Origin: an uncultured virus (IMG/VR IMGVR_UViG_3300006467_000155)
Taxonomy: Duplodnaviria; Heunggongvirae; Uroviricota; Caudoviricetes
Length of the DNA: 64,000 nucleotides
Direction: 5' to 3' (one strand)
IMG/VR virus record: IMGVR_UViG_3300006467_000155
Shown here piece after piece: positions 1 to 64,000 of the stretch. The position numbers were made by a program, and so were the translations under genes. The notes below the pieces were generated by a model. The model did not search any database and had not been told where the DNA came from. It was given only the letters and a program-made list of their open reading frames with translations. Numbering within the stretch: position 1 is the first letter of the stretch; each line of letters opens with the position of its first letter.

Positions 1-2
1 AC

Positions 3-659
3 CTTGTTGCCGACCCCAGCTTTGCGGTCCCCATGGATGCAGTGACTCACTCTCATGGGGCTCAGGCGTTCATCCCCTTGTGGAGACTTACTGTAGTTTG
101 CAGGCGGCATGGACGGGTGCTTCGCCGCTTTCTTTGCTACCTTGGTGCCTTGGGCCTTCACGATACCGAAATTCTTGTGCAGCCAGTCCACCTGTACCGC
201 AGACTCTACCGCTTTCTGACAGTAGTTCTCCCGAACCCAGTTGATCGAGTCCTTCTCCCCGGACAGGTGAGTCACCAGAGCTGCAAGGAAGGTACCGGTT
301 CGTCCATGGCCCCCGATGCACCCGGCATGGACTTTCTTGCCGGCGTACATTTGCTCTGCAGTCCACTCGATCAATTTTCGGAACTGGGTCACCGATTTCG
401 GGGCCTGCATATCGGTGATGGGGAAGAACACAAATTCTCCCGGTAGCCATGGCATAGACTGGGGCACCAACACGTAACCACGGTCAAAGGCAATCAGTAC
501 ATCCATGCCTTCCGGTGGGGTGTTGGTGCAGGAGCCGCCATGGATAAACAACTCTTTGCCTTCTTTGTCGATGATCTTGAGAACCGGGTGGCTCTCGTAG
601 CAACGCTTCGGCTGAGTCCAGCCATTGGATGCTTGGTTACTGTAATACGATGCGCCCAT
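3..659 (-). CDS. Dual-specificity/tyrosine (CX5R) protein phosphatase-like, runs off the window edge (absent from the ORF track)
   Basis: Manual translation from ATG at 659: MGASYYSNQ...FFPITDMQAP...KVHAGCIGGHGRTGTFLAAL...INWVRENYCQKAVES; no stop before position 1. Confidence 0.85.
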   Translation of the reverse strand, partial: MGASYYSNQASNGWTQPKRCYESHPVLKIIDKEGKELFIHGGSCTNTPPEGMDVLIAFDRGYVLVPQSMPWLPGEFVFFPITDMQAPKSVTQFRKLIEWTAEQMYAGKKVHAGCIGGHGRTGTFLAALVTHLSGEKDSINWVRENYCQKAVESAVQVDWLHKNFGIVKAQGTKVAKKAAKHPSMPPANYSKSPQGDERLSPMRVSHCIHGDRKAGVGNK

Positions 660-670
660 GTCATTTCCCC

Positions 671-1687
671 TTATGCAGCGATCAGGTCTTTCCGTTTGAG
701 TTTCTTCACCTTCACATGTGGAGTCACATAGAAGAATTCTTCTTTCTCTTTCTTGGCTTTCTTCTCCGCGACTTCCGGAGTGTTGTTCATCTTAATGGCC
801 CAAGCATGGTAGTTACCATGGGAGCCAAGTTTCATCACCTTCTCCCAGTCGATATGGGTTTCCCAATCGGCTGACAGCTTGGCGTCCCGCAACCACTCAT
901 AAGTCTTCAGGGCCGGGATCGAAATCTTGTTAAAGAACTTCATGCCTGCATTGTGGCTATAGAGCAGTTGAGGAATCTGGCCAGACCGCTGAACATCAAG
1001 CATCTGCACCAGTTCTTGGGAGTACATGTTGTAGAGCATCCCCTTGTTGAAGATGGGCCCGTTGTTGTGGCATAGCGTCCAACCGGTGTCCACCATCATT
1101 TCCGGGGTGTAAGCCGCACTTACGTACCGGTTCAGGGTCCGAGCTACTTCACCCCATGCAGGGCCACCATAGCCCCCCGAGAACTTGCCCTTGAAGAACA
1201 CGTACTCCATGAAATCCGTGTAAACCCCGAGGTTCACGTTCGGAGCACTGGACTTCAGCTTGCTCACCGCACCACCTGAACCACTGCCTTGGATACTGTT
1301 CAGGAAATTCCAGCACTCAATGGGGTAGTTAGCCACTTGTATCGCCCCCGGGTTTTGGCAGTGCCGGGTCTCCCGAGTGCAGATCATCAGCAGGTAGTAG
1401 AACAACCGCTCCATGATCTGAGAGCATTGCTGGGTGTAACCCAAGGCCACGTCCAGATGCTCTTGTGGCAACGGCTGGTCTTTGTGGTACATCAAGTTCA
1501 GTTCCGCCCATGCGTGGTTCATCATGTAGAACCTGAGGGCTTCTTCTTCCGGTTCAGCACTAGAACCCAGTGCGTTCACCCGTTGTTTCATGGTGGCCAC
1601 ACAGTCTTTAAGACTGGCATTCGTGGCATAGGTATTGGGGATCAGGAATGGCTTTTTGCTTATTTCAGCTAGGGTATTGGCTACCAC
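671..1687 (-). CDS. Hypothetical phage protein (~338 aa)
   Basis: Long ORF behind the promoter at 1722-1750; likely GTG start at 1687 after GGAGGG (track start 1702); motif-like GGYGGPAW and LCHNNGPIFNKG. Confidence 0.75.
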   Translation of the reverse strand: MVANTLAEISKKPFLIPNTYATNASLKDCVATMKQRVNALGSSAEPEEEALRFYMMNHAWAELNLMYHKDQPLPQEHLDVALGYTQQCSQIMERLFYYLLMICTRETRHCQNPGAIQVANYPIECWNFLNSIQGSGSGGAVSKLKSSAPNVNLGVYTDFMEYVFFKGKFSGGYGGPAWGEVARTLNRYVSAAYTPEMMVDTGWTLCHNNGPIFNKGMLYNMYSQELVQMLDVQRSGQIPQLLYSHNAGMKFFNKISIPALKTYEWLRDAKLSADWETHIDWEKVMKLGSHGNYHAWAIKMNNTPEVAEKKAKKEKEEFFYVTPHVKVKKLKRKDLIAA

Positions 1688-1721
1688 TTGCTTTCCCTCC
1701 ATGAGTTTTTATTACCCTGTT

Positions 1722-1750
1722 AGTATCGCCCACCCGGCTACGTTTGTCAA
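1722..1750 (-). promoter_or_regulatory. sigma70-like promoter P1
   Basis: TTGACA-N17-GATACT on the minus strand. Confidence 0.85.
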
Positions 1751-1769
1751 ATAATAACCGGGTGGCTTT

Positions 1770-1783
1770 TGACATTAATGTCA
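1770..1783. repeat. 14-bp palindrome copy (exact)
   Basis: TGACATTAATGTCA; supplies the TGA stop of 1781..2293. Confidence 0.95.
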
Positions 1784-2293
1784 CTTGATAAAGGGCAACA
1801 CCCGGGACAAGCGGATCAGGAAGGCCATCTTCTTGAGCGGCAATTCCTTCAGGAAGTCTTCTTGCTGCTTGGTCTCGATAGCGTGTCCCTTGTAGTTGTC
1901 CCGAACATACTTGATAGCCTCAACCGCCAGCGCGGCTTGGTTGGGCATCCAGTACTGAGACATGAAGCTCAGGAGGGTCATAGCCCCCATGAACAGACCG
2001 GTGCGGCCAATACCGCCCATGCAGCCCACGTACAGGCTACCGTCTTTCTTCAGGTAATAACGAGCTTTCTCCAAGCCCTTCATCATGTCTTCCGGCTCCG
2101 GCACCGAGAAGTCCCGGGTCGGAATGGCAACATCGTGGGGGAGGTCCATCAGTTCTTCGGCCATGCAGAAGCCCGGTAGGTCTTTGGGTCGATTACGGTA
2201 CGGGCCGCCGTAGATCATGCCCCGGACCTTACCGTCCGTGTACCGGATTCCCTTTAGGTCGCTTGTGCCGGGTGTTGCATCGAATCTTGCCAT
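1781..2293 (-). CDS. Dual-specificity/tyrosine (CX5R) protein phosphatase-like
   Basis: IPTRDFSVP acid loop, YVGCMGGIGRTG P-loop, YVRDNYKGHAIETKQQ. Confidence 0.85.
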   Translation of the reverse strand: MARFDATPGTSDLKGIRYTDGKVRGMIYGGPYRNRPKDLPGFCMAEELMDLPHDVAIPTRDFSVPEPEDMMKGLEKARYYLKKDGSLYVGCMGGIGRTGLFMGAMTLLSFMSQYWMPNQAALAVEAIKYVRDNYKGHAIETKQQEDFLKELPLKKMAFLIRLSRVLPFIK

Positions 2294-2609
2294 GGGTTTC
2301 TTTCCTTCTGTGGTTAGTTTTGCATTTTGGTTCAGGGCAGGTTACTTCGCTGTAAGCCGCTGTGCCCTTGCAGTGGCTACACCCATTGCCATCGCAATAA
2401 GCGCAGATATTGGGTACACGAATCTTTCCAGTACCAAAGCAGGCCTTGCACGTATTGTGCGTCTGTCTCCCCAGTAGCTCTGCTTCAAATACTCCCACTT
2501 GGATGAGGGTTCCGTTCTTCACCAGAAACACCAAGTCCAAGTGTCTTTTGTTCCCCAGCTTATGGGTCACAGGGGCGGACTTCTCCACCCTCTGGGTGAT
2601 TTCCTCCAT
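2229..2609 (-). CDS. Zinc-finger protein (DnaJ-type CxxCxGxG repeats); start uncertain
   Basis: CKACFGTG, CAYCDGNG, CSHCKG; the track start 2783 overlaps the upstream gene. Confidence 0.6.
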   Translation of the reverse strand: MEEITQRVEKSAPVTHKLGNKRHLDLVFLVKNGTLIQVGVFEAELLGRQTHNTCKACFGTGKIRVPNICAYCDGNGCSHCKGTAAYSEVTCPEPKCKTNHRRKETHGKIRCNTRHKRPKGNPVHGR

Positions 2610-2682
2610 GTCTATCACCCCAAACAGTTCCAGTAGGTCTTGCTCTGCTCCCGGGGCCAGTGTCAGCCCGGGGCCTTGCTCC

Positions 2683-2991
2683 TTACTTGGCTGCCGCTTT
2701 ACTTTTCGTATAGAGATCGCCACGCAGTACCTCAATTTCTTTCGGGGCGTCCACAACCACCCGGGCCAGTGTGTCAGAGCCACGAAGGCCGGCGCTGATT
2801 CTCACGTCTTTGTTCCAGTCAAACTTATCCAACAGCGTGGCTTCACCATCAGTTATGACATACTTGTAGTCCATGGCCGGGGTCAGGACTGTGATTTCAA
2901 ATTTGGTCGGATTGACCACCTTGGTCACTCTGATCTTGGTGTCATTGATGTAAAAATCCCGACCTTCGGGTACGCCTATTACGAGAGCCAT
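2683..2991 (-). CDS. CsrA/RsmA-like RNA-binding protein, extended
   Basis: C-terminal RVVVDAPKEIEVLRGDLY resembles the CsrA beta4-beta5-helix; N-terminus resembles CsrA beta1-3. Confidence 0.6.
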   Translation of the reverse strand: MALVIGVPEGRDFYINDTKIRVTKVVNPTKFEITVLTPAMDYKYVITDGEATLLDKFDWNKDVRISAGLRGSDTLARVVVDAPKEIEVLRGDLYTKSKAAAK

Positions 2992-2992
2992 G

Positions 2993-3397
2993 TTACGCCT
3001 CCAACTTCATGAGTTTTACGGCTTGCACAGTGGCCTTCCAAGTGCTGCCTCCTGCTACGCCTTTCTGATTGTTCAATCTCATTGCAAGCCCTTTCGCCTG
3101 CAGTACCGTTAGCTGGGATGCCGTGGTACTTGGGTCTTGGTCCAACACCGAAGCCATTACCTCCGTGGTGATTTCGGTGTACGCCACCAACCTGCCAAGA
3201 CAACTTCGGAGTTTGGTGCCCGCCCGGGGCAAGCTCCCTTCCGTGGCGGTCTCCTGTCTGTAGATCATGTACCCATCCGGAGTCTTCCGGGCGAAGTACT
3301 TTCTGAATCCACAGTGTGGGCAGTGCTGCACCAGATCGCTCCCCTCGAAATTGAGGAACGACATGTAGGTGCACTTGGGGCATTCTATCTTTGCCAA
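2993..3397 (-). CDS. Zn-ribbon plus winged-helix DNA-binding protein
   Basis: CPKC...CPHC, then TTEVMASVLDQDPSTTASQLTVLQAKGL. Confidence 0.6.
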   Translation of the reverse strand: MAKIECPKCTYMSFLNFEGSDLVQHCPHCGFRKYFARKTPDGYMIYRQETATEGSLPRAGTKLRSCLGRLVAYTEITTEVMASVLDQDPSTTASQLTVLQAKGLAMRLNNQKGVAGGSTWKATVQAVKLMKLEA

Positions 3398-3459
3398 GGC
3401 CGTAATCCTTCTGGTCTGGTTTCACACATCCTAGCGCAACCACAGGATTACTCCAACTT

Positions 3460-5580
3460 TTAGGAGAAGATTTGAAAAGCAAGTTTCTCCTCCTTGACTG
3501 GGTTCACCGGCTCAGCAATGGTCTTCCCATGGGCCTTCATCATGGCCTTCAGGGTATTGTACGTCTTGGTGTCACCCACCACGTTCTTGATGAATTCTTC
3601 ATCCGGTATGCCGTTTCCTGAGAGCAGGTCTTTCAGTGTGCCTGCGGCCTTTAGGAGCTTCACGTTCTCCGGGACTTTAAGGGTACTGACTTGCACCGTA
3701 CCCGGGAGCAGGGCCACCACTTCTCTGCCGGCTTCTCCCAGCAAGGTCATGTGGTGGTTGATCCAGTCCCGTTCCTCTTTGGTCGGGTTCTTACCCAACA
3801 TCTGAATCATCAACCTGTCTTCGGCATCCAGATTTGAAAAGGGGCCATCAAACTCGACATACAGGGTGCCAGTCACCTTCTCACCGAGGGCCCGCAACTC
3901 CTTCACAGGGTCTTCATTGAAGGTTCCTGTGCCAAGCCTCAGGCAGTAGTCCTTGGTCACCAGCAGTAGCCCTTCAGGTGGGTGGGCGTCCCCGCAGAGC
4001 AGTGACCCTGAGCCTTCTGTCAGAAGGTGAGCAGCATGGTAATTAACTTCTCCGGGTATCACTTCCTTGGCCCCAATCCAGACATTACCGGTGGAGCCAT
4101 CAATGGTGATCAGGTCACCTGACTGCACCTGTGTTCCGTCCCCCATGATCAGGGTTCCGTTGACAATGGCCAGTTCAGTGCACCCAACAACACACACCTT
4201 GTCCATGCCCCGGGCAACAACTGCCGCATGGCTGGTCAGGCCCCCGGTCTGGGTCAATATACCAACAGAGAGGTTCATAGCAACAATGTCATCAGGGGTG
4301 GTTTCTTTCCCAACCAGAATAGCCGGGTGACCCTCCTCCGAATTGATCTGCTTCACCTGATATTCCGTGAAGGCCACTCTGCCGGTAACAACCCCACCAC
4401 CAGCGGCAATACCGGTAGCCTGTGGCTTTCCTGCAGAGTCCTTGTTGATCGCGGGGGTCTTCAAAGCCAAGTACTGGGCCACAGTCACCCGGGTCAGAGC
4501 TTCCTCGGTGGTCAATACTCCCTCGCTCACCATGTCAGAGGCAATCCGGAAGGCCGCCTTGGCAGACCGTTTCCCGTTCCGACATTGGAGGATGTAGAGC
4601 TTGCCGGCTTGCACCGTGAACTCCACGTCTTGCATGTCCTTGTAGTACTCCTCCAACCGCATGGTGTGATCACAAAGTTCTTGGTAGGCCTCGGGGTTCC
4701 ACTTGTTCATCTGGTCGAGCGGGTCCGGGGTCCGGATGCCGGCCACTACGTCCTCACCCTGAGCGTTCACAAGGAACTCCCCTGTTATTACAGGGTCACC
4801 ATTGCTTGGGTTCCGGGAGAACAACACGCCAGTACAGGACTTGTCATTGAGGTTGCCGAATACCATGGACTGGATGTTGACCGCAGTGCCCCACTCATCG
4901 GGGTAGCCGTGCATTTCCCGGTAGGCTTTGGCCCGGTCACAGTTCCATGACTCGAACACCGCCGTGATCGCCCATTCCAACTGCTCAATAAAGGTGTCCG
5001 GGAATTCCGTGCTATGGGTCTGATAGACGATCTTGTAGCGCCCTATCAGGGTGTCTAGCTGGGCCACGGAAAGCTCATGATCATGGGTGACCTCGGCTGT
5101 TTTCTTCACTTCCCCCAAGGCACCTTCAAATTCTTCTTTAGGGATACCAAACACCACGTCACCCATCATTTGCATGAGGCGGCGATAGGAATCCAGTGCG
5201 GCCCGTTTACCAATGCGTTCCGCCCACTCAGGCAGTGACTCCGAAGTCAAGCCCACGTTCAATATGGTGTCCATCATACCCGGCATGGATACCCGGGCAC
5301 CCGAGCGAACACTAACCAGTGGGAAGTAGCCAAAGTGCTCCTTCAGGTCATTCAAGTGAATGTAGACTTCGTTCTTCAGCAGGTCTGTGACAACATCGTC
5401 ACCCTTACCAGAGTGCAGGTATTCATTGCAGACTTCCGTGGTGATCGTAAAGCCCGGGGGGATCGGTAGGTTCAGGTTGGCCATCTCTGCAAGGTTGGCA
5501 CCTTTGCCACCCAGCAGTTCACGCATTTCTGCGTTGCCTTCTGTTCCGAGCCCGGGGCCAAATGTGTAGGTTTTCTTCAT
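3460..5580 (-). CDS. ppdK: Pyruvate,phosphate dikinase-like protein (ATP-grasp + phospho-His domain, atypical short C-terminus)
   Basis: LLGGKGANLAEM, LVSVRSGARVSMPGMMDT, NAQGEDVVAGIRTP, QDVEFT, GGLTSHAAVVARG; likely start MKKTY at 5580. Confidence 0.9.
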   Translation of the reverse strand: MKKTYTFGPGLGTEGNAEMRELLGGKGANLAEMANLNLPIPPGFTITTEVCNEYLHSGKGDDVVTDLLKNEVYIHLNDLKEHFGYFPLVSVRSGARVSMPGMMDTILNVGLTSESLPEWAERIGKRAALDSYRRLMQMMGDVVFGIPKEEFEGALGEVKKTAEVTHDHELSVAQLDTLIGRYKIVYQTHSTEFPDTFIEQLEWAITAVFESWNCDRAKAYREMHGYPDEWGTAVNIQSMVFGNLNDKSCTGVLFSRNPSNGDPVITGEFLVNAQGEDVVAGIRTPDPLDQMNKWNPEAYQELCDHTMRLEEYYKDMQDVEFTVQAGKLYILQCRNGKRSAKAAFRIASDMVSEGVLTTEEALTRVTVAQYLALKTPAINKDSAGKPQATGIAAGGGVVTGRVAFTEYQVKQINSEEGHPAILVGKETTPDDIVAMNLSVGILTQTGGLTSHAAVVARGMDKVCVVGCTELAIVNGTLIMGDGTQVQSGDLITIDGSTGNVWIGAKEVIPGEVNYHAAHLLTEGSGSLLCGDAHPPEGLLLVTKDYCLRLGTGTFNEDPVKELRALGEKVTGTLYVEFDGPFSNLDAEDRLMIQMLGKNPTKEERDWINHHMTLLGEAGREVVALLPGTVQVSTLKVPENVKLLKAAGTLKDLLSGNGIPDEEFIKNVVGDTKTYNTLKAMMKAHGKTIAEPVNPVKEEKLAFQIFS

Positions 5581-5611
5581 CTTCCCCTCCGTGAATTTTT
5601 GGTGCAGTTCT

Positions 5612-5640
5612 AGTATCTCGCACCCCGGTACGTTTGTCAA
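5612..5640 (-). promoter_or_regulatory. sigma70-like promoter P2
   Basis: TTGACA-N17-GATACT upstream of the ppdK-like gene; no adjacent palindrome. Confidence 0.8.
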
Positions 5641-5882
5641 ACAGTTTCTTTCAGCTTGGCAAGGAATTCCTCAGGGGTTATGAGAACAACACCATTGGCC
5701 TCAGCCTTTCTGATCTTACTGGTGTTGCCGTGGCGGCCAGTGTCCCCAACCACCAAAATCTGGGTTCGTTCGGTGATTGACTTCTCTACGGTGTGGCCAT
5801 GGTCTTGGGCAACAGCTTCAAGGACAGCCCGGGTAACGTGCTCCCCATCCAATCTGAAAGTGCCAGTGAATGCAATGTTCAT
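5637..5882 (-). CDS. Stand-alone BRCT domain protein (NAD-ligase C-terminal type)
   Basis: IAFTG...TR...G....SIT..TQILVVG...SKIRKAEANGVVLITPEEFL. Confidence 0.8.
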   Translation of the reverse strand: MNIAFTGTFRLDGEHVTRAVLEAVAQDHGHTVEKSITERTQILVVGDTGRHGNTSKIRKAEANGVVLITPEEFLAKLKETV

Positions 5883-6046
5883 TGGGCGTTCCTCCGTGAG
5901 ATTTCTTCCACCAGCAAGCTCTTGTTGGTGAAGGCAGAAGGGCACACGTTTCTACGCATGTGCTTGGGGGTCTTCTCAATCAGGCGACCTAACCGAGCGT
6001 ACTCGGCTACCAGTTCTTCTCTTGTCCAATTCTTTAGGTTTTTCAT
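5879..6046 (-). CDS. Small hypothetical protein (55 aa, below the track cut-off)
   Basis: AAGGAGGG RBS, MKNLKNWTREELVAEY...; ATGA overlap with the BRCT gene. Confidence 0.6.
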   Translation of the reverse strand: MKNLKNWTREELVAEYARLGRLIEKTPKHMRRNVCPSAFTNKSLLVEEISRRNAQ

Positions 6047-6069
6047 GTCTTTCCCTCCTTGTTCTTGGT

Positions 6070-6270
6070 TTAGCGGTTGACTACGCCAACCCAGTCAATA
6101 CCATCGTTACCCAATTTCATGACCCGAACCTTCTTACCCTCGTAATTCACGAAGGCATAATGTTCACCTTCCTCCCGGTAAACCGAGCGGGTGATGGTAC
6201 GAATTCGGCTACCGATTTGGCGACCTTTAATGGTGATTTCTACTGCTTGCTTGGAAGCTACGGTGATCAT
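6070..6270 (-). CDS. Small hypothetical protein
   Basis: ORF with AAGGAGG RBS. Confidence 0.6.
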   Translation of the reverse strand: MITVASKQAVEITIKGRQIGSRIRTITRSVYREEGEHYAFVNYEGKKVRVMKLGNDGIDWVGVVNR

Positions 6271-6292
6271 GTTAATCCCTCCTTGGGGGGGC

Positions 6293-6487
6293 TTACGCCC
6301 CGACCTCTTGTTTGAGGGTAGCCACCTGTTCTTCAGTGGCCTCTTTGATGGTGATGGTAACGATGGTGAAGTGAGCCTTCACCTTGGGCTTGAGGCCCAT
6401 GCTTTCCGCTTTGAAGCGGAGGCGGGCGATGAACTTCATGTTTGAGGGATGTTGGTTGAAAGACTTGGTGAAAGTTTTGGTGTTCAT
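6293..6487 (-). CDS. Small hypothetical early protein
   Basis: ATG at 6487 after the hairpin RBS of P3. Confidence 0.65.
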   Translation of the reverse strand: MNTKTFTKSFNQHPSNMKFIARLRFKAESMGLKPKVKAHFTIVTITIKEATEEQVATLKQEVGA

Positions 6488-6526
6488 CGGGTATCCCTCC
6501 TTGGGATGTATATTTGCTGTACTTTC

Positions 6527-6555
6527 AGTATCAACTACCCCCGGCAATTTGTCAA
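6527..6555 (-). promoter_or_regulatory. sigma70-like promoter P3
   Basis: TTGACA-N17-GATACT followed by the GAAAGTACAGCAAA leader. Confidence 0.85.
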
Positions 6556-6565
6556 ATAAAAGAAC

Positions 6566-6593
6566 AAAAAAAAGCCGCCCCCGCTGAGCGGCT
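6566..6593 (-). terminator. Intrinsic terminator at the end of the structural/lysis operon
   Basis: AGCCGC...GCGGCT stem followed by a T8 tract on the minus strand. Confidence 0.75.
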
Positions 6594-6595
6594 AG

Positions 6596-6609
6596 TGACA
6601 TTAATGTCA
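6596..6609. repeat. 14-bp palindrome copy (exact; extends to 18 bp AGTGACATTAATGTCACT)
   Basis: Supplies the stop of 6607..7122. Confidence 0.95.
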
Positions 6610-7122
6610 CTCAATGGATTGCACCCGAGAAACAAACCGGCACATACGAAGGAACTCCCCCGGTGCCGGGGTCTGGGAGAACTTAACACCGCAGGCCTCC
6701 CAGATACGCGCAACAAATGTTGAGCACACTATACCTCTAGTGCGTCTACGCTTACCTGTCAACTGATGCCACCACACACGGAACAGAGACAGGTAGCCAT
6801 ACTTGCTCTCTCGGTAGTGGAAGGCCAGCTCTCGGGCCACGTCTGGCTGTTGGTAGACCTTCTCTGGGGCGTACCCGATATACAGGTTGCCAGACTTGCT
6901 ACGCAGGTAATCATCTATCCATAGGGAGGCAGGCCGCAGGCGGTAGCCCACAAACTCCTTCATCTCTGCCACCCATAGGGTTTCATTGATCCAGATGAAC
7001 ACTGCCACATGGCTGATCTGCTGGGCCGTGAGCATCTTGATCAGTGTGCTCACGAACCCTTTGCCTTCACACAGAAGCAGGTCACCTGACTGGATATGTG
7101 GTCGCTCATCCAAGTACTTCAT
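6607..7122 (-). CDS. Permuted papain-like (NlpC/P60, YaeF/YiiX-type) amidase
   Basis: GDLLL, SHVAV (His), Y.Y, then CSTFVARIW (Cys): permuted order. Confidence 0.75.
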   Translation of the reverse strand: MKYLDERPHIQSGDLLLCEGKGFVSTLIKMLTAQQISHVAVFIWINETLWVAEMKEFVGYRLRPASLWIDDYLRSKSGNLYIGYAPEKVYQQPDVARELAFHYRESKYGYLSLFRVWWHQLTGKRRRTRGIVCSTFVARIWEACGVKFSQTPAPGEFLRMCRFVSRVQSIE

Positions 7123-7568
7123 CAGCCACTACCCTCCACTACGAGCTTGGCGGCGTCTTCGATCCAGAACAATACCTGAGACAGCTTTACCTTGTCTTCG
7201 GCATCGAGAACAGTATCGGTGTACCTCCGTTCGAGGTCTTCCCTCACTACGGTTATCACCTTGTCAATGAGACGCTGGTCGGCCAAGGCCATGGAGTCCC
7301 AATTGATCCGCATTCGGATTTCTTTTTCCACGGCCCTCAGGGTCACCGATTGATCCGAGTCAATTCCTTGTCGGACTTCCTTTACGATTTCCTGAGTTTT
7401 CTTGGCCCGGTCAACATCACCGTCCAGAACTCGCATAGTGGCCTGCTCAACCACAATCCACGCAGACAGAGGGTGCTCCTCCACCGCGTTCAGGACACTG
7501 CAACCGCTCATTAGCAGAGCCATGGTAATAGCCGTGAAGGCTACCCAGTACTTCTCCACACGTTTCAT
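7122..7568 (-). CDS. Lipoprotein in the lysis cassette
   Basis: Signal peptide with lipobox LLMSGC. Confidence 0.7.
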   Translation of the reverse strand: MKRVEKYWVAFTAITMALLMSGCSVLNAVEEHPLSAWIVVEQATMRVLDGDVDRAKKTQEIVKEVRQGIDSDQSVTLRAVEKEIRMRINWDSMALADQRLIDKVITVVREDLERRYTDTVLDAEDKVKLSQVLFWIEDAAKLVVEGSG

Positions 7569-7578
7569 GCTTCTCTCC

Positions 7579-8037
7579 TTACACCCAGTCCCGGGTGTTG
7601 TCGATTATCCGGAAATCAAATTCATCCCGGTCTGCCACCTCCTCAAGGAACCGGTAGTAGCCCCGCCCCTTGTGAGTCTTGCTACCCAATACTGCAGTCA
7701 TCCCTTCCAGCACCCCGAAGTAGCTCCCAACAACTATACACCCCTCGGTGTTCGTGTGGGCATTACCACCATGGAATAGGATATGGCTTCGATCTTTCAC
7801 ATCCATGACTTGGAAGGTGTCTCCGAAAGTCGGGCTTTCTTGGAAATTATAATCTGGGCTCTTTCGGCACCGAAGCGCCTTGTAGTCCCCAGCAGGAATG
7901 CAGGAGACGTAGGGCTTGTTGTCCCGCCAACGATCCTCCACAGTCAGGGCTATAGGGGTCTGTCGAAAAATCAGAACCCCAAAGGTGCCATGTACGTTAT
8001 CGAGTATTCTACGAAGAATCATGTCCGGGAAATTCAT
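7579..8037 (-). CDS. DUF5675-like protein, putative endolysin
   Basis: TFGVL, SCIPAGDY, HILFHGGN...TEGCIVVG; lies next to the holin. Confidence 0.7.
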   Translation of the reverse strand: MNFPDMILRRILDNVHGTFGVLIFRQTPIALTVEDRWRDNKPYVSCIPAGDYKALRCRKSPDYNFQESPTFGDTFQVMDVKDRSHILFHGGNAHTNTEGCIVVGSYFGVLEGMTAVLGSKTHKGRGYYRFLEEVADRDEFDFRIIDNTRDWV

Positions 8038-8039
8038 GG

Positions 8040-8699
8040 CTATATCCTCAGCGTGTGACCAATTCGTTGGGCAATCTTGACCAGATCGGTCTGGCTGTTA
8101 TCGACTTCCCCGTTCTCATCTATATGGGCGAACAGGTCATCATGCGGTGCCAGAAAATCCAGTCCCATCCACCCTTCAAGTTGGCTACGTGAATTCAGGA
8201 TGGGTATAGCCCGGAAGATCACTGTCCCCCGGTCTTTCAGCATTTGCTTCCAATGGTAATCGTGCAGGTCGTCCGTCCGCATCACCATGGAATCCCCCTG
8301 CACCAGCTTATGGAACAGGTGGGGTAGTTGGGTAACCAGAATCTCGGCCTTCTGTGGTCCGATGGTGGTCACACCTTCCCGCACCACTTCATGGGTGCAG
8401 GTCATGTTCAGTTGTGACACGTCATTGCTGTAATACGTGCCATTGGAGAATTGGTAGACGTAGGCCCGGTCTGCACCAGTTGCCAGCTTGGCTTCCGTCA
8501 ACAAGGTATTCACATTCAGCGCCGTGCTTATCTGCTCAGGCAAAGCGTTGTACTTCAGCCAGCGTCGAATCCGTTTGCTTACCTTGATGCTGATTTGGAT
8601 GATAGCCGCTGCTATGAAAGATGACACAGCAATCACAAACTCGTTCCAGAAGTTTGAAACGGCGGAGGTCACAGAATCCCACATAACTTTCCTCGTCAT
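8040..8699 (-). CDS. Putative holin (single TM + GAF-like soluble domain, T4 T-like architecture)
   Basis: One N-terminal hydrophobic helix, then ADRAYVYQF..N and GWMGLDF; position before the endolysin candidate. Confidence 0.55.
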   Translation of the reverse strand: MTRKVMWDSVTSAVSNFWNEFVIAVSSFIAAAIIQISIKVSKRIRRWLKYNALPEQISTALNVNTLLTEAKLATGADRAYVYQFSNGTYYSNDVSQLNMTCTHEVVREGVTTIGPQKAEILVTQLPHLFHKLVQGDSMVMRTDDLHDYHWKQMLKDRGTVIFRAIPILNSRSQLEGWMGLDFLAPHDDLFAHIDENGEVDNSQTDLVKIAQRIGHTLRI

Positions 8700-8700
8700 A

Positions 8701-8726
8701 AAAATACCCGGGCTTTCACCCGGGCC
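8701..8726 (-). terminator. Hairpin / weak terminator between tail and lysis genes
   Basis: CCCGGG-TGAAAG-CCCGGG followed by TATTTT. Confidence 0.5.
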
Positions 8727-8732
8727 TACATC

Positions 8733-9101
8733 TTATGGCTTGTCCCGCCAATCCACCGGAATGAACCGGAAGGTTGGCAGGTTTGGGGATTCAGTACTCC
8801 CCGGCCAAGCAACTCCATTTGGACGGTCAGTATAGAAAACCGATAATTGACCGGTGATAGGCTCACCAGCCGTTAGTTCATCAAGGGCTACGCCCAACCA
8901 AAGGCTGATAGTAGACGAGTCTACAATTTCAATCTCTGGGTCAGTGGTGGAGTCAAACTCCGTACCGTCCGCAAGTTCAAGGACTACCTTGGTAGCGCCC
9001 TGAAGGGGAGGATCGGTAGCCTCCTCCCCGGTGGTCAGCTCGGAGTGCAATTTTACAGGGACGCGGTTGTCACGCCCCATGTAGATATACACGTCCCTCA
9101 T
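8733..9101 (-). CDS. Small virion-associated protein (fibre adaptor-like)
   Basis: Beta-rich acidic ORF in the tail module. Confidence 0.5.
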   Translation of the reverse strand: MRDVYIYMGRDNRVPVKLHSELTTGEEATDPPLQGATKVVLELADGTEFDSTTDPEIEIVDSSTISLWLGVALDELTAGEPITGQLSVFYTDRPNGVAWPGSTESPNLPTFRFIPVDWRDKP

Positions 9102-9111
9102 GATCTACCCC

Positions 9112-9522
9112 TTACGGTTCAATCACCGGCTGTACGAAGGTGACTCGGGTTTCTGGAATGGTGATCGGGTTGCCGGCAGTCAGGGTTTGGTCCGTGACTT
9201 CATCGGTTACCATCAACAGACGGGTTCCATCGTATACCGCCACCCAGAGGTCCGGGCTTGCGGAAACAGACTCAGCAACAGTGCCCGTCTGTGGGTCAAT
9301 GGTTACCCGGCGCTGCTGTGCCGTAGCGCCATTACCCAAAGCAACGTCAGCGCCAGCAACAGTGATTTCATTGCTCACCCGGTTACCCGCGCCACTCAAG
9401 AGACCGGAGGCCTCTGCTCGGGTGGTGGGTGCTCCTTGGCAAACAGACATGGTAAGACTGGCCGCATCAGAAAGCGTGCTCAGACCGTTATCGAGAATAT
9501 CGGGGTGCAGATAAAGAGACAT
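9112..9522 (-). CDS. Small beta-rich fibre subunit
   Basis: ILDNGL...WVAVYDGTRLL...DQTLTAGNPITIP pattern of small phage fibre proteins. Confidence 0.55.
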   Translation of the reverse strand: MSLYLHPDILDNGLSTLSDAASLTMSVCQGAPTTRAEASGLLSGAGNRVSNEITVAGADVALGNGATAQQRRVTIDPQTGTVAESVSASPDLWVAVYDGTRLLMVTDEVTDQTLTAGNPITIPETRVTFVQPVIEP

Positions 9523-9532
9523 GGTTCATTCC

Positions 9533-11092
9533 TCATAAGTCAACATAGAGCTTGTTGGTCGTAACTACCACACTACGACCTTCGGTTAAAACTTCCAAAC
9601 TTTTTACCGGCCCGAGTACTGCCGGCTCCCCCGGGAATAGAGCAATCGCCATGTAATAGGTTGGCTCCATTACCAAAGACTGTAGCGCAAGCTGAGCATT
9701 TTGCGAGAGCGCCAGACGAGAAAGTTCTGGTGCAAGGTCGATCACCCCCGTACTCAGTTTGTGCGTTACTCCCATGGAAACCCGGGACACCTTGGGCTCC
9801 ACGACTACCGACTCACAGGACAAAGAGTGCTCCTGCACTACTGCAGCCGATGAGACATTTACCGATACAACCAGATTTTCAGTTTCAAGAATCTGCTGAG
9901 CACCCTGCCCCAAAGTCAGATCATTGACGGTCGGTGTGACATTAATGTCACTGGCGTCAAGTTCATGGGTCTGAGTCAGTGTTAGCCCAACAAACTGCGG
10001 TTCTACCTGAAGGCTCCCGGCCTCCAACAGGTGGTCTACCTGCAGGGTCACCACCGACAGGTCCGGCTCCATGACCAAGCCTTCCGCTGTGACTTGATGC
10101 TCCTGCACCATCACCGCGCCAGAAGTGGTCGGGACCATCCGTATGGAGGCTGGCACTATGGTATCCGTGACTATCTCCACGAGAGTCGGAGTGCTTACCA
10201 TGGGTTGCATCTGCAGACTGGCAACAGCGCCCTCGTGGGTCTGTCCAAGGGCAAGGTCGGTCACTGTCGGGGTTACCTGCAGTGACTCGCTTTCCAGTGC
10301 CGAGGTGTGAACCACGGATGCGGTGGATACCTCGGGCTCCATAGCCATGGATCGGGTATCAAGTACCTGTGTCTGGCTAAGGGTCAAACCCGAGACTTCC
10401 GGGACCACCTCAAGCGGTGCCGGCTGCATACTTCCCTGCTGCTCCACCTCGACACCAGACAGGGTGCCTTCCATGGCCAGAGAGTCTGTTGCCAGCCCAT
10501 GGGTCTGCACTGCCAAAGCGGTGGATACGGTAGGGGTAACCTGAAGGCTGCTGGCATCAAGAGCCTGAGTTTGGTTCAAGGTAAGGCCAGATACCTTGGC
10601 TTCCTGTACCAGTGATTCCGACACCATGCTGTGGTTCTGGGTAACCGCCACCCCAGATACCGTTGGGGTCATCTGCAGGGATTCTGACTCCACCTCGTGC
10701 GTGTTGGTCGCACTAATACCGGTGAGTGTCGGGGTCAGCTGAACCGACTGGGTATCAAGGCTATGAGCCTGTGACGCAGCCGCCTCAGACAGGGTTGGAG
10801 TAACCTGAATACTATCGGTTTCCAAAGCATGGGTCTGGCTCAGGCTCACACCGCTCACGGTGCCTTCCATCACCAAGCTATTGGTATTCAGGTTGGCCGT
10901 AGCCGAGATAGTGGTGAATGACTCCCACGCAGACCAAGCTGAGACGTTGGTTCCGTCATCCTCCTGAACCCGGAATTCATAGTCAGTCAGTTGGGTCAGC
11001 CCGGACAGGTTGTAAAACTCGTCCGTAATGTTCTCTACAAGAACCTCGTTCCCAACGTCACCAAGCTCCCGCCACTCAAGATTATAGGCCAT
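9533..11092 (-). CDS. Fibre protein: N-terminal partial FN3 domain + ~19 tandem 22-aa repeats
   Basis: ATG at 11092 (TAATG overlap); repeats such as QTHALETDSIQVTPTLSEAAAS / QAHSLDTQSVQLTPTLTGISAT. Confidence 0.75.
   Translation of the reverse strand: MAYNLEWRELGDVGNEVLVENITDEFYNLSGLTQLTDYEFRVQEDDGTNVSAWSAWESFTTISATANLNTNSLVMEGTVSGVSLSQTHALETDSIQVTPTLSEAAASQAHSLDTQSVQLTPTLTGISATNTHEVESESLQMTPTVSGVAVTQNHSMVSESLVQEAKVSGLTLNQTQALDASSLQVTPTVSTALAVQTHGLATDSLAMEGTLSGVEVEQQGSMQPAPLEVVPEVSGLTLSQTQVLDTRSMAMEPEVSTASVVHTSALESESLQVTPTVTDLALGQTHEGAVASLQMQPMVSTPTLVEIVTDTIVPASIRMVPTTSGAVMVQEHQVTAEGLVMEPDLSVVTLQVDHLLEAGSLQVEPQFVGLTLTQTHELDASDINVTPTVNDLTLGQGAQQILETENLVVSVNVSSAAVVQEHSLSCESVVVEPKVSRVSMGVTHKLSTGVIDLAPELSRLALSQNAQLALQSLVMEPTYYMAIALFPGEPAVLGPVKSLEVLTEGRSVVVTTNKLYVDL
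9937..9950. repeat. 14-bp palindrome copy (exact, intragenic)
   Basis: Encodes DINVT. Confidence 0.95.
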
Positions 11093-12570
11093 TATCCTTG
11101 CTCCCAAGTCAGAGTCACAGAAGTCGGTTGCAGGTTCTCAAACCCGAGATTTACGGGGGTATTCACGCCAACCGGGATAAGCCAACCAGTGTCATTGTTT
11201 GCAATCAAATCTAGGTGGATGGATTCAAGTTGTTCTTCAGTCAGAACACCCTTACCCATCTCGGCATAGTAAATCTGACCCTGCACGTTCCGGTTGAGGC
11301 TTCCCCGGTTACCAAGTGACAAAATACGGTTGGTGTTGTTAATCCGACCCAAAACATCTGACGAACCATAGTTTGAACCAGCAATCGACCGGTATTGCCC
11401 GTCAGTCATGACACGGATGCGCGACTCAGAGCCAAGTTCATCCATGTCAATCTGGATAACAAGGGTGTGCGGATCAGTGTCTCCGGGGTTGTAGTAAAAA
11501 GAGGCCGTGTGCCCCGTACCCCCAGATTCGTTATCAAAACGAACAACCCACAGGTCGTTTTCTTCCTTAACAATCGAAATGTCCGTATTGCCGCTGGAAG
11601 TACCAATGGCGAATAGGCGCATACCATTTGGATGCCCGACTATGTTAGCCAGCACCATAGCGAACCAGAAGGTTTTTTCCCCATCGAGTTCCGCACCAAG
11701 GTTACCGTTTGCAACGATATTATCGAGTCTGGCTATACCGCTATTGGAAACACTCGGACTATTAGTGAAATCAAGCCCTTTGCCGGAGGCAATAGAAGTC
11801 CACTCCAACGCATTGTTATAGTCCAACGTCAGATCATTACCATTACCGGTATCATCGGCAGTGGTGGTTGGGGCAGTGCCGCTCGATGCCTCACTTAGCA
11901 GGAACCGACAAAGGCTTGTAGCGTTACTTGCGTTTACCGAGCGAGCCCTTCCAGCCCCGACGCCAGTCGTGAGGCTGAATACAGCGACTTCAACCTGAGA
12001 GTTACGACCAGTCTGCAAGAAGAATCCGATTGCTCCGGGGTCACTTATAGAAAATTCACCCCAACTATTAGAACCATTAGGTTCTTCTGACCCTTCAGGC
12101 CACGCCTTGAAATATAAGGTGGTGCTGTCGGTTTCAACCCCACCTGCGCCACGAAGTCTTACCCAAAACCATCCAGTGCCTTGGTATTGCCCTACATTCA
12201 CTGCGCGTGACGTTTCCGCACCGGCTTGAAATATTCGGCCTTGCTCTTTATCTGGGTCCGGGCTCATACCATAGACAAGCCCTGTTACATCACTCTCCAT
12301 TCGAGCGGCCACATTAGCGTAACCGTCGAGATCACGAACCAAGGCGAGAAGTTCAAAATCTGCCCTGCCTGCATCCGCATCAACAGGGTCATACTTGACC
12401 ATACCGTAATTGGCAGGGTTACCAGTTCCGTTGATCCGTAGGCATTTCCCATGCCCGTTGGCGGTATTGTCTACTATGGTGATAGACCTCCCGGTACCAA
12501 ACAAAACAGACCAATCTGCAGGGGACTGCCCCACAGTTTCATCAGAAAAATCGGTGAAATACCCCGCCAT
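11092..12570 (-). CDS. Putative receptor-binding/lectin-like (ConA/LamG-type) fibre protein
   Basis: Beta-sandwich-like sequence (WFWVRLR, LSLGNRG...GQIYYA); ends in the first strands of an FN3 domain. Confidence 0.6.
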   Translation of the reverse strand: MAGYFTDFSDETVGQSPADWSVLFGTGRSITIVDNTANGHGKCLRINGTGNPANYGMVKYDPVDADAGRADFELLALVRDLDGYANVAARMESDVTGLVYGMSPDPDKEQGRIFQAGAETSRAVNVGQYQGTGWFWVRLRGAGGVETDSTTLYFKAWPEGSEEPNGSNSWGEFSISDPGAIGFFLQTGRNSQVEVAVFSLTTGVGAGRARSVNASNATSLCRFLLSEASSGTAPTTTADDTGNGNDLTLDYNNALEWTSIASGKGLDFTNSPSVSNSGIARLDNIVANGNLGAELDGEKTFWFAMVLANIVGHPNGMRLFAIGTSSGNTDISIVKEENDLWVVRFDNESGGTGHTASFYYNPGDTDPHTLVIQIDMDELGSESRIRVMTDGQYRSIAGSNYGSSDVLGRINNTNRILSLGNRGSLNRNVQGQIYYAEMGKGVLTEEQLESIHLDLIANNDTGWLIPVGVNTPVNLGFENLQPTSVTLTWEQG

Positions 12571-12667
12571 GACCCATCTCCACTAATTCTAGGTTACTCC
12601 TGATACTGATAGACCCCTTCCGAGTCCACCATCTCAAAATACAAGTTGAGACGGTGGAGGCTTTCTC

Positions 12668-13027
12668 TTAATTCGGAGAAAGTTGGAGTACCGGGGCTTC
12701 CGGAGGGGCCACCTTCTTTCCCACTACAGGGTCAGACCAGACAGAGTAAACCCCATCAAGATCGGAGACTCGGATTCGGAAGGTGTATTCCTGATAGTCC
12801 GCCAGAATACTGTCAATGTTGTATTCGGTAGCACTTGCCGGGGCCGTGATTGGGCTCGGACATTCATCGCCGTTGAGGTCGCCAACACAAATCTGGTACT
12901 GGCCGAGCTGAGTATCGGGGAGTGGGGTGCCATCAACCCGTGTGGTTGGGGCTTCCCAAGTCAGGGAGGTTGCCATAACAATGGCCGGCAACATGGCCGC
13001 TACAAACAAGGTAAGAAAGCGAAACAT
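12668..13027 (-). CDS. Exported FN3-domain protein with Sec signal peptide
   Basis: MFRFLTLFVAAMLPAIVMA then TSLTWEAP...YTFRIRVSD.DG.YS.WS. Confidence 0.7.
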   Translation of the reverse strand: MFRFLTLFVAAMLPAIVMATSLTWEAPTTRVDGTPLPDTQLGQYQICVGDLNGDECPSPITAPASATEYNIDSILADYQEYTFRIRVSDLDGVYSVWSDPVVGKKVAPPEAPVLQLSPN

Positions 13028-13098
13028 GGTTGAACTCCTTTCGAGGTTTTAGGTACTGCGACCCCCCAAGTCTGTTACCTCGATCCGGATATGTCCAG

Positions 13099-13326
13099 TC
13101 AAACTTTGAAGACAGGTATCTGATTGGCCCGCTTGGTCCGGCCCTTCAGCACCCCACCCTCAATGCGAACCTCGTCGCCCGGGTAGGCAGTCACACCACC
13201 GGAAGGTACGGTGATCAGGCCGGCTGAGGTCATCACTCGGAAGCTCTTTCCCTCGATTGACACGACTTCACCACTTACAGGGGTTGTGCTTTTTAGAAGG
13301 TCACGAATCTTCTGATAGGGGTTCAT
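13099..13326 (-). CDS. Small tail-tip protein (OB-fold-like)
   Basis: GEVVSIEG...YPGDEVRIEGG. Confidence 0.55.
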   Translation of the reverse strand: MNPYQKIRDLLKSTTPVSGEVVSIEGKSFRVMTSAGLITVPSGGVTAYPGDEVRIEGGVLKGRTKRANQIPVFKV

Positions 13327-13622
13327 TCAAGTCTCTCCACGGTCAACTCGGTAAGTACTTCAGGGCCACTGGTCTGGTGAGCGATTCCACCAACTTTCCC
13401 CACCCATGTTGTTCCCTGCAAGGCGTCCATAACCGCCACGGTTTGGCCCCGGCGAATGCCAGTCCGATAATTTGATATTAATATCACTTCTTTCTGCCCG
13501 GACTTGGAATCTATCTCGTTTCGTCCTTTCTGCAGAGCTACCGGTACGGTCGTGATCAATGGGTTTTCAATGTCTGGGCCATAATGATCTCCGGCATCAC
13601 GAACTACGATCAGATCAATCAT
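13323..13622 (-). CDS. Tail-tip protein (hub C-terminal-like)
   Basis: Likely start MIDLIVVR; GIRRGQTVAVMD...WVGKV. Confidence 0.55.
   Translation of the reverse strand: MIDLIVVRDAGDHYGPDIENPLITTVPVALQKGRNEIDSKSGQKEVILISNYRTGIRRGQTVAVMDALQGTTWVGKVGGIAHQTSGPEVLTELTVERLE
13473..13486. repeat. Palindrome variant (intragenic)
   Basis: TGATATTAATATCA, symmetric double substitution. Confidence 0.8.
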
Positions 13623-14103
13623 TTTCCACCCCACGAATGAAGACAATAACAGGCACCGGGTTTCCCACCCCAGTCAACCGGTACTGAGCAACCGTGGTGT
13701 TATAGCGAACACGAGCCACAGCAACCAATGGAGCCGGGGCAATAACCCCCCCACCAACGACCGTCCCGGATATGGCATCCCCATAGGTCTCAAGGTAGGT
13801 CAGTCCGGAAGCAACCGGTTTCGAGGTCCGACCAAACCGGGAGTTCTCAAACGTCAACCACTCCTCCACGGAGATGGTGGTGGTTCCGACTGACGTTATG
13901 CTGCCCAAAGTCGGCCTTACTTCCGATATCTTGAAACCGGTAGGTAGGTAGACCAGAAACCCCGGGGAATCCCCCACCTTGAAGTTGACCAGCCCCGCAT
14001 TCAGCCCCTCGGGCCGGCGATCAATCTCTGCCGACAGGTTGCCCGATTCGTCCCCATCCGTTACGAAGGAGACTGTCAGGTTTGACTGAAGTCTCTGGGC
14101 CAT
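13615..14103 (-). CDS. Minor tail protein, paralog of 14103..14600
   Basis: Shared L.V.F, AE.D.R...GLN, EEW.TF.N, VRYNT, PV.(I/V)F motifs. Confidence 0.65.
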   Translation of the reverse strand: MAQRLQSNLTVSFVTDGDESGNLSAEIDRRPEGLNAGLVNFKVGDSPGFLVYLPTGFKISEVRPTLGSITSVGTTTISVEEWLTFENSRFGRTSKPVASGLTYLETYGDAISGTVVGGGVIAPAPLVAVARVRYNTTVAQYRLTGVGNPVPVIVFIRGVEND

Positions 14104-14600
14104 TAGTTCACCACCCCACTAACGAAGATGACCACAGGGTTTTCTCCCGAAGCCCCATTCAATTGGTAGGCTGTAGGTCTGGTGTTATAGCGTACCTTTA
14201 CAACACCAACAACGGGGTTAGACACCCGCAAAGTACTCCCATTTATTACTGAGGGGTTTGGCATCCCCACAGATTTCAAAATAGTCACTGCTCCTTCAGC
14301 CGGGTAAGACAAGGAGGCTTCCGCTACATTAGCGAAAGTGATCCATTCCTCCTGCTGAATACTTGGCCGGCTGATCAGGGCCGTAGACCCTTCGGAGGTT
14401 TTTATAGCGTCGAGATTCACCGAATCAGTCTTGTAGACCAGAAACACCGGTTGGTCCCCGGGCCGAAACGATGTGCCATTCGGGTTTAGACCTCCGTCCT
14501 GAGGGTCTCTGCTATCAAATTCTGCCTTCAGAATTCCCTGACCATCAGCGGTGCCCCCCGCGTCAAAATTGACTACTAGCGATGCTGTTACTTCGGCCAT
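14103..14600 (-). CDS. Minor tail protein, paralog of 13615..14103
   Basis: Same motifs as 13615..14103. Confidence 0.65.
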   Translation of the reverse strand: MAEVTASLVVNFDAGGTADGQGILKAEFDSRDPQDGGLNPNGTSFRPGDQPVFLVYKTDSVNLDAIKTSEGSTALISRPSIQQEEWITFANVAEASLSYPAEGAVTILKSVGMPNPSVINGSTLRVSNPVVGVVKVRYNTRPTAYQLNGASGENPVVIFVSGVVN

Positions 14601-14601
14601 C

Positions 14602-17600
14602 TTACCCTCCGGTATCCACCACGATAAATTGAACTGATTGCCCTACCGGAATCTGGACCTCATAGACCAAGGCCTCGACAGTGTAGGTTATGGTCGCCAA
14701 CCCGTACCCATAGTTCACGCTGGTATCTGAAGCATACACCCTCGGTGTCCGCGCTTCACCTCCAACCGCCCCGAGTGATGCAGAGTGCCATTCCACCACA
14801 TCTATACTAACTGCGGGGTACTCAAGGGATGCCTCCCCTTCGATGAACTCCACTTCTTGGGTTTCCTGACGAGACTGAACCCCAATGCGGGTAAGGAACA
14901 CGGCCCCGTTATTGATGGTGGGCTCGACTGTGATCTTGTCTCTCCAAGGCTGTGGGTAGACGAACAATTTTCCCCGATCATTGGCATCGTCAGATTTAAC
15001 AAGCTCAATGGTATCGGACAATGAACTTGGTAGCTCCCTGATGCGAATCCTGTTGATAACTTCCTCACCAGAAAGGAATTCTTGCTGGCTGAGGTTGTCG
15101 TCTTCATCTGTGAGAACAAAGTCAGCCCCTTCCACGGTCATGGCGTTCATAGCCACTGGATACAGATAGTTCACCACGAGGCTCCCATCCGGCTCGGCTT
15201 CCAGAACACCACCACAAGCCGAAACCACCCGCTCAACAGCATCCGCCTTGGTCACCCCACGAACAGCGAACCGGTAGGCCGGGATGTTCCAATCCAGAAT
15301 GTTCCAGACTACGGGTCGGCCAATAATGTCCTCCACCAAATCACGAGCACTGATAGCAGCTTCCTGTACCCGGGTAACCTGTGATGAGTTCAGGCTTAGC
15401 TCTCCGACAACAGGGCTCAATAGACCCAAGCTCATTGAATTTCTAACTTGGTCCGCCCGGTTCAATGACTTGGTGTCCACCTCAAGAACATAGGTTTCTC
15501 CGGCCATGTCCACAATCACTGAATCGCCTTTCTTGGCTCGAATATAATCAGCCACCTCACTCAGGCTCACGGTGCCTCTCCAACCCAACTCACCTTCATC
15601 CTCGGATACCTGCAAAGTATCAAACTCAACAGAAACCCCGGACAGGGTTACCGTGACTGAGTTAGAAGAAATGATGGGGCTATCGTCAACCAAGGTGTAA
15701 AAACTGCTATGCCTCTCGGCAACGCGCTCGGTGACATTAATGTCAAACCGGGTTTCAAGCTGAGCAGTCACGGTCACCAGATTCCCATATTTCGTCTCAT
15801 GGTGCCGTCCTGCCACCTGCCTAAGAACCCAACTACTTTCATGCTGAGCTTTCACAACAACAGAAGGGTCGTATTGGGTCTCGTGCCATTTAGACACACT
15901 TGGGGCATCACTATACAGTGTCTCGATCTGGGCCCTTACCCGAGGCGCATCCCCGTACTCTGACTGATTTTGTGCCAATACATTGGGGCTATCCCCGAAC
16001 AGAGTTTCATGCTGCCATGACAGGAACACCGACTGGCTGTAACTAGTTTCATGGAGCACGGTCAGGGAATTCATTAACAGGGTTTCGTGCTGGGCTGCGA
16101 CCAACAATCCCATCTTGGTCTCATGCTGGGCCGCCACCTTGATAGCATAGCCAGTCTCGTGCTTCGCCTTCACTTTCACATAGGCATCGGTATCCCACAC
16201 TGCGTTGTGGAATTCCATTATTGCCGAGTCCACCCTGTAGGTCTGGTTAAACTCTCGCTCTTTGATCATTGGTTCACCTCCATACAGGGCCAAGTCAATA
16301 TACTTCATCACTGCGTAGGCAACTGTGGCATCTTCATAGCCCTCCACTCCGCTACCCTGTACCAGAAATTCTAACCCCACAATGCCGTAGAGGTCTGATC
16401 CTTCTGGGCGCTCAATAGTGTAATTCCCATAGTGCCCCGGGGAGTTGCGCCAAAAATCAAACGCCTGTTCTGGGGTTATGTACGGGTAGTCTTCCGGATT
16501 GCTACTGATAACAGCAGCAAACATGATGTTCTCAGATGCCCATGAGTAGGGGGTGGCCAGCTTTTTAATCCGGCTGTAAACGGTCTCATAGCCTGCAGGG
16601 AACCCTGAAGATTCGTGGGCATAAATGTCGGTCTCTGCCATGTTACGGGCATGTCGAGTAGCAAGCTCCGGGAAGTTACCATACCAGTTCTTCAAGAAGC
16701 TGGTTCTTCCTTGGGCTGCTCGATCCGCATTCATCAGGTCCAGAATCTTAGGTATCCAATCCCACTGAGGGAGAGCCCACATCTGGTCAAATGAACCGCT
16801 TACTTCCCCAAGGCCCCACCTCTGGTTGAATTCTTTTTCCACCAGCTCCTTGGCTTCTATCTGCCATTCCTGATTGAACTCCCTCTCGACCAACTCAGTA
16901 TCCTGAGTGATCAGCTCCCATTCCATCTGGAATATCCGTTCATCCATGGGCACATCCAATACCCATAACTGATTGAACTCTTTTTCCGTTTTGATGGTTT
17001 GCCCGAGTCTGACAATAAACGGTATTTCTGTTATCGGACTGGCCGCCCCAACCCTCAAGTTAAATCCAACCTCGTGAAATATCGAATCTGCTATTGCCCC
17101 CCGTGGAACCACGACAGGCTGGATATCCATGTTCACCTCAGTTTCGGTGTTTAGCGTGACACTGGCACTGCCTCGGATAGGGTACTGGATTTCTGGGCTC
17201 TGGTTTCTGGTGGTTCTTTCCTGCCGTACTGAAGGCAGATTGAATGAAGGGAACCATCGTCCATCCAATTGATACACCGGAGCCTGCCCGCCAGTGTAGG
17301 TGGTTTCATGAAACGAAGTCGCCTTAGCCACGCCATACTGGCTTTCCAGAAAGTTCTGTGCTTTAGCAATGCCGTACAGGGTTTCATGCTGGCTGTTAAG
17401 GCTGTTCAGATAGGAATACGTTGTCTCGTGCTGCTTCAGTACAGGGAGCGGGGCCCCAACGTCCGGTAGCCGGGTGGTGTTGCTATATATGCCCTCTATC
17501 TCGGCCTGTGTCATCGGGCGGGTAACAATGCCCAAGTCCCACCAATCCGCTACGGCACTGCCACTGTTGTTACCCAGAGTTTGCAACCCACCGGACCCGC

Positions 17601-18081
17601 CAACGACAAGATCGGTGCCCGGTGAAGAGTCTACAAACGCGCCATCACACCAAAGCTCTTTGGTAGTTCCATCACACTGAACAACAAAGTGGTGCCATGT
17701 GCCGGGGGCAAAAAACCCGGCGTTCTGGGTCTCGCCATTCACCATGTTGAACTGGTTGTAGTGAAAATTTGACCCTGCATCACCACCATAGAAATAGAAA
17801 CCGGTGTTTATGTTTCCATTAGTGAGCATGAAGGTCCATTCGGTACCCGAGGCCGGGTTATTGGGTCTTCGTAACCAGAAGGCTACGGCCCATTCAGACA
17901 GGGTGTAAACTGGGCCGCCAAACCTAGCCCTAGTTGACCCCCCATTACACCGCATGGTATTGCCGCCCACCGGGGAAGCACCTACAGGAACAAAGAATCC
18001 AGTGGGGGTTAAAGTCAGATCACCTACGGACGCTGTAAAACCTGTTTCCAGAGGAAAATGCGCCAGTAGTGGAAGGGTCAT
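14602..18081 (-). CDS. Large tail-tip/hub protein: LamG-like N-domain, HETxY and EFNQxW repeats, internal CAP/SCP domain, hub-like C-terminus
   Basis: WAVAFW/WHHFVV...DG (LamG); RHARNMAE...SENI...FWRNSPGHYGN (CAP). Confidence 0.75.
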   Translation of the reverse strand: MTLPLLAHFPLETGFTASVGDLTLTPTGFFVPVGASPVGGNTMRCNGGSTRARFGGPVYTLSEWAVAFWLRRPNNPASGTEWTFMLTNGNINTGFYFYGGDAGSNFHYNQFNMVNGETQNAGFFAPGTWHHFVVQCDGTTKELWCDGAFVDSSPGTDLVVGGSGGLQTLGNNSGSAVADWWDLGIVTRPMTQAEIEGIYSNTTRLPDVGAPLPVLKQHETTYSYLNSLNSQHETLYGIAKAQNFLESQYGVAKATSFHETTYTGGQAPVYQLDGRWFPSFNLPSVRQERTTRNQSPEIQYPIRGSASVTLNTETEVNMDIQPVVVPRGAIADSIFHEVGFNLRVGAASPITEIPFIVRLGQTIKTEKEFNQLWVLDVPMDERIFQMEWELITQDTELVEREFNQEWQIEAKELVEKEFNQRWGLGEVSGSFDQMWALPQWDWIPKILDLMNADRAAQGRTSFLKNWYGNFPELATRHARNMAETDIYAHESSGFPAGYETVYSRIKKLATPYSWASENIMFAAVISSNPEDYPYITPEQAFDFWRNSPGHYGNYTIERPEGSDLYGIVGLEFLVQGSGVEGYEDATVAYAVMKYIDLALYGGEPMIKEREFNQTYRVDSAIMEFHNAVWDTDAYVKVKAKHETGYAIKVAAQHETKMGLLVAAQHETLLMNSLTVLHETSYSQSVFLSWQHETLFGDSPNVLAQNQSEYGDAPRVRAQIETLYSDAPSVSKWHETQYDPSVVVKAQHESSWVLRQVAGRHHETKYGNLVTVTAQLETRFDINVTERVAERHSSFYTLVDDSPIISSNSVTVTLSGVSVEFDTLQVSEDEGELGWRGTVSLSEVADYIRAKKGDSVIVDMAGETYVLEVDTKSLNRADQVRNSMSLGLLSPVVGELSLNSSQVTRVQEAAISARDLVEDIIGRPVVWNILDWNIPAYRFAVRGVTKADAVERVVSACGGVLEAEPDGSLVVNYLYPVAMNAMTVEGADFVLTDEDDNLSQQEFLSGEEVINRIRIRELPSSLSDTIELVKSDDANDRGKLFVYPQPWRDKITVEPTINNGAVFLTRIGVQSRQETQEVEFIEGEASLEYPAVSIDVVEWHSASLGAVGGEARTPRVYASDTSVNYGYGLATITYTVEALVYEVQIPVGQSVQFIVVDTGG
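15732..15745. repeat. 14-bp palindrome copy (exact, intragenic)
   Basis: Encodes DINVT. Confidence 0.95.
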
Positions 18082-18083
18082 GA

Positions 18084-19850
18084 TCAGTCCTCAGATATCG
18101 GGGTTCCGTTAAGCAATGCCGGCTCCGGGCAGATGAAAAGCTCTGAGCTTCTACAGCCTAATGATAGCAGGGCTCTCACTCTGCCGGCATGAGAAACGTA
18201 CACCGGGACGGCAATCTTGTACTTAGTGTGCCCTGCTGGCAACCCCGACCATTGCTCTGTGCTTAAACTTAACACCTCAGGCGTGTCTAGTGGGTCCAAC
18301 TTTCTTGTCGTTCCATAACTGGTCATGTTCCGTAGCTCCCCAGATAGCCCGGGGTCTGTTGTTGAGGGCCCCAGAGCAGTCAGCACCACATCGTCCTGAG
18401 TAAGATCGCCTTTATCCGACACAAAGTAGACCGTTACGGTGTACTTCCCGGGGGTCTGGACATTGGCTTCCATGGCCGGCAACTCTGCCATGTCATAGAA
18501 GGGCTCCAAGTAATCCTTGGTGAGAACGTGCCAGCAGGTATCCGTATCGTACTGATCAACATAGCCCCCGACCCGGTACACCCCATCCACCTTCACCAGA
18601 TCATAGCTATCAGTGTGCTCTGAGAATTTCCCTGCCAAAAAGGACTCCCCCGCCCTACGGCAATTCAAGGCCGTAAGTTTCCACGTTCCCAAAGCCATAC
18701 CGGGTACGCTCTCCCACAAATCTATCCCATCAGGCCAGATACACCCTTCGGCAATAATCTCCACAGGGAATGACCTTGCGGGAGCAAACAGAAATTCGGC
18801 TCTTGTCAGCGCAGAGAAATCACAATCTCGCAGGGTCAGGGTCACCTTGTTGTTTCGTGCCATGTTCTCCAACGATAGGGAGAAGATATTTACGGTCTCC
18901 CACTCCCCCGGGTCTCCATCCATGAACTGGGCATTAAACCCTATAGCAAACCTTGGGTGCTCTGGGTCAGGTAAAAAGTCTGTGGACTCAACCACACTGT
19001 CTGCTTGGAAAATTAGCGCGTTGAATCGGTGGCTATATCTAATCTCACAACCACGAAATTGCCCTCTGACAAAATCCAGACCCATACCCGGGGTGATATC
19101 AGAATCCGTTACGTCTAGGCTCGGGTTACCAATTTGCAGGATAGTCCCTTCTTTACTTCCTGACTCGAAAATAACCTTTGAATTCAAGAACGTGGGTGCT
19201 ACCAGCTTGATAGTATTGAGGGCGTTGATGCCTGTCTTTGTAAACGCGAAAGTCCGTCCTTCGTTGGCCACTTTGTAAGTCAGGGAATCATACATTTCCG
19301 GGCCTCGGACAGGGCTGGACGTGTGGGTCAACTCCTCGTATCCAGACTTCTCCCAGCCAAACTGCCCAACCGGGTTCACACTGATAAACGCAATATTAGT
19401 GAACAACCCGGGCCACAGTGGGGTGCTTTCAAAACCACTGATGTCCTCATACTTCAAGTAGGGGTTTGATAGCACGGCGGTACCTTGCCCTTTGGCAATT
19501 AAGAAATCCGCTCTGCCTGTCGAAGGGATGAATGCTGTTCTGGGTGACCCTAGGGGGTAAGAGGTTGACACTGACATTAGCATTGACAGTAAGCAGGCGG
19601 TTTCCCACCCAAATTCTTCCGAGCCCCAGCAACCCTCCCAGTCTACGGTGTTATCTGTTATCTCCGGATAGCTCCCATCAAGAGTATCGACAAGCCCCGG
19701 TTCTGAGGCTCCGGAAGTGCCCGTGGCACGGCACACAAAGATAGCTTCCAGATTCCAAGAAAACCGAACAAAATCACCCAGAGTGTAGGCCGTGCTCGGT
19801 TGCCACATTGGTATGGTGGCGGGTACTCGACTGTCAACGTAGAAAAGCAT
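18084..19850 (-). CDS. Tail fibre/spike-associated protein with N-terminal CBM-like motif
   Basis: WQPSTAYTLGDFVR...GTSGASEP...DNTVDW. Confidence 0.6.
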   Translation of the reverse strand: MLFYVDSRVPATIPMWQPSTAYTLGDFVRFSWNLEAIFVCRATGTSGASEPGLVDTLDGSYPEITDNTVDWEGCWGSEEFGWETACLLSMLMSVSTSYPLGSPRTAFIPSTGRADFLIAKGQGTAVLSNPYLKYEDISGFESTPLWPGLFTNIAFISVNPVGQFGWEKSGYEELTHTSSPVRGPEMYDSLTYKVANEGRTFAFTKTGINALNTIKLVAPTFLNSKVIFESGSKEGTILQIGNPSLDVTDSDITPGMGLDFVRGQFRGCEIRYSHRFNALIFQADSVVESTDFLPDPEHPRFAIGFNAQFMDGDPGEWETVNIFSLSLENMARNNKVTLTLRDCDFSALTRAEFLFAPARSFPVEIIAEGCIWPDGIDLWESVPGMALGTWKLTALNCRRAGESFLAGKFSEHTDSYDLVKVDGVYRVGGYVDQYDTDTCWHVLTKDYLEPFYDMAELPAMEANVQTPGKYTVTVYFVSDKGDLTQDDVVLTALGPSTTDPGLSGELRNMTSYGTTRKLDPLDTPEVLSLSTEQWSGLPAGHTKYKIAVPVYVSHAGRVRALLSLGCRSSELFICPEPALLNGTPISED

Positions 19851-22198
19851 CAGGCCACCTCAAGATCGAGATCAGGGCATACATACAGGCTACTGCCGGT
19901 GTTCAAAACCAAGTCTACCAGCACCCATCCGACACCAACACCAGTCAAGGATATCTCTATCTTGAACCGCCTCTCGTTGGTGGGGTTGCCTCCAAGCCAC
20001 GATTCCCCGGATTCCTCAGTGACATTAATGTCACTCGTGACAGTATCATTACCTTGTTGGGCGTACTCACTAACCAAACGAGACCCGTCACTGTTTAAGT
20101 GCTGATATCGCAAACCTATTTCTTCTTCGGTAATGAGGGCTGGCTGTGACGACGCCCCTATCTCGACACAGTGAATCACGACAGTCCTATCCCCGCTGGT
20201 GCCATTCCATACCGCCAACTTCAGGGGTGAGAAAGCAAGCATCAAAGTGTTTTGCCAGCCGTGAGAAGTGGACTGCCCTGCTACAAGCAAAGACATTTGC
20301 TGGTTAGAAGCCGACCGGCCATTCTCCCGGTATACCACTTCACTGGGGGTAGCTGAGAACCACCCACAAGTTGAGTGCCCGCCCAGATCGGTAAGCGATT
20401 CCACATCAATCTGCATGAACCCGTACTGATTGTTGTCACTGGTTTCCGGGGTCATGTTCTGCTGGCTACCGCTACCAACAGATCGAACCTTTACAGCATT
20501 TGGGGTTATGGCCAGCCCAAACTTAGGGTTTGAGGTTACCTTGCAGCCTATGAGGCTGTAGCTTATCCGGGCACTGCCAATGGCATAGTTAACAGATTGC
20601 AGCCGGCTCTCTCGAAAGGTCATATCCCCAACCCCATAGGCCGGACCATATAGGTAGGCCTCGGAGGCAGTGTTGAGGGACAGGCCTTTTTCATCCGAAG
20701 TCAGGGACTTGTATCTGTTGATACTTACGTTGTAATCCCACGCATCCACCAGTGCATTCATCAGGACAAGCTGCCTTTCTTTTATCGTTCCGTGCTCCAT
20801 CAGCACGTTGCTGTCCTCAAATCGAACCCTGTCAGGCTTGGAAACAGACAGGTCAAGAATTCCACTGGCCTGCACCCCACTCAGATACAGCCTTTGGTAC
20901 CATGGGTTAAACCGCCCCAGAAGCCCTGTGAACCGCTTTACTCTCTCCCCTTCGTCGTTGTACCACTGATACCGGATTCGGGGCCCGTAGGGTACACGGT
21001 GCTGTGTTAGGAACGTGTCTGCCTTGGCTTCAAACCCATCCAGATTCCCCCCTTGAGGCAACCACAGAGTATCACCCCCTTTGACATAAGGGGCGGAGTC
21101 CTCTAACTGCTTGAACCCGTACTCACGCCTAGTTCCTGTTATCCTCCGCCAAACAACTGATCCATCAAAGGCCCACTCTTGCCGACCCGACCCCAAATCG
21201 AGATCGCTCAAGGGACCGTCATAGCAAATCCCCGGGCGGACACACTCAAGCAATAGTCGAGTGTCTTGGTCATACCGGATATCAAACTGAGACACTTGCT
21301 GCCCTGCAGTCCTCGGAGCATAACCGTACAGTTGATTTACTGATGAGTTAACCCACCACTCTCTTGCTTTCGCCCCACCAAAGACGAAAGACGATCCTTT
21401 TACGGTCTGCCTATGCAGGCGGTCAACTGAAGTTGCGAGACTGCGGTAAGCCACGGGCAACGCTTCTTTCCAAAGAGCCACCCAATAAATTTTGCCGGTA
21501 AAATTCTCGCCAGTAAGCGCATCCCCGGATCGGTGGGCCCCCACCAATACCTTATGGTCTTCCCATGTGGCGTTACCCAAACTGGTGGTAGACGCAGATA
21601 CATACTCGGACACAGATACCCCATGGGAGAGGAATTCAGATTTTATGCTGGTCGTTGACTCCACGGTGAACACACTGGAACTGCATACTCTCCGACCTAC
21701 CCCTAACTCGTGCTGGAAGTCATTAACAAACGGGTTCGAGATCAAGGAGTACTCCGAAGCTCCCCGAGGGTATCGCAAAATCGGGTCTCTGGTGTCGCCA
21801 TTCGTAGTCCCAAACCAAAATTTCTTGCGAGCATTGTTGTTCTCCTGCCAGCAAGAAACCACAACCTCTCTGTTACTGCCCCCGGCCTCGGGCTCGACAC
21901 AATACATGACGGTCATCTTGTCAATTTGACCTTGCCCGACCGGGTGATTTCCGGCATCTACCCAAGCATCAGGGCCACCTGAAAACTCCATATAAGGGAC
22001 TCCGAACGAGTCCACTTTAAGAACCACCCCGGCCCCCTTGGTGGTTTGGGCGTCAATACTGTGCTCCGTAGGGCTGGCCTGAACTTTCGCGTCTTCTTGC
22101 GTTGGGGCGAGCAGGAAGTCTGGGGCTGGAATACCCAGATCAGTGAATGACGTTAATGTCACTCCGGGGGGTTTCGGAACGCCATACTGGTGTCTCAT
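19850..22198 (-). CDS. Tail fibre/spike-associated protein (LamG-like N-domain)
   Basis: LVGAHR...NFTGKIYWVALWKEAL; C-terminal LYVCP.L shared with 18084..19850. Confidence 0.6.
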   Translation of the reverse strand: MRHQYGVPKPPGVTLTSFTDLGIPAPDFLLAPTQEDAKVQASPTEHSIDAQTTKGAGVVLKVDSFGVPYMEFSGGPDAWVDAGNHPVGQGQIDKMTVMYCVEPEAGGSNREVVVSCWQENNNARKKFWFGTTNGDTRDPILRYPRGASEYSLISNPFVNDFQHELGVGRRVCSSSVFTVESTTSIKSEFLSHGVSVSEYVSASTTSLGNATWEDHKVLVGAHRSGDALTGENFTGKIYWVALWKEALPVAYRSLATSVDRLHRQTVKGSSFVFGGAKAREWWVNSSVNQLYGYAPRTAGQQVSQFDIRYDQDTRLLLECVRPGICYDGPLSDLDLGSGRQEWAFDGSVVWRRITGTRREYGFKQLEDSAPYVKGGDTLWLPQGGNLDGFEAKADTFLTQHRVPYGPRIRYQWYNDEGERVKRFTGLLGRFNPWYQRLYLSGVQASGILDLSVSKPDRVRFEDSNVLMEHGTIKERQLVLMNALVDAWDYNVSINRYKSLTSDEKGLSLNTASEAYLYGPAYGVGDMTFRESRLQSVNYAIGSARISYSLIGCKVTSNPKFGLAITPNAVKVRSVGSGSQQNMTPETSDNNQYGFMQIDVESLTDLGGHSTCGWFSATPSEVVYRENGRSASNQQMSLLVAGQSTSHGWQNTLMLAFSPLKLAVWNGTSGDRTVVIHCVEIGASSQPALITEEEIGLRYQHLNSDGSRLVSEYAQQGNDTVTSDINVTEESGESWLGGNPTNERRFKIEISLTGVGVGWVLVDLVLNTGSSLYVCPDLDLEVA
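20020..20033. repeat. 14-bp palindrome copy (exact, intragenic)
   Basis: Encodes DINVT. Confidence 0.95.
22148..22161. repeat. Palindrome variant (intragenic, 1 mismatch)
   Basis: TGACGTTAATGTCA. Confidence 0.8.
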
Positions 22199-22689
22199 AC
22201 GAATTCATAGCTTATGTAGCTGGCCTTGAGGGAGTGTTCATAGGCTCCATCCAGTGGCCCACCAGAATCGTTGGACACGAGGAACCCCATGTACCGGGGT
22301 AGGCTTGGTACAACGCCAAGAATCTCACCCTCCCAAACAACAACAGTATCGGAGGTAGGTGTTGGTATGGTGGCCACTAGTTGGGAATGAACTGGGTCAC
22401 TCACAATATCCCCAACAAAATCCCCGTTCACCGCCCCATCATAGTTATCCGAGAACACCAAGCCATCCAGACTTCCAGCCATATAAATACGGATCGAACC
22501 CCCGGGGGTGACAGTCCCAACCTTGAACTTGGCCTGAAGCCTTATGTTCGTTGCTTTGATCTGGTTGTTATCGACAATTACCAGACCCCGAGTGGTCTGG
22601 TTGTTCATGTTCTGAAGCGGGTTGCCCTCGCCTACATAGGCTGACAGCCAGTTATGCACAGGGCTATACAACGGCTTGGAAATAGACAC
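22195..22689 (-). CDS. Minor virion protein
   Basis: Beta-rich ORF in the tail operon, GTG start. Confidence 0.55.
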   Translation of the reverse strand: MSISKPLYSPVHNWLSAYVGEGNPLQNMNNQTTRGLVIVDNNQIKATNIRLQAKFKVGTVTPGGSIRIYMAGSLDGLVFSDNYDGAVNGDFVGDIVSDPVHSQLVATIPTPTSDTVVVWEGEILGVVPSLPRYMGFLVSNDSGGPLDGAYEHSLKASYISYEFV

Positions 22690-22697
22690 GGGTCACC

Positions 22698-23111
22698 TCA
22701 CAGGTACATGGCTTCGTTGTTGGGGAATGCCAGCACAAAAGATTCATTGGTCAAGTCTGCCGGCATAACAAACTGCTGGCTGAGTATTGGGTATATATTC
22801 GGGTTTGAGCTATTGGCTGTCAAACTACGCTGCCCGATAACCAGAGTCCACGTCTCCCCACTGGTACAGGTAATGGATTCAAAAACTATGGGCCCTGACA
22901 CCTTGAAGATTGACCTTGAGTTCGCCACGTCAGGCTCTACGGTACGGGATGGTAGTTCGGACCAGTAACCACTAGCTCCAAGTGATATCTCACTGTCCGA
23001 TGGCTGGGAATACGGGGTGCTTCTCTGAAGAATGAACGCACTCAGGTTAGCCAGTGAACGCCAATCCAGATCGCCCGAAACTATCCGGTGTCTTGCATAT
23101 GGGAAAATCAT
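22698..23111 (-). CDS. Small fibre subunit-like protein
   Basis: ORF in the tail operon. Confidence 0.55.
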   Translation of the reverse strand: MIFPYARHRIVSGDLDWRSLANLSAFILQRSTPYSQPSDSEISLGASGYWSELPSRTVEPDVANSRSIFKVSGPIVFESITCTSGETWTLVIGQRSLTANSSNPNIYPILSQQFVMPADLTNESFVLAFPNNEAMYL

Positions 23112-24346
23112 GGGGCCACCCCAAATCCAAGGGACAGTTTGCTGAGGGAGTCAGCCGGGGCTGGGGGAACCAGTCGTAGGTACAGCATCATACCTGAGCA
23201 TAGGCCTGCCGGGGTCTCCTCCGCAAACTCATGCAGCTCGTCATCTACCGTGTCTTCCGTAGTTGCGTTGGTGTAACTCTGGTCATTGTACCCCTCTGGG
23301 ACTACACCTGTAGAAATGCCATCCCCGACCCAAGCCGGAAGACTACGAAGGGCTACCAAGGAGCAACCAACCGGTAACCCCCGTAGGTAAGCTACCGCCG
23401 TTTTCGCAGAAGACGATACATTCTGCAGGTAATAAACAGCCTTAGTCTCCAACCAAAAAACAGGGGTACTTCCCGAAGACGGCCACCTATTGGCTGGGAT
23501 TGCCCGGTACCCTGTGTCAGTGTTCGCAGTCAAGTAGACAGAGTAGCTACGATTCTCACTCTGAGCCCCAAACTCATCCGCGTTGATATGAAGCATCACC
23601 CCACCATTAACGGTGTAGAAGTAGTAAAACCCGGTGCTGCTAATGGTCTGGAATGGTGTGTTTTCAGTCCCCCAGTTGTAATACAGGGTCAACCTCAGAG
23701 TGCTCCCACTCACATAAAGCTGGTAGCTTGGGAAATCGTCTTCCATATCCGGGGAAGATACGGCAACGCCATGGGCATCGACATGGGTTACTCCCCTAAT
23801 CTGGTTAAAGGGAAATCCCGGGTAGGGTGGATTAAAACTGGTTGGCTTGATGAACTTGGTTTTAGTGGCTGTGATCAGGCCACCGTGCACCCGGTTATTC
23901 TCCGGAATGTCCTGATCATAAACCGACCGCAAGGCGCACTGATAAAATGTGCCTCCGTCATCCACCAATTGAGTGGTGTCTACATCCAGAACAATGGCTT
24001 CCACCGTACCCCCGGTTCCAGACTGGCTCAGAGTTACCCGGTGCACCTGCCCGTCATCTGGCACTGCCACTGCAGGCTCATAACCGGACAGTCCGATATC
24101 GACGTACAGTAGCCATTCAGAATTCCCAGACTCGTATTCACTGTAAACACGGACTGATCGGGTACTCCCAGAATCCTCCCGGATAAACGCATTCACAAAC
24201 GTAGCTCCGGGAAGAATCAGCCCGGAGTCTACTATGGCCGTAACTTGTTGCCTCGGCATTACCTGACTGCGGACACCCCCAAGAGAATTCTCCGGGTTTG
24301 TGTTGGCCGCCCCGCCAGACATCCATACTAGAAAAGGGAAGCTCAT
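23108..24346 (-). CDS. Minor tail protein (SGGA.N...SLGG family)
   Basis: N-terminal SGGAANTNPENSLGG, C-terminal LYLRLVPPA. Confidence 0.6.
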   Translation of the reverse strand: MSFPFLVWMSGGAANTNPENSLGGVRSQVMPRQQVTAIVDSGLILPGATFVNAFIREDSGSTRSVRVYSEYESGNSEWLLYVDIGLSGYEPAVAVPDDGQVHRVTLSQSGTGGTVEAIVLDVDTTQLVDDGGTFYQCALRSVYDQDIPENNRVHGGLITATKTKFIKPTSFNPPYPGFPFNQIRGVTHVDAHGVAVSSPDMEDDFPSYQLYVSGSTLRLTLYYNWGTENTPFQTISSTGFYYFYTVNGGVMLHINADEFGAQSENRSYSVYLTANTDTGYRAIPANRWPSSGSTPVFWLETKAVYYLQNVSSSAKTAVAYLRGLPVGCSLVALRSLPAWVGDGISTGVVPEGYNDQSYTNATTEDTVDDELHEFAEETPAGLCSGMMLYLRLVPPAPADSLSKLSLGFGVAP

Positions 24347-25134
24347 TACAAAAACGCCGATATGCCAAGCGCAGAGGTATTATTCACTACCTGTGTGCTG
24401 GTCTCTGCTGGAACTGTACGGCGAATCCAGAAAGCCCGGTAATCCCCGGGCCCAAGATCACCAAGCTGAATCCCACTACTTGAGGTTGCCGGGGCTGAGA
24501 ATGACAACCCTACCAGCACCTCCCCCGAGTCTTCTTCATCGGCCAATGGGCCAGAGGCAGAAGCATTCAACCCGTTCGGGTCCAAAGCCAGACTTATAGT
24601 GTCAGCCCCGTCCGGCTGCTTCTTAACAAACAGGCGAACATCTGCGGCAGTCTCGGTCGGGTGGTCATTAATCACATAGAAGCACCGGTAGTCCGTGTAC
24701 CCCGCCAAAGACTGGTTGGCCGTGATGTTATCAAACGTCTCGTTCGGGGCGTTGGATACAACAATGGAATCCTGCAACGTGGACCCGGGTAGACTCGCAT
24801 AGGTAACTTCAACCACCAGATAGCCGGCAGAAGAACCAATGGTATACACCCCATCCTCAGTAACAGCCAGACCAACCCCCTCGACCGCTCCGAATGGTTG
24901 CCATGTCAGTGCCTCACTGGTGGCATTCCAAGCAAGGGTACCGGCCCCGGGTTCATTATTCATGGCGTCAAGAATGACCACCCCCGTTATAGTTGGGGGT
25001 ACCGTGGTATTCTGAGACTTGGGTTTACTGTTGGTCGCCGTAGAGATGGCACCCCCTAAGGAGGCCGCCTGATCTTCATTAGTGGCTCCGCCAGAGTAAG
25101 CCAGCCTAAGGCTACCGATAGATATGTTGGCCAT
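24346..25134 (-). CDS. Minor tail protein (SGGA.N...SLGG family)
   Basis: YSGGATNEDQAASLGG, YRCFYVIN, FWIRRTVPA. Confidence 0.65.
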   Translation of the reverse strand: MANISIGSLRLAYSGGATNEDQAASLGGAISTATNSKPKSQNTTVPPTITGVVILDAMNNEPGAGTLAWNATSEALTWQPFGAVEGVGLAVTEDGVYTIGSSAGYLVVEVTYASLPGSTLQDSIVVSNAPNETFDNITANQSLAGYTDYRCFYVINDHPTETAADVRLFVKKQPDGADTISLALDPNGLNASASGPLADEEDSGEVLVGLSFSAPATSSSGIQLGDLGPGDYRAFWIRRTVPAETSTQVVNNTSALGISAFL

Positions 25135-27122
25135 TACGAAACTCCTATTGGGTAGAATCGGGTTCCGGCCTTTAGTAGTTGCTCTAACTCACCGGCCTCT
25201 CCGTTCAAACTATTGTAGTACTTTAGATCATTTGCGTGATCAAGGTAAGCCATGCTTACTACACGGTTGCCGAAGTCATCTACGGCATGACCCCCAGCAC
25301 GTATAGCTTTTCCTTCGTCCGTCAATAATCTGTGTAGGGGTACCCTCGGGCCCCAGATTGGGGGAGGGGTGTACACTTCCAACGGGTCTGGAAAATCAGA
25401 AGGGAACTGAATAGGGTTCTCCCCCTCCCCGGGCATCATCCCATCAATCACCAAAAACTCATCACTCTGGTCTATTTCAAGGGGGTACACATTATCCACA
25501 TCTTCGTTTTTCCACCCGTAATCAACACCCGGTAGTCCATAGTCCTGAGCAGCAATAGCCGGGAACGGGCGCTCCATAAACTTCAGGTCATACTCGAACT
25601 CCCCGGTATTGTAGAACTCGATCTCATACCGGAAGAACCTCTGCTGGTCCTGCTCCATTTCATAATCGAATTGGAAACTTACGTGGTTATTTCTGGCGTC
25701 CAGAAAATGGGGGTAGCTCCTGCCCCACCACCAATAGTAAAGGAATGGGTCGTTGTCATCCTCCTGCCCTGTGAAAAACTGATCTTTATCCCCCGATATA
25801 ATCCGGTGCAGCGGTAACACCTCCTCACCGTCAACCTCCAACCTCAAGTCTTCAGCGTTGGAGAACCAGCCACTGAGCCTACCATCTCCCGGGTATCTAT
25901 CCTGAGGTTCTGGGATGTTGTAGAGGTCACCGAAGTAGTCATCGTCGTTGGCATAGTTATCGTTACTGTTCCCGGGCAGGTAGGAGGCATCGTATTCACT
26001 ATCCACACCTCGATAGAACCACTGCTCAAACGTCCGCCTACTATCGTGTACTGCTTCAACCAAGACCTCTGAATCTCCACGGTAGTCAACACCGATTACA
26101 TAGCGCCCCTCGATCTTGATCTCTTGATAAATGTTGAAATTCTCCCAGTGGTGAATCAAATCGGGAGAACCCGAATCAGGGTACCGGGTCAACACGCTAT
26201 ACAAAGGCTGTGGGGTGCGCTTCGTGTTAACCGTGATCACAAAGGGTGGGTTGTTACTAAGGTCTTGGAATCTTACTGTCTGGTTCCCAACGGTCACACG
26301 GAAACGATTGAACCCTTTGTGTGTGACATCCACGTCTCCTCGGAATAGGGTTACGTCACACTCCCGGACACATTGTGCCTCAGTACCCGATTCGTTAAAG
26401 AACCATGGAGTCCGGGCCGCCTTAATCACACAGTTAGAGCCTTGGCCTCCCACCGTAGGTGTTTGCTGCCCGAGAGTCACCCACCCTTCAGGGTTGCTGG
26501 TGGGGTTATACAGGGCTTGTTTCTCAATGCGCCACTCATCGGTGTACTCATTGGCGTTCACCCCTTGAGTGGGGAATGGGCGTCTATAGACAACATCCGA
26601 TTGCCCTCTCTTGCAGATAACTACAAGTTGATAGGCTCCTTGGGAATCTTGCCGGACTGCCGCCCCCAGAACGGGGTCAGGGGCCACCGCTATGCAAAAT
26701 CCACTCCTATACACATTGTTGTGTTTCGGGTCCGACCCATAATTGAAAGTGGGTGATGGGAACTGCCTTGACATAGGCCCATGGAAACTTAATCGGAGTC
26801 TCCCCTTCTCCGGCGCTTGTAAGTCAATTTGCGGTCCTCGCCAGTCAATGTTTCCATATAGTTGGGAGCCGGGTATTCCCGTAACCGCCCAATTGACCGA
26901 CCCCGGAGGCTTGGCAATGAATTTAATCGGGTCAGGGCCTCCCTTGGTCCCCGGGAGCTGGAACTTTCCTTCGGAGTCAACGAGGGGCTTTCCCCAGCCG
27001 GCAGGATTATTGTTGCTGGCTGGGAATAGGAAGAATCCGTGTTTCGTTGCTGGCTCATACCGCACTACCCTCCCGAACGGGGACAGCATATTGAAGCCGT
27101 GAACCCCTTTAAGTGTTTCCAT
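25134..27122 (-). CDS. Tail-associated protein
   Basis: 662-aa ORF in the tail operon. Confidence 0.6.
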   Translation of the reverse strand: METLKGVHGFNMLSPFGRVVRYEPATKHGFFLFPASNNNPAGWGKPLVDSEGKFQLPGTKGGPDPIKFIAKPPGSVNWAVTGIPGSQLYGNIDWRGPQIDLQAPEKGRLRLSFHGPMSRQFPSPTFNYGSDPKHNNVYRSGFCIAVAPDPVLGAAVRQDSQGAYQLVVICKRGQSDVVYRRPFPTQGVNANEYTDEWRIEKQALYNPTSNPEGWVTLGQQTPTVGGQGSNCVIKAARTPWFFNESGTEAQCVRECDVTLFRGDVDVTHKGFNRFRVTVGNQTVRFQDLSNNPPFVITVNTKRTPQPLYSVLTRYPDSGSPDLIHHWENFNIYQEIKIEGRYVIGVDYRGDSEVLVEAVHDSRRTFEQWFYRGVDSEYDASYLPGNSNDNYANDDDYFGDLYNIPEPQDRYPGDGRLSGWFSNAEDLRLEVDGEEVLPLHRIISGDKDQFFTGQEDDNDPFLYYWWWGRSYPHFLDARNNHVSFQFDYEMEQDQQRFFRYEIEFYNTGEFEYDLKFMERPFPAIAAQDYGLPGVDYGWKNEDVDNVYPLEIDQSDEFLVIDGMMPGEGENPIQFPSDFPDPLEVYTPPPIWGPRVPLHRLLTDEGKAIRAGGHAVDDFGNRVVSMAYLDHANDLKYYNSLNGEAGELEQLLKAGTRFYPIGVS

Positions 27123-27504
27123 TTCCGAGGACTCCCTGATTTTCGGCTATGGTATTCATTTGATCCGCTCGGGCTTTCCAGCCTTCCGGAAGCCGTTGGG
27201 AGAACTTCTTAACTAATGTTAACGGCACAGTGGATGGGCCACTTTCAGTATACAAAGTTTCACCATCCAGTATGACCGGGCCACCCGTGTCTCTTTCACT
27301 GTCCATGGCTGCCGGGTTATCGAAGTCCATGTACGTTAGCTGCCCTGCGGCATCAGTAAGAACCACCCTGTAGACCGTTTCAACGTAGAGGACTGAACTC
27401 ACCACATCATCCGGAATCTGGTCTTCCTTGAACAACCCTTCTTCAGTGACGCCCAAGGTAGCCACCAGCCGGTAATACTCCCGGTACCCCTTAAATGCTG
27501 GCAT
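27109..27504 (-). CDS. Hypothetical tail-module protein
   Basis: Translationally coupled ORF. Confidence 0.55.
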   Translation of the reverse strand: MPAFKGYREYYRLVATLGVTEEGLFKEDQIPDDVVSSVLYVETVYRVVLTDAAGQLTYMDFDNPAAMDSERDTGGPVILDGETLYTESGPSTVPLTLVKKFSQRLPEGWKARADQMNTIAENQGVLGNGNT

Positions 27505-28784
27505 TATACGGCTCCTTTTGTTTCGTCCTTCAGAATGGGCGGATTCAACTCAAGAGACGATCCCCGGGAGTTTCCGGGGTCGGAAGCGATGACATGAGCG
27601 AACCGGAATTCTGATCGTGCATCGTCATAGGAGAACTGGTACCTGAACTTACGGAACGATGCCGAGTAGGTAACCTCAACCACGGCAAACAATCTTACCG
27701 GGTGGGAAAACAAGTCTACGGCCACCAACTCGTCTTGATTCACAGTTCTTGGTCTTGGGTTTGAGTAAGTCCCGTTCGGGTTGTAGACAACATCCTCTAT
27801 ACGGGTTCCGGGACCAGCCCAAGACACAGATCGACCCCCTGCCTCTACGCTGATAACTCTAACATTGACCCCGGCCACTGGGGTCTTCCTCAGACTAACC
27901 GAGGACTCCCCGTTGAAAGTCAGGGTCTCTTTTACCTGCTGCAGGCCCCCAGAAAGTTCCGTCAAAGTCCCTGCCGTAACAGACACATCAGCCCCATAAT
28001 TTGGGAACAACAACACATTGCATTCGGCCCTTAGCCTTGTGTTGGTTCCCCCTGTTAACCGAACCGGGGCCTGTGAATCTATCTCCAACCGCATGTTCGG
28101 TAACTTCAGGTCTTTCAACGTGTCGTTGTACCGGTAAGCGATCCGCCCGTACTCACAGTTTGGGGCGCCTATAGTAAGACTGGCCAACTGGTTGGTGGTT
28201 GGATTCACAGCCATTATCAACCCGTCACTAAAGGGGGATTCTGGGAGCGGAATAGCATTCCCTTCAGAATCCTGTGTACTTGGAGGGGTAATAGGGCAGG
28301 AGCCAGAGAACTGGTACTCATACAGTGAGTAGGGGTAGTCATAGGTCACCCTCACCGCCCCATAATGAGGGGCGTTGGCAACCACACTGTTACTCGTCTT
28401 CCGGTATTGATATGTGACATTAATGTCACTCCCCTCACGGTTGAAGGTCCGACCGACTTTCTCCACCCGGACATTGGTTATGCCAATGGGTAAGCTGGCC
28501 TCCAACACATCAGGATCAAACAGGAGTAGAGTCTGGCGGTTCTTCTCAACATCAGATCCCACCTGCCGAATACTCCCATTCACTGCCCTTACTTCAGCAG
28601 ATTCTTTGGGGTACAGGCGCACGTAATGCTTTTTTTGCACCGTTATCAGCAGGTCGTCATCCACAGTACGGGTGTCGGGCGGGGCTTCTCTTTGCCTGTC
28701 CAACTCAAGACGTATGCGCCCAAGGTCATCCTCATGGGCGCTATAGTCTACCCGTACTGTGGTGTTCTGGGCTCTGGTGACCAT
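27504..28784 (-). CDS. Minor tail protein with two repeats related to the 13615/14103 family
   Basis: IRLELD.../MRLEID... duplicated; ETLTFNGESSVSL. Confidence 0.6.
   Translation of the reverse strand: MVTRAQNTTVRVDYSAHEDDLGRIRLELDRQREAPPDTRTVDDDLLITVQKKHYVRLYPKESAEVRAVNGSIRQVGSDVEKNRQTLLLFDPDVLEASLPIGITNVRVEKVGRTFNREGSDINVTYQYRKTSNSVVANAPHYGAVRVTYDYPYSLYEYQFSGSCPITPPSTQDSEGNAIPLPESPFSDGLIMAVNPTTNQLASLTIGAPNCEYGRIAYRYNDTLKDLKLPNMRLEIDSQAPVRLTGGTNTRLRAECNVLLFPNYGADVSVTAGTLTELSGGLQQVKETLTFNGESSVSLRKTPVAGVNVRVISVEAGGRSVSWAGPGTRIEDVVYNPNGTYSNPRPRTVNQDELVAVDLFSHPVRLFAVVEVTYSASFRKFRYQFSYDDARSEFRFAHVIASDPGNSRGSSLELNPPILKDETKGAV
28415..28428. repeat. 14-bp palindrome copy (exact, intragenic)
   Basis: Encodes DINVT. 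Confidence 0.95.
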
Positions 28785-29788
28785 TACTCACTCTCGCCAT
28801 CAATACCAACAACAACACGGTTACCAGACAGAGACGATGCCCCTGCCGGGATATCACGCCGGTACCATACCGGAATTGCTGCCGGGGTGGTCTCGAACGT
28901 GATGGTGTCTCCTGCTTGGAAACTACCACTGAAGCCGGCGCTCCGAAGAACGAAGAACGGCTTGGAGTAGTCCCCATTGGAAGGCTGGAAATCACTGGAC
29001 ACGTTACCAGTGCCCACGCTGCCTTCGGTTGCCCCGGTGCAGCTAAACTGGGTGGCTGAGGTGAAGGTCAGGGTCCACGTCTCGTTCACGCCCCCGATGC
29101 TGTCTACCTCAACCGGGTAGGTGGTGTCATCGTAGTCCCCCGAGCCTGCGGCAGTCACAGAGAAGTTGCTAACAGCACCAACCACGTCCCCAGCTTCCAG
29201 AACAGAAGACACTCGGGTCTCTGAGGCGGTGTACCCATTATCCAACCCAGATTCCAAAGTCAGGGTTGCAACGTCACCCGCATAGGAGACTCCGCCAGTT
29301 GCAATGGTCTTGTACTCGGTGTTGCCACTTGGGTCTTCCACAGAAGTCTGATCAGAAACCCTAACCAGATCACCTGCCTTAAAGTAGTCCAGAGCTGCGC
29401 CTTCAGTCAGAACTTGGATACTGGTAGCCCCACCAGAAACGTTGGCATTTAGCTGGCCACCCCCATAAAGGCGCTCACTTCCAGTGATACCGGATTCCGT
29501 ATCGGTCTGGGTACCGAGGAAAATGGTTATGGAGTCATCCCCGGGTGTGAAGGTCTCCACAAAAAGGCGGGACCGAATCAGAGTGAGGTCATCGTCATTG
29601 GCAATGTGCACAAACACTTTGCGGTAAGACGTGGACCCGGCTGTCCGCTCGGAAGCGGGAACGTCCGGGAAGATACTGTTCTTTACTGCGTTCGGAATGG
29701 CGATGGCACTCATCCGTCCGCCATTAGCGGGCCCTGACACATTTTGCTGGGCTTTACGCCAAATCAACTCGCTACCTACAATGCTCAT
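28784..29788 (-). CDS. Minor tail protein (related to 24346..25134)
   Basis: NGGRMS, IFPDV...YRKVF, VWYRRDIPAG. Confidence 0.65.
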   Translation of the reverse strand: MSIVGSELIWRKAQQNVSGPANGGRMSAIAIPNAVKNSIFPDVPASERTAGSTSYRKVFVHIANDDDLTLIRSRLFVETFTPGDDSITIFLGTQTDTESGITGSERLYGGGQLNANVSGGATSIQVLTEGAALDYFKAGDLVRVSDQTSVEDPSGNTEYKTIATGGVSYAGDVATLTLESGLDNGYTASETRVSSVLEAGDVVGAVSNFSVTAAGSGDYDDTTYPVEVDSIGGVNETWTLTFTSATQFSCTGATEGSVGTGNVSSDFQPSNGDYSKPFFVLRSAGFSGSFQAGDTITFETTPAAIPVWYRRDIPAGASSLSGNRVVVGIDGESE

Positions 29789-29797
29789 GGTGTTCTC

Positions 29798-30178
29798 CTA
29801 CACAGTCATCAGTTTAATCGTCACCAGAAACCAGTCATCCGGTAACGGTTGAGCCCTGCTTATCAAAGGTTTGTACTCAAATGCTGGGGCCTCCTGATGC
29901 CGGAACATTACCCGCATTAACTCCCCATTCAATGTTAGATCATACTCGCCACCCACGCTGTCTGCCAACGACTTCACCTGCAGAACGTCGGTGTACTGCA
30001 TCCACCCTTGGTCTCTCAAACTCTCAAGCGTGATAGGCATCCCCTTCACCAAGGCCCCCGGGTAGACCACGAGCTTCCCTGACAGGGTTCTCCGGGTGGA
30101 TTGAACCACCGGGGAATACTCGCCCCGGTCGGACCACATAATGCCTGAGGGCAGGGTAACGCCGGCTAGTGTGCTCAT
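29798..30178 (-). CDS. Distal tail protein-like
   Basis: Directly after the tape measure; W.D...PVVQS.RRTLSG.LVV...G.PITL. Confidence 0.65.
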   Translation of the reverse strand: MSTLAGVTLPSGIMWSDRGEYSPVVQSTRRTLSGKLVVYPGALVKGMPITLESLRDQGWMQYTDVLQVKSLADSVGGEYDLTLNGELMRVMFRHQEAPAFEYKPLISRAQPLPDDWFLVTIKLMTV

Positions 30179-33100
30179 CAGGAACCCCTCTTAATCCGTT
30201 GCAGTGACTTGGCCAGCTTTCTGGTCTCCTCTCGCTCCCCAAACAATCGGATGGGGCCTGAGCCCAAATCCAATTTCAGCTCTACCGTATCACCCCCCTC
30301 ACTTCCGGACGAGATATTAGCCGGTCCTTGAGCAATCGAACCACCGGTAGCAAAACCCGGCAGGGAGGGTAGCTGAAGGTTGTTCAGGGCGTACATGAAG
30401 TCCAGCCCGTACTTTTTCACAGCGGCATTCCGCATCATGAACTCATCCCGGGAAGCAGCGATCAGGATGGAATCGCTCGTGGGAGTCCCCGGGCCTACAA
30501 TCCGACCCCCACCTGCAAACCCGGGAACCGTGATTTGACCCCCACCAGCGAAACCTTGGGGCCGGTTCAACTCATTGTAGCGGATGCGAACCACATACTC
30601 CTTGTTCAGGGTCTCCTCGATCTGGTTGATCTTGCTGTCCAGTTCTTCAGACTGGGGCTTGATCGTAACCAACTGATCCTGCCCCAGCTTCTCGAAGATC
30701 GCATTCACTTCGCTTTCGGTGTCACTAACCTGTAGCCCAATGGCAAACTTCCGCTCACGAAGACTGGCTTCAACGGAATCAAAGATACCCGTCAGAGCGT
30801 CCAGATCAACCTCCACTGGAAGCTCCACTTTCTGCTCGGCCAACTTGCTGATTTCCGCCCGTACAGCCGACAGGTTCTCCCGTAGAGTGGTGATTTCTTC
30901 CTCGGACGACTCTCGTGTTTCCTCAGCCAATTGCTTACGGCGCTCAAGGGCAGTGATGATGCTATCCGTTGCTTCCTTGGACACGCGGGTAGCCTGAGCA
31001 ATGGTCTGCTCCTCGTTCAGATACTCCCGGCCAGAGTCGAACCTTACGGATTGGAGTTCGGCAAGTTGGTCCGCCAGTTCTCGTTGGCGGCGTCCGGCTT
31101 CTTCCAGTGCTGTAAGGTCTCCAATCTCCTCTGCCTGCGCTGCATCCTCTCGCGCTTTCGAGATTTCTTTTTGCAGTTGGACATATTGCTGGTACTCCGA
31201 CAGTTCCTTTCCTTGGATGGAACGAAGCTGCTCGGCCCCAGCTTTGCGCTCGTCCGCAATCTGGCTTTCCAAGCTACGAATATCCTGTGCCGCTTGGCGC
31301 TGGCGGGCAACCGCTGCATCCAGACTGCTGGCAAGCTCGGCTTCATAGGATTGCTGGATTTGCAGGCGATCATCGGCAAGCTGCAAGGCCACGTCTCGAA
31401 GCTCGTTAGCCCTTTCCTTCTCATTGGCTATGGTCCTCTCCGCAATCCGGCGCTTTTCCAAGGCCTCTTGCTCGGCAATAGCAGTCAGCTCGTCAGCTCG
31501 TTGGCGTGCGGTGTCCACGGTCAAGGCCCTGATCTGCTCCTCAATTCGTGCAGCATCCTGATCACTGCCCCCAAGCACCTGAATGTCAGCCAGCTTGGAT
31601 TTCAACTGGTCGATCTGGCCGTTCACCTGATTGAATTTGATCTGGTTCAGAGCCGCCATGTTATCCGCCAGAAGCTCGGCAGATTCCTTGGTGAACTGGA
31701 ACTGCTTGGCCAACCCAGTAGATTCGGAACCGTCTGCATCCAGAGCTTTCTTCCGAGCCGCCTCGACCTTCTCCAACTGCTCGAACAGCAAGTCGAACTG
31801 CTCCTGTAGCTGCTGGCCCCGGGCCGCATCCACACTGTTACCCACGTCCAGACCCAGTACCGACCGCTTGGCCTGAGCCTCAGCAAAGGCTTCCCGGGCG
31901 TCCTGAATCACCTTGATCTGCTCACGAAGTCTCTCGCTGGCCTGATTCAGGGAATCGACGCTCTGATCTGCCAGTGCCCGTTCCGTTCCTTCCCGGGTGG
32001 TATTGAAGTCGTCAATCACGGCCCGAGCCGACCCGAAGGCGATCTGGAAATTGCGGAGGTCTTCTTCCTGCTCAGCAAAGGCCTCGTAGCCCTCAAACAG
32101 TTTCATTATGCCCCAGACAGCAGCGAGTGCCGGCACCAACCGAATAGCACCGGCCACCATTCCTTTCAGCGAGGTGGTGATTGCCCCGGTGGCTGTGGCC
32201 ATGGCCCGGGAGGAACCTGCAGTCGCCCCCATCAGAGTGGCGTTACGGGCCAACAGTCCGTTCTGGGTAGCCAGTGCGGCGTTCTCTCCCTGCAAGGCGG
32301 TGATCAGAGTCAGCTTAGCTTTCCTCAGGGTCACCACGGCCAGAGTCACGGAGCCGACAACGGCCAGAAGACTGGCGAACACCACGACAGCAATAGCAAC
32401 CACCTTGCTGAAAGTCTCATTCTCGTCAACGAACTCCGACACTCCCCTTGCCAGATCGCCCAGCAGGCCCACCAGATCAGAGACCAACGGCAATACCAAC
32501 TGGCCAATATCCCGGAATGCGGTTGCCAGTTCTTGCCCTGCAATAGAGAGTTGCTGAAGTGGCTCAGCCTGAATCTTCTCAAGTGCAGTCTGGGCAGACC
32601 CGGCGCTGTTTTCGACGCTCTGCAGGCCCTCGTTGAAGAACTGCATCTCATTGGCCGTGATGGTGGTGAAACCCTGCAGGGCCTCGACACTTCCCAGCAA
32701 CCGGCTTACCGCTTCCTGACTTCCCCCGGACGCTTCTTCGACCACAGCCAGTGCAGCCCCAAGACCTTGGGTTGCCAGTACGGTCTCCGCGCTCTCCCCG
32801 GCAATGTCTTGGAAAGCCAGTGCCAGTTCATCAGTCGGCTTGGCCAGAGAAACCAGCAGTTGCCGTAGGCCTGTGAATGCTTGGTTGGTTCGTACACCCT
32901 GCTTGGTGGAAGCCACAATGGAGGCCAGAACCTCGTCATAGCTCACCCCGAAGCTGGCAGCTATCGGGGCCGCTTGTGCAATATCCCGGGACAGTTCTGC
33001 GACTGTGGTCTTACCGCCTTCAACGGTTTTGAACAGCTTATCCACTACGTCTTCAGCGGTGCCCGCCGAGTCCCCAAACGAGTTGAGGATGGTGGTCACA

Positions 33101-33732
33101 CCGTCAGCGGCAAGGCCAATGTCCGCTACGCCAGCAGTCGCCAGCTTGGCTGATGCTGCCAATACTCGGTTGGCTTCATCCCCCGCTTGGGCCCCGGAGG
33201 AGATAATGTCGTACAGGGCCTTGGCGCTTCTTGCAGTGTCCACCCCGTAGGCAGTGGATACCTCGGTGACCGCCGCCGCCAATTCCTGATTGGAGACGAC
33301 CGTACTGTCAACGAGTGTGCTGATTTCCGCGATCTGCAGACCGAACTCTGCCGCACTCTTGGAGGCCGTACCAAAGAAGGTCAGCACGGCAGCCCCGGAA
33401 GCGGCCAGTAGGACAGCCGCCTCTTGGACTTCACCAAGGGTGTCTCTCAGTTTACGTAGTTCTTCTTCCGCGTCCCGGGCGTCTTCCTCAAGGCCTTCTG
33501 GCCCCTCAGTGTCTTCCAGCCCCTTGGCGGCTTTCTTTGCGTCTTCAGTGGCGTCCGCCAACTCCCCCATGGAATCGGCGGCTTTATCAGCGGACTTATC
33601 AACCTCAGAAAAAGAACCACCCTCAATGCCGGTCAGTTCTTTCTCAAGGGCTCGGACGCTCCTAACGATTTCGTCAATGGCATCCGTGGCTTCCTGCCTA
33701 GCTTTGATGAGGATTTCGATATTGTCAGCCAT
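30178..33732 (-). CDS. Tail tape measure protein (TP901-type core)
   Basis: 1184 aa, Ala-rich helical; LYDIISSG, GKTTVAEL, C-terminal GFAGGG..GPGT.TSDSI. Confidence 0.92.
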   Translation of the reverse strand: MADNIEILIKARQEATDAIDEIVRSVRALEKELTGIEGGSFSEVDKSADKAADSMGELADATEDAKKAAKGLEDTEGPEGLEEDARDAEEELRKLRDTLGEVQEAAVLLAASGAAVLTFFGTASKSAAEFGLQIAEISTLVDSTVVSNQELAAAVTEVSTAYGVDTARSAKALYDIISSGAQAGDEANRVLAASAKLATAGVADIGLAADGVTTILNSFGDSAGTAEDVVDKLFKTVEGGKTTVAELSRDIAQAAPIAASFGVSYDEVLASIVASTKQGVRTNQAFTGLRQLLVSLAKPTDELALAFQDIAGESAETVLATQGLGAALAVVEEASGGSQEAVSRLLGSVEALQGFTTITANEMQFFNEGLQSVENSAGSAQTALEKIQAEPLQQLSIAGQELATAFRDIGQLVLPLVSDLVGLLGDLARGVSEFVDENETFSKVVAIAVVVFASLLAVVGSVTLAVVTLRKAKLTLITALQGENAALATQNGLLARNATLMGATAGSSRAMATATGAITTSLKGMVAGAIRLVPALAAVWGIMKLFEGYEAFAEQEEDLRNFQIAFGSARAVIDDFNTTREGTERALADQSVDSLNQASERLREQIKVIQDAREAFAEAQAKRSVLGLDVGNSVDAARGQQLQEQFDLLFEQLEKVEAARKKALDADGSESTGLAKQFQFTKESAELLADNMAALNQIKFNQVNGQIDQLKSKLADIQVLGGSDQDAARIEEQIRALTVDTARQRADELTAIAEQEALEKRRIAERTIANEKERANELRDVALQLADDRLQIQQSYEAELASSLDAAVARQRQAAQDIRSLESQIADERKAGAEQLRSIQGKELSEYQQYVQLQKEISKAREDAAQAEEIGDLTALEEAGRRQRELADQLAELQSVRFDSGREYLNEEQTIAQATRVSKEATDSIITALERRKQLAEETRESSEEEITTLRENLSAVRAEISKLAEQKVELPVEVDLDALTGIFDSVEASLRERKFAIGLQVSDTESEVNAIFEKLGQDQLVTIKPQSEELDSKINQIEETLNKEYVVRIRYNELNRPQGFAGGGQITVPGFAGGGRIVGPGTPTSDSILIAASRDEFMMRNAAVKKYGLDFMYALNNLQLPSLPGFATGGSIAQGPANISSGSEGGDTVELKLDLGSGPIRLFGEREETRKLAKSLQRIKRGS

Positions 33733-33739
33733 CGGATGC

Positions 33740-34350
33740 TCAACCCTGTGTCAGATTTTTGAAGTCTTTGTCCGAAGCCCACACTGCAGCTCGGATACTC
33801 GTCATCTCCATCTGATGATAAGAGGTCAGGCGCTTATTAGCCAGATCAGAAAACGCCATCAACTGTCTGAGGGTGTAGCGTCTGACTTCGCTCCACTGGT
33901 GTCCTTCGCTGATGAGGAATTCTGCTTGTTCTGCGAGAACAGCGTCCCAGCTTCTCTCACTTCTTGCATGTTGACGTTTCTGGCCGCCTCTAAAAGTCCT
34001 TGTAGGAGGTGGCTTACCGTCTTTCCCACATCCGCAGGCTTAACCCCAGACAGCTCCCAGATTTTTGATATTAATGTCACTTGATGACCCAGCGGGAGTT
34101 GCCGAGCAAGCTCAAGTTCGGTTGGGTTCTTGGTCCCATAAGCGATCACGGCAGCCGCCAGCTTGGGCGTGTCCTTTATGATCTCTCTGGGTGCGATCTT
34201 GCCCCCCAACAGGCCGTTCATGCTTTCAGAGTAATCCTTCAGCAGCAGGCCAATGTCTTCAAGGGTCAAGGGATAGACTGTGACTGTTTGGTTAGTGGCC
34301 CCGGGGAGGGTCACTTCCTCACCCCGGGACACCAGTTCAGCAAGACTCAT
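33740..34350 (-). CDS. Tail assembly chaperone GT (programmed -1 frameshift product)
   Basis: G GGA AAG slippery site at 34021-34027; the -1 frame is open to TGA at 33740 (…FLISEGHQWSEVRRYTLRQL…). Confidence 0.85.
33859..34350 (-). CDS. Tail assembly chaperone G
   Basis: Lies between tail tube and tape measure. Confidence 0.85.
   Translation of the reverse strand: MSLAELVSRGEEVTLPGATNQTVTVYPLTLEDIGLLLKDYSESMNGLLGGKIAPREIIKDTPKLAAAVIAYGTKNPTELELARQLPLGHQVTLISKIWELSGVKPADVGKTVSHLLQGLLEAARNVNMQEVREAGTLFSQNKQNSSSAKDTSGAKSDATPSDS
34066..34079. repeat. Palindrome variant (intragenic, 1 mismatch)
   Basis: TGATATTAATGTCA. Confidence 0.85.
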
Positions 34351-34376
34351 TATCGCTCCTTCAAGTCAGCCGACGA

Positions 34377-35174
34377 TTACGCCAGTGATTGCACACGGAA
34401 ATACTTGGAGCCGGTTGTGCGTTTTTGGTCTGCCAGAGCAGAACCTTCTACGGCAATGTTCGCCAATTCTTCGTTGATCATGGCGAGTTCCTGAAGCGGG
34501 TCAGCCGCAAAGCGGAACACGTCAATAACCACAGGCTTATTGCCATCGGCAGTGTTGAGGCCTGCAAACCGCAACCAACGTTCAGGCTGGCCCGTGGTCA
34601 GGGCGTCCATCTGCTTCTGGGCCGCGTGGTCGAACGTCACCTTCACTTCATCTTCATCGGTCAGAGTTTCGGCAGCGCCGGCTGCGGTTTGCTCTGCGGC
34701 GGTCATGAAGTAGATGGAGCCCGCGTCTTCGTTCACCCGGAAGTTTTCATTCACGGTCAGGGTTGTAGGTGTACCGCTCGGGTTAGCTTCCGCTGACACG
34801 GTACTGACCTTGATCTTGTCAAGGCTGTAAATCTGGCCCAGCTTCACAGACGCAAAGGTCTTTTCACTGGCGGTACCTTGGGCAACGTCAGTGGTGGTGC
34901 CGTACAGACCCAGTGCCAGGTTCTCTTGGCTCAGAGACTCGATGGTCATGTTCACGGTGGCGTTCACTTCCTGAGTCAGACGCAGGTCGATACCACGAGC
35001 ACCAGTAGTGGATTCTTTGTGTTCAAGGTTGGTGGTTGCAACGGCCAAGGCCAGTGCAGACACGTTACCAATGGTGACGAAGCCTTCCGGCTCGCCAGTG
35101 GTTGCGTTACGAGTAGCCAAAAGAACAACGCCTTGGCCAGAGAAGTATTGCGATTGCGTATTATGTGCAGGCAT
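34377..35174 (-). CDS. Major tail tube protein
   Basis: YFSGQG...GF..IGN...EHKES.TG.R..D...ENLALGLYG siphovirus tube pattern. Confidence 0.85.
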   Translation of the reverse strand: MPAHNTQSQYFSGQGVVLLATRNATTGEPEGFVTIGNVSALALAVATTNLEHKESTTGARGIDLRLTQEVNATVNMTIESLSQENLALGLYGTTTDVAQGTASEKTFASVKLGQIYSLDKIKVSTVSAEANPSGTPTTLTVNENFRVNEDAGSIYFMTAAEQTAAGAAETLTDEDEVKVTFDHAAQKQMDALTTGQPERWLRFAGLNTADGNKPVVIDVFRFAADPLQELAMINEELANIAVEGSALADQKRTTGSKYFRVQSLA

Positions 35175-35188
35175 GGTTAGTGCTCCTA

Positions 35189-35419
35189 TTACTCGGTGGC
35201 TTCAGGGCCCTGTTCCGTAGCTTCGGGCTCCACCTTCGACTTGCCTCCGACTTTAAGAGACTTCGTTGCCGGTGCCCGCTCAGCTACCTTCTTTTCAATT
35301 AACCGATCCGCAATGGAGGGATGCACAGGCACCTTCTCTCCAATTTCACGTTCAGTTCCGTAGACCGCATGGCGCTCGGTCATAATCACTTCAACACTCT
35401 TGTCACCAGCCATGATCAT
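35189..35419 (-). CDS. Small virion-module protein
   Basis: GEKVPV....ADRLIEKKVA. Confidence 0.55.
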   Translation of the reverse strand: MIMAGDKSVEVIMTERHAVYGTEREIGEKVPVHPSIADRLIEKKVAERAPATKSLKVGGKSKVEPEATEQGPEATE

Positions 35420-35431
35420 AGCCCCTCTACT

Positions 35432-35854
35432 TTAGTTGGTAAACTGAGCCGAGACGTTCCAATAATGGACGTACCCCACCCCAATCCCGGTATCGAAAGG
35501 GAACTCCCCTCCGAAGATGTATTCATGTCCTGTTGGCGATTTCTGCCCTCTCACCGCATCAATGATTTTCTTGGTAACGGTGGAAGCGGTCAACGCATCC
35601 GAGCCTTTCTTGTGCAGGGAACCAATCACATGAATCCCGAACTGCAGGGTCACGGACATACCTTGCATCCCGGGCTTCTCACCCTTGGGAACGGCGGCCT
35701 GATAGATGACTGCTACGGCAGGGAGCTTCAGTTGCTTGGCGTCATGCAGAAACATGTCCGCGCTGTAGTGGGTCAGGTCTTTGTTCTTCACCTCCGGAAT
35801 GGCAGAGATGAGAGTTTCAAGGTGATCCCACACGTCTTCTACAGGATTGCTCAT
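35432..35854 (-). CDS. Tail terminator-like protein
   Basis: Position before the tube; LPAVAVIY. Confidence 0.6.
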   Translation of the reverse strand: MSNPVEDVWDHLETLISAIPEVKNKDLTHYSADMFLHDAKQLKLPAVAVIYQAAVPKGEKPGMQGMSVTLQFGIHVIGSLHKKGSDALTASTVTKKIIDAVRGQKSPTGHEYIFGGEFPFDTGIGVGYVHYWNVSAQFTN

Positions 35855-36315
35855 GCGCCAAATCTCCTACGTATCACCTGATTCACCACACTGGCGTCCG
35901 TTGGGCCTACCCCAATGAACCTCCGTTGCACCTGCCCGTTTTCCCCCTTCTGATGGTCCCGGCCATACGGGGCCTTGGTCTCATCAAAGGTGATTGCCCG
36001 GACACCACTGCCTTTCTTGTAGGCATAGATGCTGTGGAACAGGGTACCGGTGGCAAACAGGGTGTCGCCGCCTGTGACTTTCTTCCCATTGGACCAAGTG
36101 TACCCACCGCTCTTTCGGATTCTCGCCGCCTCGGACTCAGGCCACTTGGACCCATCTGGTGCTGTCTGCTTCCGGAATCGGGTGCGTATGCGGTTCAACA
36201 TCACGGCCTGAGCATTATCAAGCACTGCCTCAGGATCAGGCAGCTCCTTTTTGATCTGCTCAATCAGGTCTTTGGTGTCGATGCCTACTCGGCGTAGCTG
36301 GATAGAGGTGGTCAC
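35851..36315 (-). CDS. Virion morphogenesis / tail completion protein (Mu gpG / P2 S-like)
   Basis: RFRKQTAPDGSKW, L..TG.L..SI, HQ.G, RRFIG. Confidence 0.8.
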   Translation of the reverse strand: MTTSIQLRRVGIDTKDLIEQIKKELPDPEAVLDNAQAVMLNRIRTRFRKQTAPDGSKWPESEAARIRKSGGYTWSNGKKVTGGDTLFATGTLFHSIYAYKKGSGVRAITFDETKAPYGRDHQKGENGQVQRRFIGVGPTDASVVNQVIRRRFGA

Positions 36316-36935
36316 ATCGGCCTCGCTACAGGACTTCTCCCCCTACGGTAAGGGGCCAGACTGTTCACGGCCAGACCGGGGAGATGCGTTACGGTGCCTG
36401 AAGTTTCGGTGTCGTTGTACTTCCTGAGGGAATCGTACACTTCCATGGCTGTGAGAAGGGCGGCCTGCTTCAGCCACTCCGGGACTCCGGTGTAATACCT
36501 GCCAATCTGGTCAGCAGCGGTGTTGAACCCGGACAGATACTCGATCTGGAACCAGTGGTTCTCACGTTTCGCCACTTCACCCGGCAGCAGGGTTACATAG
36601 CCCCGGTAGGTGTCGATAGCAATTCCCATGTCAGGTATCGGGTCGGCAGCCGCCAGCTCACTGTTGTCCAGTGCTGAACGAATCACCACACTACCGGTAA
36701 CCAGAAGGGAATTCCTGAGCTTGAAGACAAGCCGGCCATCTGCAAAGTGATCTTGCTTGGCGGGCAGGAAGGTATCAACGTCTTTTTCTTCCTGCCGCCC
36801 GAAGCCGGTTTGAAGGTAACCAGAGATCGCGGGGGTAACTGCTTCCAACGCGGAGTTGAGAATCCTGTTGGTATCTGAATCGTTGCTCCGGTTAAGAGCG
36901 TTCCTCAGGTCTTCAATTGATGCCAACTTGGCCAT
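36312..36935 (-). CDS. Head-tail adaptor protein
   Basis: LAS..DL...L, I.Y.SG, VP.WLKQA.L, L.PYRR. Confidence 0.75.
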   Translation of the reverse strand: MAKLASIEDLRNALNRSNDSDTNRILNSALEAVTPAISGYLQTGFGRQEEKDVDTFLPAKQDHFADGRLVFKLRNSLLVTGSVVIRSALDNSELAAADPIPDMGIAIDTYRGYVTLLPGEVAKRENHWFQIEYLSGFNTAADQIGRYYTGVPEWLKQAALLTAMEVYDSLRKYNDTETSGTVTHLPGLAVNSLAPYRRGRSPVARPM

Positions 36936-36951
36936 CTCAGCTACCCCCATT

Positions 36952-36965
36952 TGATATTAATGTCA
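36952..36965. repeat. Palindrome variant (1 mismatch)
   Basis: TGATATTAATGTCA; supplies the stop of 36963..37256. Confidence 0.85.
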
Positions 36966-37256
36966 CACCGAAACGGCACCATCGTTCTCTGAGCTTACGC
37001 CATCATTGGGGTCTTCGCCACCGTTGTCCTTCGGTTTCTTGCTAGACGCTTTCTCCGCAGCCTTCACTTTCCCTTCCTGAATCACCTCATCGGGGTCATC
37101 ATCCGACATGATGAAGTAGGGCAGCCCGCCGTCTTCCTTTCTCAGAAGCTCATTGGCGAGGGTATCATTCAGGCTGTATGTCTTGCCGTGGACATACGTC
37201 TTGTCTTTATAGTTATAGCGTTTGGTCTTCAGCAGCTTGATTGATTTCATGATCAC
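36963..37256 (-). CDS. Hypothetical head-module protein
   Basis: ORF between capsid and adaptor genes. Confidence 0.6.
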   Translation of the reverse strand: MIMKSIKLLKTKRYNYKDKTYVHGKTYSLNDTLANELLRKEDGGLPYFIMSDDDPDEVIQEGKVKAAEKASSKKPKDNGGEDPNDGVSSENDGAVSV

Positions 37257-37313
37257 ACTCCATTACTGGGTTAGCAGGGGACAAAGGTTTTCTCCTGTGC
37301 GGACAGTATAGAC

Positions 37314-37343
37314 AAAAAAAAGCCAGTGTCACCACCGGCTTTT
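37314..37343 (-). terminator. Intrinsic terminator after the capsid and decoration genes
   Basis: AGCCGGTG-GTGA-CACTGGCT stem followed by a T8 tract. Confidence 0.75.
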
Positions 37344-37360
37344 CGTAAAACGCTTTGGGA

Positions 37361-37612
37361 TTACCCGAAGGCTACCACCGAAATAACGTCACCGGCAGCG
37401 AAATCGGTTGTCCCTGTGTTGTCCACAGTCACCTTCTCCGGGGTGATTGTTCGGGCTCCATCCCACGCCTTGGGTACACCGGCTGAAGTGGTAACTTGAA
37501 CCACTGCACCCTTGGCCTGAAATGAGTCGCCTACCGGGAAAACCACACTACCGGCAGTTACGTCTGCAGCGGTAACGGTGTGGGTCAGACCGCGTGTTTT
37601 AAAACCATTCAT
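37361..37612 (-). CDS. Putative head decoration protein
   Basis: Small beta-rich ORF immediately after the MCP, before the terminator. Confidence 0.6.
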   Translation of the reverse strand: MNGFKTRGLTHTVTAADVTAGSVVFPVGDSFQAKGAVVQVTTSAGVPKAWDGARTITPEKVTVDNTGTTDFAAGDVISVVAFG

Positions 37613-37676
37613 GACAGTTCTCCTGAGCTTTTTGGGTCGAAGCGGCAGTTAGGGGGGGCGAACCCCCCGTCACTGC

Positions 37677-38633
37677 TTAGCCGATGTTGGTGTACTTCAC
37701 AACGGCTTCTTCTTCCTCGTACTTGAAGTCAACCCGGGCAGTCAGAACGATCACGAAGACACGCTCAGTGATGATCTTATCGACTTCCAGAGAAAGCTGG
37801 CGCTGGATACCGAAGATCATGTTCTGCGGCGGAGTCAGGATGCCACTTGCTTCCGGCATCAGAGCTGCACCTTCAACAGGCACACCGTGCGCGTAGGTCA
37901 TGGGCACACCATTGATGTTCGCATCACCAATGGCGGTCTCACGGGACGCCAGACTGTCGCGGTACTCGATGTGGTTGTTGTGCGAGACGAAGTTGCGAAT
38001 CGCGGTCAGGTTACGCAGATATTCTTTCGGCATGGTTTTCAGGCCGTTCTTGAACATCGTGCGGCTGATCGGAGAGTTCGCCACGTCTACCACGTTGCTG
38101 GTTGCTTGCTTCAGGAAACCGTCCAGCATACCAAGGTATGCGTCGGTACCTGAGACAGCCGTGTCACCCAGCAGGGCCAGTTCTTCCAGATCGAGGGCAG
38201 CACGCTCTGCGATCAGGTCGATGATGGTGTCCTTGATACCACCAGACACAGGCTGAGGTGAGGAGTTTGCACCGGCAGCGTTGATGTTGCCCTGCTCGAT
38301 GTTGTCCTCGATCACGTCATACGGCAGGCGGATTTCAGCGATCACTTCCTTGGTGTTCAACTGAACCTGCTCAGTGCTTGGCTTGCTGCGATCTGATTCG
38401 CTCAGCGCCGTGGCACTGGTGGCCTTACGCATGATGCGAGTGCCGAAACCGATCTTGTTGATGTTACGCTGAGGAGCGTTCATCACCACGGTACGAGACT
38501 GGCGCAGAAGCGTGGGCTGCAGACGCAGTTTGCGGATGAAGGAATTGGCCTGCTCGGCGTTAAGGGCCCCGCCCGATGCCAGATCGGAAAGGGTCATGTC
38601 CGCCTTCTGGATAATTTGGCTGTTGCTGCTCAT
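37677..38633 (-). CDS. Major capsid protein (HK97 fold, XkdG-like)
   Basis: GG.LNAEQANSFI, KIGFGTRI, IEDNIE, DLEELAL.GD, DGFLK. Confidence 0.9.
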   Translation of the reverse strand: MSSNSQIIQKADMTLSDLASGGALNAEQANSFIRKLRLQPTLLRQSRTVVMNAPQRNINKIGFGTRIMRKATSATALSESDRSKPSTEQVQLNTKEVIAEIRLPYDVIEDNIEQGNINAAGANSSPQPVSGGIKDTIIDLIAERAALDLEELALLGDTAVSGTDAYLGMLDGFLKQATSNVVDVANSPISRTMFKNGLKTMPKEYLRNLTAIRNFVSHNNHIEYRDSLASRETAIGDANINGVPMTYAHGVPVEGAALMPEASGILTPPQNMIFGIQRQLSLEVDKIITERVFVIVLTARVDFKYEEEEAVVKYTNIG

Positions 38634-38689
38634 GTTAAATCTCCTGATTTTCGTTCAATTAACCCTTTCGGATTTGGGTCTGTTACACC

Positions 38690-39988
38690 TTAGGCCTCGA
38701 AGCCCGGGAACTTGAGTGCGTTGTCAAACAACCCACCCTCGCTTTCACCTTTCACCACTCGACGGTTAGTGACGCCAGTGTCCGTGTCTTCCGGTGCAGC
38801 GTTGGTCACTGTACCCCGGACTGCCTCGTCAGCGGATTTCGCAAGTTTCGATGTTTCTGAGACTTGCTCCTCCAACTTGCCTACCTTGGCATCAAGACCT
38901 TCAAGAGATTTTTCCAGATCGCTCTTGACGGTTTTGAACTTCTCGTCGAACAGGTTGCCGAGCTTGTTCAGTAGGTCGTCCGTAGAATCAGTTTCGGACT
39001 TCTGCACATTTGCTGCAACCTTTTCATCGCCAGCAGGGCCAGAATTTGACTCGCCAGCAGCCCCAGTGTCACCAGCATCGCCAGCGTCACCACCAGTGTT
39101 GTCGTCGTCAAGACCTTCGACACTGCCCACTTCGCCGGCACTGTCACCACCTTCGGAACCTTCAGTAGAGGCATTTTCTGTGCCCTCCGTACCTTCCGGG
39201 GCAGCGCCTTCTTCACCTTCCTTCGCAGCAGCGGCGGCGGCCTTTTCTTCCTCAGAAGAAGTGCCCTTGGTCTGCGGCTCAGCGTCAGGGCGCTTGTCCT
39301 TTTCCTTCTGCTCCTGAGAGTTCAGAAGGCCTTTTTTCAGTTCAACAACCGAGTCCCGGAACTCGTCGGATTCCATCTTGAACAGTTGCATCGGCATACC
39401 GCCCACCATGGAAGTGACGTACTCACGATACTCATCCAGCACGGATTCGATCTTGGCGATGGTTGTCGCTTGGTCACCCTCGGACCAGACCACGTTCATG
39501 ATGGTTTCCAACATTACGTCAGACGCCATGCGAACGCTTGGCAGGAAGCCGGCACCTTGCATGTTCTCCATGAAGGATTCGGAGTCCGGGTAGGTCACCA
39601 CACCCTTTTCGAGGTGCATGACGAAGGCGGCAATGTCGTCAGACATTTTGACCACATCCGCGTCATCGGCAGAGAAGTCTTCATCGAACTTCACGATGTG
39701 AGCGTCTTCATGCTCAACAACCTCAACCACGTCATAGGATTTTTTCAGGGCTTCAATAATCGCTGCCTGATTGTCACCAGACGCGACTGCCACTGCACCA
39801 ATGACCGGGGTCTTTGGCTCGCTCTTGCGGAAAAAGATTTTGCTCAGATCAATAGCCATGTCGTTGTCCTCCGACTTTACGAGACGATAAGGGATTCTGT
39901 TTGCTCCCCGCTTCACCAAACTGAGGAAGTCCACTTCAACGTCCGTAACTTCCCGGGCCTTAATTACGACCTTCTTACGATTCGCCAT
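38690..39988 (-). CDS. Scaffold/maturation protein
   Basis: N-terminal EVDFLSLVKRGAN, long acidic low-complexity linker, C-terminal coiled coil; precedes the MCP. Confidence 0.7.
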   Translation of the reverse strand: MANRKKVVIKAREVTDVEVDFLSLVKRGANRIPYRLVKSEDNDMAIDLSKIFFRKSEPKTPVIGAVAVASGDNQAAIIEALKKSYDVVEVVEHEDAHIVKFDEDFSADDADVVKMSDDIAAFVMHLEKGVVTYPDSESFMENMQGAGFLPSVRMASDVMLETIMNVVWSEGDQATTIAKIESVLDEYREYVTSMVGGMPMQLFKMESDEFRDSVVELKKGLLNSQEQKEKDKRPDAEPQTKGTSSEEEKAAAAAAKEGEEGAAPEGTEGTENASTEGSEGGDSAGEVGSVEGLDDDNTGGDAGDAGDTGAAGESNSGPAGDEKVAANVQKSETDSTDDLLNKLGNLFDEKFKTVKSDLEKSLEGLDAKVGKLEEQVSETSKLAKSADEAVRGTVTNAAPEDTDTGVTNRRVVKGESEGGLFDNALKFPGFEA

Positions 39989-40553
39989 TTAGGAACACCT
40001 CATAAAAAGAAAAGCGGTGCGTGTGACCTTTGGCTTTTTCGGTCACCGTTCCCTTGATGATTTCGTGCTGGTGATCCTGTTCATCGTCTGTGACCCCGCC
40101 CAAGAAATTCCCTTCTTCATCAAAGAAGACACGGAACTTATGGGTGTGGCCATCTACTTCACTGGTCTCACCATCAACATACTCGGGGACTTCAATTTCA
40201 ATTTCGACATCCCGCCCTTTGGCGCTTGCCTCCACACTGAAACCGTTGAACTCGCCCTTTTTGACTGCTTCCCACGTATCCGCATCCCGTATGTGCACGC
40301 CAGCTACCCACGAACCGGGAATGAATACCGGGTCACCGTCTCGGGCAATGAAGGATTCCACTACCACGGCGTCCACCAACTCATTGTTGTGGTTCGTATC
40401 TATCTGGCCTACACGCATGTTGGCCATAAAATCATGAGCCATTTTGCGGATGGTTTCGGCACTCATGAAGTCACCCTGAGAGTCAGGCAGGCCCGGGGCG
40501 TAGACTTCCCCCCAGACAATCTGCAGTTCTTCATCAGACTTCTTAACTCTCAT
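39975..40553 (-). CDS. XkdF-like prohead serine protease with His-rich tail
   Basis: IVWGEVY.P...DSQGDF, IDTNH, VVESFI, GSW, W.AVKKGEFNGFS. Confidence 0.85.
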   Translation of the reverse strand: MRVKKSDEELQIVWGEVYAPGLPDSQGDFMSAETIRKMAHDFMANMRVGQIDTNHNNELVDAVVVESFIARDGDPVFIPGSWVAGVHIRDADTWEAVKKGEFNGFSVEASAKGRDVEIEIEVPEYVDGETSEVDGHTHKFRVFFDEEGNFLGGVTDDEQDHQHEIIKGTVTEKAKGHTHRFSFYEVFLNGES

Positions 40554-40603
40554 GGTGGCTTCCCTTAAATCATGTAGCAGCCAACAATCTGACTGTTACA
40601 TGA

Positions 40604-40632
40604 AGGGTAAGCCCTCCACTAAGGACGTGCAA
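40604..40632 (-). promoter_or_regulatory. Candidate weak promoter of the structural operon
   Basis: TTGCAC-N17-TACCCT, 9 bp downstream of a palindrome copy. Confidence 0.4.
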
Positions 40633-41055
40633 CTACCAGTTTGACATTAATGTCACTTGCTCAATGGCGTCATCGAGGGTTGGGATAGGCGGGTATAGCG
40701 TGGGACGGAGGTCTTTCAGGTGGAAAGGCAGGCACTTGTGAAGCCCCAGTACCTTTCGTATCTCCGCTATTTCCTGATGGGGAACATCGTGTTTGTAGCT
40801 CAGGTATCGGTAGGTGTAATCCCGGTGGGCTCGCTTCAACAACCGGTAATAACGCAGGAAGATTAATATGGTTCGGTACTGCAGGAAATTCAGGCTCTTT
40901 GGGCGCTCCCGGTAGCACTTTTGGAGCGTGGGTTGGGATACTCCGATAACCTTCGACAGGTGTACCGGAGTGTACTGGACTATGAGTTCTTTTATGGCGT
41001 TCCCGATCAGCATGTCTTCGATCAGGGCTTGCCGTTTAGTTTCCGGGAGTCCCAT
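40633..41055 (-). CDS. HTH-containing protein
   Basis: LSKVIGVSQPTL; LQYRTI..FL shared with 41231..41764. Confidence 0.6.
   Translation of the reverse strand: MGLPETKRQALIEDMLIGNAIKELIVQYTPVHLSKVIGVSQPTLQKCYRERPKSLNFLQYRTILIFLRYYRLLKRAHRDYTYRYLSYKHDVPHQEIAEIRKVLGLHKCLPFHLKDLRPTLYPPIPTLDDAIEQVTLMSNW
40642..40655. repeat. 14-bp palindrome copy (exact)
   Basis: In the last codons of 40633..41055, upstream of the head operon. Confidence 0.95.
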
Positions 41056-41058
41056 GTG

Positions 41059-41412
41059 CTACTCCGCCCTCAGCAGGGCTTCCAGATATTCAGCGTATCG
41101 CTTCCAGTTGTTGAGGTCACCGTCTGTGAAGCAGTCCGGGCAGAACTCCATACTTGGGTCTCCCGGCTCTGGCAGCAGGCGCTTGTAATGACCGCAGCCG
41201 GCGCAGTGTCCATCCTTTGAGAAAGCCCAGTTACGCGACTGGTAATCTACGCCGAAGTTCTTTCGCGCTTTGGCTAACTCTGGGTTGGGGTCGGGGGTCT
41301 TTTGGATTCCCGGGGCATTCCTCTGCAACCACGAAGTGCCAACCTCCACCATCAGCTCGGCTTGGTCTTTGTTTCTTGGGGTCTGCACCCACTCGCCTAA
41401 GTTGTTGCTCAT
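41059..41412 (-). CDS. Hypothetical protein with CxxC pairs
   Basis: CAGC...CPDC; AGGAGG RBS. Confidence 0.55.
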   Translation of the reverse strand: MSNNLGEWVQTPRNKDQAELMVEVGTSWLQRNAPGIQKTPDPNPELAKARKNFGVDYQSRNWAFSKDGHCAGCGHYKRLLPEPGDPSMEFCPDCFTDGDLNNWKRYAEYLEALLRAE

Positions 41413-41764
41413 CTACTTGCCTCCTGTACTCGTAGTAAGCCCGCCGTATCGAGGCCTCGGATACTCCGAAGTCCACCGACAGGGCGTACCAGCTTCGTCT
41501 TTTATATTCGATTCTGGCTTCATCCGCCAGCCCCAAAAACACCTTGATGGTGCGGTACTGCAGGTAGGTCATTTTGGTGAAGGGCCAATCCGTGCGGCAC
41601 TTGTCCAGTGTGTCATCACGGTACCCGAACTGCTTTCTCAGGGTGCCGCGCCGGAAGGTGTGGTAGCGGACCTCGAACCGGTCGCGCAAGATGAACTGCT
41701 CTACCAGTTTGGCCTTCTCCCCACAGGTGAGGTTGGTCATCATGTCAGCAGGCAGTTTCAGCAT
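41231..41764 (-). CDS. HTH-containing protein, paralog of 40633..41055
   Basis: Likely start MLKLP at 41764; ALSVDFGVSEASIRR. Confidence 0.55.
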   Translation of the reverse strand: MLKLPADMMTNLTCGEKAKLVEQFILRDRFEVRYHTFRRGTLRKQFGYRDDTLDKCRTDWPFTKMTYLQYRTIKVFLGLADEARIEYKRRSWYALSVDFGVSEASIRRAYYEYRRQVDEQQLRRVGADPKKQRPSRADGGGWHFVVAEECPGNPKDPRPQPRVSQSAKELRRRLPVA

Positions 41765-41973
41765 CAGTAGAATTCCTCCAACTCCCAGATTCCCATATTG
41801 ATCCGGTAGTGGTTGGCCAGCAATACAAAGATTCTGAGACTCGGGTTCTCCGGTGGGTTGTCTCGCCAGTTGAGCAGGGTGTTGTAGGAACACCCCAAAT
41901 CCTCAGCTAAGTCCTGAAGGCACTCCCCCTGCAGGTTGCGGGTTATGAGTGCCATAGCCTCCCGGCGTTTCAC
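41764..41973 (-). CDS. Small XRE/Cro-like HTH protein
   Basis: LQDLAEDLGCSYNTLLNW....NPSL....LA. Confidence 0.75.
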   Translation of the reverse strand: MKRREAMALITRNLQGECLQDLAEDLGCSYNTLLNWRDNPPENPSLRIFVLLANHYRINMGIWELEEFY

Positions 41974-42248
41974 TTGGCCAACTCCTCAGCAAGGGCTTGC
42001 TTTACCCGGGCAGCCATTTCACGCTGCTCCTCGTCCTTGGCATCCAGCTTGAAAATGCAGATGCCCGGGGCGTCCGGGGTGCCACTGACAACAGCTACCG
42101 GATCACCCATCACGTCATTGTGAAACCGGGCGTCTTCGATCATCTCGAACACGGCAGGCTGCGACTTGGGGGTGGCCACACACGTACCACTGAAAAACTC
42201 GTGCTTGGCTTGCGGGTTTTTGCTGATGTAAAAGACCTTGGTTTCCAT
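41970..42248 (-). CDS. Hypothetical early protein
   Basis: ATG after the P4 hairpin RBS. Confidence 0.65.
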   Translation of the reverse strand: METKVFYISKNPQAKHEFFSGTCVATPKSQPAVFEMIEDARFHNDVMGDPVAVVSGTPDAPGICIFKLDAKDEEQREMAARVKQALAEELAK

Positions 42249-42287
42249 GTGCTTCCCTCCTTGGGAATGATTGGTTGCTGTACTTTC

Positions 42288-42316
42288 AGTATCGTTCAGC
42301 CCCACAAATTTGTCAA
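42288..42316 (-). promoter_or_regulatory. sigma70-like promoter P4
   Basis: TTGACA-N17-GATACT. Confidence 0.85.
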
Positions 42317-42324
42317 ATAATTTG

Positions 42325-42338
42325 TGACATTAATGTCA
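42325..42338. repeat. 14-bp palindrome copy (exact)
   Basis: 8 bp upstream of the P4 -35; supplies the stop of the upstream gene. Confidence 0.95.
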
Positions 42339-42851
42339 CTGGTCTTTCTCGGCCTCGGCCACCCGGAGGGCCCCCTTCAGGTGCTTGCATCCCTTGCAAT
42401 CCCAGTTGTGTAGGGTGGCCTCCCCCATACGCTTGTGCTGCATACACTCTTTGCTCATGGGGTCCGGGATCACCTTATGATGAGGCACCGTTACGGTCAC
42501 AGGAGTTCCATCTCCCTGAAGAAGCTCTATATCGAGGTCACCGTCAGTAACAAGTACTTCGGTTTCATAGTCTTGTCGGTTGAAGCACTTGGGCTTGCCC
42601 GGGGGCGGGTTCCACGGCTCCGAGTCAATGACTTCCCCCTCGTCTTCCAATGGGAAGACCGCCTCCAACACTTCGTGGAGGAAGGCCCGGGAAATGTTCT
42701 TGTCTCTCTCGTTCAAGGCCAGCAGTACCTCGGGGCTCAACACCGTCGAGGCGCTGGTGGGGTGGTCACATGGAATCACCACAGACACCCGCCGCTGCCG
42801 GCGAGTCGTGTCAAACTCCACCTCCACGTAGGGCTCATTTACCTTTGGCAT
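42336..42851 (-). CDS. Hypothetical protein
   Basis: Likely start MPKVNE. Confidence 0.55.
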   Translation of the reverse strand: MPKVNEPYVEVEFDTTRRQRRVSVVIPCDHPTSASTVLSPEVLLALNERDKNISRAFLHEVLEAVFPLEDEGEVIDSEPWNPPPGKPKCFNRQDYETEVLVTDGDLDIELLQGDGTPVTVTVPHHKVIPDPMSKECMQHKRMGEATLHNWDCKGCKHLKGALRVAEAEKDQ

Positions 42852-43026
42852 TGGTGGTCTCCACTCGCATTCTTGAGACACTGTAGACTTCCGCGTCTTG
42901 GATGGGTTCATCGGGGTGAAGGCCCCGCTTCCAGCATTCAACAGACTCTCGCAGGTATTGCTTCATCTCCTGCACAGAGACTCCGGGCGGTCTCTCCACC
43001 CGGATGGTGTAGGTCTCCACAGCCAT
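42835..43026 (-). CDS. Hypothetical protein
   Basis: Coupled small ORF. Confidence 0.55.
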   Translation of the reverse strand: MAVETYTIRVERPPGVSVQEMKQYLRESVECWKRGLHPDEPIQDAEVYSVSRMRVETTNAKGK

Positions 43027-43220
43027 TACAGCTCCTCCATCATTTTCTTGAGCTTTCGTGTGGTTACAGGGTCTCCCCCCGCAGCCGCGAGGCCACGGAG
43101 GTAGGATTTAGCCTTGGCTGGCGGAAGCTCTTTGATGCGCTTTTTAGCCAGCTTGATGACTTCGTTATCGGTTGGGGGTGCCCCGGGTTCCGACTTCTTG
43201 CGTGTGATCCGGATCGCCAT
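43026..43220 (-). CDS. Basic small protein, paralog of 43891..44154
   Basis: MAIRITRKK...AKSYL. Confidence 0.6.
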   Translation of the reverse strand: MAIRITRKKSEPGAPPTDNEVIKLAKKRIKELPPAKAKSYLRGLAAAGGDPVTTRKLKKMMEEL

Positions 43221-43222
43221 GA

Positions 43223-43864
43223 TCAACCCCACATTGCGTCAGAGTCATCCTCACCCTTTTTCTTTGTCTTCGGGGCCTTGGTGACTGATGCTGGTTTGGT
43301 AGCGGCCTTGGTTTCCTCAATGTCTTTGCTGACTTTTGGATCGTAGCCATTCGCTCCCCAATTGGTGGTCTTATGGGGTACATACTCCTCCACCTCCTCC
43401 ATGCGCCGGTCCTGCCCATAGCGCCGGTACTTCACGTCCAGATGGAGGTCTACCTGTTGGAGCAGGCTGTACCATTCCGGCACGGCCTTACCCACGAATT
43501 CATAGATGCGGGGTCGGCCATTGGGAGCCCCCCGGGCCGCCGTGAAGGTGAAGGTCACCACTCCGTCTTCGTCAGTGACCGGTACAGTCACTTCCTTTGC
43601 GTACACGTCCACGGTTTGCAGGTCACCTTCGTTGCCCTTGTAGAAGCTCTCCGGTTCCGGTTTCTTGGTGTCGGGTTTTTCTGGCTCCGGTGTTTTCACC
43701 AGTTCCAGTGCTTGCTGTTCAGGCACCACTTCTTCGATCACTTCCAGCGCATCCCGGAATGCCTCAAGCATGTTGTCCGGTGCGTGTCGCTTCTCCGGTG
43801 CAAGGGCAAATTCAATGGCTATCCAGTCCTTCCACTGCTGTTCGGTTTTTCCTGACAGAATCAT
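43223..43864 (-). CDS. Hypothetical protein
   Basis: 213-aa ORF. Confidence 0.6.
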   Translation of the reverse strand: MILSGKTEQQWKDWIAIEFALAPEKRHAPDNMLEAFRDALEVIEEVVPEQQALELVKTPEPEKPDTKKPEPESFYKGNEGDLQTVDVYAKEVTVPVTDEDGVVTFTFTAARGAPNGRPRIYEFVGKAVPEWYSLLQQVDLHLDVKYRRYGQDRRMEEVEEYVPHKTTNWGANGYDPKVSKDIEETKAATKPASVTKAPKTKKKGEDDSDAMWG

Positions 43865-43890
43865 GTCTTTCTTCCCCTTTCGTTTGTTGG

Positions 43891-44154
43891 TTACAGGTCG
43901 TCAATCAGTTTGATGATTTCCTGATGGGTCTTTACTTCCGGGCCCCACAGGTTCGCCATGCGGTCCAGATAGTCCCGGGCATCCGCAGGCTTCATCTTCT
44001 GAGCCTTGGACCGGACATTGTGAATTATGTCCCAGTTTGGGTCTTTCAACTTGGGCTCCGGCGCGGCCTTGCCGGCAGGGACCATCCCCTTCTGGAACTC
44101 CGAGAACTCCTGTTTGGGTTTGTCTACTTTCTTTCTGGTGATCCTAACTGCCAT
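43891..44154 (-). CDS. Basic small protein, paralog of 43026..43220
   Basis: MAVRITRKK...ARDYL. Confidence 0.6.
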   Translation of the reverse strand: MAVRITRKKVDKPKQEFSEFQKGMVPAGKAAPEPKLKDPNWDIIHNVRSKAQKMKPADARDYLDRMANLWGPEVKTHQEIIKLIDDL

Positions 44155-44878
44155 ACTCTGTCTCCCACATGTCAACCACTCTGTCGATAGCCACGATCAG
44201 CCATTCCGTTAATTCTTTGGCTTCTTTCAGGCCCCACCCAGTTACCTCACGTACCCGCTTGATCGCATGGACCTTGCTCGGAGTGTCGATACTGTCAGGC
44301 GGAATCCAGTTGTCAAACAACGCCGAGTCCGTGGTGTATGCCGAGAAGAACTGCAAGGTAGTGGCAACCACGTTTATCTTGTCTGCCGCGTTCAGCAAAT
44401 CAAGCTGGCCTATTGGCTCCTCGAACATGTCCGGGTGGCCATAGATCATTTGCAGTACTGACACCACCACCTTCGAGTCAATGCCCGGGGCCCATAGTAT
44501 ATTCTTTGCTGTATCAATCACTGCTGTAGGCAGGTGGCCCCACCCCAGAGGTAAATTCAGCCCACCTTCTTCCATCGTTCCCTCATAAACACCACTGGGC
44601 TTACCCTTTACCAAGGTGGCAAAATTCTTGGCCCCGGATTCCATGTGCATGGTCAGGGTGCCTTTGGCGTTAAAGTGCTTGGGCGGGTGCTTGTCCAGAA
44701 GCTCCTTATCAACCTTGGACAATGTTGGCGTGTCTATGTGGTGCTCTACCTGAGTCACTGCATGGTAGGCGTCACAGAAGGCCTTGGGGTAGTTCTTGGC
44801 CAGCTCCACCAGAATCTCCCGGTACATTCCGTCCAAGGATTCCAGAATGTCGATGGCTTCTTTGTAGTATTTGCTCAT
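44144..44878 (-). CDS. Protein with C-terminal ribosomal bL12 (L7/L12) CTD-like motif
   Basis: KVHAIKRVREVTGWGLKEAKELTE. Confidence 0.7.
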   Translation of the reverse strand: MSKYYKEAIDILESLDGMYREILVELAKNYPKAFCDAYHAVTQVEHHIDTPTLSKVDKELLDKHPPKHFNAKGTLTMHMESGAKNFATLVKGKPSGVYEGTMEEGGLNLPLGWGHLPTAVIDTAKNILWAPGIDSKVVVSVLQMIYGHPDMFEEPIGQLDLLNAADKINVVATTLQFFSAYTTDSALFDNWIPPDSIDTPSKVHAIKRVREVTGWGLKEAKELTEWLIVAIDRVVDMWETEYGS

Positions 44879-44917
44879 TATCCCCTCCATGAGCAGGCCC
44901 CCGAAGGGGCCAGTGGA

Positions 44918-45316
44918 TTATTCTTCGTCAGTGATGAAGTCCAGCATGGACTGCAGGGATTCCCGGGAGCGGGATTTCCCCTCCCGGCTGTACTCCGACA
45001 CCATGTTATGGGCCATGCCAGTAGAGCAGAGGTTATCCCGGTTCTTGAGAAGCTGGTCTGTGACCATATCCAGTTCATCCCGCAGATGCTTCAAGAAGTC
45101 AGGGTGCTCAATGTCACCACCGGCACTGGCCAAGGTCTTCTTCAGGCGCATGAAGGGCTCTGCTTCGGTCTGCTTGGTGATCATCTGCTGGGACAACCAG
45201 CCAATGGCGTGGACCGGGTTATTGTCCAGTGCCTTCATCATCTCGGCTTTCACGTCCTCGAAGTCTTGGATTCTCAGGTGCATCTGGATTTCGATGGTCT
45301 GCTTCTTGTTGCTCAT
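44918..45316 (-). CDS. Hypothetical early protein
   Basis: ATG after the P5 hairpin RBS. Confidence 0.65.
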   Translation of the reverse strand: MSNKKQTIEIQMHLRIQDFEDVKAEMMKALDNNPVHAIGWLSQQMITKQTEAEPFMRLKKTLASAGGDIEHPDFLKHLRDELDMVTDQLLKNRDNLCSTGMAHNMVSEYSREGKSRSRESLQSMLDFITDEE

Positions 45317-45355
45317 ATCCTGTCCCTCCTTGGGATAGTGTTTTGGTGTACTTTC

Positions 45356-45384
45356 AGTATCGTTCACCCGGGATAATTTGTCAA
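45356..45384 (-). promoter_or_regulatory. sigma70-like promoter P5
   Basis: TTGACA-N17-GATACT. Confidence 0.85.
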
Positions 45385-45391
45385 ATGGTTT

Positions 45392-45405
45392 TGACATTAA
45401 TGTCA
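45392..45405. repeat. 14-bp palindrome copy (exact)
   Basis: 7 bp upstream of the P5 -35; supplies the stop of 45403..45783. Confidence 0.95.
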
Positions 45406-45783
45406 TTCCATCTTTCGCCCGGGGCCACCGCTCTCGAAGCGTAAGGTGCTTGGAGGGGCCTTCGGTCTTCCCTTCACTATCTCGATACGGTCGGCCAAGT
45501 CCTTGTCGTTCTTCAGCCGCTCGATATACACGCAGGCGTCCATCAATTCTTCCTGCAGGTGGGTAAGCCATCCCATCATGTCAATGTCTTTCCGGGCCGT
45601 GGTGACCCCGTACTTCTTGTCCCCCACTTCCGCACGAGAAACCATCTTACTGGCCACCGCCCGGGTGTTCGGGTCACGACAGGTCAGAACCAGAGGCTCC
45701 AATCGAGCCCCAACAGAATCATCATTAGCAGTAGGGTCATACCCTGCAGACAGGTCAAGGCTTTCGTCCTTATGTTTGGCCAT
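45403..45783 (-). CDS. All-alpha NTP pyrophosphatase (MazG-like) fold protein
   Basis: G.KKYG.T..R.D....WL.HLQEELMDACVY. Confidence 0.5.
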   Translation of the reverse strand: MAKHKDESLDLSAGYDPTANDDSVGARLEPLVLTCRDPNTRAVASKMVSRAEVGDKKYGVTTARKDIDMMGWLTHLQEELMDACVYIERLKNDKDLADRIEIVKGRPKAPPSTLRFESGGPGRKME

Positions 45784-45801
45784 TGCTTACTCCTCACTCG
45801 T

Positions 45802-46410
45802 TTATTCATCGTCTTTGTCCTTGGGTAGTATACCTTCTTCTTTGAGAATATGGCCCAGCAAATGGTAGGTCGCCAGTGCCATGGAGGGGTCTAGGGTCTG
45901 GTTTCCAAGCATGGTGTCTATCGAATCGGAGTACAGAGCGTGGGTCATTGGAACCTGCTCTTTCAAGGCCTGTAGGATTCCGTATGGGATGCGAAGGTGC
46001 AGACGTAAAGACATAGTAGCCACATCCTGATCTGCGGCTAACTTCACCCCGCTCCCAAGGTAAATCTCTGGCTTGTTCTTCCCGGGGTGATGGGTGAAGT
46101 ACTGCTCATACGGCTGGCCGGTCAGGGGGTGAAACACCGTCCACTTGGTCCCTGTGGCCGTTTGGTCTTTGCCTATTGCGTGGTCCACCGCGTCCTCCAA
46201 GATTTCGTAATCAAGGCTCACATTCTCGTGCCCGTGCCAAAGCTCAGCGTTCCACACCCCCGCCCCGTGCGCCTGATACGAGTGGTTGGCCCCCACAGGC
46301 AGGTGTTCTGATTTCTTTTTAAAGGAATCGAAGGCGGTCTTCTCTTTCTCCAACTGATTCATCATGTCTTTGGCGATCATATCAACCATGAACTTTGGTA
46401 GGTTTGCCAT
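45802..46410 (-). CDS. Hypothetical protein
   Basis: Likely start MANLPK. Confidence 0.55.
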   Translation of the reverse strand: MANLPKFMVDMIAKDMMNQLEKEKTAFDSFKKKSEHLPVGANHSYQAHGAGVWNAELWHGHENVSLDYEILEDAVDHAIGKDQTATGTKWTVFHPLTGQPYEQYFTHHPGKNKPEIYLGSGVKLAADQDVATMSLRLHLRIPYGILQALKEQVPMTHALYSDSIDTMLGNQTLDPSMALATYHLLGHILKEEGILPKDKDDE

Positions 46411-46649
46411 TACTGTGCTGCCCATTCCCGAAGGCGTTGCAGGCCGGCTTCAATGGTGTTATGAATCCATGCCTCGCCCCGGGTCTGCTTGTAGAAGGAA
46501 GGGTGAACCATGGCCTCCCAACACTGACCAAACAGCTTCTTGTCCTCTCTCGGCAGGGCCCGGAAGGTCTGGACTATTTTCAGTCCACCTTTCAGGTCGC
46601 CAGCGTTGATCAGGTCTTTGGCTTGTTGGGTCTTGGTCACGTAGGTCAT
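46410..46649 (-). CDS. Hypothetical early protein
   Basis: First gene after P6. Confidence 0.6.
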   Translation of the reverse strand: MTYVTKTQQAKDLINAGDLKGGLKIVQTFRALPREDKKLFGQCWEAMVHPSFYKQTRGEAWIHNTIEAGLQRLREWAAQ

Positions 46650-46683
46650 GGCTCAACTCCGTTTAAATATTTGCCGTACTCTC

Positions 46684-46712
46684 AGTATCTTCTATGTACC
46701 AGAGTTTGTCAA
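46684..46712 (-). promoter_or_regulatory. sigma70-like promoter P6
   Basis: TTGACA-N17-GATACT; no adjacent palindrome. Confidence 0.8.
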
Positions 46713-48373
46713 ATCAGAGTCAGGCAGTTTTTCCATGTCAGTGTCCCACGCCCCGTACAGCATGTCGGGCCACTTATGACCACAGGCCCATGTGTGTCCG
46801 GGTTCCAGCTTAACAAATGCCCTATCCCCGGTGTCATTTGGTGCCTCACTCATAGGTGCTTCCTGTCCGTCCCGATGATCGTGGGTCATATAGAATCGCT
46901 CAAACCCGACAATGGTGCCTGTTCCATGTGGGACTTTCACCCGGTCACCTTTCTTGTATTCAGAGAGTTTCATCAGTCTTCCTTCTTGGGTTATCGGTAA
47001 GCTCGCTTAGGAAGCTCTACTTCCTCGACCCGCAACACCGTGTCCACCTTAGGGTTCAGGTTGTCGTCCGCAAGCTCAAACACCGGGGCCATATAATAGA
47101 GTTCCTGTATCTCGCACTGCTCTGCTATGGCGTTCCAGATTTTGTGGTAACCCCCCGGCTGCGTTCCTTGTGGGGTTTTCCAGCCGTTCAGGAAGCCAGT
47201 GTAGAGGATGCTCCGAAACACCGGGTTGTGAGGGCTGTGCGCCACGTCCACGATGTAATAACTGTTCTCTTTCCACCCGCCTTCAGGCTGGAAGATGGTT
47301 GGCTTGGTCATGCCGGCGTCCACCGGGGTTTCGTGTTTCTTGAGGGTACGGGTCATTCTGCCTCCTACAGGCTCAGGTGAAGTTGGGTGTTCTGCTCAAT
47401 GTCTTTCTTGAGCATGTCGGCGTACAGGCCATAAGACTGGGCCACTTCAATGATCTTGCCCCCGTAAAGCCTGAAGTACTCCACGTCATAGAGGTCTTGG
47501 TCGGTCAGCATGATCTTTATGTGACTGACCTTCCCCTTCTCCGGGTGCTTTCCTTTGATCTTGAATTGCACCCCTTTCTTGATCCCTACGAAAGCAGTGG
47601 CCCCGGTCATGGCAATGAAGCGGGTGCCTCCGAGTTGTTCAACGATGGTTTGGGCTATCTGGGTATCGCTCACGGTCCTCTCCTTAGCTTACCGGTGTGA
47701 ATCTTGAGGCGTGTGCCCCGATTTCTTTGCCCTCGTCGTCTCGCACGATCACGAATGGACGATCCGGGAATATGCCTTCCTGCCAGTCCACCACTTCGTA
47801 CACCTTGCCAGTGGTCAGTTGGTAGTCATACCCGTTCATGCAGCGCAGATGGGTCACGCCTTTCAGGGTGGTCACCCCGCTCATGGAGGGTTGTTTCAGA
47901 ATTGCTTTCTCTAACGCTGGGCTGAGTAGCATTGCTCTCTCCTTAGTTTTCCCACTCTACCGGTATGCGGGGGCCATGATTTTCTCTTGGTGGGAGTCTC
48001 ACAGTGGAAGCCCGGTTCTGCTCCACACTTAGGGCAAGTTACCTGCCTCACTGCGTCACTGGATGCCCACCCTGTCATCGGCCCCCCAACAATGTGTCTC
48101 GGGGTTGGATTGTCTGGGGTCCAACCTATGTACTTAATAGCCATGGCTCTCTCCTTAGGCTGCCATCTGGGTCATGTAGTGAACCGGGCGCTCATAGATG
48201 CCGCACTCACTGCGGTACACGCTGATCATCCGCATCTTGCTTCCGTCTTGGACGAATACCCGGCAGGTCTCGCCGTAGTTGACGTTCTCCCCCAGTGGCC
48301 AGAGACCGACCAGTTCTTCGGAGGCCAGAGCTTCGTTAAGGGTTTGGAACCAGTTGCGTTTGGATTCTTTCAT
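46692..48373 (-). other. Run of six small hypothetical genes (46692..46973, 46991..47356, 47365..47673, 47684..47932, 47911..48144, 48155..48373)
   Basis: Contiguous minus-strand ORFs with RBSs downstream of P7. Confidence 0.6.
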
Positions 48374-48412
48374 CTTGAGCACCCTCCTTGGGTATGTATT
48401 TGCTGTACTTTC

Positions 48413-48441
48413 AGTATCGTACAACCATCAGGATTTGTCAA
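48413..48441 (-). promoter_or_regulatory. sigma70-like promoter P7
   Basis: TTGACA-N17-GATACT. Confidence 0.85.
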
Positions 48442-48448
48442 ATGGTTT

Positions 48449-48462
48449 TGACATTAAGATCA
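48449..48462. repeat. Palindrome variant (2 mismatches)
   Basis: TGACATTAAGATCA, 7 bp upstream of the P7 -35; supplies the stop of the HNH gene. Confidence 0.8.
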
Positions 48463-48813
48463 AAAAAGCTCCATGTTTTCGTTCGGGCACCCGGGCCATA
48501 CCTTGTTACTTTTTCTTAGGTTCGGCCCTGCCGGTAACACTTCCAGATTCCATGGGACATGGAGCCCGCACACATAGTCACTGATGATCGGAACAATGTG
48601 GTCCACATGAACATCCTCGCCAGCAGCCTGTCGTTCCTTGAATTCCCGATATACCTCGGCAAACCCCGGGTGTTCTGCACACCAGTCTGGCCACGCCTGA
48701 TACAGGGCCCGGTAATACTTCACCGAGCGCCGGTAGTTCTTGTTAAGGTTCGGGTCGTCCGGGTCTTGCTTGGCAAGCCATATCGGGGACCGCTTACTGA
48801 GTGGTGTCGCCAT
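48460..48813 (-). CDS. HNH endonuclease
   Basis: HVDHIVP...VCGLHVPWNL.VL....NLRKSN. Confidence 0.8.
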   Translation of the reverse strand: MATPLSKRSPIWLAKQDPDDPNLNKNYRRSVKYYRALYQAWPDWCAEHPGFAEVYREFKERQAAGEDVHVDHIVPIISDYVCGLHVPWNLEVLPAGPNLRKSNKVWPGCPNENMELF

Positions 48814-48814
48814 A

Positions 48815-49393
48815 TTACATGCCGGGTTGCTGGTCTAGGATGCCCCAGTAAACTTCCATGCAAGCCTTAGCGTCATGGTAGGCTGAGTGTGCTTTCTCCA
48901 TGGTTCTGCCGGTGAAGTGGTTGTATGCCTCCCCGAGCTTCGGGCTACAGTAGTTCTTGTGCCCGGGCCGGCGCTTGCGGACCAACGGGGTACTCAGGTC
49001 CATGGTGCAGTGCTTATCGGTCTTCTGCCACATGGCCAAGTGGGCAGGTGCATATCGGGCAATAGCACAGCCCATGATGCCTATATCGAATCCTACATTA
49101 TGGGCAATCACTTTCGAGCCTTTCCACAGGTCGAGGAACAGTTCGGTAGCCAGCTTCTCGGACACGCCATGCTCTGCCGCCATCGAGTCATCAATACCAT
49201 GTACTTTCACCACCGCTGAGGGAATGTGCCAGCCCTCCGGTCGAATCATCACATCCAACACGCTCAGGACTTCCCGGTTGCTGGTCTCGGCCACTATCGC
49301 ACCCAACTGCACCAAGTGGGGTTGCTTGGGGTCTGCAGGGTCCAAGTTCCGCAGCCAACCGGTCGTCTCGGTATCCAGTACAACTACTCTCAT
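48815..49393 (-). CDS. DEDDh 3'-5' exonuclease (DnaQ-like)
   Basis: LDTETTG, IAHNVGFD, AHSAYHDA. Confidence 0.9.
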   Translation of the reverse strand: MRVVVLDTETTGWLRNLDPADPKQPHLVQLGAIVAETSNREVLSVLDVMIRPEGWHIPSAVVKVHGIDDSMAAEHGVSEKLATELFLDLWKGSKVIAHNVGFDIGIMGCAIARYAPAHLAMWQKTDKHCTMDLSTPLVRKRRPGHKNYCSPKLGEAYNHFTGRTMEKAHSAYHDAKACMEVYWGILDQQPGM

Positions 49394-49926
49394 GCCTGTA
49401 TCTCCGTCAGGTGTTTGTTCTTCAACCACAGCTCCCGGCGCTCGGGGGTGTTGTCGCCAAGCCCTACCTCATACCATTCGGCAGTCTTGTTGTCGAGTTC
49501 GTGCTGGGCATACCGGGCAAACACGTCCGGGACCGTAGTCACAATCCAGCCCACGTCTATCACCCATGCTTCCTTCACGTTCTCAAGGACGGTCTTTCTC
49601 ATGCGCTCGTAGACTTCCTCCATGTCTCGCATGGGGATTCGTTCACCGGCTGCCCCCTCCTCGATCTCCAACCACTCTTTGCCGCTGGCTTGGTGGTAGA
49701 TCAGGGCTCTGCAGCACACGGTCCACAGGCGCGGAGAGTCCAGTACTTGGCGAAAGCCCCGGTAGTCAAGGTTCACGTACACCCCGGCCATGCGGACCAT
49801 GCCATAGGCGTTCCTACGGGTATCTCCGGGGTCTACATCCGATTCCCATGCCCACATCAGGGCTGGGTTATACAGCCGGCTCTTTCGGCGCTTACCGCTG
49901 TTCGGCTTCCGCTTGCTCTTAGCCAT
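49390..49926 (-). CDS. Hypothetical protein
   Basis: Coupled ORF. Confidence 0.55.
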   Translation of the reverse strand: MAKSKRKPNSGKRRKSRLYNPALMWAWESDVDPGDTRRNAYGMVRMAGVYVNLDYRGFRQVLDSPRLWTVCCRALIYHQASGKEWLEIEEGAAGERIPMRDMEEVYERMRKTVLENVKEAWVIDVGWIVTTVPDVFARYAQHELDNKTAEWYEVGLGDNTPERRELWLKNKHLTEIQA

Positions 49927-50368
49927 CTGGGTTCTCCAACCGGCCTTTCAGGGTTTCCCACACAATCTGCACATCAGGATTGCAATCGCAGTCTCCATGG
50001 CACAGGTCCGTACAGGTCAGTTCACAGATTGGTTCTGCCTGCTCCCGGGTCAGACGTTCCGGTAACCGGTTACTCACTGACTTCTGCCTCCACGCCTGCA
50101 CTTCATCCCATAGCTGCCTAATGTCGCGGATGATCTTGACTACATGAGGGTTGGAGTAGATCACCTTCGGCTGGGTAGTGTAGTACTCAAGGTGCCGCAC
50201 CCGGCCTTCCCAGTTGACCTCCTCGGTAGCCTTGGGGACTTTGGGCATTTCCAAGTCCTCCATGGCCTCCCGCCACTCTTTCATGAAGCGTTCACGATCA
50301 CTGGGCCGCACCCGGATTATGTCATCGTCCAGCAACTTGGTGAGTAACTGCTTGGCTCTGCTGCTCAT
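49919..50368 (-). CDS. Hypothetical protein with Cys cluster
   Basis: Coupled ORF. Confidence 0.55.
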   Translation of the reverse strand: MSSRAKQLLTKLLDDDIIRVRPSDRERFMKEWREAMEDLEMPKVPKATEEVNWEGRVRHLEYYTTQPKVIYSNPHVVKIIRDIRQLWDEVQAWRQKSVSNRLPERLTREQAEPICELTCTDLCHGDCDCNPDVQIVWETLKGRLENPDG

Positions 50369-50871
50369 GGCGTTTCTCCTTCTTCCAGCACCCGCATTCT
50401 GTCATCTGGGGTCAGGGCCCGAGGGTCTTTGTGGAACATAAACATCTTTGAGTTATAGAAGTCTGACAAACAACACCCGGTGTAGCCCTTGGGGAGAATC
50501 TGCCCCTTCTCCGAGTAATCGTACATCAGCACCGGGGTCAGGCCTCTCTGCTCCACGGTATATACCGCCCACTCCCCATGGACTTCCTTATTGATACTGG
50601 TGTCTATGGCCACCTTGTCCCCAATGTAGATTTCTACACCCATGGAGTCACTGAGTCCGGTCGATACCCGGGGCGGCCACTTGCCTTCCGCTACTGCCTG
50701 AACCGTCTCCCATACATGCTCATAGTTGGGCCAATCGTGTTCAACCACCACACATTCTTCCGTAGGCACCCCACGCTCAATGAGGAATTTTCTCAGGGCA
50801 TCCTCCGTCACGTTATCCATACGCTTTAACTTGGTAACGATGTAGCGTTCTTCTCTCTTGAACTCAGTCAT
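50365..50871 (-). CDS. Protein with YopX-like C-terminal domain
   Basis: STGLSDSMGVEIYIGD; start MTEFKREERY. Confidence 0.55.
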   Translation of the reverse strand: MTEFKREERYIVTKLKRMDNVTEDALRKFLIERGVPTEECVVVEHDWPNYEHVWETVQAVAEGKWPPRVSTGLSDSMGVEIYIGDKVAIDTSINKEVHGEWAVYTVEQRGLTPVLMYDYSEKGQILPKGYTGCCLSDFYNSKMFMFHKDPRALTPDDRMRVLEEGETP

Positions 50872-50881
50872 TGGTCTTCTC

Positions 50882-51244
50882 CTATTCGTAACAGAGGGGG
50901 CAGGGCCCGCCAACAGTAGGTTGGTTGCAGCCAGCATAACCGCACTTGGTTCCCTTGTACTTATGCTCTGGGCAGCCCTCGATGGCTATTCTCATGGCGG
51001 CTGAGGCTACCTGCACGGCTTCCTTGTAGACCCTCTCCGGTGGCCAGCCTGATTCTTCTATCTTCAGCAGGGCTTCGGCCAGCTCCCCGACTTCCTCCAT
51101 GAGGGCCGTGTCAAGTTTGGCTCCCTTGGGGAACTTTTCTCTGGCCCTTTGGTTCTCCATCAGAACCTCAAGTAAAAATTTTCCTGATGGGTTCGAGCCA
51201 CTGTAGGACAGGTCTACGCCCATTATCTTTTGCTCGTTGCTCAT
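50882..51244 (-). CDS. MazG-like nucleotide pyrophosphohydrolase
   Basis: ALMEEVGELAEAL...KEAVQVA. Confidence 0.7.
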   Translation of the reverse strand: MSNEQKIMGVDLSYSGSNPSGKFLLEVLMENQRAREKFPKGAKLDTALMEEVGELAEALLKIEESGWPPERVYKEAVQVASAAMRIAIEGCPEHKYKGTKCGYAGCNQPTVGGPCPLCYE

Positions 51245-51440
51245 TGGTTTTCTCCGTAGTCGAGGGTTTGCCGGCCATTCTCGTCCCTACCGGTCAGGGT
51301 AAATTTTGGGAGGGTTGCTACTTTCTCAGGTACGTCCATCTGGCGCTTCAGGGTACCCAACAACATGCCGTGGGTGAGCCCACCGACAATCACCGCCGCC
51401 AGCAACAGGCACAGGAAGTTTGGGTGGTGCTCACCGTGGG

Positions 51441-51590
51441 TCAATGCAAATCCCATAGAAGCCAAGTGGCTCCGGTCAGCAGACAGGCCCACAGAAACGT
51501 GGCTACCGACAGAGGGTTCAATCCTCCGGGGATAGAGAACAGGAACAGCCCCCACATCAGGATGCTGATCACCACCATGATGATGTTCAC
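51441..51590 (-). CDS. Small two-TM membrane protein (49 aa, not in the track)
   Basis: MNIIMVVISILMWGLFLFSIPGGLNPLSVATFLWACLLTGATWLLWDLH. Confidence 0.45.
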   Translation of the reverse strand: MNIIMVVISILMWGLFLFSIPGGLNPLSVATFLWACLLTGATWLLWDLH

Positions 51591-52208
51591 TGGTTCTTCA
51601 CCTTCTCTTCCAGTTTCTCGATACGTTCCAGCATAGAGACCAGAACCTCTTTGTGATAATCATCGACAGGGCGGAACCAGCCGCACTTAGGGCAGTTGTT
51701 GTCGCCCTCAAGGATGCGCTTGTCTGTAGCCCTGCCGGTGTCCATCCCACAATTCCTGCAGTATGTGCTCATTATTCCTCCTCCTCGTCGGGGAACTCGG
51801 CAGACCAATGGCCAACGGGGTTCCCATTCACATCATGGAGCACCCCGCTTTGTTCCCCGGCAGAAAGCTGGTCTACCACGTTCTGGATTATTTGCATGGT
51901 CTCCGCTCTCGGGTCTTCCCGGAAGGCGTCATTACCCATGCTGTCGATGATCAGTTCAAAGCTCACGAGTCTTCCCCTTCTTCCACCAGCTCACCTTCCT
52001 CCTCCACTTCGTCCGGGTCGCTGATGATCTTGTTCATGTCTTTCAGGGCTCGCCTGCAGTGGAGGCAGTTTACGGCCCCGAGGTTGCGGGTGCCCCGGGC
52101 ATGACCATCACCGGTATGGCAGGCCATCTCAGGACCAAAGTCACCCATGCTGTTACGCTGGGCTCTGACTTCTTGCAGGGTCAGTTGGTAGTGGATCAGG
52201 GCTCTCAT
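51587..52208 (-). other. Three small hypothetical genes (51587..51772, 51772..51966, 51963..52208)
   Basis: Coupled ORFs; two have Cys motifs. Confidence 0.55.
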
Positions 52209-52209
52209 C

Positions 52210-52491
52210 TTACTCTCCATGGTATTGCCACAGCACCGCATTGCATTTGGCATGGACTGCGCCAATGGTCATGCCGGTCTTGTGGTCGTGGTGCAGGTGC
52301 ACAGGGTTGTTGAAGAATCCCGGGGGAAACAGGTTCTTGTTGATAACCTTCTTGGCCATGTCAGGCCGTGGGCCTCCCCCGAGGGTGAATCCGCAGTGCC
52401 AGCACTTACCCTTCTGCTTGCTTGCGTATTCCATCCGGGCCGCCTTACGGGCCCGGGCATTGGCAGTTGTGTAATTAATCGGCAGTTCCAT
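52210..52491 (-). CDS. Endonuclease VII / His-Me finger-like protein
   Basis: QKGKCWHC...VHLHHDHKTG..IGAVHAKCN. Confidence 0.7.
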   Translation of the reverse strand: MELPINYTTANARARKAARMEYASKQKGKCWHCGFTLGGGPRPDMAKKVINKNLFPPGFFNNPVHLHHDHKTGMTIGAVHAKCNAVLWQYHGE

Positions 52492-52781
52492 TACTGGCCT
52501 CTCAGTTTGGTGAAGCGGTCAATGTCACGTTGCACCCAGTACTCGTTGATTCCCTCCGAGACAATCGCCTGACAGATCAGTAGATTGGCTTCCTCGTACC
52601 GGCTGTCGTGCAGGTAGTGGCTGTCCATGATGTAGCCCACGACTTCCAAGTTGGTTTCCGGGGCTTCTGGGTCACCGATAATCTCCCAGTGGAATATGTC
52701 ACGGAAGGCCTTGACAATAACTTCGCGGGCTTCTTGGGAGAACACGGCATCTACTGGACTGGTTGGGTTGAGTACGTGCAT
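52491..52781 (-). CDS. Hypothetical early protein
   Basis: ATG after the P8 hairpin RBS. Confidence 0.6.
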   Translation of the reverse strand: MHVLNPTSPVDAVFSQEAREVIVKAFRDIFHWEIIGDPEAPETNLEVVGYIMDSHYLHDSRYEEANLLICQAIVSEGINEYWVQRDIDRFTKLRGQ

Positions 52782-52819
52782 TTCCTTTCCCTCCTTGGGA
52801 ATTGATTTTCTGTACTGTC

Positions 52820-52848
52820 AGTATCGTTCAGTGCTTATAGTTTGTCAA
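52820..52848 (-). promoter_or_regulatory. sigma70-like promoter P8
   Basis: TTGACA-N17-GATACT. Confidence 0.85.
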
Positions 52849-52855
52849 ATAAAAA

Positions 52856-52869
52856 TGACATTAATGTCA
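52856..52869. repeat. 14-bp palindrome copy (exact)
   Basis: 7 bp upstream of the P8 -35; supplies the stop of 52867..53178. Confidence 0.95.
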
Positions 52870-55800
52870 CTCTGGGTACAGGTACTGGTAGACCGTCAGG
52901 CCCCGCATGATCATGAAGGTCCATGTCAGCCTGAGTTCTGCTGGCTGTTCATCAATGAACTTCATCATCTCCGGTAGGTGGCTGGGCAGGTCTTTGGTGG
53001 GGTTACCTTCCAAGTCCAACGTCTGACAGTTATACCGGGTGCCATTATCACTCTCCGGATAGGGGACTTCCCCACACTCCAACCGTATCTCCCGATCTAC
53101 TATTCGGAAGTAAAGCTCATACACCTTTTCGCCTGCCGGCATTTTCTCGATCAATTTGTATATCTGTTTCACAGTCAACCTCCAATCTTGTTGGGTAGCT
53201 CTAACTGGGCAAGGCGGTTCTCAAGCTCCTGCAGCTTTTCAAGGATGTGGACCGTCACCTGTTTCTGGTCTTCCTCAGGCACCAAGTGGGGCAACCCACA
53301 ACTCGGGCAGAGAATATGCCCCTCAGCCACGTCAATCAGTTCTTGGGTGGTGCCGGGCTCAATAGCCTGTTTACAAAACGAGTACTGGCATAGCATACGA
53401 ACACTCATAACCTTCCTCCCGGCTTTCGCTTCAGTCTGCGTTTCTTGGGTTTCTTGCGCTTGCGTCCGATCATTCCCTGATCGTAGTCCTGCAGGTCGCT
53501 CCTGTCCGCCAGTGCCTTTACTTCTGTATGGGCTGCCTCGATCAGGGCCTTGGCCATGGCCGCGTTCAGAGTGCGTATACCGGGTCTGGCTCCTCCCACC
53601 ACGAGCACTTGCTTGTCCTCGTCAATCATACCCACCCCCACCGTGTCAGGTTCACCCACACACCCAGTGCAGTCATCATGCCCGTTACACTGATCAAGAG
53701 CAGGCCTACATACACCTTGCGCCGGTAGCTTGGGATGTTGACCCGGTAAGTGGCCCTCAACCACCAGCCGGTCAAGTACAGGCTTTTCATAAACAGGTGC
53801 GCCATCAGGGTGGTAGAAAGCACCAGTATCACACTCAGAATCGAATCTTCTATCACAGCTTGAAGTCCTCGAAGTATTTGTCCATATCGCCCCCGAACGT
53901 CTCGTGCAGGGTGTCCCACTGCATCTGGCTCAGGGAACCGGTGTGCTCTGATGGGCTACCGTCCTTCTTGAGGACAGGGCCGCTCACCCGCCACGTTGGG
54001 ATGCGGTCAGTATAGTCAGTGTCCACCGTGATCTTACGGACCTCCATGGTCTTGCCTTGGTGAGCTTTCCTGAGGATGGTGGTCTTGTCTCCAACCTTTA
54101 AGGGGCACTCCTGCTTGGCGTACTCCCGCGCAAGCTCATTGAAGGCCACGGTGGCTTTCCGCATCTTGTCTCGGGCCTTTCTCAGGTGGTCCTTGGTGAT
54201 CTTCTCCACAATAGGCTCATTACTGACTTCCCGGGTGCTGAACTTGAACGTCCCGGGTATCTTCTGGTCATTGCCGAACTGGACTACCACCACCCCCTCG
54301 TTGGTGCCCCCCACCACGAATCCCTTGGCATTCTTGAACCCTCCACTGGCATTCACGTACACCGGCTCCATGGGGCCTAAGGTCTTTTCTTTCTGGCCGC
54401 CAGCCGGGAACACCGGGTACTCGGGCTCACCATCGCGGTGCTGTCCCTTGTAATAGAGGTCGGCTTCCCCACACAGGACATGCCTCATAGTGTGATCTGG
54501 GTCAAGGATGCAGTAATGGTCCTTGGTGTTGGCTAACCGGTAAAGCCTTCGGTCCATCGTGTCTCGGCCCAAGTCCATCAGGTTGTTTACCAACCCATGC
54601 AGGCTGTTGAATTTCTTTGGTTCAGTCATAGTATCAACCCTTTCGCACATTGGCCGAAGGCACACCCGCAATCTTTGGGTTGTGTCTCGGTCCCGTCTTC
54701 ATGAATGATCCACTCGCTGTAGTGCTTTGACTTGGAATCACAACGGCAGTAGTCAGTGTCCTTTTCGTCATTCCCCCACAGTGGGGTTTTTTGACCACCA
54801 TCTGATGAAACAGGGTAGCCTGACTCACCGATGGCTTTAGCAATAGCTGGGAGCATATCTGCTTCCCAAATCTCCCCGTCCATTTCCTGTTGGATATGGG
54901 CAATAGTGGCTTCCAACTTGATATGACGATCTACCAGATCAAGCAACCATTGCTCATTGACCAGCCTTACCCCTTTCAGCAGGACTTCATTGGTGTAGTC
55001 CTCGCAGCCACTTCCGGGGAACTCCTCATCAATATCATGGTTAAGGAAAGGCCCGTAGAGCTGCAGACTCTTGGTGGTCTTGAGTTCGAGTTCCTTATTT
55101 AGCTTCTCACTTGGTGTCATAGCTTCTTCGCCTTCTCGTACTGGTCCAAGGTCATGCCATCGCCCCGGTATTTCACGCCCACCTGCTTGGCCACGGCACG
55201 TCTGACTTTGTTCTCCCGGCAGAACTTACACAGATGATCAACTTCACTGGCATAGCCCTTGCCGCATTGGCATTTCATTCTGCGTATCTCCATTGGATGT
55301 TTCGGTAGGTGTACCCCTCGGCAAAGCTCTTGAAGGACTGCCTTGCCGCCGCCCGGTGGTCAGGAACAATGTGACTTCCGGGGACAAAGGCCGGCTCAAG
55401 TTCGGACAGGGGGGTGGCTGTCTCTGGCGTTCCGTCCAGTGAGAAGTAACCATCCCCGTTGTTGTAGACGGTCATGTGATATGGCTTGTTCCAGACCTTT
55501 ACGGTCTTGACCATGACCGGGGTTCCATCAGGCCAGCGTCTCATCAGTTTCTCCTTGTCCTTGCTACCAACAGGTACACCTGACCAATCCCTATTAAGCA
55601 TTGAATCAACAGGCCTTGAATAACGTCCAGTTGGGTACCGTGAAGTAAGGCTACCACCCCGACAAAAACCATAATCACCTGCAGACCCAGCAATACGTCC
55701 TTCATCAGTTTCTCCGCATCTTGGCAATGTCCTCGGCCTCACTCTGGTCAAAGATCGGGACAAGGTTGGATTTGTGCATCATGCCGATACCCTTCAGCCG

Positions 55801-56323
55801 GTCCCCGGTGTAGCGCAGGGGCTCACGGTAGCTGCAGTCGTGTGCTTGGGTATCCAGTGAAGGGTACTCGGTCGTTTCCCTTTTGTAGGGCTTCGGAGAG
55901 CTTGGTAGGTGGTCTGGCCGCTGATTGGTGAGGCCCAGACCCCGGTTGATGGATTCAAGTCTCTCACGCTCCGCCTTGGCTCTCTGCTGCTGTTCTTGGC
56001 GGAGCCTTGTCTTCTGGGTCTTGGTCAGTTTCTTGGCCATCTGCTGCTCCCAAGGACCGGTCTCAGAACCGGCCCAGTGCCACGGCGATTTCGTCATGTC
56101 CAATGTGCTGGCGGATGTACCCGTCAGCGTGGAGGGCGCTCATATTCCCAACAATATCAAAAGCATAGGCAACGAGGTCATGCTTCTGAGATTTGATCTG
56201 CATCACCCACCCGTTCTTCACGTCTTTGTGGTTGTCATCCACTCGGGCGTGTGGAGTGCCCATCTGGCGATCTTCTTTGACGGTCTTGATGAAGTTGTTG
56301 ATCTGGGTCTTGGTGACTTTCAT
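52867..56323 (-). other. Run of ~11 small hypothetical genes downstream of P9 (incl. 52867..53178, 53175..53408, 53853..54629, 54626..55120, 55705..56040, 56063..56323)
   Basis: Coupled minus-strand ORFs; 55705..56040 has a YTG..LKGIG.MHKSN.VP motif I recognise from other phage hypotheticals. Confidence 0.6.
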
Positions 56324-56363
56324 CTGCTTACCCTCCTTGGGTATTTATGTGCTTGGTACTATC

Positions 56364-56392
56364 AGTATCGTATACCCCTACTAATTTGTCAA
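56364..56392 (-). promoter_or_regulatory. sigma70-like promoter P9
   Basis: TTGACA-N17-GATACT. Confidence 0.85.
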
Positions 56393-56400
56393 ATAGTAAT

Positions 56401-56414
56401 TGACATTAATATCA
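56401..56414. repeat. Palindrome variant (1 mismatch)
   Basis: TGACATTAATATCA, 8 bp upstream of the P9 -35; supplies the stop of 56412..56696. Confidence 0.85.
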
Positions 56415-56696
56415 AAAAAGAATCTGGTCGTGGGAAAACTCGGTCTGCAGAACTTTCTGAATGGTGGGCCAGATTACCGGATGCCGTACCACGTCATTCA
56501 TCATGTGGATTGGGTCGGCCACTCCTTTCCTTAGCAGGAACATGTAGGCAGAGAAGGCATCCTCAATGAACTCAGACGCTATAACCACTACTTGCCCTGT
56601 GAACAGGGTGACTTCAAAGTCCCGGCCTGTGATTACTCTCTGCACTAACAGGGGGATGCCTTCTTCGTCTTCCAGTGGGTGCTTGATTTCTCGCAT
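56412..56696 (-). CDS. Hypothetical protein
   Basis: AAGGAGG RBS. Confidence 0.6.
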   Translation of the reverse strand: MREIKHPLEDEEGIPLLVQRVITGRDFEVTLFTGQVVVIASEFIEDAFSAYMFLLRKGVADPIHMMNDVVRHPVIWPTIQKVLQTEFSHDQILF

Positions 56697-56745
56697 CTCT
56701 TCCTCCTTGGGAATGGTAGCCCCCGCCTAAGCAGGGGCCGGATGG

Positions 56746-57042
56746 TTATTCGATGACTTGCATCACGAGGTTGCCCTTCGACATTTTGATGTTGAAGTAG
56801 CCGAGGTTGCACACGTCCCTCACCGCTGCTTTGATGGGTTCTGGTGCTTCCATGAGTTGGTCCGTGCGGTTCCACACAACTCCGCCCATGCCATCAACAC
56901 CAACATCGCTGTGCAGTCTTGGGTCCATCTTCATCACTTTGGCTCGAACTGGCTGAGCCCGGACCCGTGCATGTTTGGCTGCTTCGTTAAGAGATTCAGC
57001 TTTGCCCCAGTTGCCTGAGGCGGTCACGATCACATAGATCAT
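56746..57042 (-). CDS. Hypothetical early protein
   Basis: First gene after P10. Confidence 0.6.
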   Translation of the reverse strand: MIYVIVTASGNWGKAESLNEAAKHARVRAQPVRAKVMKMDPRLHSDVGVDGMGGVVWNRTDQLMEAPEPIKAAVRDVCNLGYFNIKMSKGNLVMQVIE

Positions 57043-57102
57043 GGTATTACCCTCCTTGAATTATTAAAGAACACGGACCCAGTTGTTTGAGCCCGTATTA
57101 TC

Positions 57103-57131
57103 AGTATCGCACACGTTTGCCCGTTTGTCAA
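57103..57131 (-). promoter_or_regulatory. sigma70-like promoter P10
   Basis: TTGACA-N17-GATACT. Confidence 0.85.
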
Positions 57132-57135
57132 ATAG

Positions 57136-57149
57136 TGACATTAATGTCA
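57136..57149. repeat. 14-bp palindrome copy (exact)
   Basis: 4 bp upstream of the P10 -35. Confidence 0.95.
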
Positions 57150-57151
57150 AA

Positions 57152-57565
57152 TCAACTGACGAGCATCAACAGCTTCTTGTAGGTCTCCTGCTTCAACTGG
57201 GCCTTTACTTCCGGGGACACGATGATCTTACCGTCATCCCGCTTGGTGCCCGTAGCGATCTTGGCGTCATTCTCGTCTTGGACGATATTGAATACCTTGT
57301 CCGGGTCCAGCCCCATGGCGATCAGGGTTCCGTAGGAGATCACCAGCTTGTCCGCCAACTCCTTGGCCAGATGAGCCCGGTCCTTCGCACTGGTGCCCTC
57401 ACTCTCGGCATAGTTGTGCAGGGCCTCGATCATTTCCATGTGCTCCTCGGTCTCCAACCGGTGCCTCAGGCACAGCACATCAAAGGGCATGGGCTCATTG
57501 GCCGGTAGGTCTACCTGTTGCCCGCCCATGTTCATGAACTGCTTTACCCGTTGTGCGTTAGTCAT
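57152..57565 (-). CDS. MazG-superfamily NTP pyrophosphohydrolase (PRA-PH-like)
   Basis: VKQF...GQ, LR.RL..EE..E, KELAD.L..SYG, N.AK....KRDDGKI. Confidence 0.8.
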   Translation of the reverse strand: MTNAQRVKQFMNMGGQQVDLPANEPMPFDVLCLRHRLETEEHMEMIEALHNYAESEGTSAKDRAHLAKELADKLVISYGTLIAMGLDPDKVFNIVQDENDAKIATGTKRDDGKIIVSPEVKAQLKQETYKKLLMLVS

Positions 57566-57568
57566 TGC

Positions 57569-58243
57569 TTAACCCCTCAGCCTTAGTATGTGAAATAGCT
57601 CCGCATAGGAGCATCCTGATTCCACGCCCCGCAAACGGGCCAATGCCTTGGCACCTTCCAGAGAGATTTGCTCGTTCTCCCCCCTCATCTGCGATTCATA
57701 GCATTTCAGTGCCTCTAACTTTAGGTCCAACTGCTCGCTTATGTCCACATACAATCCTCCACGGAAGGCACTCATGTCTGAGCCCGGGCCCCAGCCTGTC
57801 AGTGGGTACTCATAGGCGGCGATCATCCTTGGGTTGTGCTTGGCAGGGCTTGGTCTCGTACTGGCGACACAGGCCTCCCAGACTGTCCGGTGATCCTGAT
57901 GCGCTGATGGCAGTGGAATCAATACCTCGTCTGGCTTGTAGTGTTCCTGTATCTCATCCAACTGCTTCACCAAGTCACTCATCGGGTGCAGGTGGAGCTT
58001 ACCGTCCATGTTCAGGGTCAGGGTGTGGTAGCCCGTCACCCCCAGACATTCGAGAGCCCTTCGGAACTCGCTAATTCTGTCCTCATGGGATACCTCAGTG
58101 CTGTTATGCAGAAACTTGATGGAGGACACCGTAGCCACGACCACGATGACTTCCCACCCTTGCTGTATCTTCTTCGCCATGTAACCGCCGACGCCCAATT
58201 CAGAGTCATCACAATGCGGCGACACCACCATCAGCAAACTCAT
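57569..58243 (-). CDS. PIG-L/LmbE family N-deacetylase
   Basis: SPHCDDSELGVGG, R..E...A, HQDH, YE, K..AL.CY.SQ. Confidence 0.92.
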   Translation of the reverse strand: MSLLMVVSPHCDDSELGVGGYMAKKIQQGWEVIVVVATVSSIKFLHNSTEVSHEDRISEFRRALECLGVTGYHTLTLNMDGKLHLHPMSDLVKQLDEIQEHYKPDEVLIPLPSAHQDHRTVWEACVASTRPSPAKHNPRMIAAYEYPLTGWGPGSDMSAFRGGLYVDISEQLDLKLEALKCYESQMRGENEQISLEGAKALARLRGVESGCSYAELFHILRLRG

Positions 58244-60128
58244 TCTTCTTCTCCTGTTTCTTGGATACCTGCTTCACAGACTCAGGCATGTTGTTCGGGT
58301 TGATTTTGTGCCGTGCCCATAGCTCGGTTCTTGTCGTTAAGCCATGAACGACACCAGCCAGTGCATCGGATATGTCCTTACTTGAGTGGGCCGGGTGGTC
58401 CACCTTCCCTTTCTTGAAGTCGTATTCAATGGAGAGCAATTCTTTCCGCAGCTTCGCGTGCTGGGGCAGGATTATGCGCCTGTCCCCGAGGGCAGACTTC
58501 AGCATGGCATAGGGCCGAATATCTGTGTCCATGGATTTCTGGCCCGTCAGGAAGCCCCCCTGCCGCAATACCTGAATGCTGTCTACGGACTGGTAGGAAT
58601 CGAAGGACACCCACTTGATGTTGACCTTCAAGGCCTGCTTCAGCTTGTAGAGGATGCTCCGTATCTTGTGGTACTCGATCTCCCCATTGGGCGGCGGGCT
58701 CACTTCCAGCACTCCATCCACAATGATGTTTGGCCAGTACTCGATACAGTCCCCCCGGTCCAGCTCCACGAACTTATCAATGTACCCAATCACCACACCG
58801 GTACTGTCACCGGTCACCGACAAGTCGATGTGGCACCACCGGGGCTCGTCAAGGTTCTTGACCTTGGTCGGGTACAGCAAGAGCTTACTGGTTACGAAGT
58901 CAACTTGTTCACGGCTGAACACGCTGGCGTGCTTATGGGCCATGGCGTCCGTCACCGAATCTGTGTCTGAGATATACGGGCTGGCGGCCAGAGTCGAGAT
59001 GCCGGCAATCTCACGGAGAGAGTTGAGGATGTCCTTCTTGAAGTCATCCCGGTACTCCACAGGGATGTGCCACACCATGTGCTCGTTCTCCGGGTCGATC
59101 TTCTCGTCCGGCGTGATCAGGTGTGGCTTCCGGTACTCGTCGCCAATGAAGATCGGGAACGTGTTGCCTGAGTAGGTGCCTTTCGGGGCAATCTCCCACA
59201 CACGCTTGTCATAGACGTAAATGTCAGACTTCCCATACAGGGCGATCTGTTCCTTGGCCTGCTGTTCCTTAATGTCAGTGAACTGGCCCGGGTAGCGTTT
59301 CGAGGAGACCAGACAGAGCATCCCGTACACCTTACCGCCCTTGGTGAAACGAGACTTCCGGCGACGAGCAATCGAGTTGTAGAGGGCCCACGCTTGGTCG
59401 AACACACCACCGTCCACACTGCTCTTGGAGTCCTCCACCACGGCCATGTAGTTCACCTCATCCAGTACGCCACCCATGACGTTCTGACCAATGGCTGCAG
59501 TCTCCTGCCCGGACAGGGGCACCACTTCTATGCGATCCGGGAACACGATTCTGGATTCCAAGTCCTTGTCGAACGGGTAGACCTCGGTGAAGTAGTGGCT
59601 CCTCTCCAATAGGGACCGGAACCGGTTGTACTCCAACTGCTTGGCATGGCTCGCACTGAGGGACTGGAACACAAAGAGGATTTCGTGACTTGGGTCAAGA
59701 TCGAAGAACCGGTGCGGGTCTTTCATGCAACTGAGCACATACAGGTTATACGCGATCAGGTAGTGGGCACAGGTGGTCTTACCAGAGCCGATACCTCCGG
59801 TCAGCACGGTCTCCACGTAATCCCCAGTCGTCATCTCCTTCAGTGCTTCCATGACCACCGGGTACACGGTGTCCTTGGCATTCAGGTAGAACGGGTCTTC
59901 AATAAAGGTCTGAATATCTACAGGCTGGTATTTGAACGCGGTAATCTGCTCAAACACCCCGGTCTTCCCGGTCAGCATCCCCATGATGATGTTCTCGTAC
60001 CATGAGAGCCTGTGCTTGGGGCTGTCAATGGTCGCCCCTATGTTGTAGATGGTCTCGCCCTTCCGACCCAGTACCTTCATCAGGACTTTGTGTGCCTGTT
60101 CGTTACTGGTCAGGGTTATCTGTTGCAT
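58209..60128 (-). CDS. terL: Terminase large subunit
   Basis: Walker A GGIGSGKT, Walker B GVLDE, nuclease HIDLS...D and KDISDALAG; likely ATG at 60128. Confidence 0.88.
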   Translation of the reverse strand: MQQITLTSNEQAHKVLMKVLGRKGETIYNIGATIDSPKHRLSWYENIIMGMLTGKTGVFEQITAFKYQPVDIQTFIEDPFYLNAKDTVYPVVMEALKEMTTGDYVETVLTGGIGSGKTTCAHYLIAYNLYVLSCMKDPHRFFDLDPSHEILFVFQSLSASHAKQLEYNRFRSLLERSHYFTEVYPFDKDLESRIVFPDRIEVVPLSGQETAAIGQNVMGGVLDEVNYMAVVEDSKSSVDGGVFDQAWALYNSIARRRKSRFTKGGKVYGMLCLVSSKRYPGQFTDIKEQQAKEQIALYGKSDIYVYDKRVWEIAPKGTYSGNTFPIFIGDEYRKPHLITPDEKIDPENEHMVWHIPVEYRDDFKKDILNSLREIAGISTLAASPYISDTDSVTDAMAHKHASVFSREQVDFVTSKLLLYPTKVKNLDEPRWCHIDLSVTGDSTGVVIGYIDKFVELDRGDCIEYWPNIIVDGVLEVSPPPNGEIEYHKIRSILYKLKQALKVNIKWVSFDSYQSVDSIQVLRQGGFLTGQKSMDTDIRPYAMLKSALGDRRIILPQHAKLRKELLSIEYDFKKGKVDHPAHSSKDISDALAGVVHGLTTRTELWARHKINPNNMPESVKQVSKKQEKKNEFADGGVAAL

Positions 60129-60792
60129 CGTCAACTGCACTCCATTCTGCGTCTTCGGCATCCACGGTGTCTGTCCACCCCAACAGGCCAAGCTCCTTCA
60201 AGGCCTGCTCGGTCGCCTTACTGATCTTGTCCTGCTGATCCTTCTCGAATTCCAAGTTCTGGTAGCCACGCTCTGTGGTCTCGTGAGTCACCCGGGCGTC
60301 CAGTCTGTGCGCTGCCCGGTGGAGAATGCCGGTCTCCAATTGCAGTTTACCCAGATCATTCAGGGTATCTTTGAGAAGGCGTACTTCCATGTTCAGTTGC
60401 TTGGAGAGGGTTGGCATCTTCTCCTCGAAATCCAAGCCTTTCTTCAAACGCTTCTTCTGGATGCCAATCAGTTCGGCCATCTCTTGCGCCACGTCCAATT
60501 GCTTGTCGAGCTTGTCCAGTATCTCGGTGCGCTTCTCCGCGTCCGGGGAGTCCTTTAGCAGAGCCATCTGGTTGCTCAGCTCGGATTCCTTGTACCGGGC
60601 CAACTGCTTGACCAGTGTGTGGTGCTTCACGTCCTGAAACTCGCCCCACTCCTCCTGTATCAGGCGAGCTACCAGTACAGGCCCATCACCCCGGAGCATC
60701 CGGTACTCAATGGTCGCCATACGCTCAGGGCCAAGCCCCCGGAGGCGAGTGTAGGCTGTCGTCTTTCTCGCTTTATTGGGTTTCTTGGCCAT
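60103..60792 (-). CDS. Putative terminase small subunit
   Basis: Helical, N-terminal HTH-like plus coiled coil, directly upstream of terL. Confidence 0.6.
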   Translation of the reverse strand: MAKKPNKARKTTAYTRLRGLGPERMATIEYRMLRGDGPVLVARLIQEEWGEFQDVKHHTLVKQLARYKESELSNQMALLKDSPDAEKRTEILDKLDKQLDVAQEMAELIGIQKKRLKKGLDFEEKMPTLSKQLNMEVRLLKDTLNDLGKLQLETGILHRAAHRLDARVTHETTERGYQNLEFEKDQQDKISKATEQALKELGLLGWTDTVDAEDAEWSAVDDATDNPDQ

Positions 60793-60794
60793 GC

Positions 60795-61634
60795 TCAGAA
60801 CTCAGCGTCTAGGAAGTCCAGTGTCGGAGTTTCCATGTGATCCGGAATCTCCACCTCGGGGCAGGCCGCAATGATCTCCTGCAGGTTGTCGGTCCCGGTT
60901 TTCTCAAGCTGCAGGATCAGTGCCTCCATGATGCTGTCCATGGCCCGGTTCTCGTTCTTGCAAGTGCCGGCCAACTTGAGGAAGGCAGACTTCTGCTTCG
61001 GGCTCATGCGTAACCAGATAGAATCCTTCCCACCGAAATCTACAATCATGTAGTTGTAGTCCAGCGTGTCGCCGTACTCAGCAAACATCTTGTTGAGCAG
61101 GGTCGCCAGATCATCAATGGTCTTGATCTCCTTACTGGCTTCTTTGAATTCCTGCTTCATTTCTGGGGGCAGGGACTCACCGGTCTGTTTCACCAGCCGC
61201 TTGAATTCCTCCTCAGAGGCAAAACCCATCATCTCCTGAAGCACATCGTCCTTGTACTTCTCGCTCAGTTCATCGTAGAGCTTGGTGAACTTCTGTGGGG
61301 AAATCTGACCATGGATGGTGTTCAGCTTCACCATCTGGAACTTCTCAAGGTCTTCCCCCAACTGGGCGTTATCCACGATGGTACAAGGCACCTTGGTAAA
61401 CCCGATCAGCTTGCCAACCTCCAAGCGGTGGTGGCCACCCACGGCACGATAGGTTCCATCGCCCAAGTCCACGGCATAGATGGGGTCAATGAAGCCCCCC
61501 TCCTCGATGCTGTCATAGAGCAGGTTGAACTGGCCGTCCGTCATTTCGTTGGGGTTGTCTTCGTTCGGGATCAGCTTCGTTACGTCAATATCTTCCCGGC
61601 GCAGTTGCTTCGTGCGCTCAATCGCCTTACTCAT
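60795..61634 (-). CDS. ParB/Srx N-terminal domain protein
   Basis: IDV.KL.PN..NPN, I...GF.DPI, Y....GHHR. Confidence 0.85.
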   Translation of the reverse strand: MSKAIERTKQLRREDIDVTKLIPNEDNPNEMTDGQFNLLYDSIEEGGFIDPIYAVDLGDGTYRAVGGHHRLEVGKLIGFTKVPCTIVDNAQLGEDLEKFQMVKLNTIHGQISPQKFTKLYDELSEKYKDDVLQEMMGFASEEEFKRLVKQTGESLPPEMKQEFKEASKEIKTIDDLATLLNKMFAEYGDTLDYNYMIVDFGGKDSIWLRMSPKQKSAFLKLAGTCKNENRAMDSIMEALILQLEKTGTDNLQEIIAACPEVEIPDHMETPTLDFLDAEF

Positions 61635-63135
61635 GGTTCTTCCCCTTCACGTTGCCCATTGCTCCGGGGGCTACCCCGGTATCCTTCAGTCCGTGTTTTG
61701 ACATTAATGTCAAACGTACACTGTTCCAATCCGTCGAATAGACCAGCCGGTACTTGGAGCGGATGCCTGTGGTAGCTTTCTCCAAGAACGTGGTCACGTC
61801 CCCATAGGTCAGGGCCATGGCCTCCACCGCTTCAAAGATAGTGGGCTGTCCTCCCTCCAAGAATTCCGGAAGGCGGTCCACCAGATCGTTCTGGGTGGTG
61901 TTGTTCTCACCCCACTCTTTCAGGTCTTTCTTCCACTGCTCTACTTGGGTATCGACAATCTCCGGGGTGTACTCCTTGTTGCGCTCCAAGAGCAGGGGCA
62001 GGAAGTGGTTACGGGACCAGCCCACGAACTTTTTGTACTGGGTTGCGTAATCATCGTAGAAGGCTTTGATGACTCCATAAGCCTCCTTGGCGTTCTTGAT
62101 GAAGAATGGGTATTCCTCCCCCAACGAGGCCACGGACCACTCGCACTTATACACGGCAATCGGCAGGCCCATGGTCAGTGGTTCAATCACCGACATGGAG
62201 TAGTCCTCCTCGACGCTCAGGAACACCCCTACGTCTGATTCTTCTTTCACAATGCGCCAGAATTCTTCCCGGGGAGCCGGGACCACGTTCACGAACTCAG
62301 GGACTTTGATGCCAGCCCCCACGCCCTTGGAGGCCGATGTCAGCACACAGTTCACCGGATGCTTGTCGTTGTTCCTCATGATCCAGTGCTTCGACATAAT
62401 ATCCAGTATCTCCTCCATGCGGTGGCCTTTGACCAACCGGCCCGAGAAGGAAATGGTAAACGGCTTCTTGCGGTTGATGGTGGCTTCCACGGTCTTCTTG
62501 CTCTTGAACTGAACATCGTGGAACAGGGACGGGGTGGCTTCGACTATGTTGTTGCCAATCTTCCGGGCGCTCGACGGGCTAAAGTGTTTCTTCGCCAGCT
62601 CCATGATCTTGGCTTTCTCCCAATAGGCACAGATCGCCACCTTGTCAGCAGTCAGATACCCCAACATGGTCAGGTAGTCTGAGTAGTCTCCCGGTGGCGT
62701 CTGCACAAATCCCTTGAAGCTCATCATCGGCATGTCTTCTAGGATCACGATCTTCCGGCACCACTTCAGCCGTTGGGCTCTCGGCTTGCAGCAGATCATC
62801 CGGTACAGGGGAACCATGGCGGACTTGTTCGTTACCAGAATATCCCAGTCCCAGTAGTCGCCATCAAAGGCAATCACGTTCTCAAGGTCAAAGGCCAGTC
62901 GGCTGTACTGCTTGTACCGGTCCAGCTCCTCATCCATCTGCAGGGGGATATACATGATCCGGTCACTCTGGGGCAGCCAGTTCAGTTCCTCGGCAGGCAG
63001 ATCGTTGGGGACAATCCAGTAGAAATAGGCGTCATCGTACTTCTCTGACAGGTGTTCAAATACCCTTACCATCTTGATCGTTGAGGCACACCTTGAGGGT
63101 AAAGTCGTATAGATGGGGTCAAGCAGTATCTTCAT
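61627..63135 (-). CDS. GT-B fold glycosyltransferase-like protein
   Basis: MKILL start, ISFSGRL.K, SDVGVFLS.EEDYSMSVIE.LTMGLP. Confidence 0.7.
   Translation of the reverse strand: MKILLDPIYTTLPSRCASTIKMVRVFEHLSEKYDDAYFYWIVPNDLPAEELNWLPQSDRIMYIPLQMDEELDRYKQYSRLAFDLENVIAFDGDYWDWDILVTNKSAMVPLYRMICCKPRAQRLKWCRKIVILEDMPMMSFKGFVQTPPGDYSDYLTMLGYLTADKVAICAYWEKAKIMELAKKHFSPSSARKIGNNIVEATPSLFHDVQFKSKKTVEATINRKKPFTISFSGRLVKGHRMEEILDIMSKHWIMRNNDKHPVNCVLTSASKGVGAGIKVPEFVNVVPAPREEFWRIVKEESDVGVFLSVEEDYSMSVIEPLTMGLPIAVYKCEWSVASLGEEYPFFIKNAKEAYGVIKAFYDDYATQYKKFVGWSRNHFLPLLLERNKEYTPEIVDTQVEQWKKDLKEWGENNTTQNDLVDRLPEFLEGGQPTIFEAVEAMALTYGDVTTFLEKATTGIRSKYRLVYSTDWNSVRLTLMSKHGLKDTGVAPGAMGNVKGKNHE
61699..61712. repeat. 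14-bp palindrome copy (exact, intragenic)
   Basis: Encodes LTLMS. Confidence 0.95.
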
Positions 63136-63366
63136 GTACTCTCGCCTTTTTGGTTGGTTTCCTTCCCCCAAGGCGTGTATTGCGGGGCCTCAGGGCAATC
63201 GGTTCAAATCACTCAGGGTGTCTAGGATACTTTAGACTCCCTAGACATTGAAAGGACACTTTCAAAGGAGCATAGGACATTTCTGGCGGGATTATAAGTC
63301 AGGAGGGGAAACTTTTTGTCTATAGGCTATTGGGGGATTTCCTTTTCCCCCAAAAATATCAATGAG

Positions 63367-64000
63367 TCAGTCGTCTTTGGGTAACGGTGTCCATGGGACT
63401 ACAGTGTCGTCCTTCAGCAGATAGTCGAACAACAGGGTTCTGCATCTCACCGCCCCCAACTTGAACACCCAGTCTATCCAACTGACGGTCGGGTCGATCA
63501 TGGGGAACTTGCCTTCCCTGTAGTGGACTTTGAACTTCTGATAGAACAGTTCGATGTTTCGTTTCTCGAAGGGCTCAGGGTCAAAGTAGTCATCCATGGA
63601 TTTCAGGCCTTGGATGTATCCTTGGTTATCTGTTTCCTCCACAAGTTGAGCTATCCACTCACAGGCGTTATCTGGTCTTTCCCCCACCAACATGGTGCTT
63701 GGGTGTATCCGGGCAGTGAGTTTCAGGACTCTGGCCATCAGGGTATAACTGGCGTACCCCACATCCGCAAAGGTCATGGTCTTGTAGTGGGGCAAGATGC
63801 TATCCCCCCACTCAATCAGGTAGGGCATCAGCTCGTCGTAGTACCGGGTCTTTCGGTAGGTCAGTTCCAGTGTGGTGAGTAACTTCCCCCACCAATCCGG
63901 AAAGTCCTTCAGGAAGGTTTCATTGAAGTTCTTTCTGCTACCCCCACTCTTGTCGAGGGGAATGGAGATTACCTGCAGGCCGTTCTTCGTCCCCAAGGTG
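63367..64000 (-). CDS. WbqC-like family protein (5' end outside the window)
   Basis: ISIP...W..K....L..TY.KT.YY, YI.G....DY.D...F....I.L.YQ.F, P.VSWID.VF..G. Confidence 0.7.
   Translation of the reverse strand, partial: TLGTKNGLQVISIPLDKSGGSRKNFNETFLKDFPDWWGKLLTTLELTYRKTRYYDELMPYLIEWGDSILPHYKTMTFADVGYASYTLMARVLKLTARIHPSTMLVGERPDNACEWIAQLVEETDNQGYIQGLKSMDDYFDPEPFEKRNIELFYQKFKVHYREGKFPMIDPTVSWIDWVFKLGAVRCRTLLFDYLLKDDTVVPWTPLPKDD

Follow-up and report, generated by a model that had tools for sequence, protein, structure and literature searches.

Shine–Dalgarno hairpins with an AAGGA loop in an uncultured phage as candidate CsrA-type translational operators

The sequence CCCAAGGAGGG occurs seven times, always on the minus strand, in the 64-kb stretch of phage DNA analysed here (the window), whereas shuffled versions contained 0.05 copies on average and one at most (0 of 100 shuffles reached seven). 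Six of these copies are predicted to fold into hairpins over the Shine–Dalgarno (SD) sequence of a first cistron, and we tentatively read them (probability about 0.38) as CsrA-type translational operators that would be recognized by the phage's own CsrA-like protein, P0001. A CsrA-type regulon had been proposed in an earlier note on this DNA; the anatomy of the sites, the relatedness of P0001 to CsrA and the covariation found in relatives speak for it, but in the whole phage the hairpin is present at only six of about 18 promoters.

The six hairpins listed in the earlier note were all found, on the minus strand and, as it had said, ahead of the first gene after a promoter (Table 1). They lie 20–22 nt past the –10 hexamer and end 6–8 nt upstream of the first-cistron ATG. 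The window holds ten TTGACA-N17-GATACT promoters, all on the minus strand, six of which are followed by the hairpin. The seventh copy, missing from the earlier list, has no promoter of its own, serves as the ribosome-binding site (RBS) of the second gene in the 6527 operon, and shows a C–A mismatch at the next outer pair.

Table 1. Positions of the hairpins, their promoters and the genes of the P0001 module in the window
Feature	Position	Strand	Remarks
Promoter, TTGACA-N17-GATACT	56364..56392	-	drives the 56329 hairpin leader
Promoter, same class	52820..52848	-	
Promoter, same class	48413..48441	-	
Promoter, same class	45356..45384	-	
Promoter, same class	42288..42316	-	
Promoter, same class	6527..6555	-	terminator-like GC hairpin and T-run upstream
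SD hairpin TACCC-AAGGA-GGGTA	56329..56343	-	leader of gene 56063-56323; 5 bp, -6.2 kcal/mol
SD hairpin TTCCC-AAGGA-GGGAA	52787..52801	-	leader of gene 52491-52781; 5 bp, -6.0 kcal/mol
SD hairpin TACCC-AAGGA-GGGTG	48380..48394	-	outer U-G; leader of gene 48155-48373; -5.7 kcal/mol
SD hairpin TCCC-AAGGA-GGGA	45323..45335	-	leader of gene 44918-45316; 4 bp, -4.9 kcal/mol
SD hairpin TTCCC-AAGGA-GGGAA	42253..42267	-	leader of gene 41970-42248; -6.0 kcal/mol
SD hairpin ATCCC-AAGGA-GGGAT	6493..6507	-	leader of gene 6293-6487; -6.2 kcal/mol
Seventh CCCAAGGAGGG copy	6277..6287	-	internal RBS (gene 6070-6270); stem of 3 bp only, -3.9 kcal/mol
Shifted variant TTCC-CAAGGA-GGAA	56700..56713	-	RBS of gene 56412-56696, second behind promoter 57103
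Weak variant CTC-ATGGA-GGG	1695..1705	-	one U-G pair; leader of 338-aa gene 671-1687
Dikinase-like gene (PPDK_N/PEP-utiliser)	3460..5580	-	first gene in P0001 operon; orthologues in relatives have a hairpin RBS
P0001, divergent CsrA-fold protein, 102 aa	2683..2991	-	candidate reader of the hairpins
Phosphatase-like gene (DSP/PTP)	1781..2293	-	same conserved module as P0001 (synteny)

The six first-cistron proteins are mutually unrelated (best E 0.034, over 11 residues), so the conserved element is regulatory rather than a relic of duplicated genes. On the other hand AAGGAGG is no more than a strong SD, and the loop cannot be diagnostic by its sequence alone. A second GGA lies nearby in only three of the six leaders, the other three having a single GGA site; a single-site protein does not need the second. 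The genes behind the hairpins would be early ones, to judge from their small ORFs and promoters of the sigma-70 type. Because the P0001 gene is itself transcribed from a promoter of this class (5612-5640), there is no sign of a temporal switch.

The predicted stems of the six listed copies comprise 4–5 bp (–4.9 to –6.2 kcal/mol) and close an AAGGA loop. The minimum-free-energy fold contained the hairpin in all six leaders when 45 nt were folded and in five of six at 75 nt, the exception being the 48380 copy. Compensatory changes in the outer stem, claimed in the earlier note, were borne out, if thinly. Among the seven sequences, the pair adjoining CCC/GGG is U–A in four, A–U in two and unpaired in one, while the second pair out is U–A in three, A–U in one, U–G in one and unpaired in two. 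The covariation score was 0.214, against 0.084 after shuffling (7 of 500 shuffles reached it) and 0.02–0.10 in slid controls; covariation inside the window is thus modest.

A comparison across relatives, which had been suggested as a check, gave a much larger sample. From 13 viral loci with a P0001 homologue (L156–L158 and L160–L169; L159 duplicates L158 and was omitted) we collected 46 CANGGAGG sites in an RBS context, picked regardless of their flanks. The hairpins at these ribosome sites follow the pattern xxC-ANGGAG-Gxx and differ widely in their stems: 45 of 46 form the pair just beyond the closing C–G (CG 29, AU 9, UA 4, GC 3), and 38 of 46 form the one after it, where five pair types occur. 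Covariation scored 0.494 versus 0.130; none of 500 shuffles came up to the observed value, and slid controls lay at 0.05–0.11. Stems vary between phages and are uniform within one phage, an observation that is neutral as regards a host reader.

The same picture emerged from counts. Of 212 candidate RBSs, 40 had an NNGGAG hexaloop closed by three Watson–Crick pairs, whereas arm swapping gave 5.3 (0 of 1000 reached 40); on whole contigs the counts were 11/91 (G003), 16/105 (G004) and 9/32 (G005), none of them equalled in 500 shuffles. Stems of at least four pairs accompany 16.9% of the relatives' GGAG sites at candidate RBSs and 4.9% elsewhere. At the RBS of the dikinase gene, directly upstream of the P0001 homologue, the stem differs by phage (CACC/GGTG, TAC/GTA, ACC/GGT, TCC/GGA, GGCC/GGCC, AACC/GGTT, GCC/GGC, CA/TG) and the orthologous sites covary. 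The leader of RcZahn gp10, orthologue of the 338-aa gene 671-1687, contains AACC-AAGGAG-GGTT. Taken together, these sequence comparisons strongly suggest that the stem is under clear, lineage-wide selection in the relatives. In the genome of the window phage the hexaloop type is not enriched (4/147, 2.5 expected).

As controls we used lambda, T7 and SPP1 together with five random viral contigs, none of which had a match to Pfam CsrA; the eight genomes together yielded 6 of 343 sites, and none exceeded its arm-swap expectation. Since the relatives were found through their P0001 homologue, the co-occurrence of protein and hairpin in them is by construction, and these unrelated phages are the sole contrast.

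Could the hairpin act in cis, with no protein at all? It might temper or time an over-strong 8-nt SD, pre-organize the SD in the loop or shield the short leader against RNases, and would then set the translation rate of first cistrons behind very strong promoters. We regard this as possible, though on the unlikely side. The window hairpins, with the SD itself as the loop, are stable enough to compete with 30S binding, and they are confined to one strong promoter subclass. The design, however, is absent from all eight control phages, including SPP1 with its strong SDs. Moreover, the relatives' stems are mostly 3–4 bp long (median –2.1 kcal/mol; 9 of 46 at 0 or above) and would by themselves barely alter ribosome access, yet they are clearly selected, a combination that would fit a protein clamping the stem-loop.

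A plausible protein of this kind is P0001, which the earlier note had called CsrA-like. Its relatedness to CsrA held up, although its match to Pfam CsrA (E 5.4e-4, 20.3 bits) falls below the gathering cut-off of 27 bits. The P0001 family comprises 121 clusters at E ≤ 1e-3, and 90 of the 104 aligned members matched Pfam CsrA at E ≤ 0.01. A profile search of the PDB returned only CsrA/Rsm proteins at the top, CsrA chain 1y00 being first (E 1.2e-4). L3, G68, A82, P83 and R90 are near-invariant; in the alignment to CsrA, A82-P83 corresponds to A36-P37 and R90 to R44. The residues equivalent to CsrA L4 and R44 are retained in P0001, whereas G6 and V7 stand in place of CsrA's R6 and R7, and the protein is 40 residues longer than CsrA. 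On the predicted model (pLDDT 93.7), Pseudomonas aeruginosa RsmA (chain 1vpz_A) superposed on residues 39–101 with an rmsd of 1.5 Å over 57/57 residues and a Z of 5.1, a level that, as the tool warns, can reflect a common arrangement. Foldseek returned no match to the model at E ≤ 0.001. The RBS of P0001 itself has no such hairpin.

A short hairpin that covers the SD and carries GGA in its loop, an arrangement which the earlier note took as CsrA-like, agrees with the anatomy described for CsrA/RsmE sites (PMC7652899). In the SELEX ligands reported there, 51 of 55 had GGA in a hairpin loop, 44 loops were of six bases, and most stems had four or fewer base pairs; described sites include the ANGGAN hexaloop of RsmE targets (RsmE-hcnA), the SELEX consensus RUACARGGAUGU and the glgC leader site (PMC7652899). 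The relatives' C-ANGGAG-G fits the ANGGAN hexaloop exactly, whereas the candidate sites on the window phage's messages have a five-base loop, AAGGA, and three closing G–C pairs. A five-base loop on a 5-bp stem at about –6 kcal/mol is stable enough to function by itself, which counts against CsrA-type operators, and very stable structure may disfavour CsrA binding (PMC7652899).

The same site would also suit CsrA/RsmA of the host, given its agreement with the bacterial CsrA/RsmE consensus; translation would then be coupled to the host's Csr state, or the leaders, presumably abundant behind six strong promoters, would soak up host CsrA. We consider this unlikely. Phages of Rhodobacter and Rhizobium, hosts that are not known to carry a chromosomal CsrA, likewise have P0001 homologues and hairpin RBSs. 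Each leader offers one strong site, while dimeric CsrA is described as usually bridging two (PMC7652899). A correlation of phage RsmA homologues with RsmA-bearing hosts, reported by Campa et al. 2021 (PMC8450108), would favour a host reader.

That some other trans-acting factor is at work, either an endoribonuclease cutting GGAG on early messages or an unrelated phage translational repressor, seems quite improbable to us. The endoribonuclease T4 RegB cleaves early messages at a GGAG within their SD, and here GGAG is exposed in or beside the loop of early-type messages; in addition, when 95 ORFs were scanned, PHROGs named only about 26 and left almost all small ORFs unnamed. Nevertheless, this general scan found no RegB-like nuclease family among the 95 ORFs at E ≤ 1e-5, and the phage does have a CsrA-fold protein whose RNA-binding positions are conserved; that is the simpler account.

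A DNA-level role (a recombining mobile promoter cassette, an operator for a DNA-binding dimer or an antisense terminator) is very improbable: three copies are terminator-like on the plus strand, but the region has 19 such matches where shuffles have 18.9, the stem has just 5 bp, compensatory changes would be predicted by RNA pairing rather than by protein–DNA reading, and in the relatives the element follows ribosome sites and start codons. The promoter–leader cassettes, repeated before unrelated small genes, do recall the PeSLs of T4-type phages (Arbiol et al. 2010), described as strong sigma-70-like promoters with stem-loops repeated among small non-conserved genes (PMC2839356). The PeSL stem-loops, however, are transcription terminators (PMC2839356), whereas those in the window follow the promoter, overlap the SD and lack a U-run on the coding strand.

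CsrA-related genes have been noted in phages before: Vibrio phage J26 ORF99 is annotated 'CsrA' (PMC12038007), Burkholderia phage CSP3 orf23 is a CsrA/RsmA homologue (PMC10269572), and phage-encoded RsmA homologues were studied by Campa et al. 2021 (PMC8450108). By its position, in the gene order dikinase, CsrA-like, phosphatase, ORF99 of J26 is the orthologue of P0001; its match to the P0001 family profile was weak (probability 70%). P0001 differs from these homologues in being a divergent protein of 102 aa, with the phage's own ribosome sites as its proposed targets. Full-text literature searches found no paper connecting hairpins at phage SDs with a CsrA-like protein of phage origin.

Under the CsrA-type reading, host RNA polymerase would start at the six near-identical sigma-70-type promoters, giving leaders that are rich in A and C and some 33 nt long. 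Towards its 3' end each leader would form a stem of 4–5 bp, made up of CCC/GGG and one or two A–U pairs that covary, which would expose AAGGA in a five-base loop and pair the GGG of the SD sequence AAGGAGGG. A CsrA-fold protein, most probably P0001 given the residues it retains, would grip loop and stem and exclude the 30S subunit, so that translation of the first cistron would be lowered. Phage translational control is exemplified by T4 RegA, the T4 gp43 operator hairpin, T4 RegB and the MS2 coat-protein operator. The proteins and RNA motifs are unrelated to those described here, and to our knowledge none of them has a CsrA fold or an ANGGA loop; the likeness would lie in translation being shut off by a phage-made protein that acts on a short stretch of RNA where the ribosome binds.

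The six AAGGA-loop stem-loops that the earlier note had described were all recovered on the minus strand, each at the ribosome site of a first cistron. The window contains seven copies of their core, CCCAAGGAGGG, compared with an expectation of 0.05, and all seven are on the minus strand. In all six leaders, the loop and the 3' arm of the hairpin make up the Shine-Dalgarno sequence AAGGAGGG, 6-8 nt 5' of the ATG, so that the element overlaps the Shine-Dalgarno sequence as CsrA/RsmA sites do. In predicted minimum-free-energy folds, the AAGGA loop was present in 6/6 leaders at 45 nt and in 5/6 at 75 nt, placing GGA in a loop, another property of such sites. The hairpin energies ranged from -4.9 to -6.2 kcal/mol. 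A further GGA, of the kind that a CsrA dimer could bridge to, lies no more than about 12 nt away in three leaders (52787, 45323 and 42253) and is absent from the other three.

Each of the six sites consists of a five-base loop on a stem of 4-5 pairs; in the register of a six-base ANGGAG loop (hexaloop) they would form only 2 pairs. A five-base loop with four Watson-Crick pairs was found at 6 of 275 candidate ribosome sites versus 1.4, a count matched by 3/500 shuffles. The hexaloop form was not enriched in this phage (4/147 vs 2.5, with 249/1000 shuffles reaching 4); here the design takes the form of a five-base loop closed by three G-C pairs, at six sites close to promoters. As for the compensatory change in the outer stem, the two outer pairs do vary on both sides, but the support within the window is thin, involving three cells only (covariation score 0.214 vs 0.084, matched by 7/500 shuffles). 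A search of the whole window on both strands against Rfam gave 0 matches at the gathering score. We consider it very probable that a real, selected RNA hairpin exists at these ribosome sites. Three of the hairpins could also be read on the plus strand as terminator-like; this reading was rejected, the total of such matches being 19 vs 18.9 in shuffles. In a single further case, the ribosome site of the major capsid gene could form AAATC-AGGA-GATTT (5 pairs, four-base loop).

All ten TTGACA-N17-GATACT promoters of the window lie on the minus strand. At six of the ten, the hairpin lies 20-22 nt 3' of the -10 hexamer, with the first-cistron ATG 6-8 nt further; if transcription begins about 7 nt past the -10 hexamer, the leaders would be 32-34 nt long. 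About 18 such promoters were counted in the whole phage, the 11-mer still being found at only six. The spacer between -35 and -10 varies freely among the six hairpin promoters and the six downstream proteins are unrelated to one another; the conserved part is therefore regulatory. A repeated promoter plus stem-loop layout is shared with the PeSL cassettes of T4-type phages, whereas PeSL stem-loops are terminators. The window's hairpins were not assigned to that class, as they lie 20-22 nt 3' of -10, over the Shine-Dalgarno sequence, and their coding strand has no U-run.

Positions of the hairpins, repeats, leaders and genes discussed in the text
Feature	Position	Strand	Sequence or remark
AAGGA-loop hairpins	6493-6507, 42253-42267, 45323-45335, 48380-48394, 52787-52801, 56329-56343	-	ribosome sites of first cistrons
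Seventh copy of CCCAAGGAGGG	6277-6287	-	ribosome site of second gene, 6527 operon; three G-C pairs only
Weaker hairpin variant	56700-56713		TTCC-CAAGGA-GGAA
Weaker hairpin variant	1695-1705		CTC-ATGGA-GGG
Palindrome TGACATTAATGTCA	1770-1783, 6596-6609, 9937-9950, 15732-15745, 20020-20033, 22148-22161, 28415-28428, 34066-34079, 36952-36965, 40642-40655, 42325-42338, 45392-45405, 52856-52869, 56401-56414, 57136-57149, 61699-61712		exact and one-mismatch copies
Inverted repeat TACT-GAN-AGTA (examples)	6519-6532, 42280-42293		GATACTGA[A/T/C]AGTAC
Atypical leader	57040-57100	-	promoter 57103-57131
Stems at own-phage promoters outside the window	L147 (G001) near 14016; G002 near 13566		CCAC-AAAGGA-GTGG; TCAC-GGAGG-GTGA; GGCAA-(16 nt incl. 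AAGGAGGG)-TTGCC
Gene module	671-5580	-	PPDK_N/PEP-utiliser dikinase-like 706 aa, 154 aa, CsrA-like 102 aa, 164 aa, DSP/PTP phosphatase-like 170 aa, 338 aa
P0001 (CsrA-like ORF of the module)	2683-2991	-	candidate reader of the hairpins
164-aa ORF of the module	2229-2723		candidate TGACATTAATGTCA binder
ParB-like protein	60795-61634		candidate TGACATTAATGTCA binder
Major capsid gene	37677-38633	-	single four-base-loop case

Other repeats were noticed around the promoters. The 14-bp palindrome TGACATTAATGTCA has 12 exact copies and 4 with one mismatch in the window (0 expected), spaced by about 2-6 kb; it lies directly 5' of the -35 hexamer at most promoters and also within tail and other structural ORFs. 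It is likely the binding site of a dimeric DNA-binding protein, for which the ParB-like protein and the 164-aa ORF are candidates; the DLP5 counterpart of the latter is annotated as a 'transcriptional repressor'. A second inverted repeat, TACT-GAN-AGTA, overlaps the -10 hexamer and the presumed start in 6/6 hairpin promoters, is missing or degenerate in the window's four other promoters, and may be a second, DNA-level operator. The leader at 57040-57100 is unlike the others: it begins with a strong 5'-terminal hairpin (about -14 kcal/mol), after which UCUUU is predicted to pair with the Shine-Dalgarno AAGGA. Further promoters of this phage, located beyond the window on its fragments G001 and G002, precede hairpins that have the Shine-Dalgarno sequence in the loop and quite different stems.

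The 64-kb window comes from an uncultured tailed phage, has a G+C content of 53.7% and carries nearly all of its genes on the minus strand. Comparison with PHROGs named the large terminase, protease, capsid, tail and tape-measure proteins, most small ORFs remaining without a name. The product of the major capsid gene shares about 55% identity with its counterparts in Vibrio phage PG28, Stenotrophomonas phage DLP5 and Rhodobacter phage RcZahn. No near-identical phage record was found for an 8-kb stretch of the window. A 93.5 kb metagenome contig and the IMG/VR fragments G001 and G002 belong to the same phage and are almost letter-identical to the window, with the same promoters and hairpins in G001 and G002; they consequently supplied the rest of the genome and no independent covariation. 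When sequence collections were scanned with sequence patterns, the window's own phage alone matched, and a scan with the 14-mer GATACTGAAAGTAC returned chance matches alone.

Independent sequences were obtained through P0001, the 102-residue divergent CsrA-like protein encoded in the window. An IMG/VR scan with a 14-sequence alignment gave 14 loci. Leaving aside one from the window's own phage, 13 loci encode homologues that are 26-45% identical; among these 13, two loci are the same as each other and three overlap. The ribosome sites of these relatives strikingly often read xxC-ANGGAG-Gxx, with differing outer stems. To avoid selection bias, we collected sites by a rule blind to the flanks, taking every CANGGAGG followed within 3-11 nt by an ATG or GTG that opens at least 60 codons. 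This yielded 46 distinct sites from 12 viral loci (one duplicate being excluded) and the RcZahn locus.

Outside the invariant closing C-G, the first pair was formed at 45/46 sites (CG 29, AU 9, UA 4, GC 3) and the next one outward at 38/46, with five pair types, while the two pairs further out were at chance level. The covariation score was 0.494 vs 0.130, reached by 0/500 shuffles, and slid registers scored 0.05-0.11. Stems of 3-5 pairs were found in 37/46 hexaloop sites, with a median energy of -2.1 kcal/mol, 9/46 being not below zero.

Enrichment tests gave a similar picture. Six-base NNGGAG loops with three Watson-Crick pairs occurred at 40 of 212 candidate sites, against a mean of 5.3 after exchange of the 5' arms (0/1000), and stems of at least 4 pairs at 32/189 GGAG sites in candidate ribosome sites versus 65/1320 GGAG sites elsewhere. 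In three whole contigs of relatives the counts were 11/91, 16/105 and 9/32, none reached in 500 shuffles. Eight control phages (lambda, T7 and SPP1 along with five randomly drawn viral contigs lacking a CsrA match) gave 6/343 in all, none above expectation. A looser test on all combinations of GGA and ATG was diluted by false starts, with nothing visible per locus, and the stricter tests were used instead. We regard the relatives as the decisive evidence for an RNA structure.

Each phage has a preferred stem: TAC/GTA in contig G004, GCC/GGC and ACC/GGT in contig G003, AACC/GGTT in locus L167 and CA/TG in DLP5. At the ribosome site of the dikinase orthologues alone, eight different stems were seen across phages. 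In DLP5, a fixed, extended motif CA-ATGGAG-TG (once TA-ATGGAG-TA), which is the hexaloop again but closed by an A-U pair, precedes at least 8 candidate starts, including those of the dikinase and phosphatase genes; seven are annotated starts (3747, 7588, 9462, 12561, 13073, 18955 and 19326).

The element resembles known CsrA sites. According to a review (PMC7652899), the SELEX consensus of CsrA is RUACARGGAUGU, GGA was within a hairpin loop in 51/55 ligands, with six-base loops in 44, ligand stems had mostly no more than 4 pairs, RsmE targets carry an ANGGAN hexaloop, and repression comes about through blocked access to the Shine-Dalgarno sequence. In the relatives, the element agrees with this account in every point; that of the window does so except in loop size and stem strength.

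P0001 matched the Pfam CsrA family (PF02599) with E 5.4e-4 and 20.3 bits, below the 27-bit gathering threshold and over residues 69-97 only. In PHROGs, neither P0001 nor any of the six first-cistron proteins was assigned to a family. An exhaustive search found 121 clusters of P0001 relatives at E<=1e-3, almost all of 90-105 aa; after removal of 17 that were longer than about 115 aa, repetitive or partial, 90 of the 104 aligned members matched Pfam CsrA at E<=0.01 (best 5.1e-8). Searching solved structures with the family profile brought up exclusively CsrA, RsmE and RsmN/RsmF among the first ten (best 1y00, E 1.2e-4), and in the ESM Atlas P0001 falls among mostly viral clusters of about 100 aa, in which 12-69% of the members match Pfam CsrA. 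The sequence comparisons support a relationship between the family and CsrA.

The near-invariant positions of the family are M1, L3, G68, A82, P83 and R90. When the family is aligned with E. coli CsrA, A82-P83 falls on A36-P37 and R90 on R44, and I5 (L in the family consensus) aligns with L4, the N-terminal stretch being weakly aligned at 4.7 bits. L4 and R44 are the residues marked as critical for RNA binding in the review cited (PMC7652899), and P0001 thus appears to possess equivalents of both; R6/R7 of CsrA are replaced by G6/V7.

The AlphaFold model of P0001 (pLDDT 93.7) contains eight strands and a C-terminal helix, compared with five strands and a C-terminal helix in the CsrA fold. Pseudomonas aeruginosa RsmA (1vpz_A) superposed on residues 39-101 at 1.5 A over 57/57 residues (Z 5.1, 23% identity), a match ranking below unrelated beta-sandwiches (Z 7.4); RsmN 4kji_A scored Z 4.4 and 5dmb_D Z 3.9. 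A Foldseek search of the PDB with the model gave no match at E<=0.001. CsrA chains have about 60-70 aa and pair as an interlaced homodimer that offers two RNA sites, and P0001, with 102, has about 38 extra N-terminal residues predicted to form four strands. From the model, we infer that P0001 may be a CsrA chain behind some 38 residues whose strands replace those contributed by CsrA's partner subunit, and each chain could then have one complete RNA face.

The P0001 gene belongs to a conserved module with the order, by Pfam, PEP-utiliser dikinase, CsrA-like gene, PTP-type phosphatase and a gene of about 340 aa, which is syntenic in RcZahn, RHph_TM16, DLP5, PG28 and J26. The dikinase orthologues of relatives are 41-52% identical to the window's protein (E<=1e-145); a Pfam match for the C-terminal PEP/pyruvate domain is absent from the module's dikinase. 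As the CsrA-like gene always lies between dikinase and phosphatase, one may speculate that these two enzymes control or modify the CsrA-like protein or the RNAs it acts on. DLP05_139 of DLP5 matched the family profile with 98.5% probability and the PG28 homologue with 96.6%, the latter keeping the AP...R motif. J26 ORF99, annotated as 'CsrA' (PMC12038007), is the positional orthologue of P0001 and has lost this motif. J26 showed 0/10 hexaloop hairpins and stems of at least 3 pairs at 5/40 annotated starts, compared with 5/20 in PG28; the contrast between motif loss and hairpins is suggestive, its numbers being too small for an association.

What reads the hairpin is less certain than its existence. 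The most likely reading, to which we give a probability of roughly 0.4, is that it is a translational operator for P0001, which on binding would block access of the 30S subunit. The stems of the relatives are weak yet covary, which argues for a protein clamp, and a cognate, probably CsrA-type fold with conserved contact residues is encoded nearby. The main weaknesses are that the P0001 gene stands behind the same promoter class as its supposed targets and that the protein scores below the Pfam threshold. Moreover, the relatives were found via their P0001 homologue, so that protein and hairpin co-occur by construction.

Alternatively, the hairpin could tune a very strong Shine-Dalgarno sequence with no protein involved. 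In the window's phage the stem is strong enough for this, and in the relatives the weak, covarying stems speak for a clamp instead; we rate such tuning somewhat less likely than the operator. It is improbable that host CsrA reads the hairpins or is sponged by them, another suggestion of the earlier note, and more improbable that some other factor does, such as a nuclease cutting at GGAG. A role at the DNA level is very improbable.

Extending the operator reading, siphophages of about 80-100 kb, whose named members have Rhodobacter, Rhizobium, Stenotrophomonas and Vibrio hosts, would run their own CsrA-type regulon, composed of a longer viral CsrA-fold protein and A(N)GGA(G)-loop hairpins on ribosome sites; this proposal is tentative, and we think it less likely than not. 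In it, the protein may amount to 'one-and-a-half' CsrA in a single chain, with a single complete face for RNA binding, and 10-30% of the candidate phage genes would have a hairpin at their ribosome site, with stems uniform within and different between phages.

CsrA/Rsm is a central post-transcriptional control system of bacteria. Phage-borne RsmA/CsrA genes are already known; PMC8450108 describes them as closely resembling their bacterial counterparts and considers an action on genes of the host. Phage CsrA homologues have so far been viewed as a means of manipulating host genes. In the full-text literature outside subscription journals, we came across no publication connecting ribosome-site hairpins in phages with a CsrA-like phage protein. 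Cultured relatives carry testable versions of the protein (RcZahn gp7, DLP5 gp139 and RHph_TM16 EVB27_132).

If the hairpins are read by the phage's own CsrA-fold protein, they would constitute a self-contained viral translational regulon on the CsrA principle. This would provide a natural operator series (five- and six-base loops, many stems) together with a new single-chain variant of the fold, a function for a conserved, unannotated family of at least 121 sequence clusters, and compact protein-RNA switch parts for synthetic biology. Even if the hairpin acts alone, it would still be a clear case of lineage-wide structural tuning at ribosome sites.

Follow-up and report, generated by a model that had tools for sequence, protein, structure and literature searches.

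Two overlapping genes on the minus strand

The window, meaning the whole 64,000-nucleotide stretch of uncultured-phage DNA analysed, carries two adjacent tail-fibre ORFs on the minus strand, gene A (492 aa) followed by gene B (519 aa). Their features are listed in Table 1. The gene A protein has 255 relatives at E<=0.001 and, among 1.84 billion representatives, no exact copy other than itself; as a whole it exhibits no match in Pfam, PHROGs, NCBIfam or a PDB sequence search. Its N-terminal domain is of the MAGYFTDF... type and probably folds as a jelly-roll; the AF2 model of this region is poor, with pLDDT values of 27-67 in ten-residue blocks. The second domain is modelled at a pLDDT of 85-98 over residues ~221-460. 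Foldseek matches it to carbohydrate-binding domain 4 of the arabinanase AbnA (5hon_A, E 4e-8, TMt 0.64) and to other lectin-like jelly-rolls. The protein ends in a 22-residue, two-stranded segment without cysteines, referred to here as the plug, and the A proteins of most relatives consist of an N-terminal domain of the MAGYFTDF... kind and a plug.

Table 1. Features of the gene A/gene B locus (positions in the window)
Feature	Position	Strand	Description and basis
Gene A	11092..12570	-	Lectin-like protein ending in FN3 plug; ORF list, 492 aa + TAA stop
A residues 1-215	11926..12570	-	N-terminal domain; own homolog set aligned to residues 1-~215
A residues 217-470	11161..11922	-	ConA-like/LamG jelly-roll domain; homologs at 30-48% identity over 217-~470
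Plug, A residues 471-492	11095..11160	-	TPVNLGFENLQPTSVTLTWEQG; FN3 strands A-B; plug HMM E 8e-11
Shine-Dalgarno of gene B	11101..11105	-	GGGAG inside the W-E codons of the plug; read from sequence
Stop-start overlap	11090..11094	-	TAATG; A stop TAA 11094..11092, B start ATG 11092..11090
Gene B	9533..11092	-	Socket, repeat rod and C-terminal end; ORF list, 519 aa + stop
Socket, B residues 1-62	10907..11092	-	FN3 strands C, C', E, F, G; Pfam fn3, PDB profiles, AF2
Tandem repeats of B	9641..10894	-	~19 repeats of 22 aa, xLxxxSLQVTPTVSxxxxxQxH, 11-aa sub-period; autocorrelation
B C-terminal 35 residues	9536..9640	-	...SVVVTTNKLYVDL; non-repeat, strand-like

The gene B protein begins MAYNLEWRE... 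(sequence MAYNLEWRELGD...YNLSGLTQLTDYEFRVQEDDGTNVSAWSAWESFTT), and its first 62 residues make up the segment referred to as the socket. The tandem repeats that follow give autocorrelation peaks at 22 (100), 44 (86) and 11 (55) over a background of about 17-42. No family was identified for the repeats in Pfam, PHROG or NCBIfam, nor in a PDB sequence search, and the protein Atlas likewise assigned them to no named family (best feature score 0.89). The alignment of the Atlas model of the repeats to an LRR solenoid, at a TM of 0.35 by query, is no more than a lead. The short C-terminal end differs from the C-termini of the relatives' B proteins, which are short and strand-rich as well.

Genes A and B overlap by one base, and gene B lies in the -1 frame relative to gene A. 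The original prediction had placed a GGGAG ribosome-binding site before the second ATG, and this sequence is indeed found with a spacing of 8 nt to the gene B start. It had also seen no clear slippery heptamer, which agrees with a direct reading of the last codons of gene A (ACT TGG GAG CAA GGA TAA), where no X XXY YYZ heptamer is present. Ahead of the gene B ATG, 15 codons of the -1 frame are free of stops; an in-frame TTG at 11107 is not kept as a start codon and is CTG in most relatives. A stop-start overlap combined with a Shine-Dalgarno sequence inside the upstream gene is the arrangement of a translationally coupled pair, and it suggests that A and B are coupled in this way.

Two halves of one FN3 domain

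The FN3 domain is a seven-strand sandwich (ABE + C'CFG) that features a Trp in strand B, a Tyr in strand C, a Leu before strand F and a Tyr corner in strand F. Gene B residues 3-56 match positions 32-80 of the 84 in the Pfam fn3 profile, with a score for the socket alone of 18.4 bits, under the 25-bit cut-off. Since the match starts at profile position 32, the first ~31 positions, corresponding to strands A-B, are missing from gene B. The PDB profile matches of the socket similarly start at about residue 31-46 of solved FN3 chains. The AF2 model of B residues 1-66 has a pLDDT of 94.1, with strands at residues 2-9, 17-22, 37-45 and 57-60, and the E-strand stretch is left without a pairing partner. 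This model superimposes on solved FN3 domains with Z 8-9 and an rmsd of 1.2-2.5 A over 60-66 residues, though it aligns only from about residue 30 onward (30..93 of 94 in Tencon 3tes_A, Z 8.0; 30..92 in 4m6a_B, Z 8.5). Socket residues Y3, L32 and Y38 are invariant among relatives.

The missing strands are predicted to lie at the end of gene A. When A is modelled alone by AF2, the plug is an unstructured tail (pLDDT 55-66), and a Pfam search with the 45-aa A tail gives no match, as expected for a 22-residue segment. The plug Trp is invariant in all 63 unique canonical junctions; together with socket residues Y3, L32 and Y38 and the socket strands it supplies the FN3 strand and motif pattern, each half having been assessed separately. 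In every case the socket matches fn3 from positions 29-32 onward, and a relative with an intact domain (L081) matches positions 3-80 of 84 (40 bits, E 4.7e-10), so that PF00041 is covered here by a domain split over two chains. From these profile matches and the alignment of the socket model to residues ~30-93 of solved domains, plug and socket add up to exactly one canonical FN3 at the level of sequence, each half being incomplete alone. The original assignment of strands A-B to gene A and C-G to gene B holds. An alignment of the intact L081 domain with the plug and socket fragments was not used for folding, the plug stretch ...ARLNWEQ having been misplaced onto ...YNLEWR of the socket.

The plug is under purifying selection at the protein level. 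Codon differences in the plug are synonymous/non-synonymous in a ratio of 9548/6430 in the frame of gene A versus 3574/11924 and 1661/14125 in the other two frames, and this synonymous excess indicates that the plug is selected as protein. A second constraint appears to act on the GGGAG site itself: of 63 unique relatives, 58 use GAG and 61 use CAA in the plug, and GAA is never used, which suggests a constraint at the nucleotide level.

Conservation, mosaic flanks and variants of the split

Recurrence of the split in homologs was examined in 94 related loci, where a split was scored if an ORF ending W..G stops at most 15 nt from a socket start. A plug-ending ORF abuts a socket-starting ORF in 79 of the 94 loci, six are too short to judge and nine are exceptions. 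Sampling behind this count is biased: of the two patterns used on metagenomes, one had a leading [MH] and favours Met-start (split) forms, many loci come from related sample series, and the search without the [MH] pattern (viral contigs) supplied only 12 loci. Recurrence on this scale places the pattern far beyond chance. A start codon is present in all 79 split loci, 75 of which have the 1-nt overlap (TAATG in 52, TGATG in 19 and TAGTG in 4). The stop is kept in 63/63 unique canonical junctions (TAA 45, TGA 16, TAG 2), with TAG always accompanied by a GTG start, and an SD-like GGGAG or GGGAT is found in 62 of these 63 (58 GAG, 4 GAT). The relatives' sockets share 38-78% identity, with the same split and varied stop codons, and gene callers have found proteins among them that start MSYNVEWR.

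Plug HMM analysis identified exactly one plug in the whole window, which likewise has one socket. Both occur once in the complete genome G004, in record G003 and in record G005 as well; three of the four larger records, like the window, have matching plug and socket counts. Among 50,697 phage records there is no match to the locus by megablast or to gene A or the socket by tblastn, and a genome contig search yielded two cellular FN3 domains in Bacteroidota MAGs, both intact and distant, and nothing else. The nearest record (G001) is a fragment that lacks the junction region and both flanks and is therefore uninformative on swapping. Covariation between plug and socket is weak: an R at W-3 accompanies the D of Y-D-L in 65 of 67 unique pairs, the only departures being the window (T/N) and L015 (T/E). 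This covariation was rejected as evidence for pairing since it reflects too few independent changes.

The conserved region is an island of about 260 bp that covers the split FN3 and is surrounded by flanks that re-assort freely. Between -90 and +180 relative to the gene B start the DNA is 56-85% identical, versus 27% upstream and about 35% downstream. The bodies of the A proteins fall into 10 clusters and those of the B proteins into 15, and 19 combinations occur in 31 loci. The swappable arrangement of the original prediction is borne out here, as a conserved FN3 cassette is combined with re-assorting sequence on either side. Homologous recombination within the cassette could exchange either partner and still give products that assemble; such partner swapping with assembly retained is suggested by the conservation of the joint cassette between phages with unrelated flanks.

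Most of the exceptions still pair a plug with a socket. In L011 and L091 a plug and its stop are followed by an ORF that reads M-LRR domain-socket, and in L096 by a LamG-socket. In L014 a two-socket protein comes after two ORFs that each end in a plug, and L081 and L016 hold strands A-B in cis. Chains of three genes, linked via two different plug/socket pairs, are found in L018 and L019. The sockets of L084, L092, L015 and L014 are in tandem pairs or lack a cis or adjacent plug, and these tandem and plug-less sockets raise the idea that the five-stranded unit might be stable alone or self-pairing. The socket of L007 and L008 is preceded by no more than a 13-codon remnant ORF (...RFTWEQG, then stop), and the sole good plug lies N-terminally in a protein encoded two genes upstream.

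A probable plug-and-socket joint, its alternatives and its meaning

Strand complementation of one FN3 is the reading most likely to account for all of the comparative and single-chain modelling evidence, and A and B probably form a non-covalent plug-and-socket joint that rebuilds one FN3 from two chains. They would be distinct structural proteins of a tailed phage, with their translation coupled. The C-terminal beta-hairpin of A (strands A-B) would dock on the N-terminal socket of B, strand B pairing with the otherwise unpaired strand E and the plug Trp filling the core, and the joint would tie the lectin-like protein A with its two jelly-rolls to the 22-aa-repeat rod of B. We infer a physical association of A and B, a 1:1 stoichiometry from the coupling, and a role in host adhesion.

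A different and rather unlikely reading is that A and B are not joined via the split. The socket would then be self-sufficient or self-associating, for example through a strand swap among B copies, the plug would be otherwise employed, and the cassette would serve mainly as a translational-coupling and recombination linker. The model of the socket alone is of high confidence (pLDDT 94) and gives no sign that it requires a partner, and the tandem and plug-less sockets of the four loci named above fit this reading. So do the constraint on the GGGAG/CAA nucleotides, as a ribosome-binding site, and the sharp island of identity, which a recombination linker would be expected to show. However, it leaves strand E partnerless in the socket model, and the plug is conserved as protein, with its synonymous excess, across 10 unrelated A-body clusters. 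The summing of plug and socket to exactly one canonical FN3, the agreement of their counts and the ability of plug-less relatives to hold strands A-B in cis (L081) also argue against it.

The original prediction offered a -1 frameshift fusion as an alternative, and production of a single A-B protein with an intact FN3 by programmed -1 ribosomal frameshifting or other recoding is very improbable. The addition of Ig-like domains to phage structural proteins by frameshifting is known, the -1 frame of gene B is open ahead of its ATG, and the 96 nt that follow the stop have a somewhat more stable predicted fold than their shuffled versions (z -1.94, 3/200 as good). The frame relation nevertheless varies in 4 of 79 loci: L043 and L055 have stop, 1 nt and ATG, in L080 the ATG precedes the stop by 8 nt, and the overlap in L015 is ATGA. 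None of the elements of a -1 frameshift site, namely a heptamer, a fixed frame relation and a downstream RNA structure, is found. The consensus fold of 21 sequences is -3.25 kcal/mol with 0 compensatory pairs, and the lack of a conserved RNA fold, along with the missing heptamer and the variable frame relation, makes programmed frameshifting very unlikely. The universal start codon, the near-universal SD-like sequence and the called proteins starting MSYNVEWR also speak against it. The other alternative offered, a 1-bp sequencing or assembly error, or else a recent inactivating frameshift leaving a pseudogene, could in principle arise from the change of one base within the GGG of TGGGAG, but it is eliminated by an identical junction in three SNP-distinct assemblies (the window, L001 with 1 mismatch in 6454 and L017 with 2 mismatches in 10192) and by the 63/63 kept stops, and it conflicts with the same split in diverged relatives and with the selection acting on both halves.

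For the plug-and-socket joint, the closest solved precedent is BppU/BppA of Lactococcus phage Tuc2009, where a C-terminal beta-hairpin of BppU completes the beta-sheet of BppA domain 2 to give a titin-like composite (mBio 2016, PMC4742702). There, a hairpin of two strands and ~25 residues completes, non-covalently, an Ig-like domain of the next gene's product, as would be so for the plug of A and the socket of B; BppA carries a carbohydrate-binding module, and the system forms a phage adhesion device, the baseplate tripod. The completed domain of Tuc2009 is the C-terminal BppA domain 2, whereas the domain that would be completed in B is N-terminal, a canonical FN3 with its cut at the B-C loop, and the present case has the stop-start overlap, a cassette across about 80 loci with mosaic flanks, three-gene series and two-socket multiples. 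Close homology of A and the socket to BppU/BppA is unlikely given the absence of tblastn matches in the phage records.

In chaperone-usher pili, an incomplete Ig-like subunit accepts a strand donated by another chain to complete its fold, and the resulting non-covalent fibres are very stable. The pilins lack the C-terminal G strand, one N-terminal strand is donated, and a periplasmic chaperone and an usher take part. In the A/B pair it is instead the two strands A and B at the N-terminus that are missing, a C-terminal tail is the putative donor, and the system belongs to a phage virion; no chaperone- or usher-like family was identified among 27 neighbouring products. The A/B pair is not a member of the chaperone-usher donor-strand system, though it would work in a similar way. 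In SpyTag/SpyCatcher a strand of an Ig-like domain is supplied in trans and fixed by a covalent isopeptide bond, and in 4m6a ('N-terminal beta-strand swapping in a consensus derived alternative scaffold') N-terminal FN3 strands are supplied in trans in an engineered, crystallographic case. The A/B case differs from both in being natural and gene-encoded. No paper on split FN3, strand complementation or a donor strand in phage fibres was found in the full-text literature outside subscription journals.

It is conceivable, though we hold it only tentatively, that the split FN3 is a general plug-and-socket assembly code in a large group of uncultured phages, with divergent and possibly orthogonal pairs that order chains and branched hubs, and with the cassette as the shuffling point. 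Two divergent pairs of motifs occur, WEQG-stop with YNVEWR...YEFRVQE and W[RS]EGV-stop with Y[DN]IE...YE[YF]RV. The shuffled modules would be lectins, LRR domains, SGNH esterases, GH43-like and M14 peptidase-like heads, and rods; the chains would be the three-gene loci (L018, L019), and the hubs those with two sockets (L014, L015, L084, L092).

The junction is also a caution to gene callers and curators that such sites are not to be 'repaired' as frameshifts. If the plug-and-socket reading is true, it provides an annotation rule, by which ORFs ending ...W-E-Q-G-stop beside ORFs starting M-S/A-Y-N-V/L-E-W-R are partners rather than broken genes, as well as a small non-covalent protein-ligation pair for engineering. 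If the two halves do bind, they constitute a natural two-strand split-domain connector, which would explain how receptor-binding and enzymatic heads recombine with different rods within a phage population at one 260-bp cassette while assembly is kept. Module exchange at this cassette bears on the evolution of host range.

Gene layout and the divided FN3 domain

The adjoining tail-fibre genes A and B lie on the minus strand within the tail module of a tailed phage (PHROG scan, 27 products), where the order runs from the tape measure through tail/baseplate-type genes to A and B and then to small genes of unknown function. The C-terminus of the 492-aa A protein, ...TPVNLGFENLQPTSVTLTWEQG, is followed by a TAA stop that shares its last A with the ATG of gene B (TAATG). 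Gene B is in the -1 frame relative to A, is preceded by GGGAG 8 nt before its start and encodes 519 aa, with the N-terminal region MAYNLEWRELGD...DYEFRVQEDDGTNVSAWSAWESFTT. The end of A, the overlap, the GGGAG and the start of B are all as read in the original prediction. The 119-aa ORF immediately before A combines an FN3-like domain (PHROG 31 tail fibre J region, E 4e-4) with a preceding N-terminus (MFRFLTLFVAAMLPAIVMA) that is hydrophobic and signal-like; in seven other loci, too, a homolog (29-36% identity) is located on the upstream side of the plug gene. Between the tape measure and A lies the 1159-aa tail protein, which has a weak YkwD/CAP-like match (E 5e-4) as well as many short H-E-T repeats (…AQHETKMG…AAQHETLL…VLHETSY…). 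A 726-aa ORF very strongly matches PHROG 18609, annotated 'kinase' (E 7e-168).

Coordinates of features in the window and in related loci (L numbers)
Feature	Record	Coordinates	Strand	Basis
Tape-measure gene	window	30178..33732	minus	PHROG scan
1159-aa tail protein	window	14602..18081	minus	
119-aa ORF	window	12668..13027	minus	
Gene A	window	12570..11092	minus	ORF reading
In-frame TTG	window	11107		
GGGAG	window	11105..11101		
TAATG overlap	window	11094..11090		
22-aa repeats	window	9641..10894	minus	
726-aa ORF	window	3460..5640	minus	
Two plug-ended ORFs and M14-peptidase-like gene	L014	2216..5666		Peptidase_M14
Three-gene chain	L018	1057..3367		
Three-gene chain	L019	275..2876		
13-codon remnant ORF region	L007	4690..4780		

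The start of B forms the socket (FN3 strands C-G). Residues 3-56 correspond to positions 32-80 of 84 in the Pfam fn3 profile, and the equivalent pieces of relatives start at positions 29-32 in every case. A profile built from 60 such N-terminal pieces matches solved FN3 chains only from approximately residue 31-46 (e.g. FN3con 4u3h_A, 44-88 of 100). The AF2 model of B(1-66) from the same alignment (pLDDT 94.1) has strands at 2-9, 17-22, 37-45 and 57-60, the expected strand-E stretch being without strand assignment. It superimposes on solved FN3 domains over 60-66 residues (Z 8-9, rmsd 1.2-2.5 A), and in single-domain entries the match begins at approximately residue 30 (Tencon 3tes_A, 30..93 of 94; 4m6a_B, 30..92). 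The last 22 residues of A, the plug, have the appearance of strands A-B with invariant Pro and Trp; the last ~30 residues, plug included, are coil in the AF2 model (pLDDT 55-66). An unsplit relative, L081, carries ...LPTNLRTINLQATSVRMAWDAPPGGVSYNLEWRD... in one frame, covering fn3 positions 3-80 of 84 (E 4.7e-10). The plug of A probably rebuilds an FN3 domain with the socket of B, in line with the strand complementation originally proposed.

Following the socket, B is composed of ~19 tandem 22-aa repeats (autocorrelation peaks 22, 44 and 11), which could not be placed in any family or fold; the Atlas model, at TM 0.35 to an LRR protein, gives a hint of a solenoid. The repeat (…SLQVTPTVS…QxH) recurs in protein P0002 and in loci L011 and L056, in relatives' rods and single-chain LamG+repeat proteins.

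Recurrence and selection of the plug and socket

With B(1-90) as the query, a word-based search of proteins returned six relatives, of which four start MSYNVEWR, one is N-terminally truncated and the sixth has a LamG-like domain ahead of ...HSYNVEWR. Pattern searches added 12 loci from viral sequences and 80 from metagenomes, the metagenome set being the best 80 of 182 relatives, and local tblastn identified the socket in 94 of 96 loci. The original prediction had suggested looking for the split in homologs, and an ORF ending in W-x-x-G(-x) and a stop lies no more than 15 nt from the first socket codon in 79 of the 94, a count that is not an unbiased frequency because Met-start forms are favoured by the [MH] that opens one of the two patterns used on metagenomes, and because many of the contigs derive from sample series related to one another. 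Nine loci are without such an ORF, and in six the upstream sequence is too short to judge. Among the 79 are four copies of the phage type seen in the window (L001, L004, L005, L017), a duplicate contig (L006 = L049) and L007 and L008, whose upstream ORF is a 13-codon remnant only; they represent 68 unique DNA sequences.

The junction is spelled TAATG in 52 of these loci, TGATG in 19, TAGTG with a GTG start in four and ATGA in one; two others have a stop, 1 nt and ATG, and one has the ATG 8 nt before the stop. All 63 unique canonical junctions retain the stop (TAA 45, TGA 16, TAG 2) and the Trp, Gln and Gly of the plug. Across plug codons 1-18, the frame of A shows 9548 synonymous versus 6430 non-synonymous differences, compared with 3574/11924 and 1661/14125 in the other two frames. 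This synonymous excess indicates that the plug is maintained as protein and not merely as a ribosome-binding site.

Variant architectures are also found. In L011 and L091, a plug-ending ORF has the same TAATG overlap with a B that starts M-A-I-D and has a ~385-aa LRR domain ahead of ...IPPSYTLEWR, the socket and its run of 22-aa repeats; L012, of the same type, is interrupted by the contig end. In L096 and protein P0152, a LamG domain and then the socket come after a plug-like ORF end. In L014, plug-like tails end two consecutive ORFs (...STSVTLNWNRG and ...PRVASVNWRV), and the next protein is M14-peptidase-like (E 3.5e-14) with two internal sockets; the start codon that follows the second plug shares the frame of that plug's stop. 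L018 and L019 encode three-gene chains in which the 247-aa product of gene 1 has the C-terminus ...ALVDWREGV, gene 2 carries joint halves at both ends (a MSYDIEWKE... socket, a jelly-roll and an ...ARLTWEQG plug) and gene 3 starts with the socket MAYNLEWR (L018) or MSYNVEWR (L019) followed by repeats, so that two different plug/socket pairs are present within one phage. HMM scans identified one plug and one socket each in the window, the complete genome G004 and the larger records G003 and G005; in G002, which contains L014, the applied threshold gave two sockets and a single plug, a second, divergent plug being recognized by eye. L007 and L008, which are identical in sequence, have the remnant ORF (MFKPLMRFTWEQG) ahead of a socket gene with a GTG start; the only good plug of this complete 56.9-kb genome lies N-terminally in a LamG-like protein encoded two genes farther upstream. 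Proteins P0153, P0154 and P0156 start MSYNVEWR (strand C), continue with a ~220-aa LamG-like insertion and resume with ...ITDLFYDLTGL...YEFRVQEDDG (strands E-G), placing a domain inside the socket itself.

L084, L092 and L015 carry tandem pairs of sockets, L092 with a plug at the N-terminus of an upstream GDSL-esterase-like protein. Such tandems, and the confident model of the socket alone, favour the main rival reading, a socket that is stable or self-associating by itself, with the cassette kept for coupling and recombination. We consider this unlikely, since the plug is under protein-level selection across unrelated A bodies and relatives completed in cis exist (L081 and L016, with strands A-B in the same chain).

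Frameshifting and sequencing error as unlikely alternatives

Programmed frameshifting at the A/B junction, originally raised as a -1 event, is very unlikely, and an A-B fusion made by this route is highly improbable. As already noted in the original prediction, a slippery heptamer is lacking: no X XXY YYZ is present in the last codons of A. The A/B frame relation is not constant (L043, L055, L080 and L015 deviate), a start codon is always present at split junctions, and GGGAG is kept even at wobble positions (GAG 58/63, GAA never, CAA 61/63). In the window, folding of the 96 nt after the stop of A is just slightly better than that of shuffled sequences (z -1.94), and no conserved RNA structure follows the stop across 21 relatives, whose consensus (-3.25 kcal/mol) consists of six pairs ~75 nt downstream with no compensatory change. 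The in-frame TTG upstream of the junction is CTG in most relatives, leaving the ATG as the start of B. The other alternative, a 1-bp sequencing error, can be dismissed together with a fresh mutation or pseudogene, as the identical junction is present in the SNP-distinct records L001 (1 mismatch in 6454 bases versus the window) and L017 (2 in 10192).

Probable module exchange and proposed rebuilding of the FN3 joint

The regions flanking the plug/socket cassette are mosaic. The A bodies before the plug form 10 clusters (64 proteins) and the B bodies after the socket form 15 (39 proteins), with 19 combinations in the 31 loci having both parts; one A type is paired with eight B types and one B type with four A types. 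Ungapped DNA identity in 32 loci is 56-85% between -90 and +180 of the start codon, against ~27% upstream and ~35% downstream of the cassette. Heads attached to the plug or socket include LamG/ConA-like jelly-rolls, LRR, GDSL esterase and M14 peptidase, a GH43-like match being weak. The N-terminal domain of the window's A is of the type that forms most of the relatives' A proteins. The LamG-like domain of this A (AF2 pLDDT 85-98) best matches carbohydrate-binding jelly-rolls (e.g. AbnA domain 4, 5hon_A, E 4e-8, TMt 0.64), and it resembles the lectin-like subdomain in the binding domains of clostridial neurotoxins at fold level only (10-16% identity). Close LamG homologs such as P0002 (48% identity, 505 aa) join LamG to very similar 22-aa repeats in a single chain without FN3 between them; these modules thus occur fused as well as linked through an FN3, whether in cis or split. 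The B C-termini in 30 loci differ, yet are always short, strand-like and often internally repeated (e.g. ...EPTITGTITVS, ...GSFYREVEINGSFKRSISI), and may constitute a second docking element.

In phage Tuc2009, a 25-residue C-terminal beta-hairpin of BppU completes a beta-sheet of BppA domain 2, giving a composite with titin-domain likeness (PMC4742702). This is the closest solved case to the A/B joint, for which binding is predicted. Donor-strand complementation in pili works similarly, but its defining features are absent from the A/B joint. A search of the openly available full-text literature turned up no paper reporting that neighbouring phage fibre genes divide an FN3 at its B-C loop.

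The comparisons show that the split exists and is under selection, that plug and socket occur together and that their flanks are mosaic; we infer that A binds B, in what stoichiometry, and which way round the pair is attached to the virion. In the most likely mechanism for the FN3 joint rebuilt from plug and socket, A and B would be translated from coupled cistrons, and the two-strand plug of A would insert beside strand E of the socket, restoring the FN3 sandwich. The rebuilt domain would tether the lectin-like A to the repeat rod of B, and the cassette probably doubles as a recombination point for the exchange of modules.

Follow-up and report, generated by a model that had tools for sequence, protein, structure and literature searches.

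The window, meaning the whole stretch of DNA analysed (64,000 nt of the uncultured virus IMG/VR IMGVR_UViG_3300006467_000155), ends in seven genes, all located on the minus strand, which are listed here together with one promoter-like site.

57103..57131, minus strand: promoter-like site (TTGACA-17-GATACT) within the 109-nt gap that follows the MazG-like gene
57152..57565, minus strand: MazG-like (all-alpha) nucleoside triphosphate pyrophosphohydrolase (PRA-PH, 31.6 bits vs 21.3; phrog_671, 2e-14)
57569..58243, minus strand: PIG-L/LmbE-family N-deacetylase (Pfam PF02585, 65 bits, cut-off 28.2)
58209..60191, minus strand: large terminase subunit, TerL (homology to annotated TerL; Walker A GGIGSGKT)
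60103..60792, minus strand: putative small terminase subunit, TerS (by position only)
60795..61634, minus strand: ParB-like protein, probably of the ParB-N (ParB/Srx) family, containing the motif GGHHR (phrog_26387, 1e-86)
61627..63171, minus strand: GT-B, GT4-like glycosyltransferase, GT (by the fold of an AlphaFold model)
63367..64000, minus strand: C-terminal 210 aa of a WbqC-like protein, the gene being cut by the window end (Pfam PF08889)

From the GT gene through the MazG-like gene successive genes overlap or abut: the GT stop overlaps the ParB start by 8 nt, a 2-nt gap separates the ParB-like gene from TerS, TerS and TerL overlap by 26–89 nt depending on which TerL start is chosen (60191, 60161 or 60128), TerL and the deacetylase gene overlap by 35 nt, and a 3-nt gap precedes the MazG-like gene. 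The WbqC-like gene lies just upstream, 195 nt from the GT gene. The cluster has the place and the overlapping or abutting arrangement that an earlier note on this DNA had given it. On a 99.97% identical twin contig in IMG/VR, the sequence past base 64000 codes for a class I methyltransferase and a SWIM/MgsA_C-like protein, followed by recombination and replication genes. The module is situated at the boundary of the replication genes and the terminase, with the late genes directly downstream of it. The promoter-like site may mark, if weakly, the end of the co-transcribed block, since such sites in total (4 observed) do not exceed the 4.6 found in shuffles.

The ParB-like protein reaches 24.8 bits with Pfam ParB_N, just below the cut-off of 26.3, and its homologues at 45–72% identity bear precomputed PF02195. 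The putative TerS has no family match in Pfam, PHROGs or NCBIfam and is 27–39% identical to the ORF located between ParB and TerL in relatives. TerL matches 361 phage records in TBLASTN, the best at 48–52% identity to annotated TerL over 82–96% of its length. The MazG-like gene has no TBLASTN match at 1e-3 in 12 related loci, so it is not conserved in relatives.

Glycosyltransferase, deacetylase and WbqC-like protein

The GT probably begins at the ATG at position 63135 and then has 502 aa (the full ORF has 514 aa). It has no Pfam match, the cut-off of Glycos_transf_1 (PF00534) not being reached, and phrog_30253 (3e-6) is its only PHROG match; the Arthrobacter homologue scores 22.8 bits with PF00534, also under the cut-off of 26.4. 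As the sequence is too divergent for PF00534, family membership rests on the fold. The AF2 model (pLDDT 91) consists of two Rossmann-like domains in a GT-B/GT4-like fold and is matched by Foldseek to MshA (2e-10), PglA and BshA, while VIA aligns 346 residues with BshA (Z 21.2, rmsd 4.6) and also finds WbnH (Z 21.1), PglA (20.6), the GT of phage HY126 (17.5) and T4 alpha-GT (14.8). By its modelled fold the GT is nearest to BshA, MshA and PglA, with an extra helical C-terminal region that is absent from BshA and MshA. The stretch EDYSMSVIE (residues 322–330 of the 514-aa ORF), situated inside a conserved block, fits E-x7-E, which we take to be the motif of the C-terminal domain of GT4-like retaining GTs, and the second Glu (E318 of P0001) is invariant in 34 homologues. 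Of the contigs from which its 36 homologues (E<=1e-5) come, the eight longest are phage-sized (45–96 kb) and most of the others short; every member of the family that was encountered came either from a phage record or from a contig whose length does not allow placement.

Among the VIA matches there are also protein-glycosylating GT4-like enzymes, namely SdgB (7ec1, Z 16.4) and GtfA (4pqg, Z 15.4), which would suit a module decorating a virion protein or a module-encoded phage protein with an amino sugar, subsequently deacetylated and re-acylated, for stability, adhesion or shielding. The position directly upstream of the late genes fits such a role too, and mycobacteriophages are known to have their virions glycosylated by phage GTs. 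However, no Ser/Thr-rich tail is present on any of the 54 window ORFs, capsid and tail genes included (the highest S+T fraction over 30 aa, 0.47, belongs to a tail-region protein of 782 aa), and we know of no precedent for LmbE-type deacetylation of protein-linked GlcNAc. Furthermore, the carriers of the GT differ in their packaging genes, with a split TerL in the Arthrobacter phage DanielleIgnace as opposed to the 85–100 kb proteobacterial phages, so that a common protein acceptor is not obvious. Protein glycosylation is considered improbable.

The closest solved structure to the deacetylase is that of the LmbE-related protein 2ixd (3.6e-10), with whose AHADD and HPDH its PHCDD (residues 9–13) and HQDH (115–118) align; the H-x-D-D and H-x-D-H motifs are presumably those that bind the metal in PIG-L/LmbE deacetylases. 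With the BshB1 equivalog TIGR04001 (NCBIfam) it scores 68.1 bits, which is under the cut-off of 182.5, and it is for this reason judged by sequence to be a relative of BshB1 and not its orthologue.

The part of the WbqC-like protein inside the window scores 80.2 bits with PF08889 and the full-length 253-aa protein on the twin contig (L005:9873-10634) scores 94.2 bits, the cut-off being 21.3. Its AF2 model (pLDDT 95) has BshC (4wbd) as the sole Foldseek match at E<=0.001, and 227 of 252 residues are aligned with BshC by VIA (Z 14.8, rmsd 3.4), with LysRS (Z 11.3), GluRS (about 8) and MshC (6.9) scoring lower. The model is of a BshC-like, Rossmann-type class I aaRS-like fold, suggesting a putative amino acid:amino-sugar ligase. 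It is not classed as BshC, being about half as long and differing from the full BshC architecture of ~540 aa with a coiled-coil dimerisation domain, and a phmmer search against PDB sequences gave no BshC match.

Because the GT fold is nearest to BshA/MshA/PglA and the WbqC-like protein matches BshC, the three enzymes appear to mirror bacillithiol synthesis. With a GT resembling BshA and MshA, LmbE motifs that align with those of 2ixd and a BshC/aaRS-like WbqC fold, an amino sugar which is deacetylated and then aminoacylated is the natural reading.

The module in related phages

The co-occurrence of the genes was followed in 13 phages chosen because they possess the GT. Cultured relatives with the module include DLP3, DLP5, V-YDF132, KarBoss and DanielleIgnace. 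The deacetylase, the ParB-like protein and the MgsA_C-like protein are each present in 12 of the 13 (L014 being outside the assessment for the MgsA_C-like protein) and WbqC in 10, which makes the gene grouping more than chance, as the same families recur together. The GT4-like GT, LmbE/PIG-L deacetylase, BshC-like WbqC, class I methyltransferase, MgsA_C/SWIM-like and ParB-like genes form a conserved, mobile phage module. ParB is a neighbour of the GT family in 11 of the 13 phages, overlapping or abutting it in six and separated from it by a single ORF in five more; even in the otherwise unrelated phage DanielleIgnace the two genes overlap, by 4 nt. ParB always accompanies TerS-TerL.

The coupling of the modification to packaging that the earlier note had suggested finds no support in this arrangement. 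Of the 12 phages having a deacetylase, only this one, L010 and L011 carry it after the terminase, and in the other nine it is on the GT's side of the terminase (in five directly next to the GT), while in L012 the entire cassette is downstream of TerL. Genes of the nucleotide pool are interleaved with the module, which speaks for DNA as the acceptor: a MazG-like gene in this phage, a dCTP-deaminase-like gene that separates GT from ParB in L014, ThyX beside WbqC in L017 and NT5C in L012. PglF-like dehydratase and DegT aminotransferase genes, which diversify sugars, are common in relatives.

The enzyme trio is a step-for-step parallel to BshA, BshB and BshC (the pathway is outlined in part of PMC5790435), and the nearest structural matches of the GT act on small acceptors. 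During infection the trio might accordingly synthesise an aminoacyl-glucosaminide resembling bacillithiol or mycothiol, or else a compound similar to an aminoglycoside, which could serve to control redox state, to detoxify or to interfere with host defence; the parallel is also an observation against DNA as the acceptor. On the other hand, the restriction of the GT family to phage records and unplaceable contigs and its extra C-terminal region do not suit such a function, an exposed glycan fits better than a cofactor since WbqC is missing from three of the 13 phages and sugar-diversifying genes are common, and the close link with ParB and MgsA_C-like proteins is left unexplained. We assign small-molecule synthesis a low probability.

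Where the records name a host, it is Stenotrophomonas, Vibrio, Rhizobium or Arthrobacter, and the GTs of phages infecting these bacteria are 22–50% identical over most or all of their length. An acceptor common to phages whose hosts differ so much in their envelopes suggests DNA or a module-encoded acceptor. Such similarity of the GTs ill suits host-specific surface acceptors, as would be expected if the GT and tailoring enzymes altered a glycan on the surface of the infected or lysogenised cell (LPS, capsule or another) so as to block superinfection. Membrane or LPS modification was proposed by the authors of phages DLP3 and DLP5, and DLP5 persists as a phagemid, according to passages of their reports (PMC7326821; PMC5834331); moreover, Pfam describes the WbqC, DegT and PglF-like families as typical members of O-antigen clusters. 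Yet no flippase, polymerase or Gtr-type family was found in the cassettes by Pfam and PHROG scans alone, and the genes are not arranged as a moron, being placed within the lytic replication-to-packaging block and overlapping the terminase genes. Conversion of the host envelope is, in our opinion, highly improbable.

Acceptor and proposed chemistry

Judging by context, the most likely acceptor is the phage's own DNA, although this assignment is a tentative one. The GT, with the fold described above, would transfer a HexNAc from what is presumably a UDP-sugar to the acceptor, the sugar probably being GlcNAc here and perhaps a 4-amino-4,6-dideoxy-HexNAc in relatives possessing the PglF-like dehydratase and DegT aminotransferase. 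The deacetylase, given its family and motifs, could then free the 2-amine, which the WbqC/BshC-like enzyme would re-acylate using an amino acid in activated form; the methyltransferase might methylate an amine or a hydroxyl. These reactions would take place on replicated phage DNA prior to packaging, with the ParB-like and MgsA_C-like proteins bringing the enzymes to DNA, and the outcome would be an amino-sugar hypermodification hindering host nucleases. The scheme in its entirety, that is, a hexosamine on phage DNA which is N-deacetylated, N-aminoacylated and/or methylated on the polymer to a cationic or zwitterionic glycan, with an acceptor route involving neither a ThyA homologue nor TET/JBP and with ParB-like and MgsA_C/SWIM-like proteins as DNA-handling parts, is possible but rather unlikely.

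The ParB and MgsA_C-like partners, the GT/ParB adjacency and the existence of confirmed GT4-like phage DNA glycosyltransferases are observations in favour of DNA. Observations against DNA are that ParB always accompanies the terminase genes and that its family, with 177 homologues at E<=1e-10, far exceeds that of the GT, with 36 at E<=1e-5; the ParB-like protein may simply serve packaging or partition.

The earlier note had pointed past base 64000 for hydroxymethylase, aminotransferase or nucleotide-sugar genes; the methyltransferase, SWIM/MgsA_C-like, recombination and replication genes were found there on the twin contig, and ThyA (PF00303) matched none of five related records, four of which are complete genomes. 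Neither a TGT homologue nor, in the Pfam scans of the cassettes and of 86 of the 119 ORFs of the complete relative G003, an oxygenase was detected in the same five records and scans, respectively. Tet_JBP (PF12851) likewise gave no match in the five records even at E<=10, a profile which divergent 5mYOX enzymes escape according to part of PMC13229309. In this phage the searches for base-modifying enzymes covered the genome except ~9 kb. That no enzyme making a glycosylatable base (ThyA, TET/JBP or TGT) was found in these searches counts, as far as sequence goes, against DNA. Of the earlier proposal, the deacetylated and aminoacylated amino sugar is backed by the folds and motifs of the GT, LmbE and WbqC proteins, its placement on DNA being tentative.

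According to part of the report on DLP3 (PMC7326821), the DNA of this phage is not cut by SmaI, ClaI, EcoRI and NdeI, for which its genome contains 68, 18, 7 and 4 sites, respectively. Ten of the 15 published enzymes have no sites and one more has a single site, so the published restriction resistance is largely an absence of sites. The four non-cutting enzymes with sites speak for a DNA acceptor and the missing sites behind most of the resistance against it; the claim of "heavily modified DNA" in DLP3 and DLP5, resting largely on site-less enzymes, needs re-testing either way.

If the acceptor is DNA, the module would represent an undescribed hypermodification class combining sugar and amino-acid chemistry without a recognisable base-hydroxylating enzyme. 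Such a class would span cultured phages of Stenotrophomonas, Vibrio, Rhizobium and Arthrobacter, some of them considered for therapy or aquaculture, and would bear on restriction and CRISPR evasion, sequencing artefacts and phage engineering. Through its similarity to BshC, the WbqC family, whose function is unknown, is given a testable one, which also matters for the still unsettled final step of bacillithiol synthesis. Were aminoacyl sugars indeed made on DNA, the BshC-like WbqC would become the first WbqC protein whose substrate is defined, and could hint at the amino acid activated by BshC.

Comparison with known systems

In the bacillithiol (BshA-BshB-BshC) and mycothiol (MshA-MshB-MshC) pathways a GT4 enzyme adds GlcNAc, an LmbE protein deacetylates it and a class I aaRS-like enzyme adds an amino acid to the free amine, and three enzymes of corresponding fold or family are present here. 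The phage module differs in its methyltransferase, ParB-like and MgsA_C-like partners and in the C-terminal region of the GT, as well as, compared with bacillithiol synthesis, in a deacetylase under the BshB1 cut-off and a WbqC-like protein of half the BshC length having no sequence match to it. Bacterial operons of the type proSx-GT4-WbqC-lmbE-tRNA(ProX)-murG, described in a section of PMC10404621, also join GT4, WbqC and LmbE, beside ProRS and a tRNA, and this co-occurrence suggests a shared pathway involving an amino acid. Those operons have a dedicated prolyl-tRNA synthetase and tRNA, whereas no tRNA gene was detected in the window or in eight related loci.

The phage systems hypermodifying DNA with sugars, namely T4 with glucosyl-5hmC, RB69 and the Acinetobacter phage DLP3 with arabinosyl-5hoC, and the 5mYOX-plus-GT pathways, resemble the module in having a GT-B/GT4-like transferase and phage sugar-tailoring genes near replication, ParB and terminase genes. 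In all T4/RB69/5mYOX-type systems the hydroxyl acceptor is made by a TET/JBP dioxygenase or by a homologue of ThyA, neither of which was found in the records searched here, and no system described in the literature searched deacetylates and re-acylates a DNA-bound sugar. Table 1 of PMC13326640 gives BshA (3mbo), MshA and SPS (6kih) as the top structural matches of phage DNA arabinosyltransferases, two of which are marked as experimentally confirmed, and the GT of the module shares these matches. GT94 and GT53 resemble BshA/MshA/PglH likewise, according to part of a preprint (bioRxiv 10.1101/2023.12.21.572611).

The clustering of ParB and terminase with phage DNA-modifying enzymes, put forward in the earlier note, is already in print: in the relevant part of PMC13229309 phage ParB homologues are described as activators of a DNA-modifying enzyme, and the domains most often beside phage 5mYOX genes are GT (31%), ParB (27%) and terminase (19%). 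In the module the putative ParB partner is a glycosyltransferase and not a 5mYOX, but as with the ParB-dependent phage thymine dioxygenases of that paper, a phage ParB homologue stands directly beside a putative DNA-modifying enzyme and near the terminase.

Gene order in the window and past its end

The window is tiled over its whole 64 kb by 98 ORFs, all on the minus strand, and represents part of the genome of a phage of siphovirus type, where tail and head functions occupy ~6-42 kb and small genes are found at 42-57 kb. The seven-gene cluster described in the earlier note was confirmed by the ORF, family and junction data, with the exception of one gene label, TerS, which the 229-aa ORF in front of TerL owes to its position only.

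Genes at 57152-64000, minus strand, in the order of transcription
WbqC-like gene, truncated at the end of the window; 195-nt gap to the next gene
Glycosyltransferase (GT; 502/514 aa); 8-nt overlap
ParB-N protein; 2-nt gap
229-aa ORF without a family match; 26-89-nt overlap
TerL; 35-nt overlap
PIG-L/LmbE deacetylase; 3-nt gap
MazG-like pyrophosphohydrolase

An identical promoter-like sequence, TTGACA-17 nt-GATACT, is located at 57103-57131 and 56364-56392 (minus strand) in the first two intergenic gaps that follow the MazG-like gene, with the total of promoter-like sites not exceeding the count in shuffled sequence. The small genes include those for a BRCT-domain protein of 102 aa (5637-5945, minus strand) and a phage zinc-finger protein (47911-48144, minus strand).

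Searching IMG/VR with 52 bases from the end of the window gave a single contig, 35,116 bp long, whose overlap of 10,052 bases with the window shows 99.97% identity; together, the two cover all but about 9 kb of a genome of roughly 93.5 kb, a size taken from the 93,514-bp contig to which the GT's own database record belongs. On this twin contig, L005, the complete WbqC-like gene codes for 253 aa and is preceded, going upstream, by genes for a class I SAM methyltransferase (203 aa) and a SWIM zinc-finger protein of 391 aa, by two unconserved ORFs, and then by genes for RuvC, an exonuclease, RecA, helicases and an AAA ATPase. The 329-aa and 151-aa upstream ORFs (L005:6509-7498 and 7628-8083) were considered as parts of the module and dropped because they are conserved in no relative. 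Hydroxymethylase, nucleotide-sugar synthase and aminotransferase genes, for which the earlier note had proposed looking past base 64000, are absent from that part of the twin contig.

Distribution and arrangement of the module

The TerL protein shares 48-52% identity with its counterparts in three Stenotrophomonas phages (DLP3, DLP5, Summit), in SIO-2-like phages of Vibrio, and in phages infecting Rhizobium and Rhodobacter. The GT gave tblastn matches in only nine phage records, and a large protein collection yielded 36 homologues with E<=1e-5; of the contigs these come from, the eight longest (45-96 kb) are phage-sized and most of the others are short. The comparison set consists of 13 distinct GT-carrying phages, namely the window phage, seven IMG/VR loci, DLP3, RHph_TM16, KarBoss, V-YDF132 and the Arthrobacter phage DanielleIgnace. 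Another IMG/VR locus, L015, was dropped, being truncated and giving matches to the proteins that L014 also matches, at nearly equal identities.

Module genes accompanying the GT gene, as number of carriers among the 13 phages
PIG-L deacetylase: 12 (missing from the RHph_TM16 locus)
ParB-like protein: 12 (missing from the L017 locus)
MgsA_C-like protein, some with and some lacking SWIM: 12 (the L014 sequence begins too late to show it)
WbqC-like protein: 10
Methyltransferase, of two kinds: 10

Eight of the methyltransferases are class I enzymes according to Pfam or jackhmmer, and the others belong to a different family common to DLP3 and KarBoss. The MgsA_C-like proteins form two sequence families, both linked by Arthrobacter gp90 in iterated searches; the SWIM/MgsA_C-like protein has no PHROG match, its Pfam matches are SWIM and a weak MgsA_C, and its Atlas structure matches reach a TM of at most 0.31. 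The RHph_TM16 locus possesses GT, ParB and sugar genes, and neither PIG-L nor WbqC was found in the part examined. Genes coding for a PglF/WcaG-type dehydratase and a DegT/WecE aminotransferase are present in relatives devoid of WbqC as well as in some possessing it, suggesting that the sugar has diversified while the GT has been kept.

ParB, TerS and TerL form a constant unit across the compared phages. The GT and ParB genes overlap or abut in six of the 13, have one ORF between them in five and lie apart in two. The deacetylase gene follows TerL only in the window phage and two IMG/VR loci, L010 and L011, and in the other nine of its 12 carriers it is found on the GT side of the terminase, directly beside the GT in five. 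In locus L012 the entire cassette lies downstream of TerL, and in DanielleIgnace the module occupies the genome end and the terminase genes the genome start. Given this variable position of the deacetylase, a terminase embedded in the cluster, as the earlier note put it, describes the layout of the window phage correctly but is a lineage-specific form of a module generally adjoining the terminase. The claim that the module is coupled to packaging found no support past gene proximity.

The cluster is real and belongs to a larger, conserved and apparently undescribed phage module. No description of it, or of an amino-sugar DNA modification in these phages, came up in the literature searches; related contigs could be listed in the supplementary tables of PMC13229309 (Dataset S10) and of a bioRxiv GT preprint.

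Several other genes were observed in and around the cassettes. HNH homing-endonuclease genes lie inside the module at L010:8541-9017 (methyltransferase/WbqC junction) and L013:12435-12878 (ParB/TerL junction). The DLP3 'Erm' gene (DLP3_099, L001:3511-4191), published as coding for a functional erythromycin-resistance methyltransferase, is located inside the sugar cassette at the aminotransferase/GT junction, with a clear homologue at the corresponding position in the Vibrio phage KarBoss (L003:7231-7917; 1e-130, local search), and its primary role may be sugar tailoring. V-YDF132 has two WbqC-like paralogues and, in its sugar cassette, a PIG-L deacetylase 36% identical to that of the window (ORF81, L004:4857-5534), which is described in PMC9413028 as part of the lysin or endolysin.

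At the window start there is a gene for a pyruvate-phosphate-dikinase (PPDK)-like protein (3460-5640, minus strand) that matches positions 2-521 of the 865 of PPDK and comprises ATP-grasp and phospho-histidine domains without the PEP/pyruvate domain, plus a C-terminus of about 200 aa. It neighbors two genes for DSP/PTP-like phosphatases (3-659 and 1781-2293) and one for a conserved 343-aa protein, a set recurring in DLP3, RHph_TM16, V-YDF132, L014 and the complete 85.4-kb relative G003. By analogy with glucan-water dikinases and rifampicin phosphotransferases, the PPDK-like protein could be a kinase of a polymer or metabolite; a link between this set and the sugar module is possible but uncertain.

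Restriction sites and the acceptor of the sugar

According to PMC7326821 and PMC5834331, DLP3 DNA is resistant to 15 enzymes and DLP5 DNA to 32 of 36. Counting sites in the DLP3 genome showed that 10 of the 15 enzymes have no site and XbaI has one, with several sites present only for SmaI (68), ClaI (18), EcoRI (7) and NdeI (4), so most of the published resistance comes down to missing sites. That SmaI and ClaI failed to cut DLP3 DNA still hints at modification.

Six-base palindromes are lost in an all-or-none manner in all three genomes examined. The window lacks 25 of the 64 in its 64 kb, versus about 1.6 in order-3 Markov simulations, with the others near their expected counts; DLP3 also lacks 25 and G003 lacks 27. 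The lost sets differ between related phages: CTGCAG occurs 47 times in the window and never in G003 or DLP3, and CCWGG is found once in the window, once in DLP3 and 597 times in G003. This loss looks like host-specific restriction pressure. As modified-DNA controls we took phage M6, whose modification goes by the name 5-NeOmdU and which lacks 31 of the 64 palindromes in 50 kb, and phage 9g, which lacks 13. PMC8989533 and PMC6884629 ascribe a thymidine hypermodification to M6 and archaeosine G+ to 9g. Since both controls show palindrome avoidance, it was rejected as evidence against DNA modification.

A DNA target is the best single explanation of the module, though we place it a little short of probable. 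It is favored by the presence of two DNA-associated families, ParB-like and MgsA_C-like, as fixed parts of the module, by nucleotide-pool genes interleaved with it, and by the need for an acceptor shared between phages infecting Gram-negative bacteria and one infecting an actinobacterium. Modification of the host envelope, a rival destination of the sugar, is the least probable of the rival readings. A further argument for DNA comes from PMC13229309, in which phage ParB homologues activate thymine dioxygenases (5mYOX) on dsDNA, and GT, ParB and terminase genes are the commonest neighbors of 5mYOX genes. On the other hand, the ParB family far exceeds the GT family in size, and its role may be confined to packaging. 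It also speaks against DNA that no identifiable acceptor-forming enzyme emerged: searches for ThyA homologues, TET/JBP dioxygenases and TGT, each covering five related records that include four complete genomes, were negative, and Pfam scans revealed no oxygenase in the cassettes or in 86 of the 119 called ORFs of G003, of which 22 more, in the module region, were included in the cassette scans and the remaining ones are mostly structural. Attachment of the sugar to proteins, of which the earlier note named those of the virion as the alternative, is unlikely. The structural proteins showed no tails rich in Ser/Thr.

ThyX-like genes adjoin the module in two relatives, namely in DLP3, where the gene right behind TerL (gp107, L001:9983-10876) matches weakly at 29.6 bits, and in L017 (4712-5548), where the one immediately in front of WbqC is a clear ThyX (1e-34); none was found in the window or G003. 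In G003 (L021:5397-6898), translational coupling joins a DHFR gene to an ORF of 372 aa upstream of it that has no family match, at a position where thymidylate synthase would be expected.

Enzyme folds and comparison with known systems

The GT model (pLDDT 91) has the GT-B fold, with MshA (2e-10), PglA and BshA as best Foldseek matches. In VIA-align the Z values are 21.2 for BshA, 21.1 for WbnH, 20.6 for PglA, 17.5 for the phage HY126 glycosyltransferase and 14.8 for T4 alpha-glucosyltransferase. An E-x7-E stretch is conserved, and the last ~100 residues, mostly helical, remain outside the structural matches. BshA, MshA and SPS are also structural neighbors of the DNA arabinosyltransferases listed in PMC13326640, two of which are marked there as experimentally confirmed, and of the DNA glycosyltransferases GT94 and GT53 in bioRxiv 10.1101/2023.12.21.572611; these neighbors, held in common with the module GT, favor DNA as the acceptor.

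The deacetylase scores above the Pfam cut-off and below the BshB1 equivalog cut-off, and its PHCDD and HQDH motifs align with a LmbE-related structure. For the WbqC-like model (pLDDT 95) the sole Foldseek PDB match at E<=0.001 is BshC, aligned by VIA-align with a Z of 14.8 over 227 of 252 residues, versus 11.3 for class I LysRS, about 8 for GluRS and 6.9 for MshC. According to PMC5790435, BshC is the putative cysteine-adding enzyme of bacillithiol synthesis, the reaction of which has never been reconstituted.

Bacterial operons are also known, from one figure legend of PMC10404621, to combine GT4, WbqC and lmbE with a neighboring tRNA and a paralogue of prolyl-tRNA synthetase; they differ from the phage module in owning that tRNA, as neither the window nor any of eight related loci was found to contain a tRNA gene. 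The amino-sugar chemistry guessed in the earlier note is supported at the level of folds and motifs, and we consider it probable. On the structural matches the phage trio parallels BshA, BshB and BshC. A bacillithiol-like small molecule as the product is about as improbable as protein glycosylation. What the trio would share with bacillithiol synthesis is the series of steps given in PMC5790435, namely the transfer of GlcNAc, its deacetylation and the addition of an activated amino acid.
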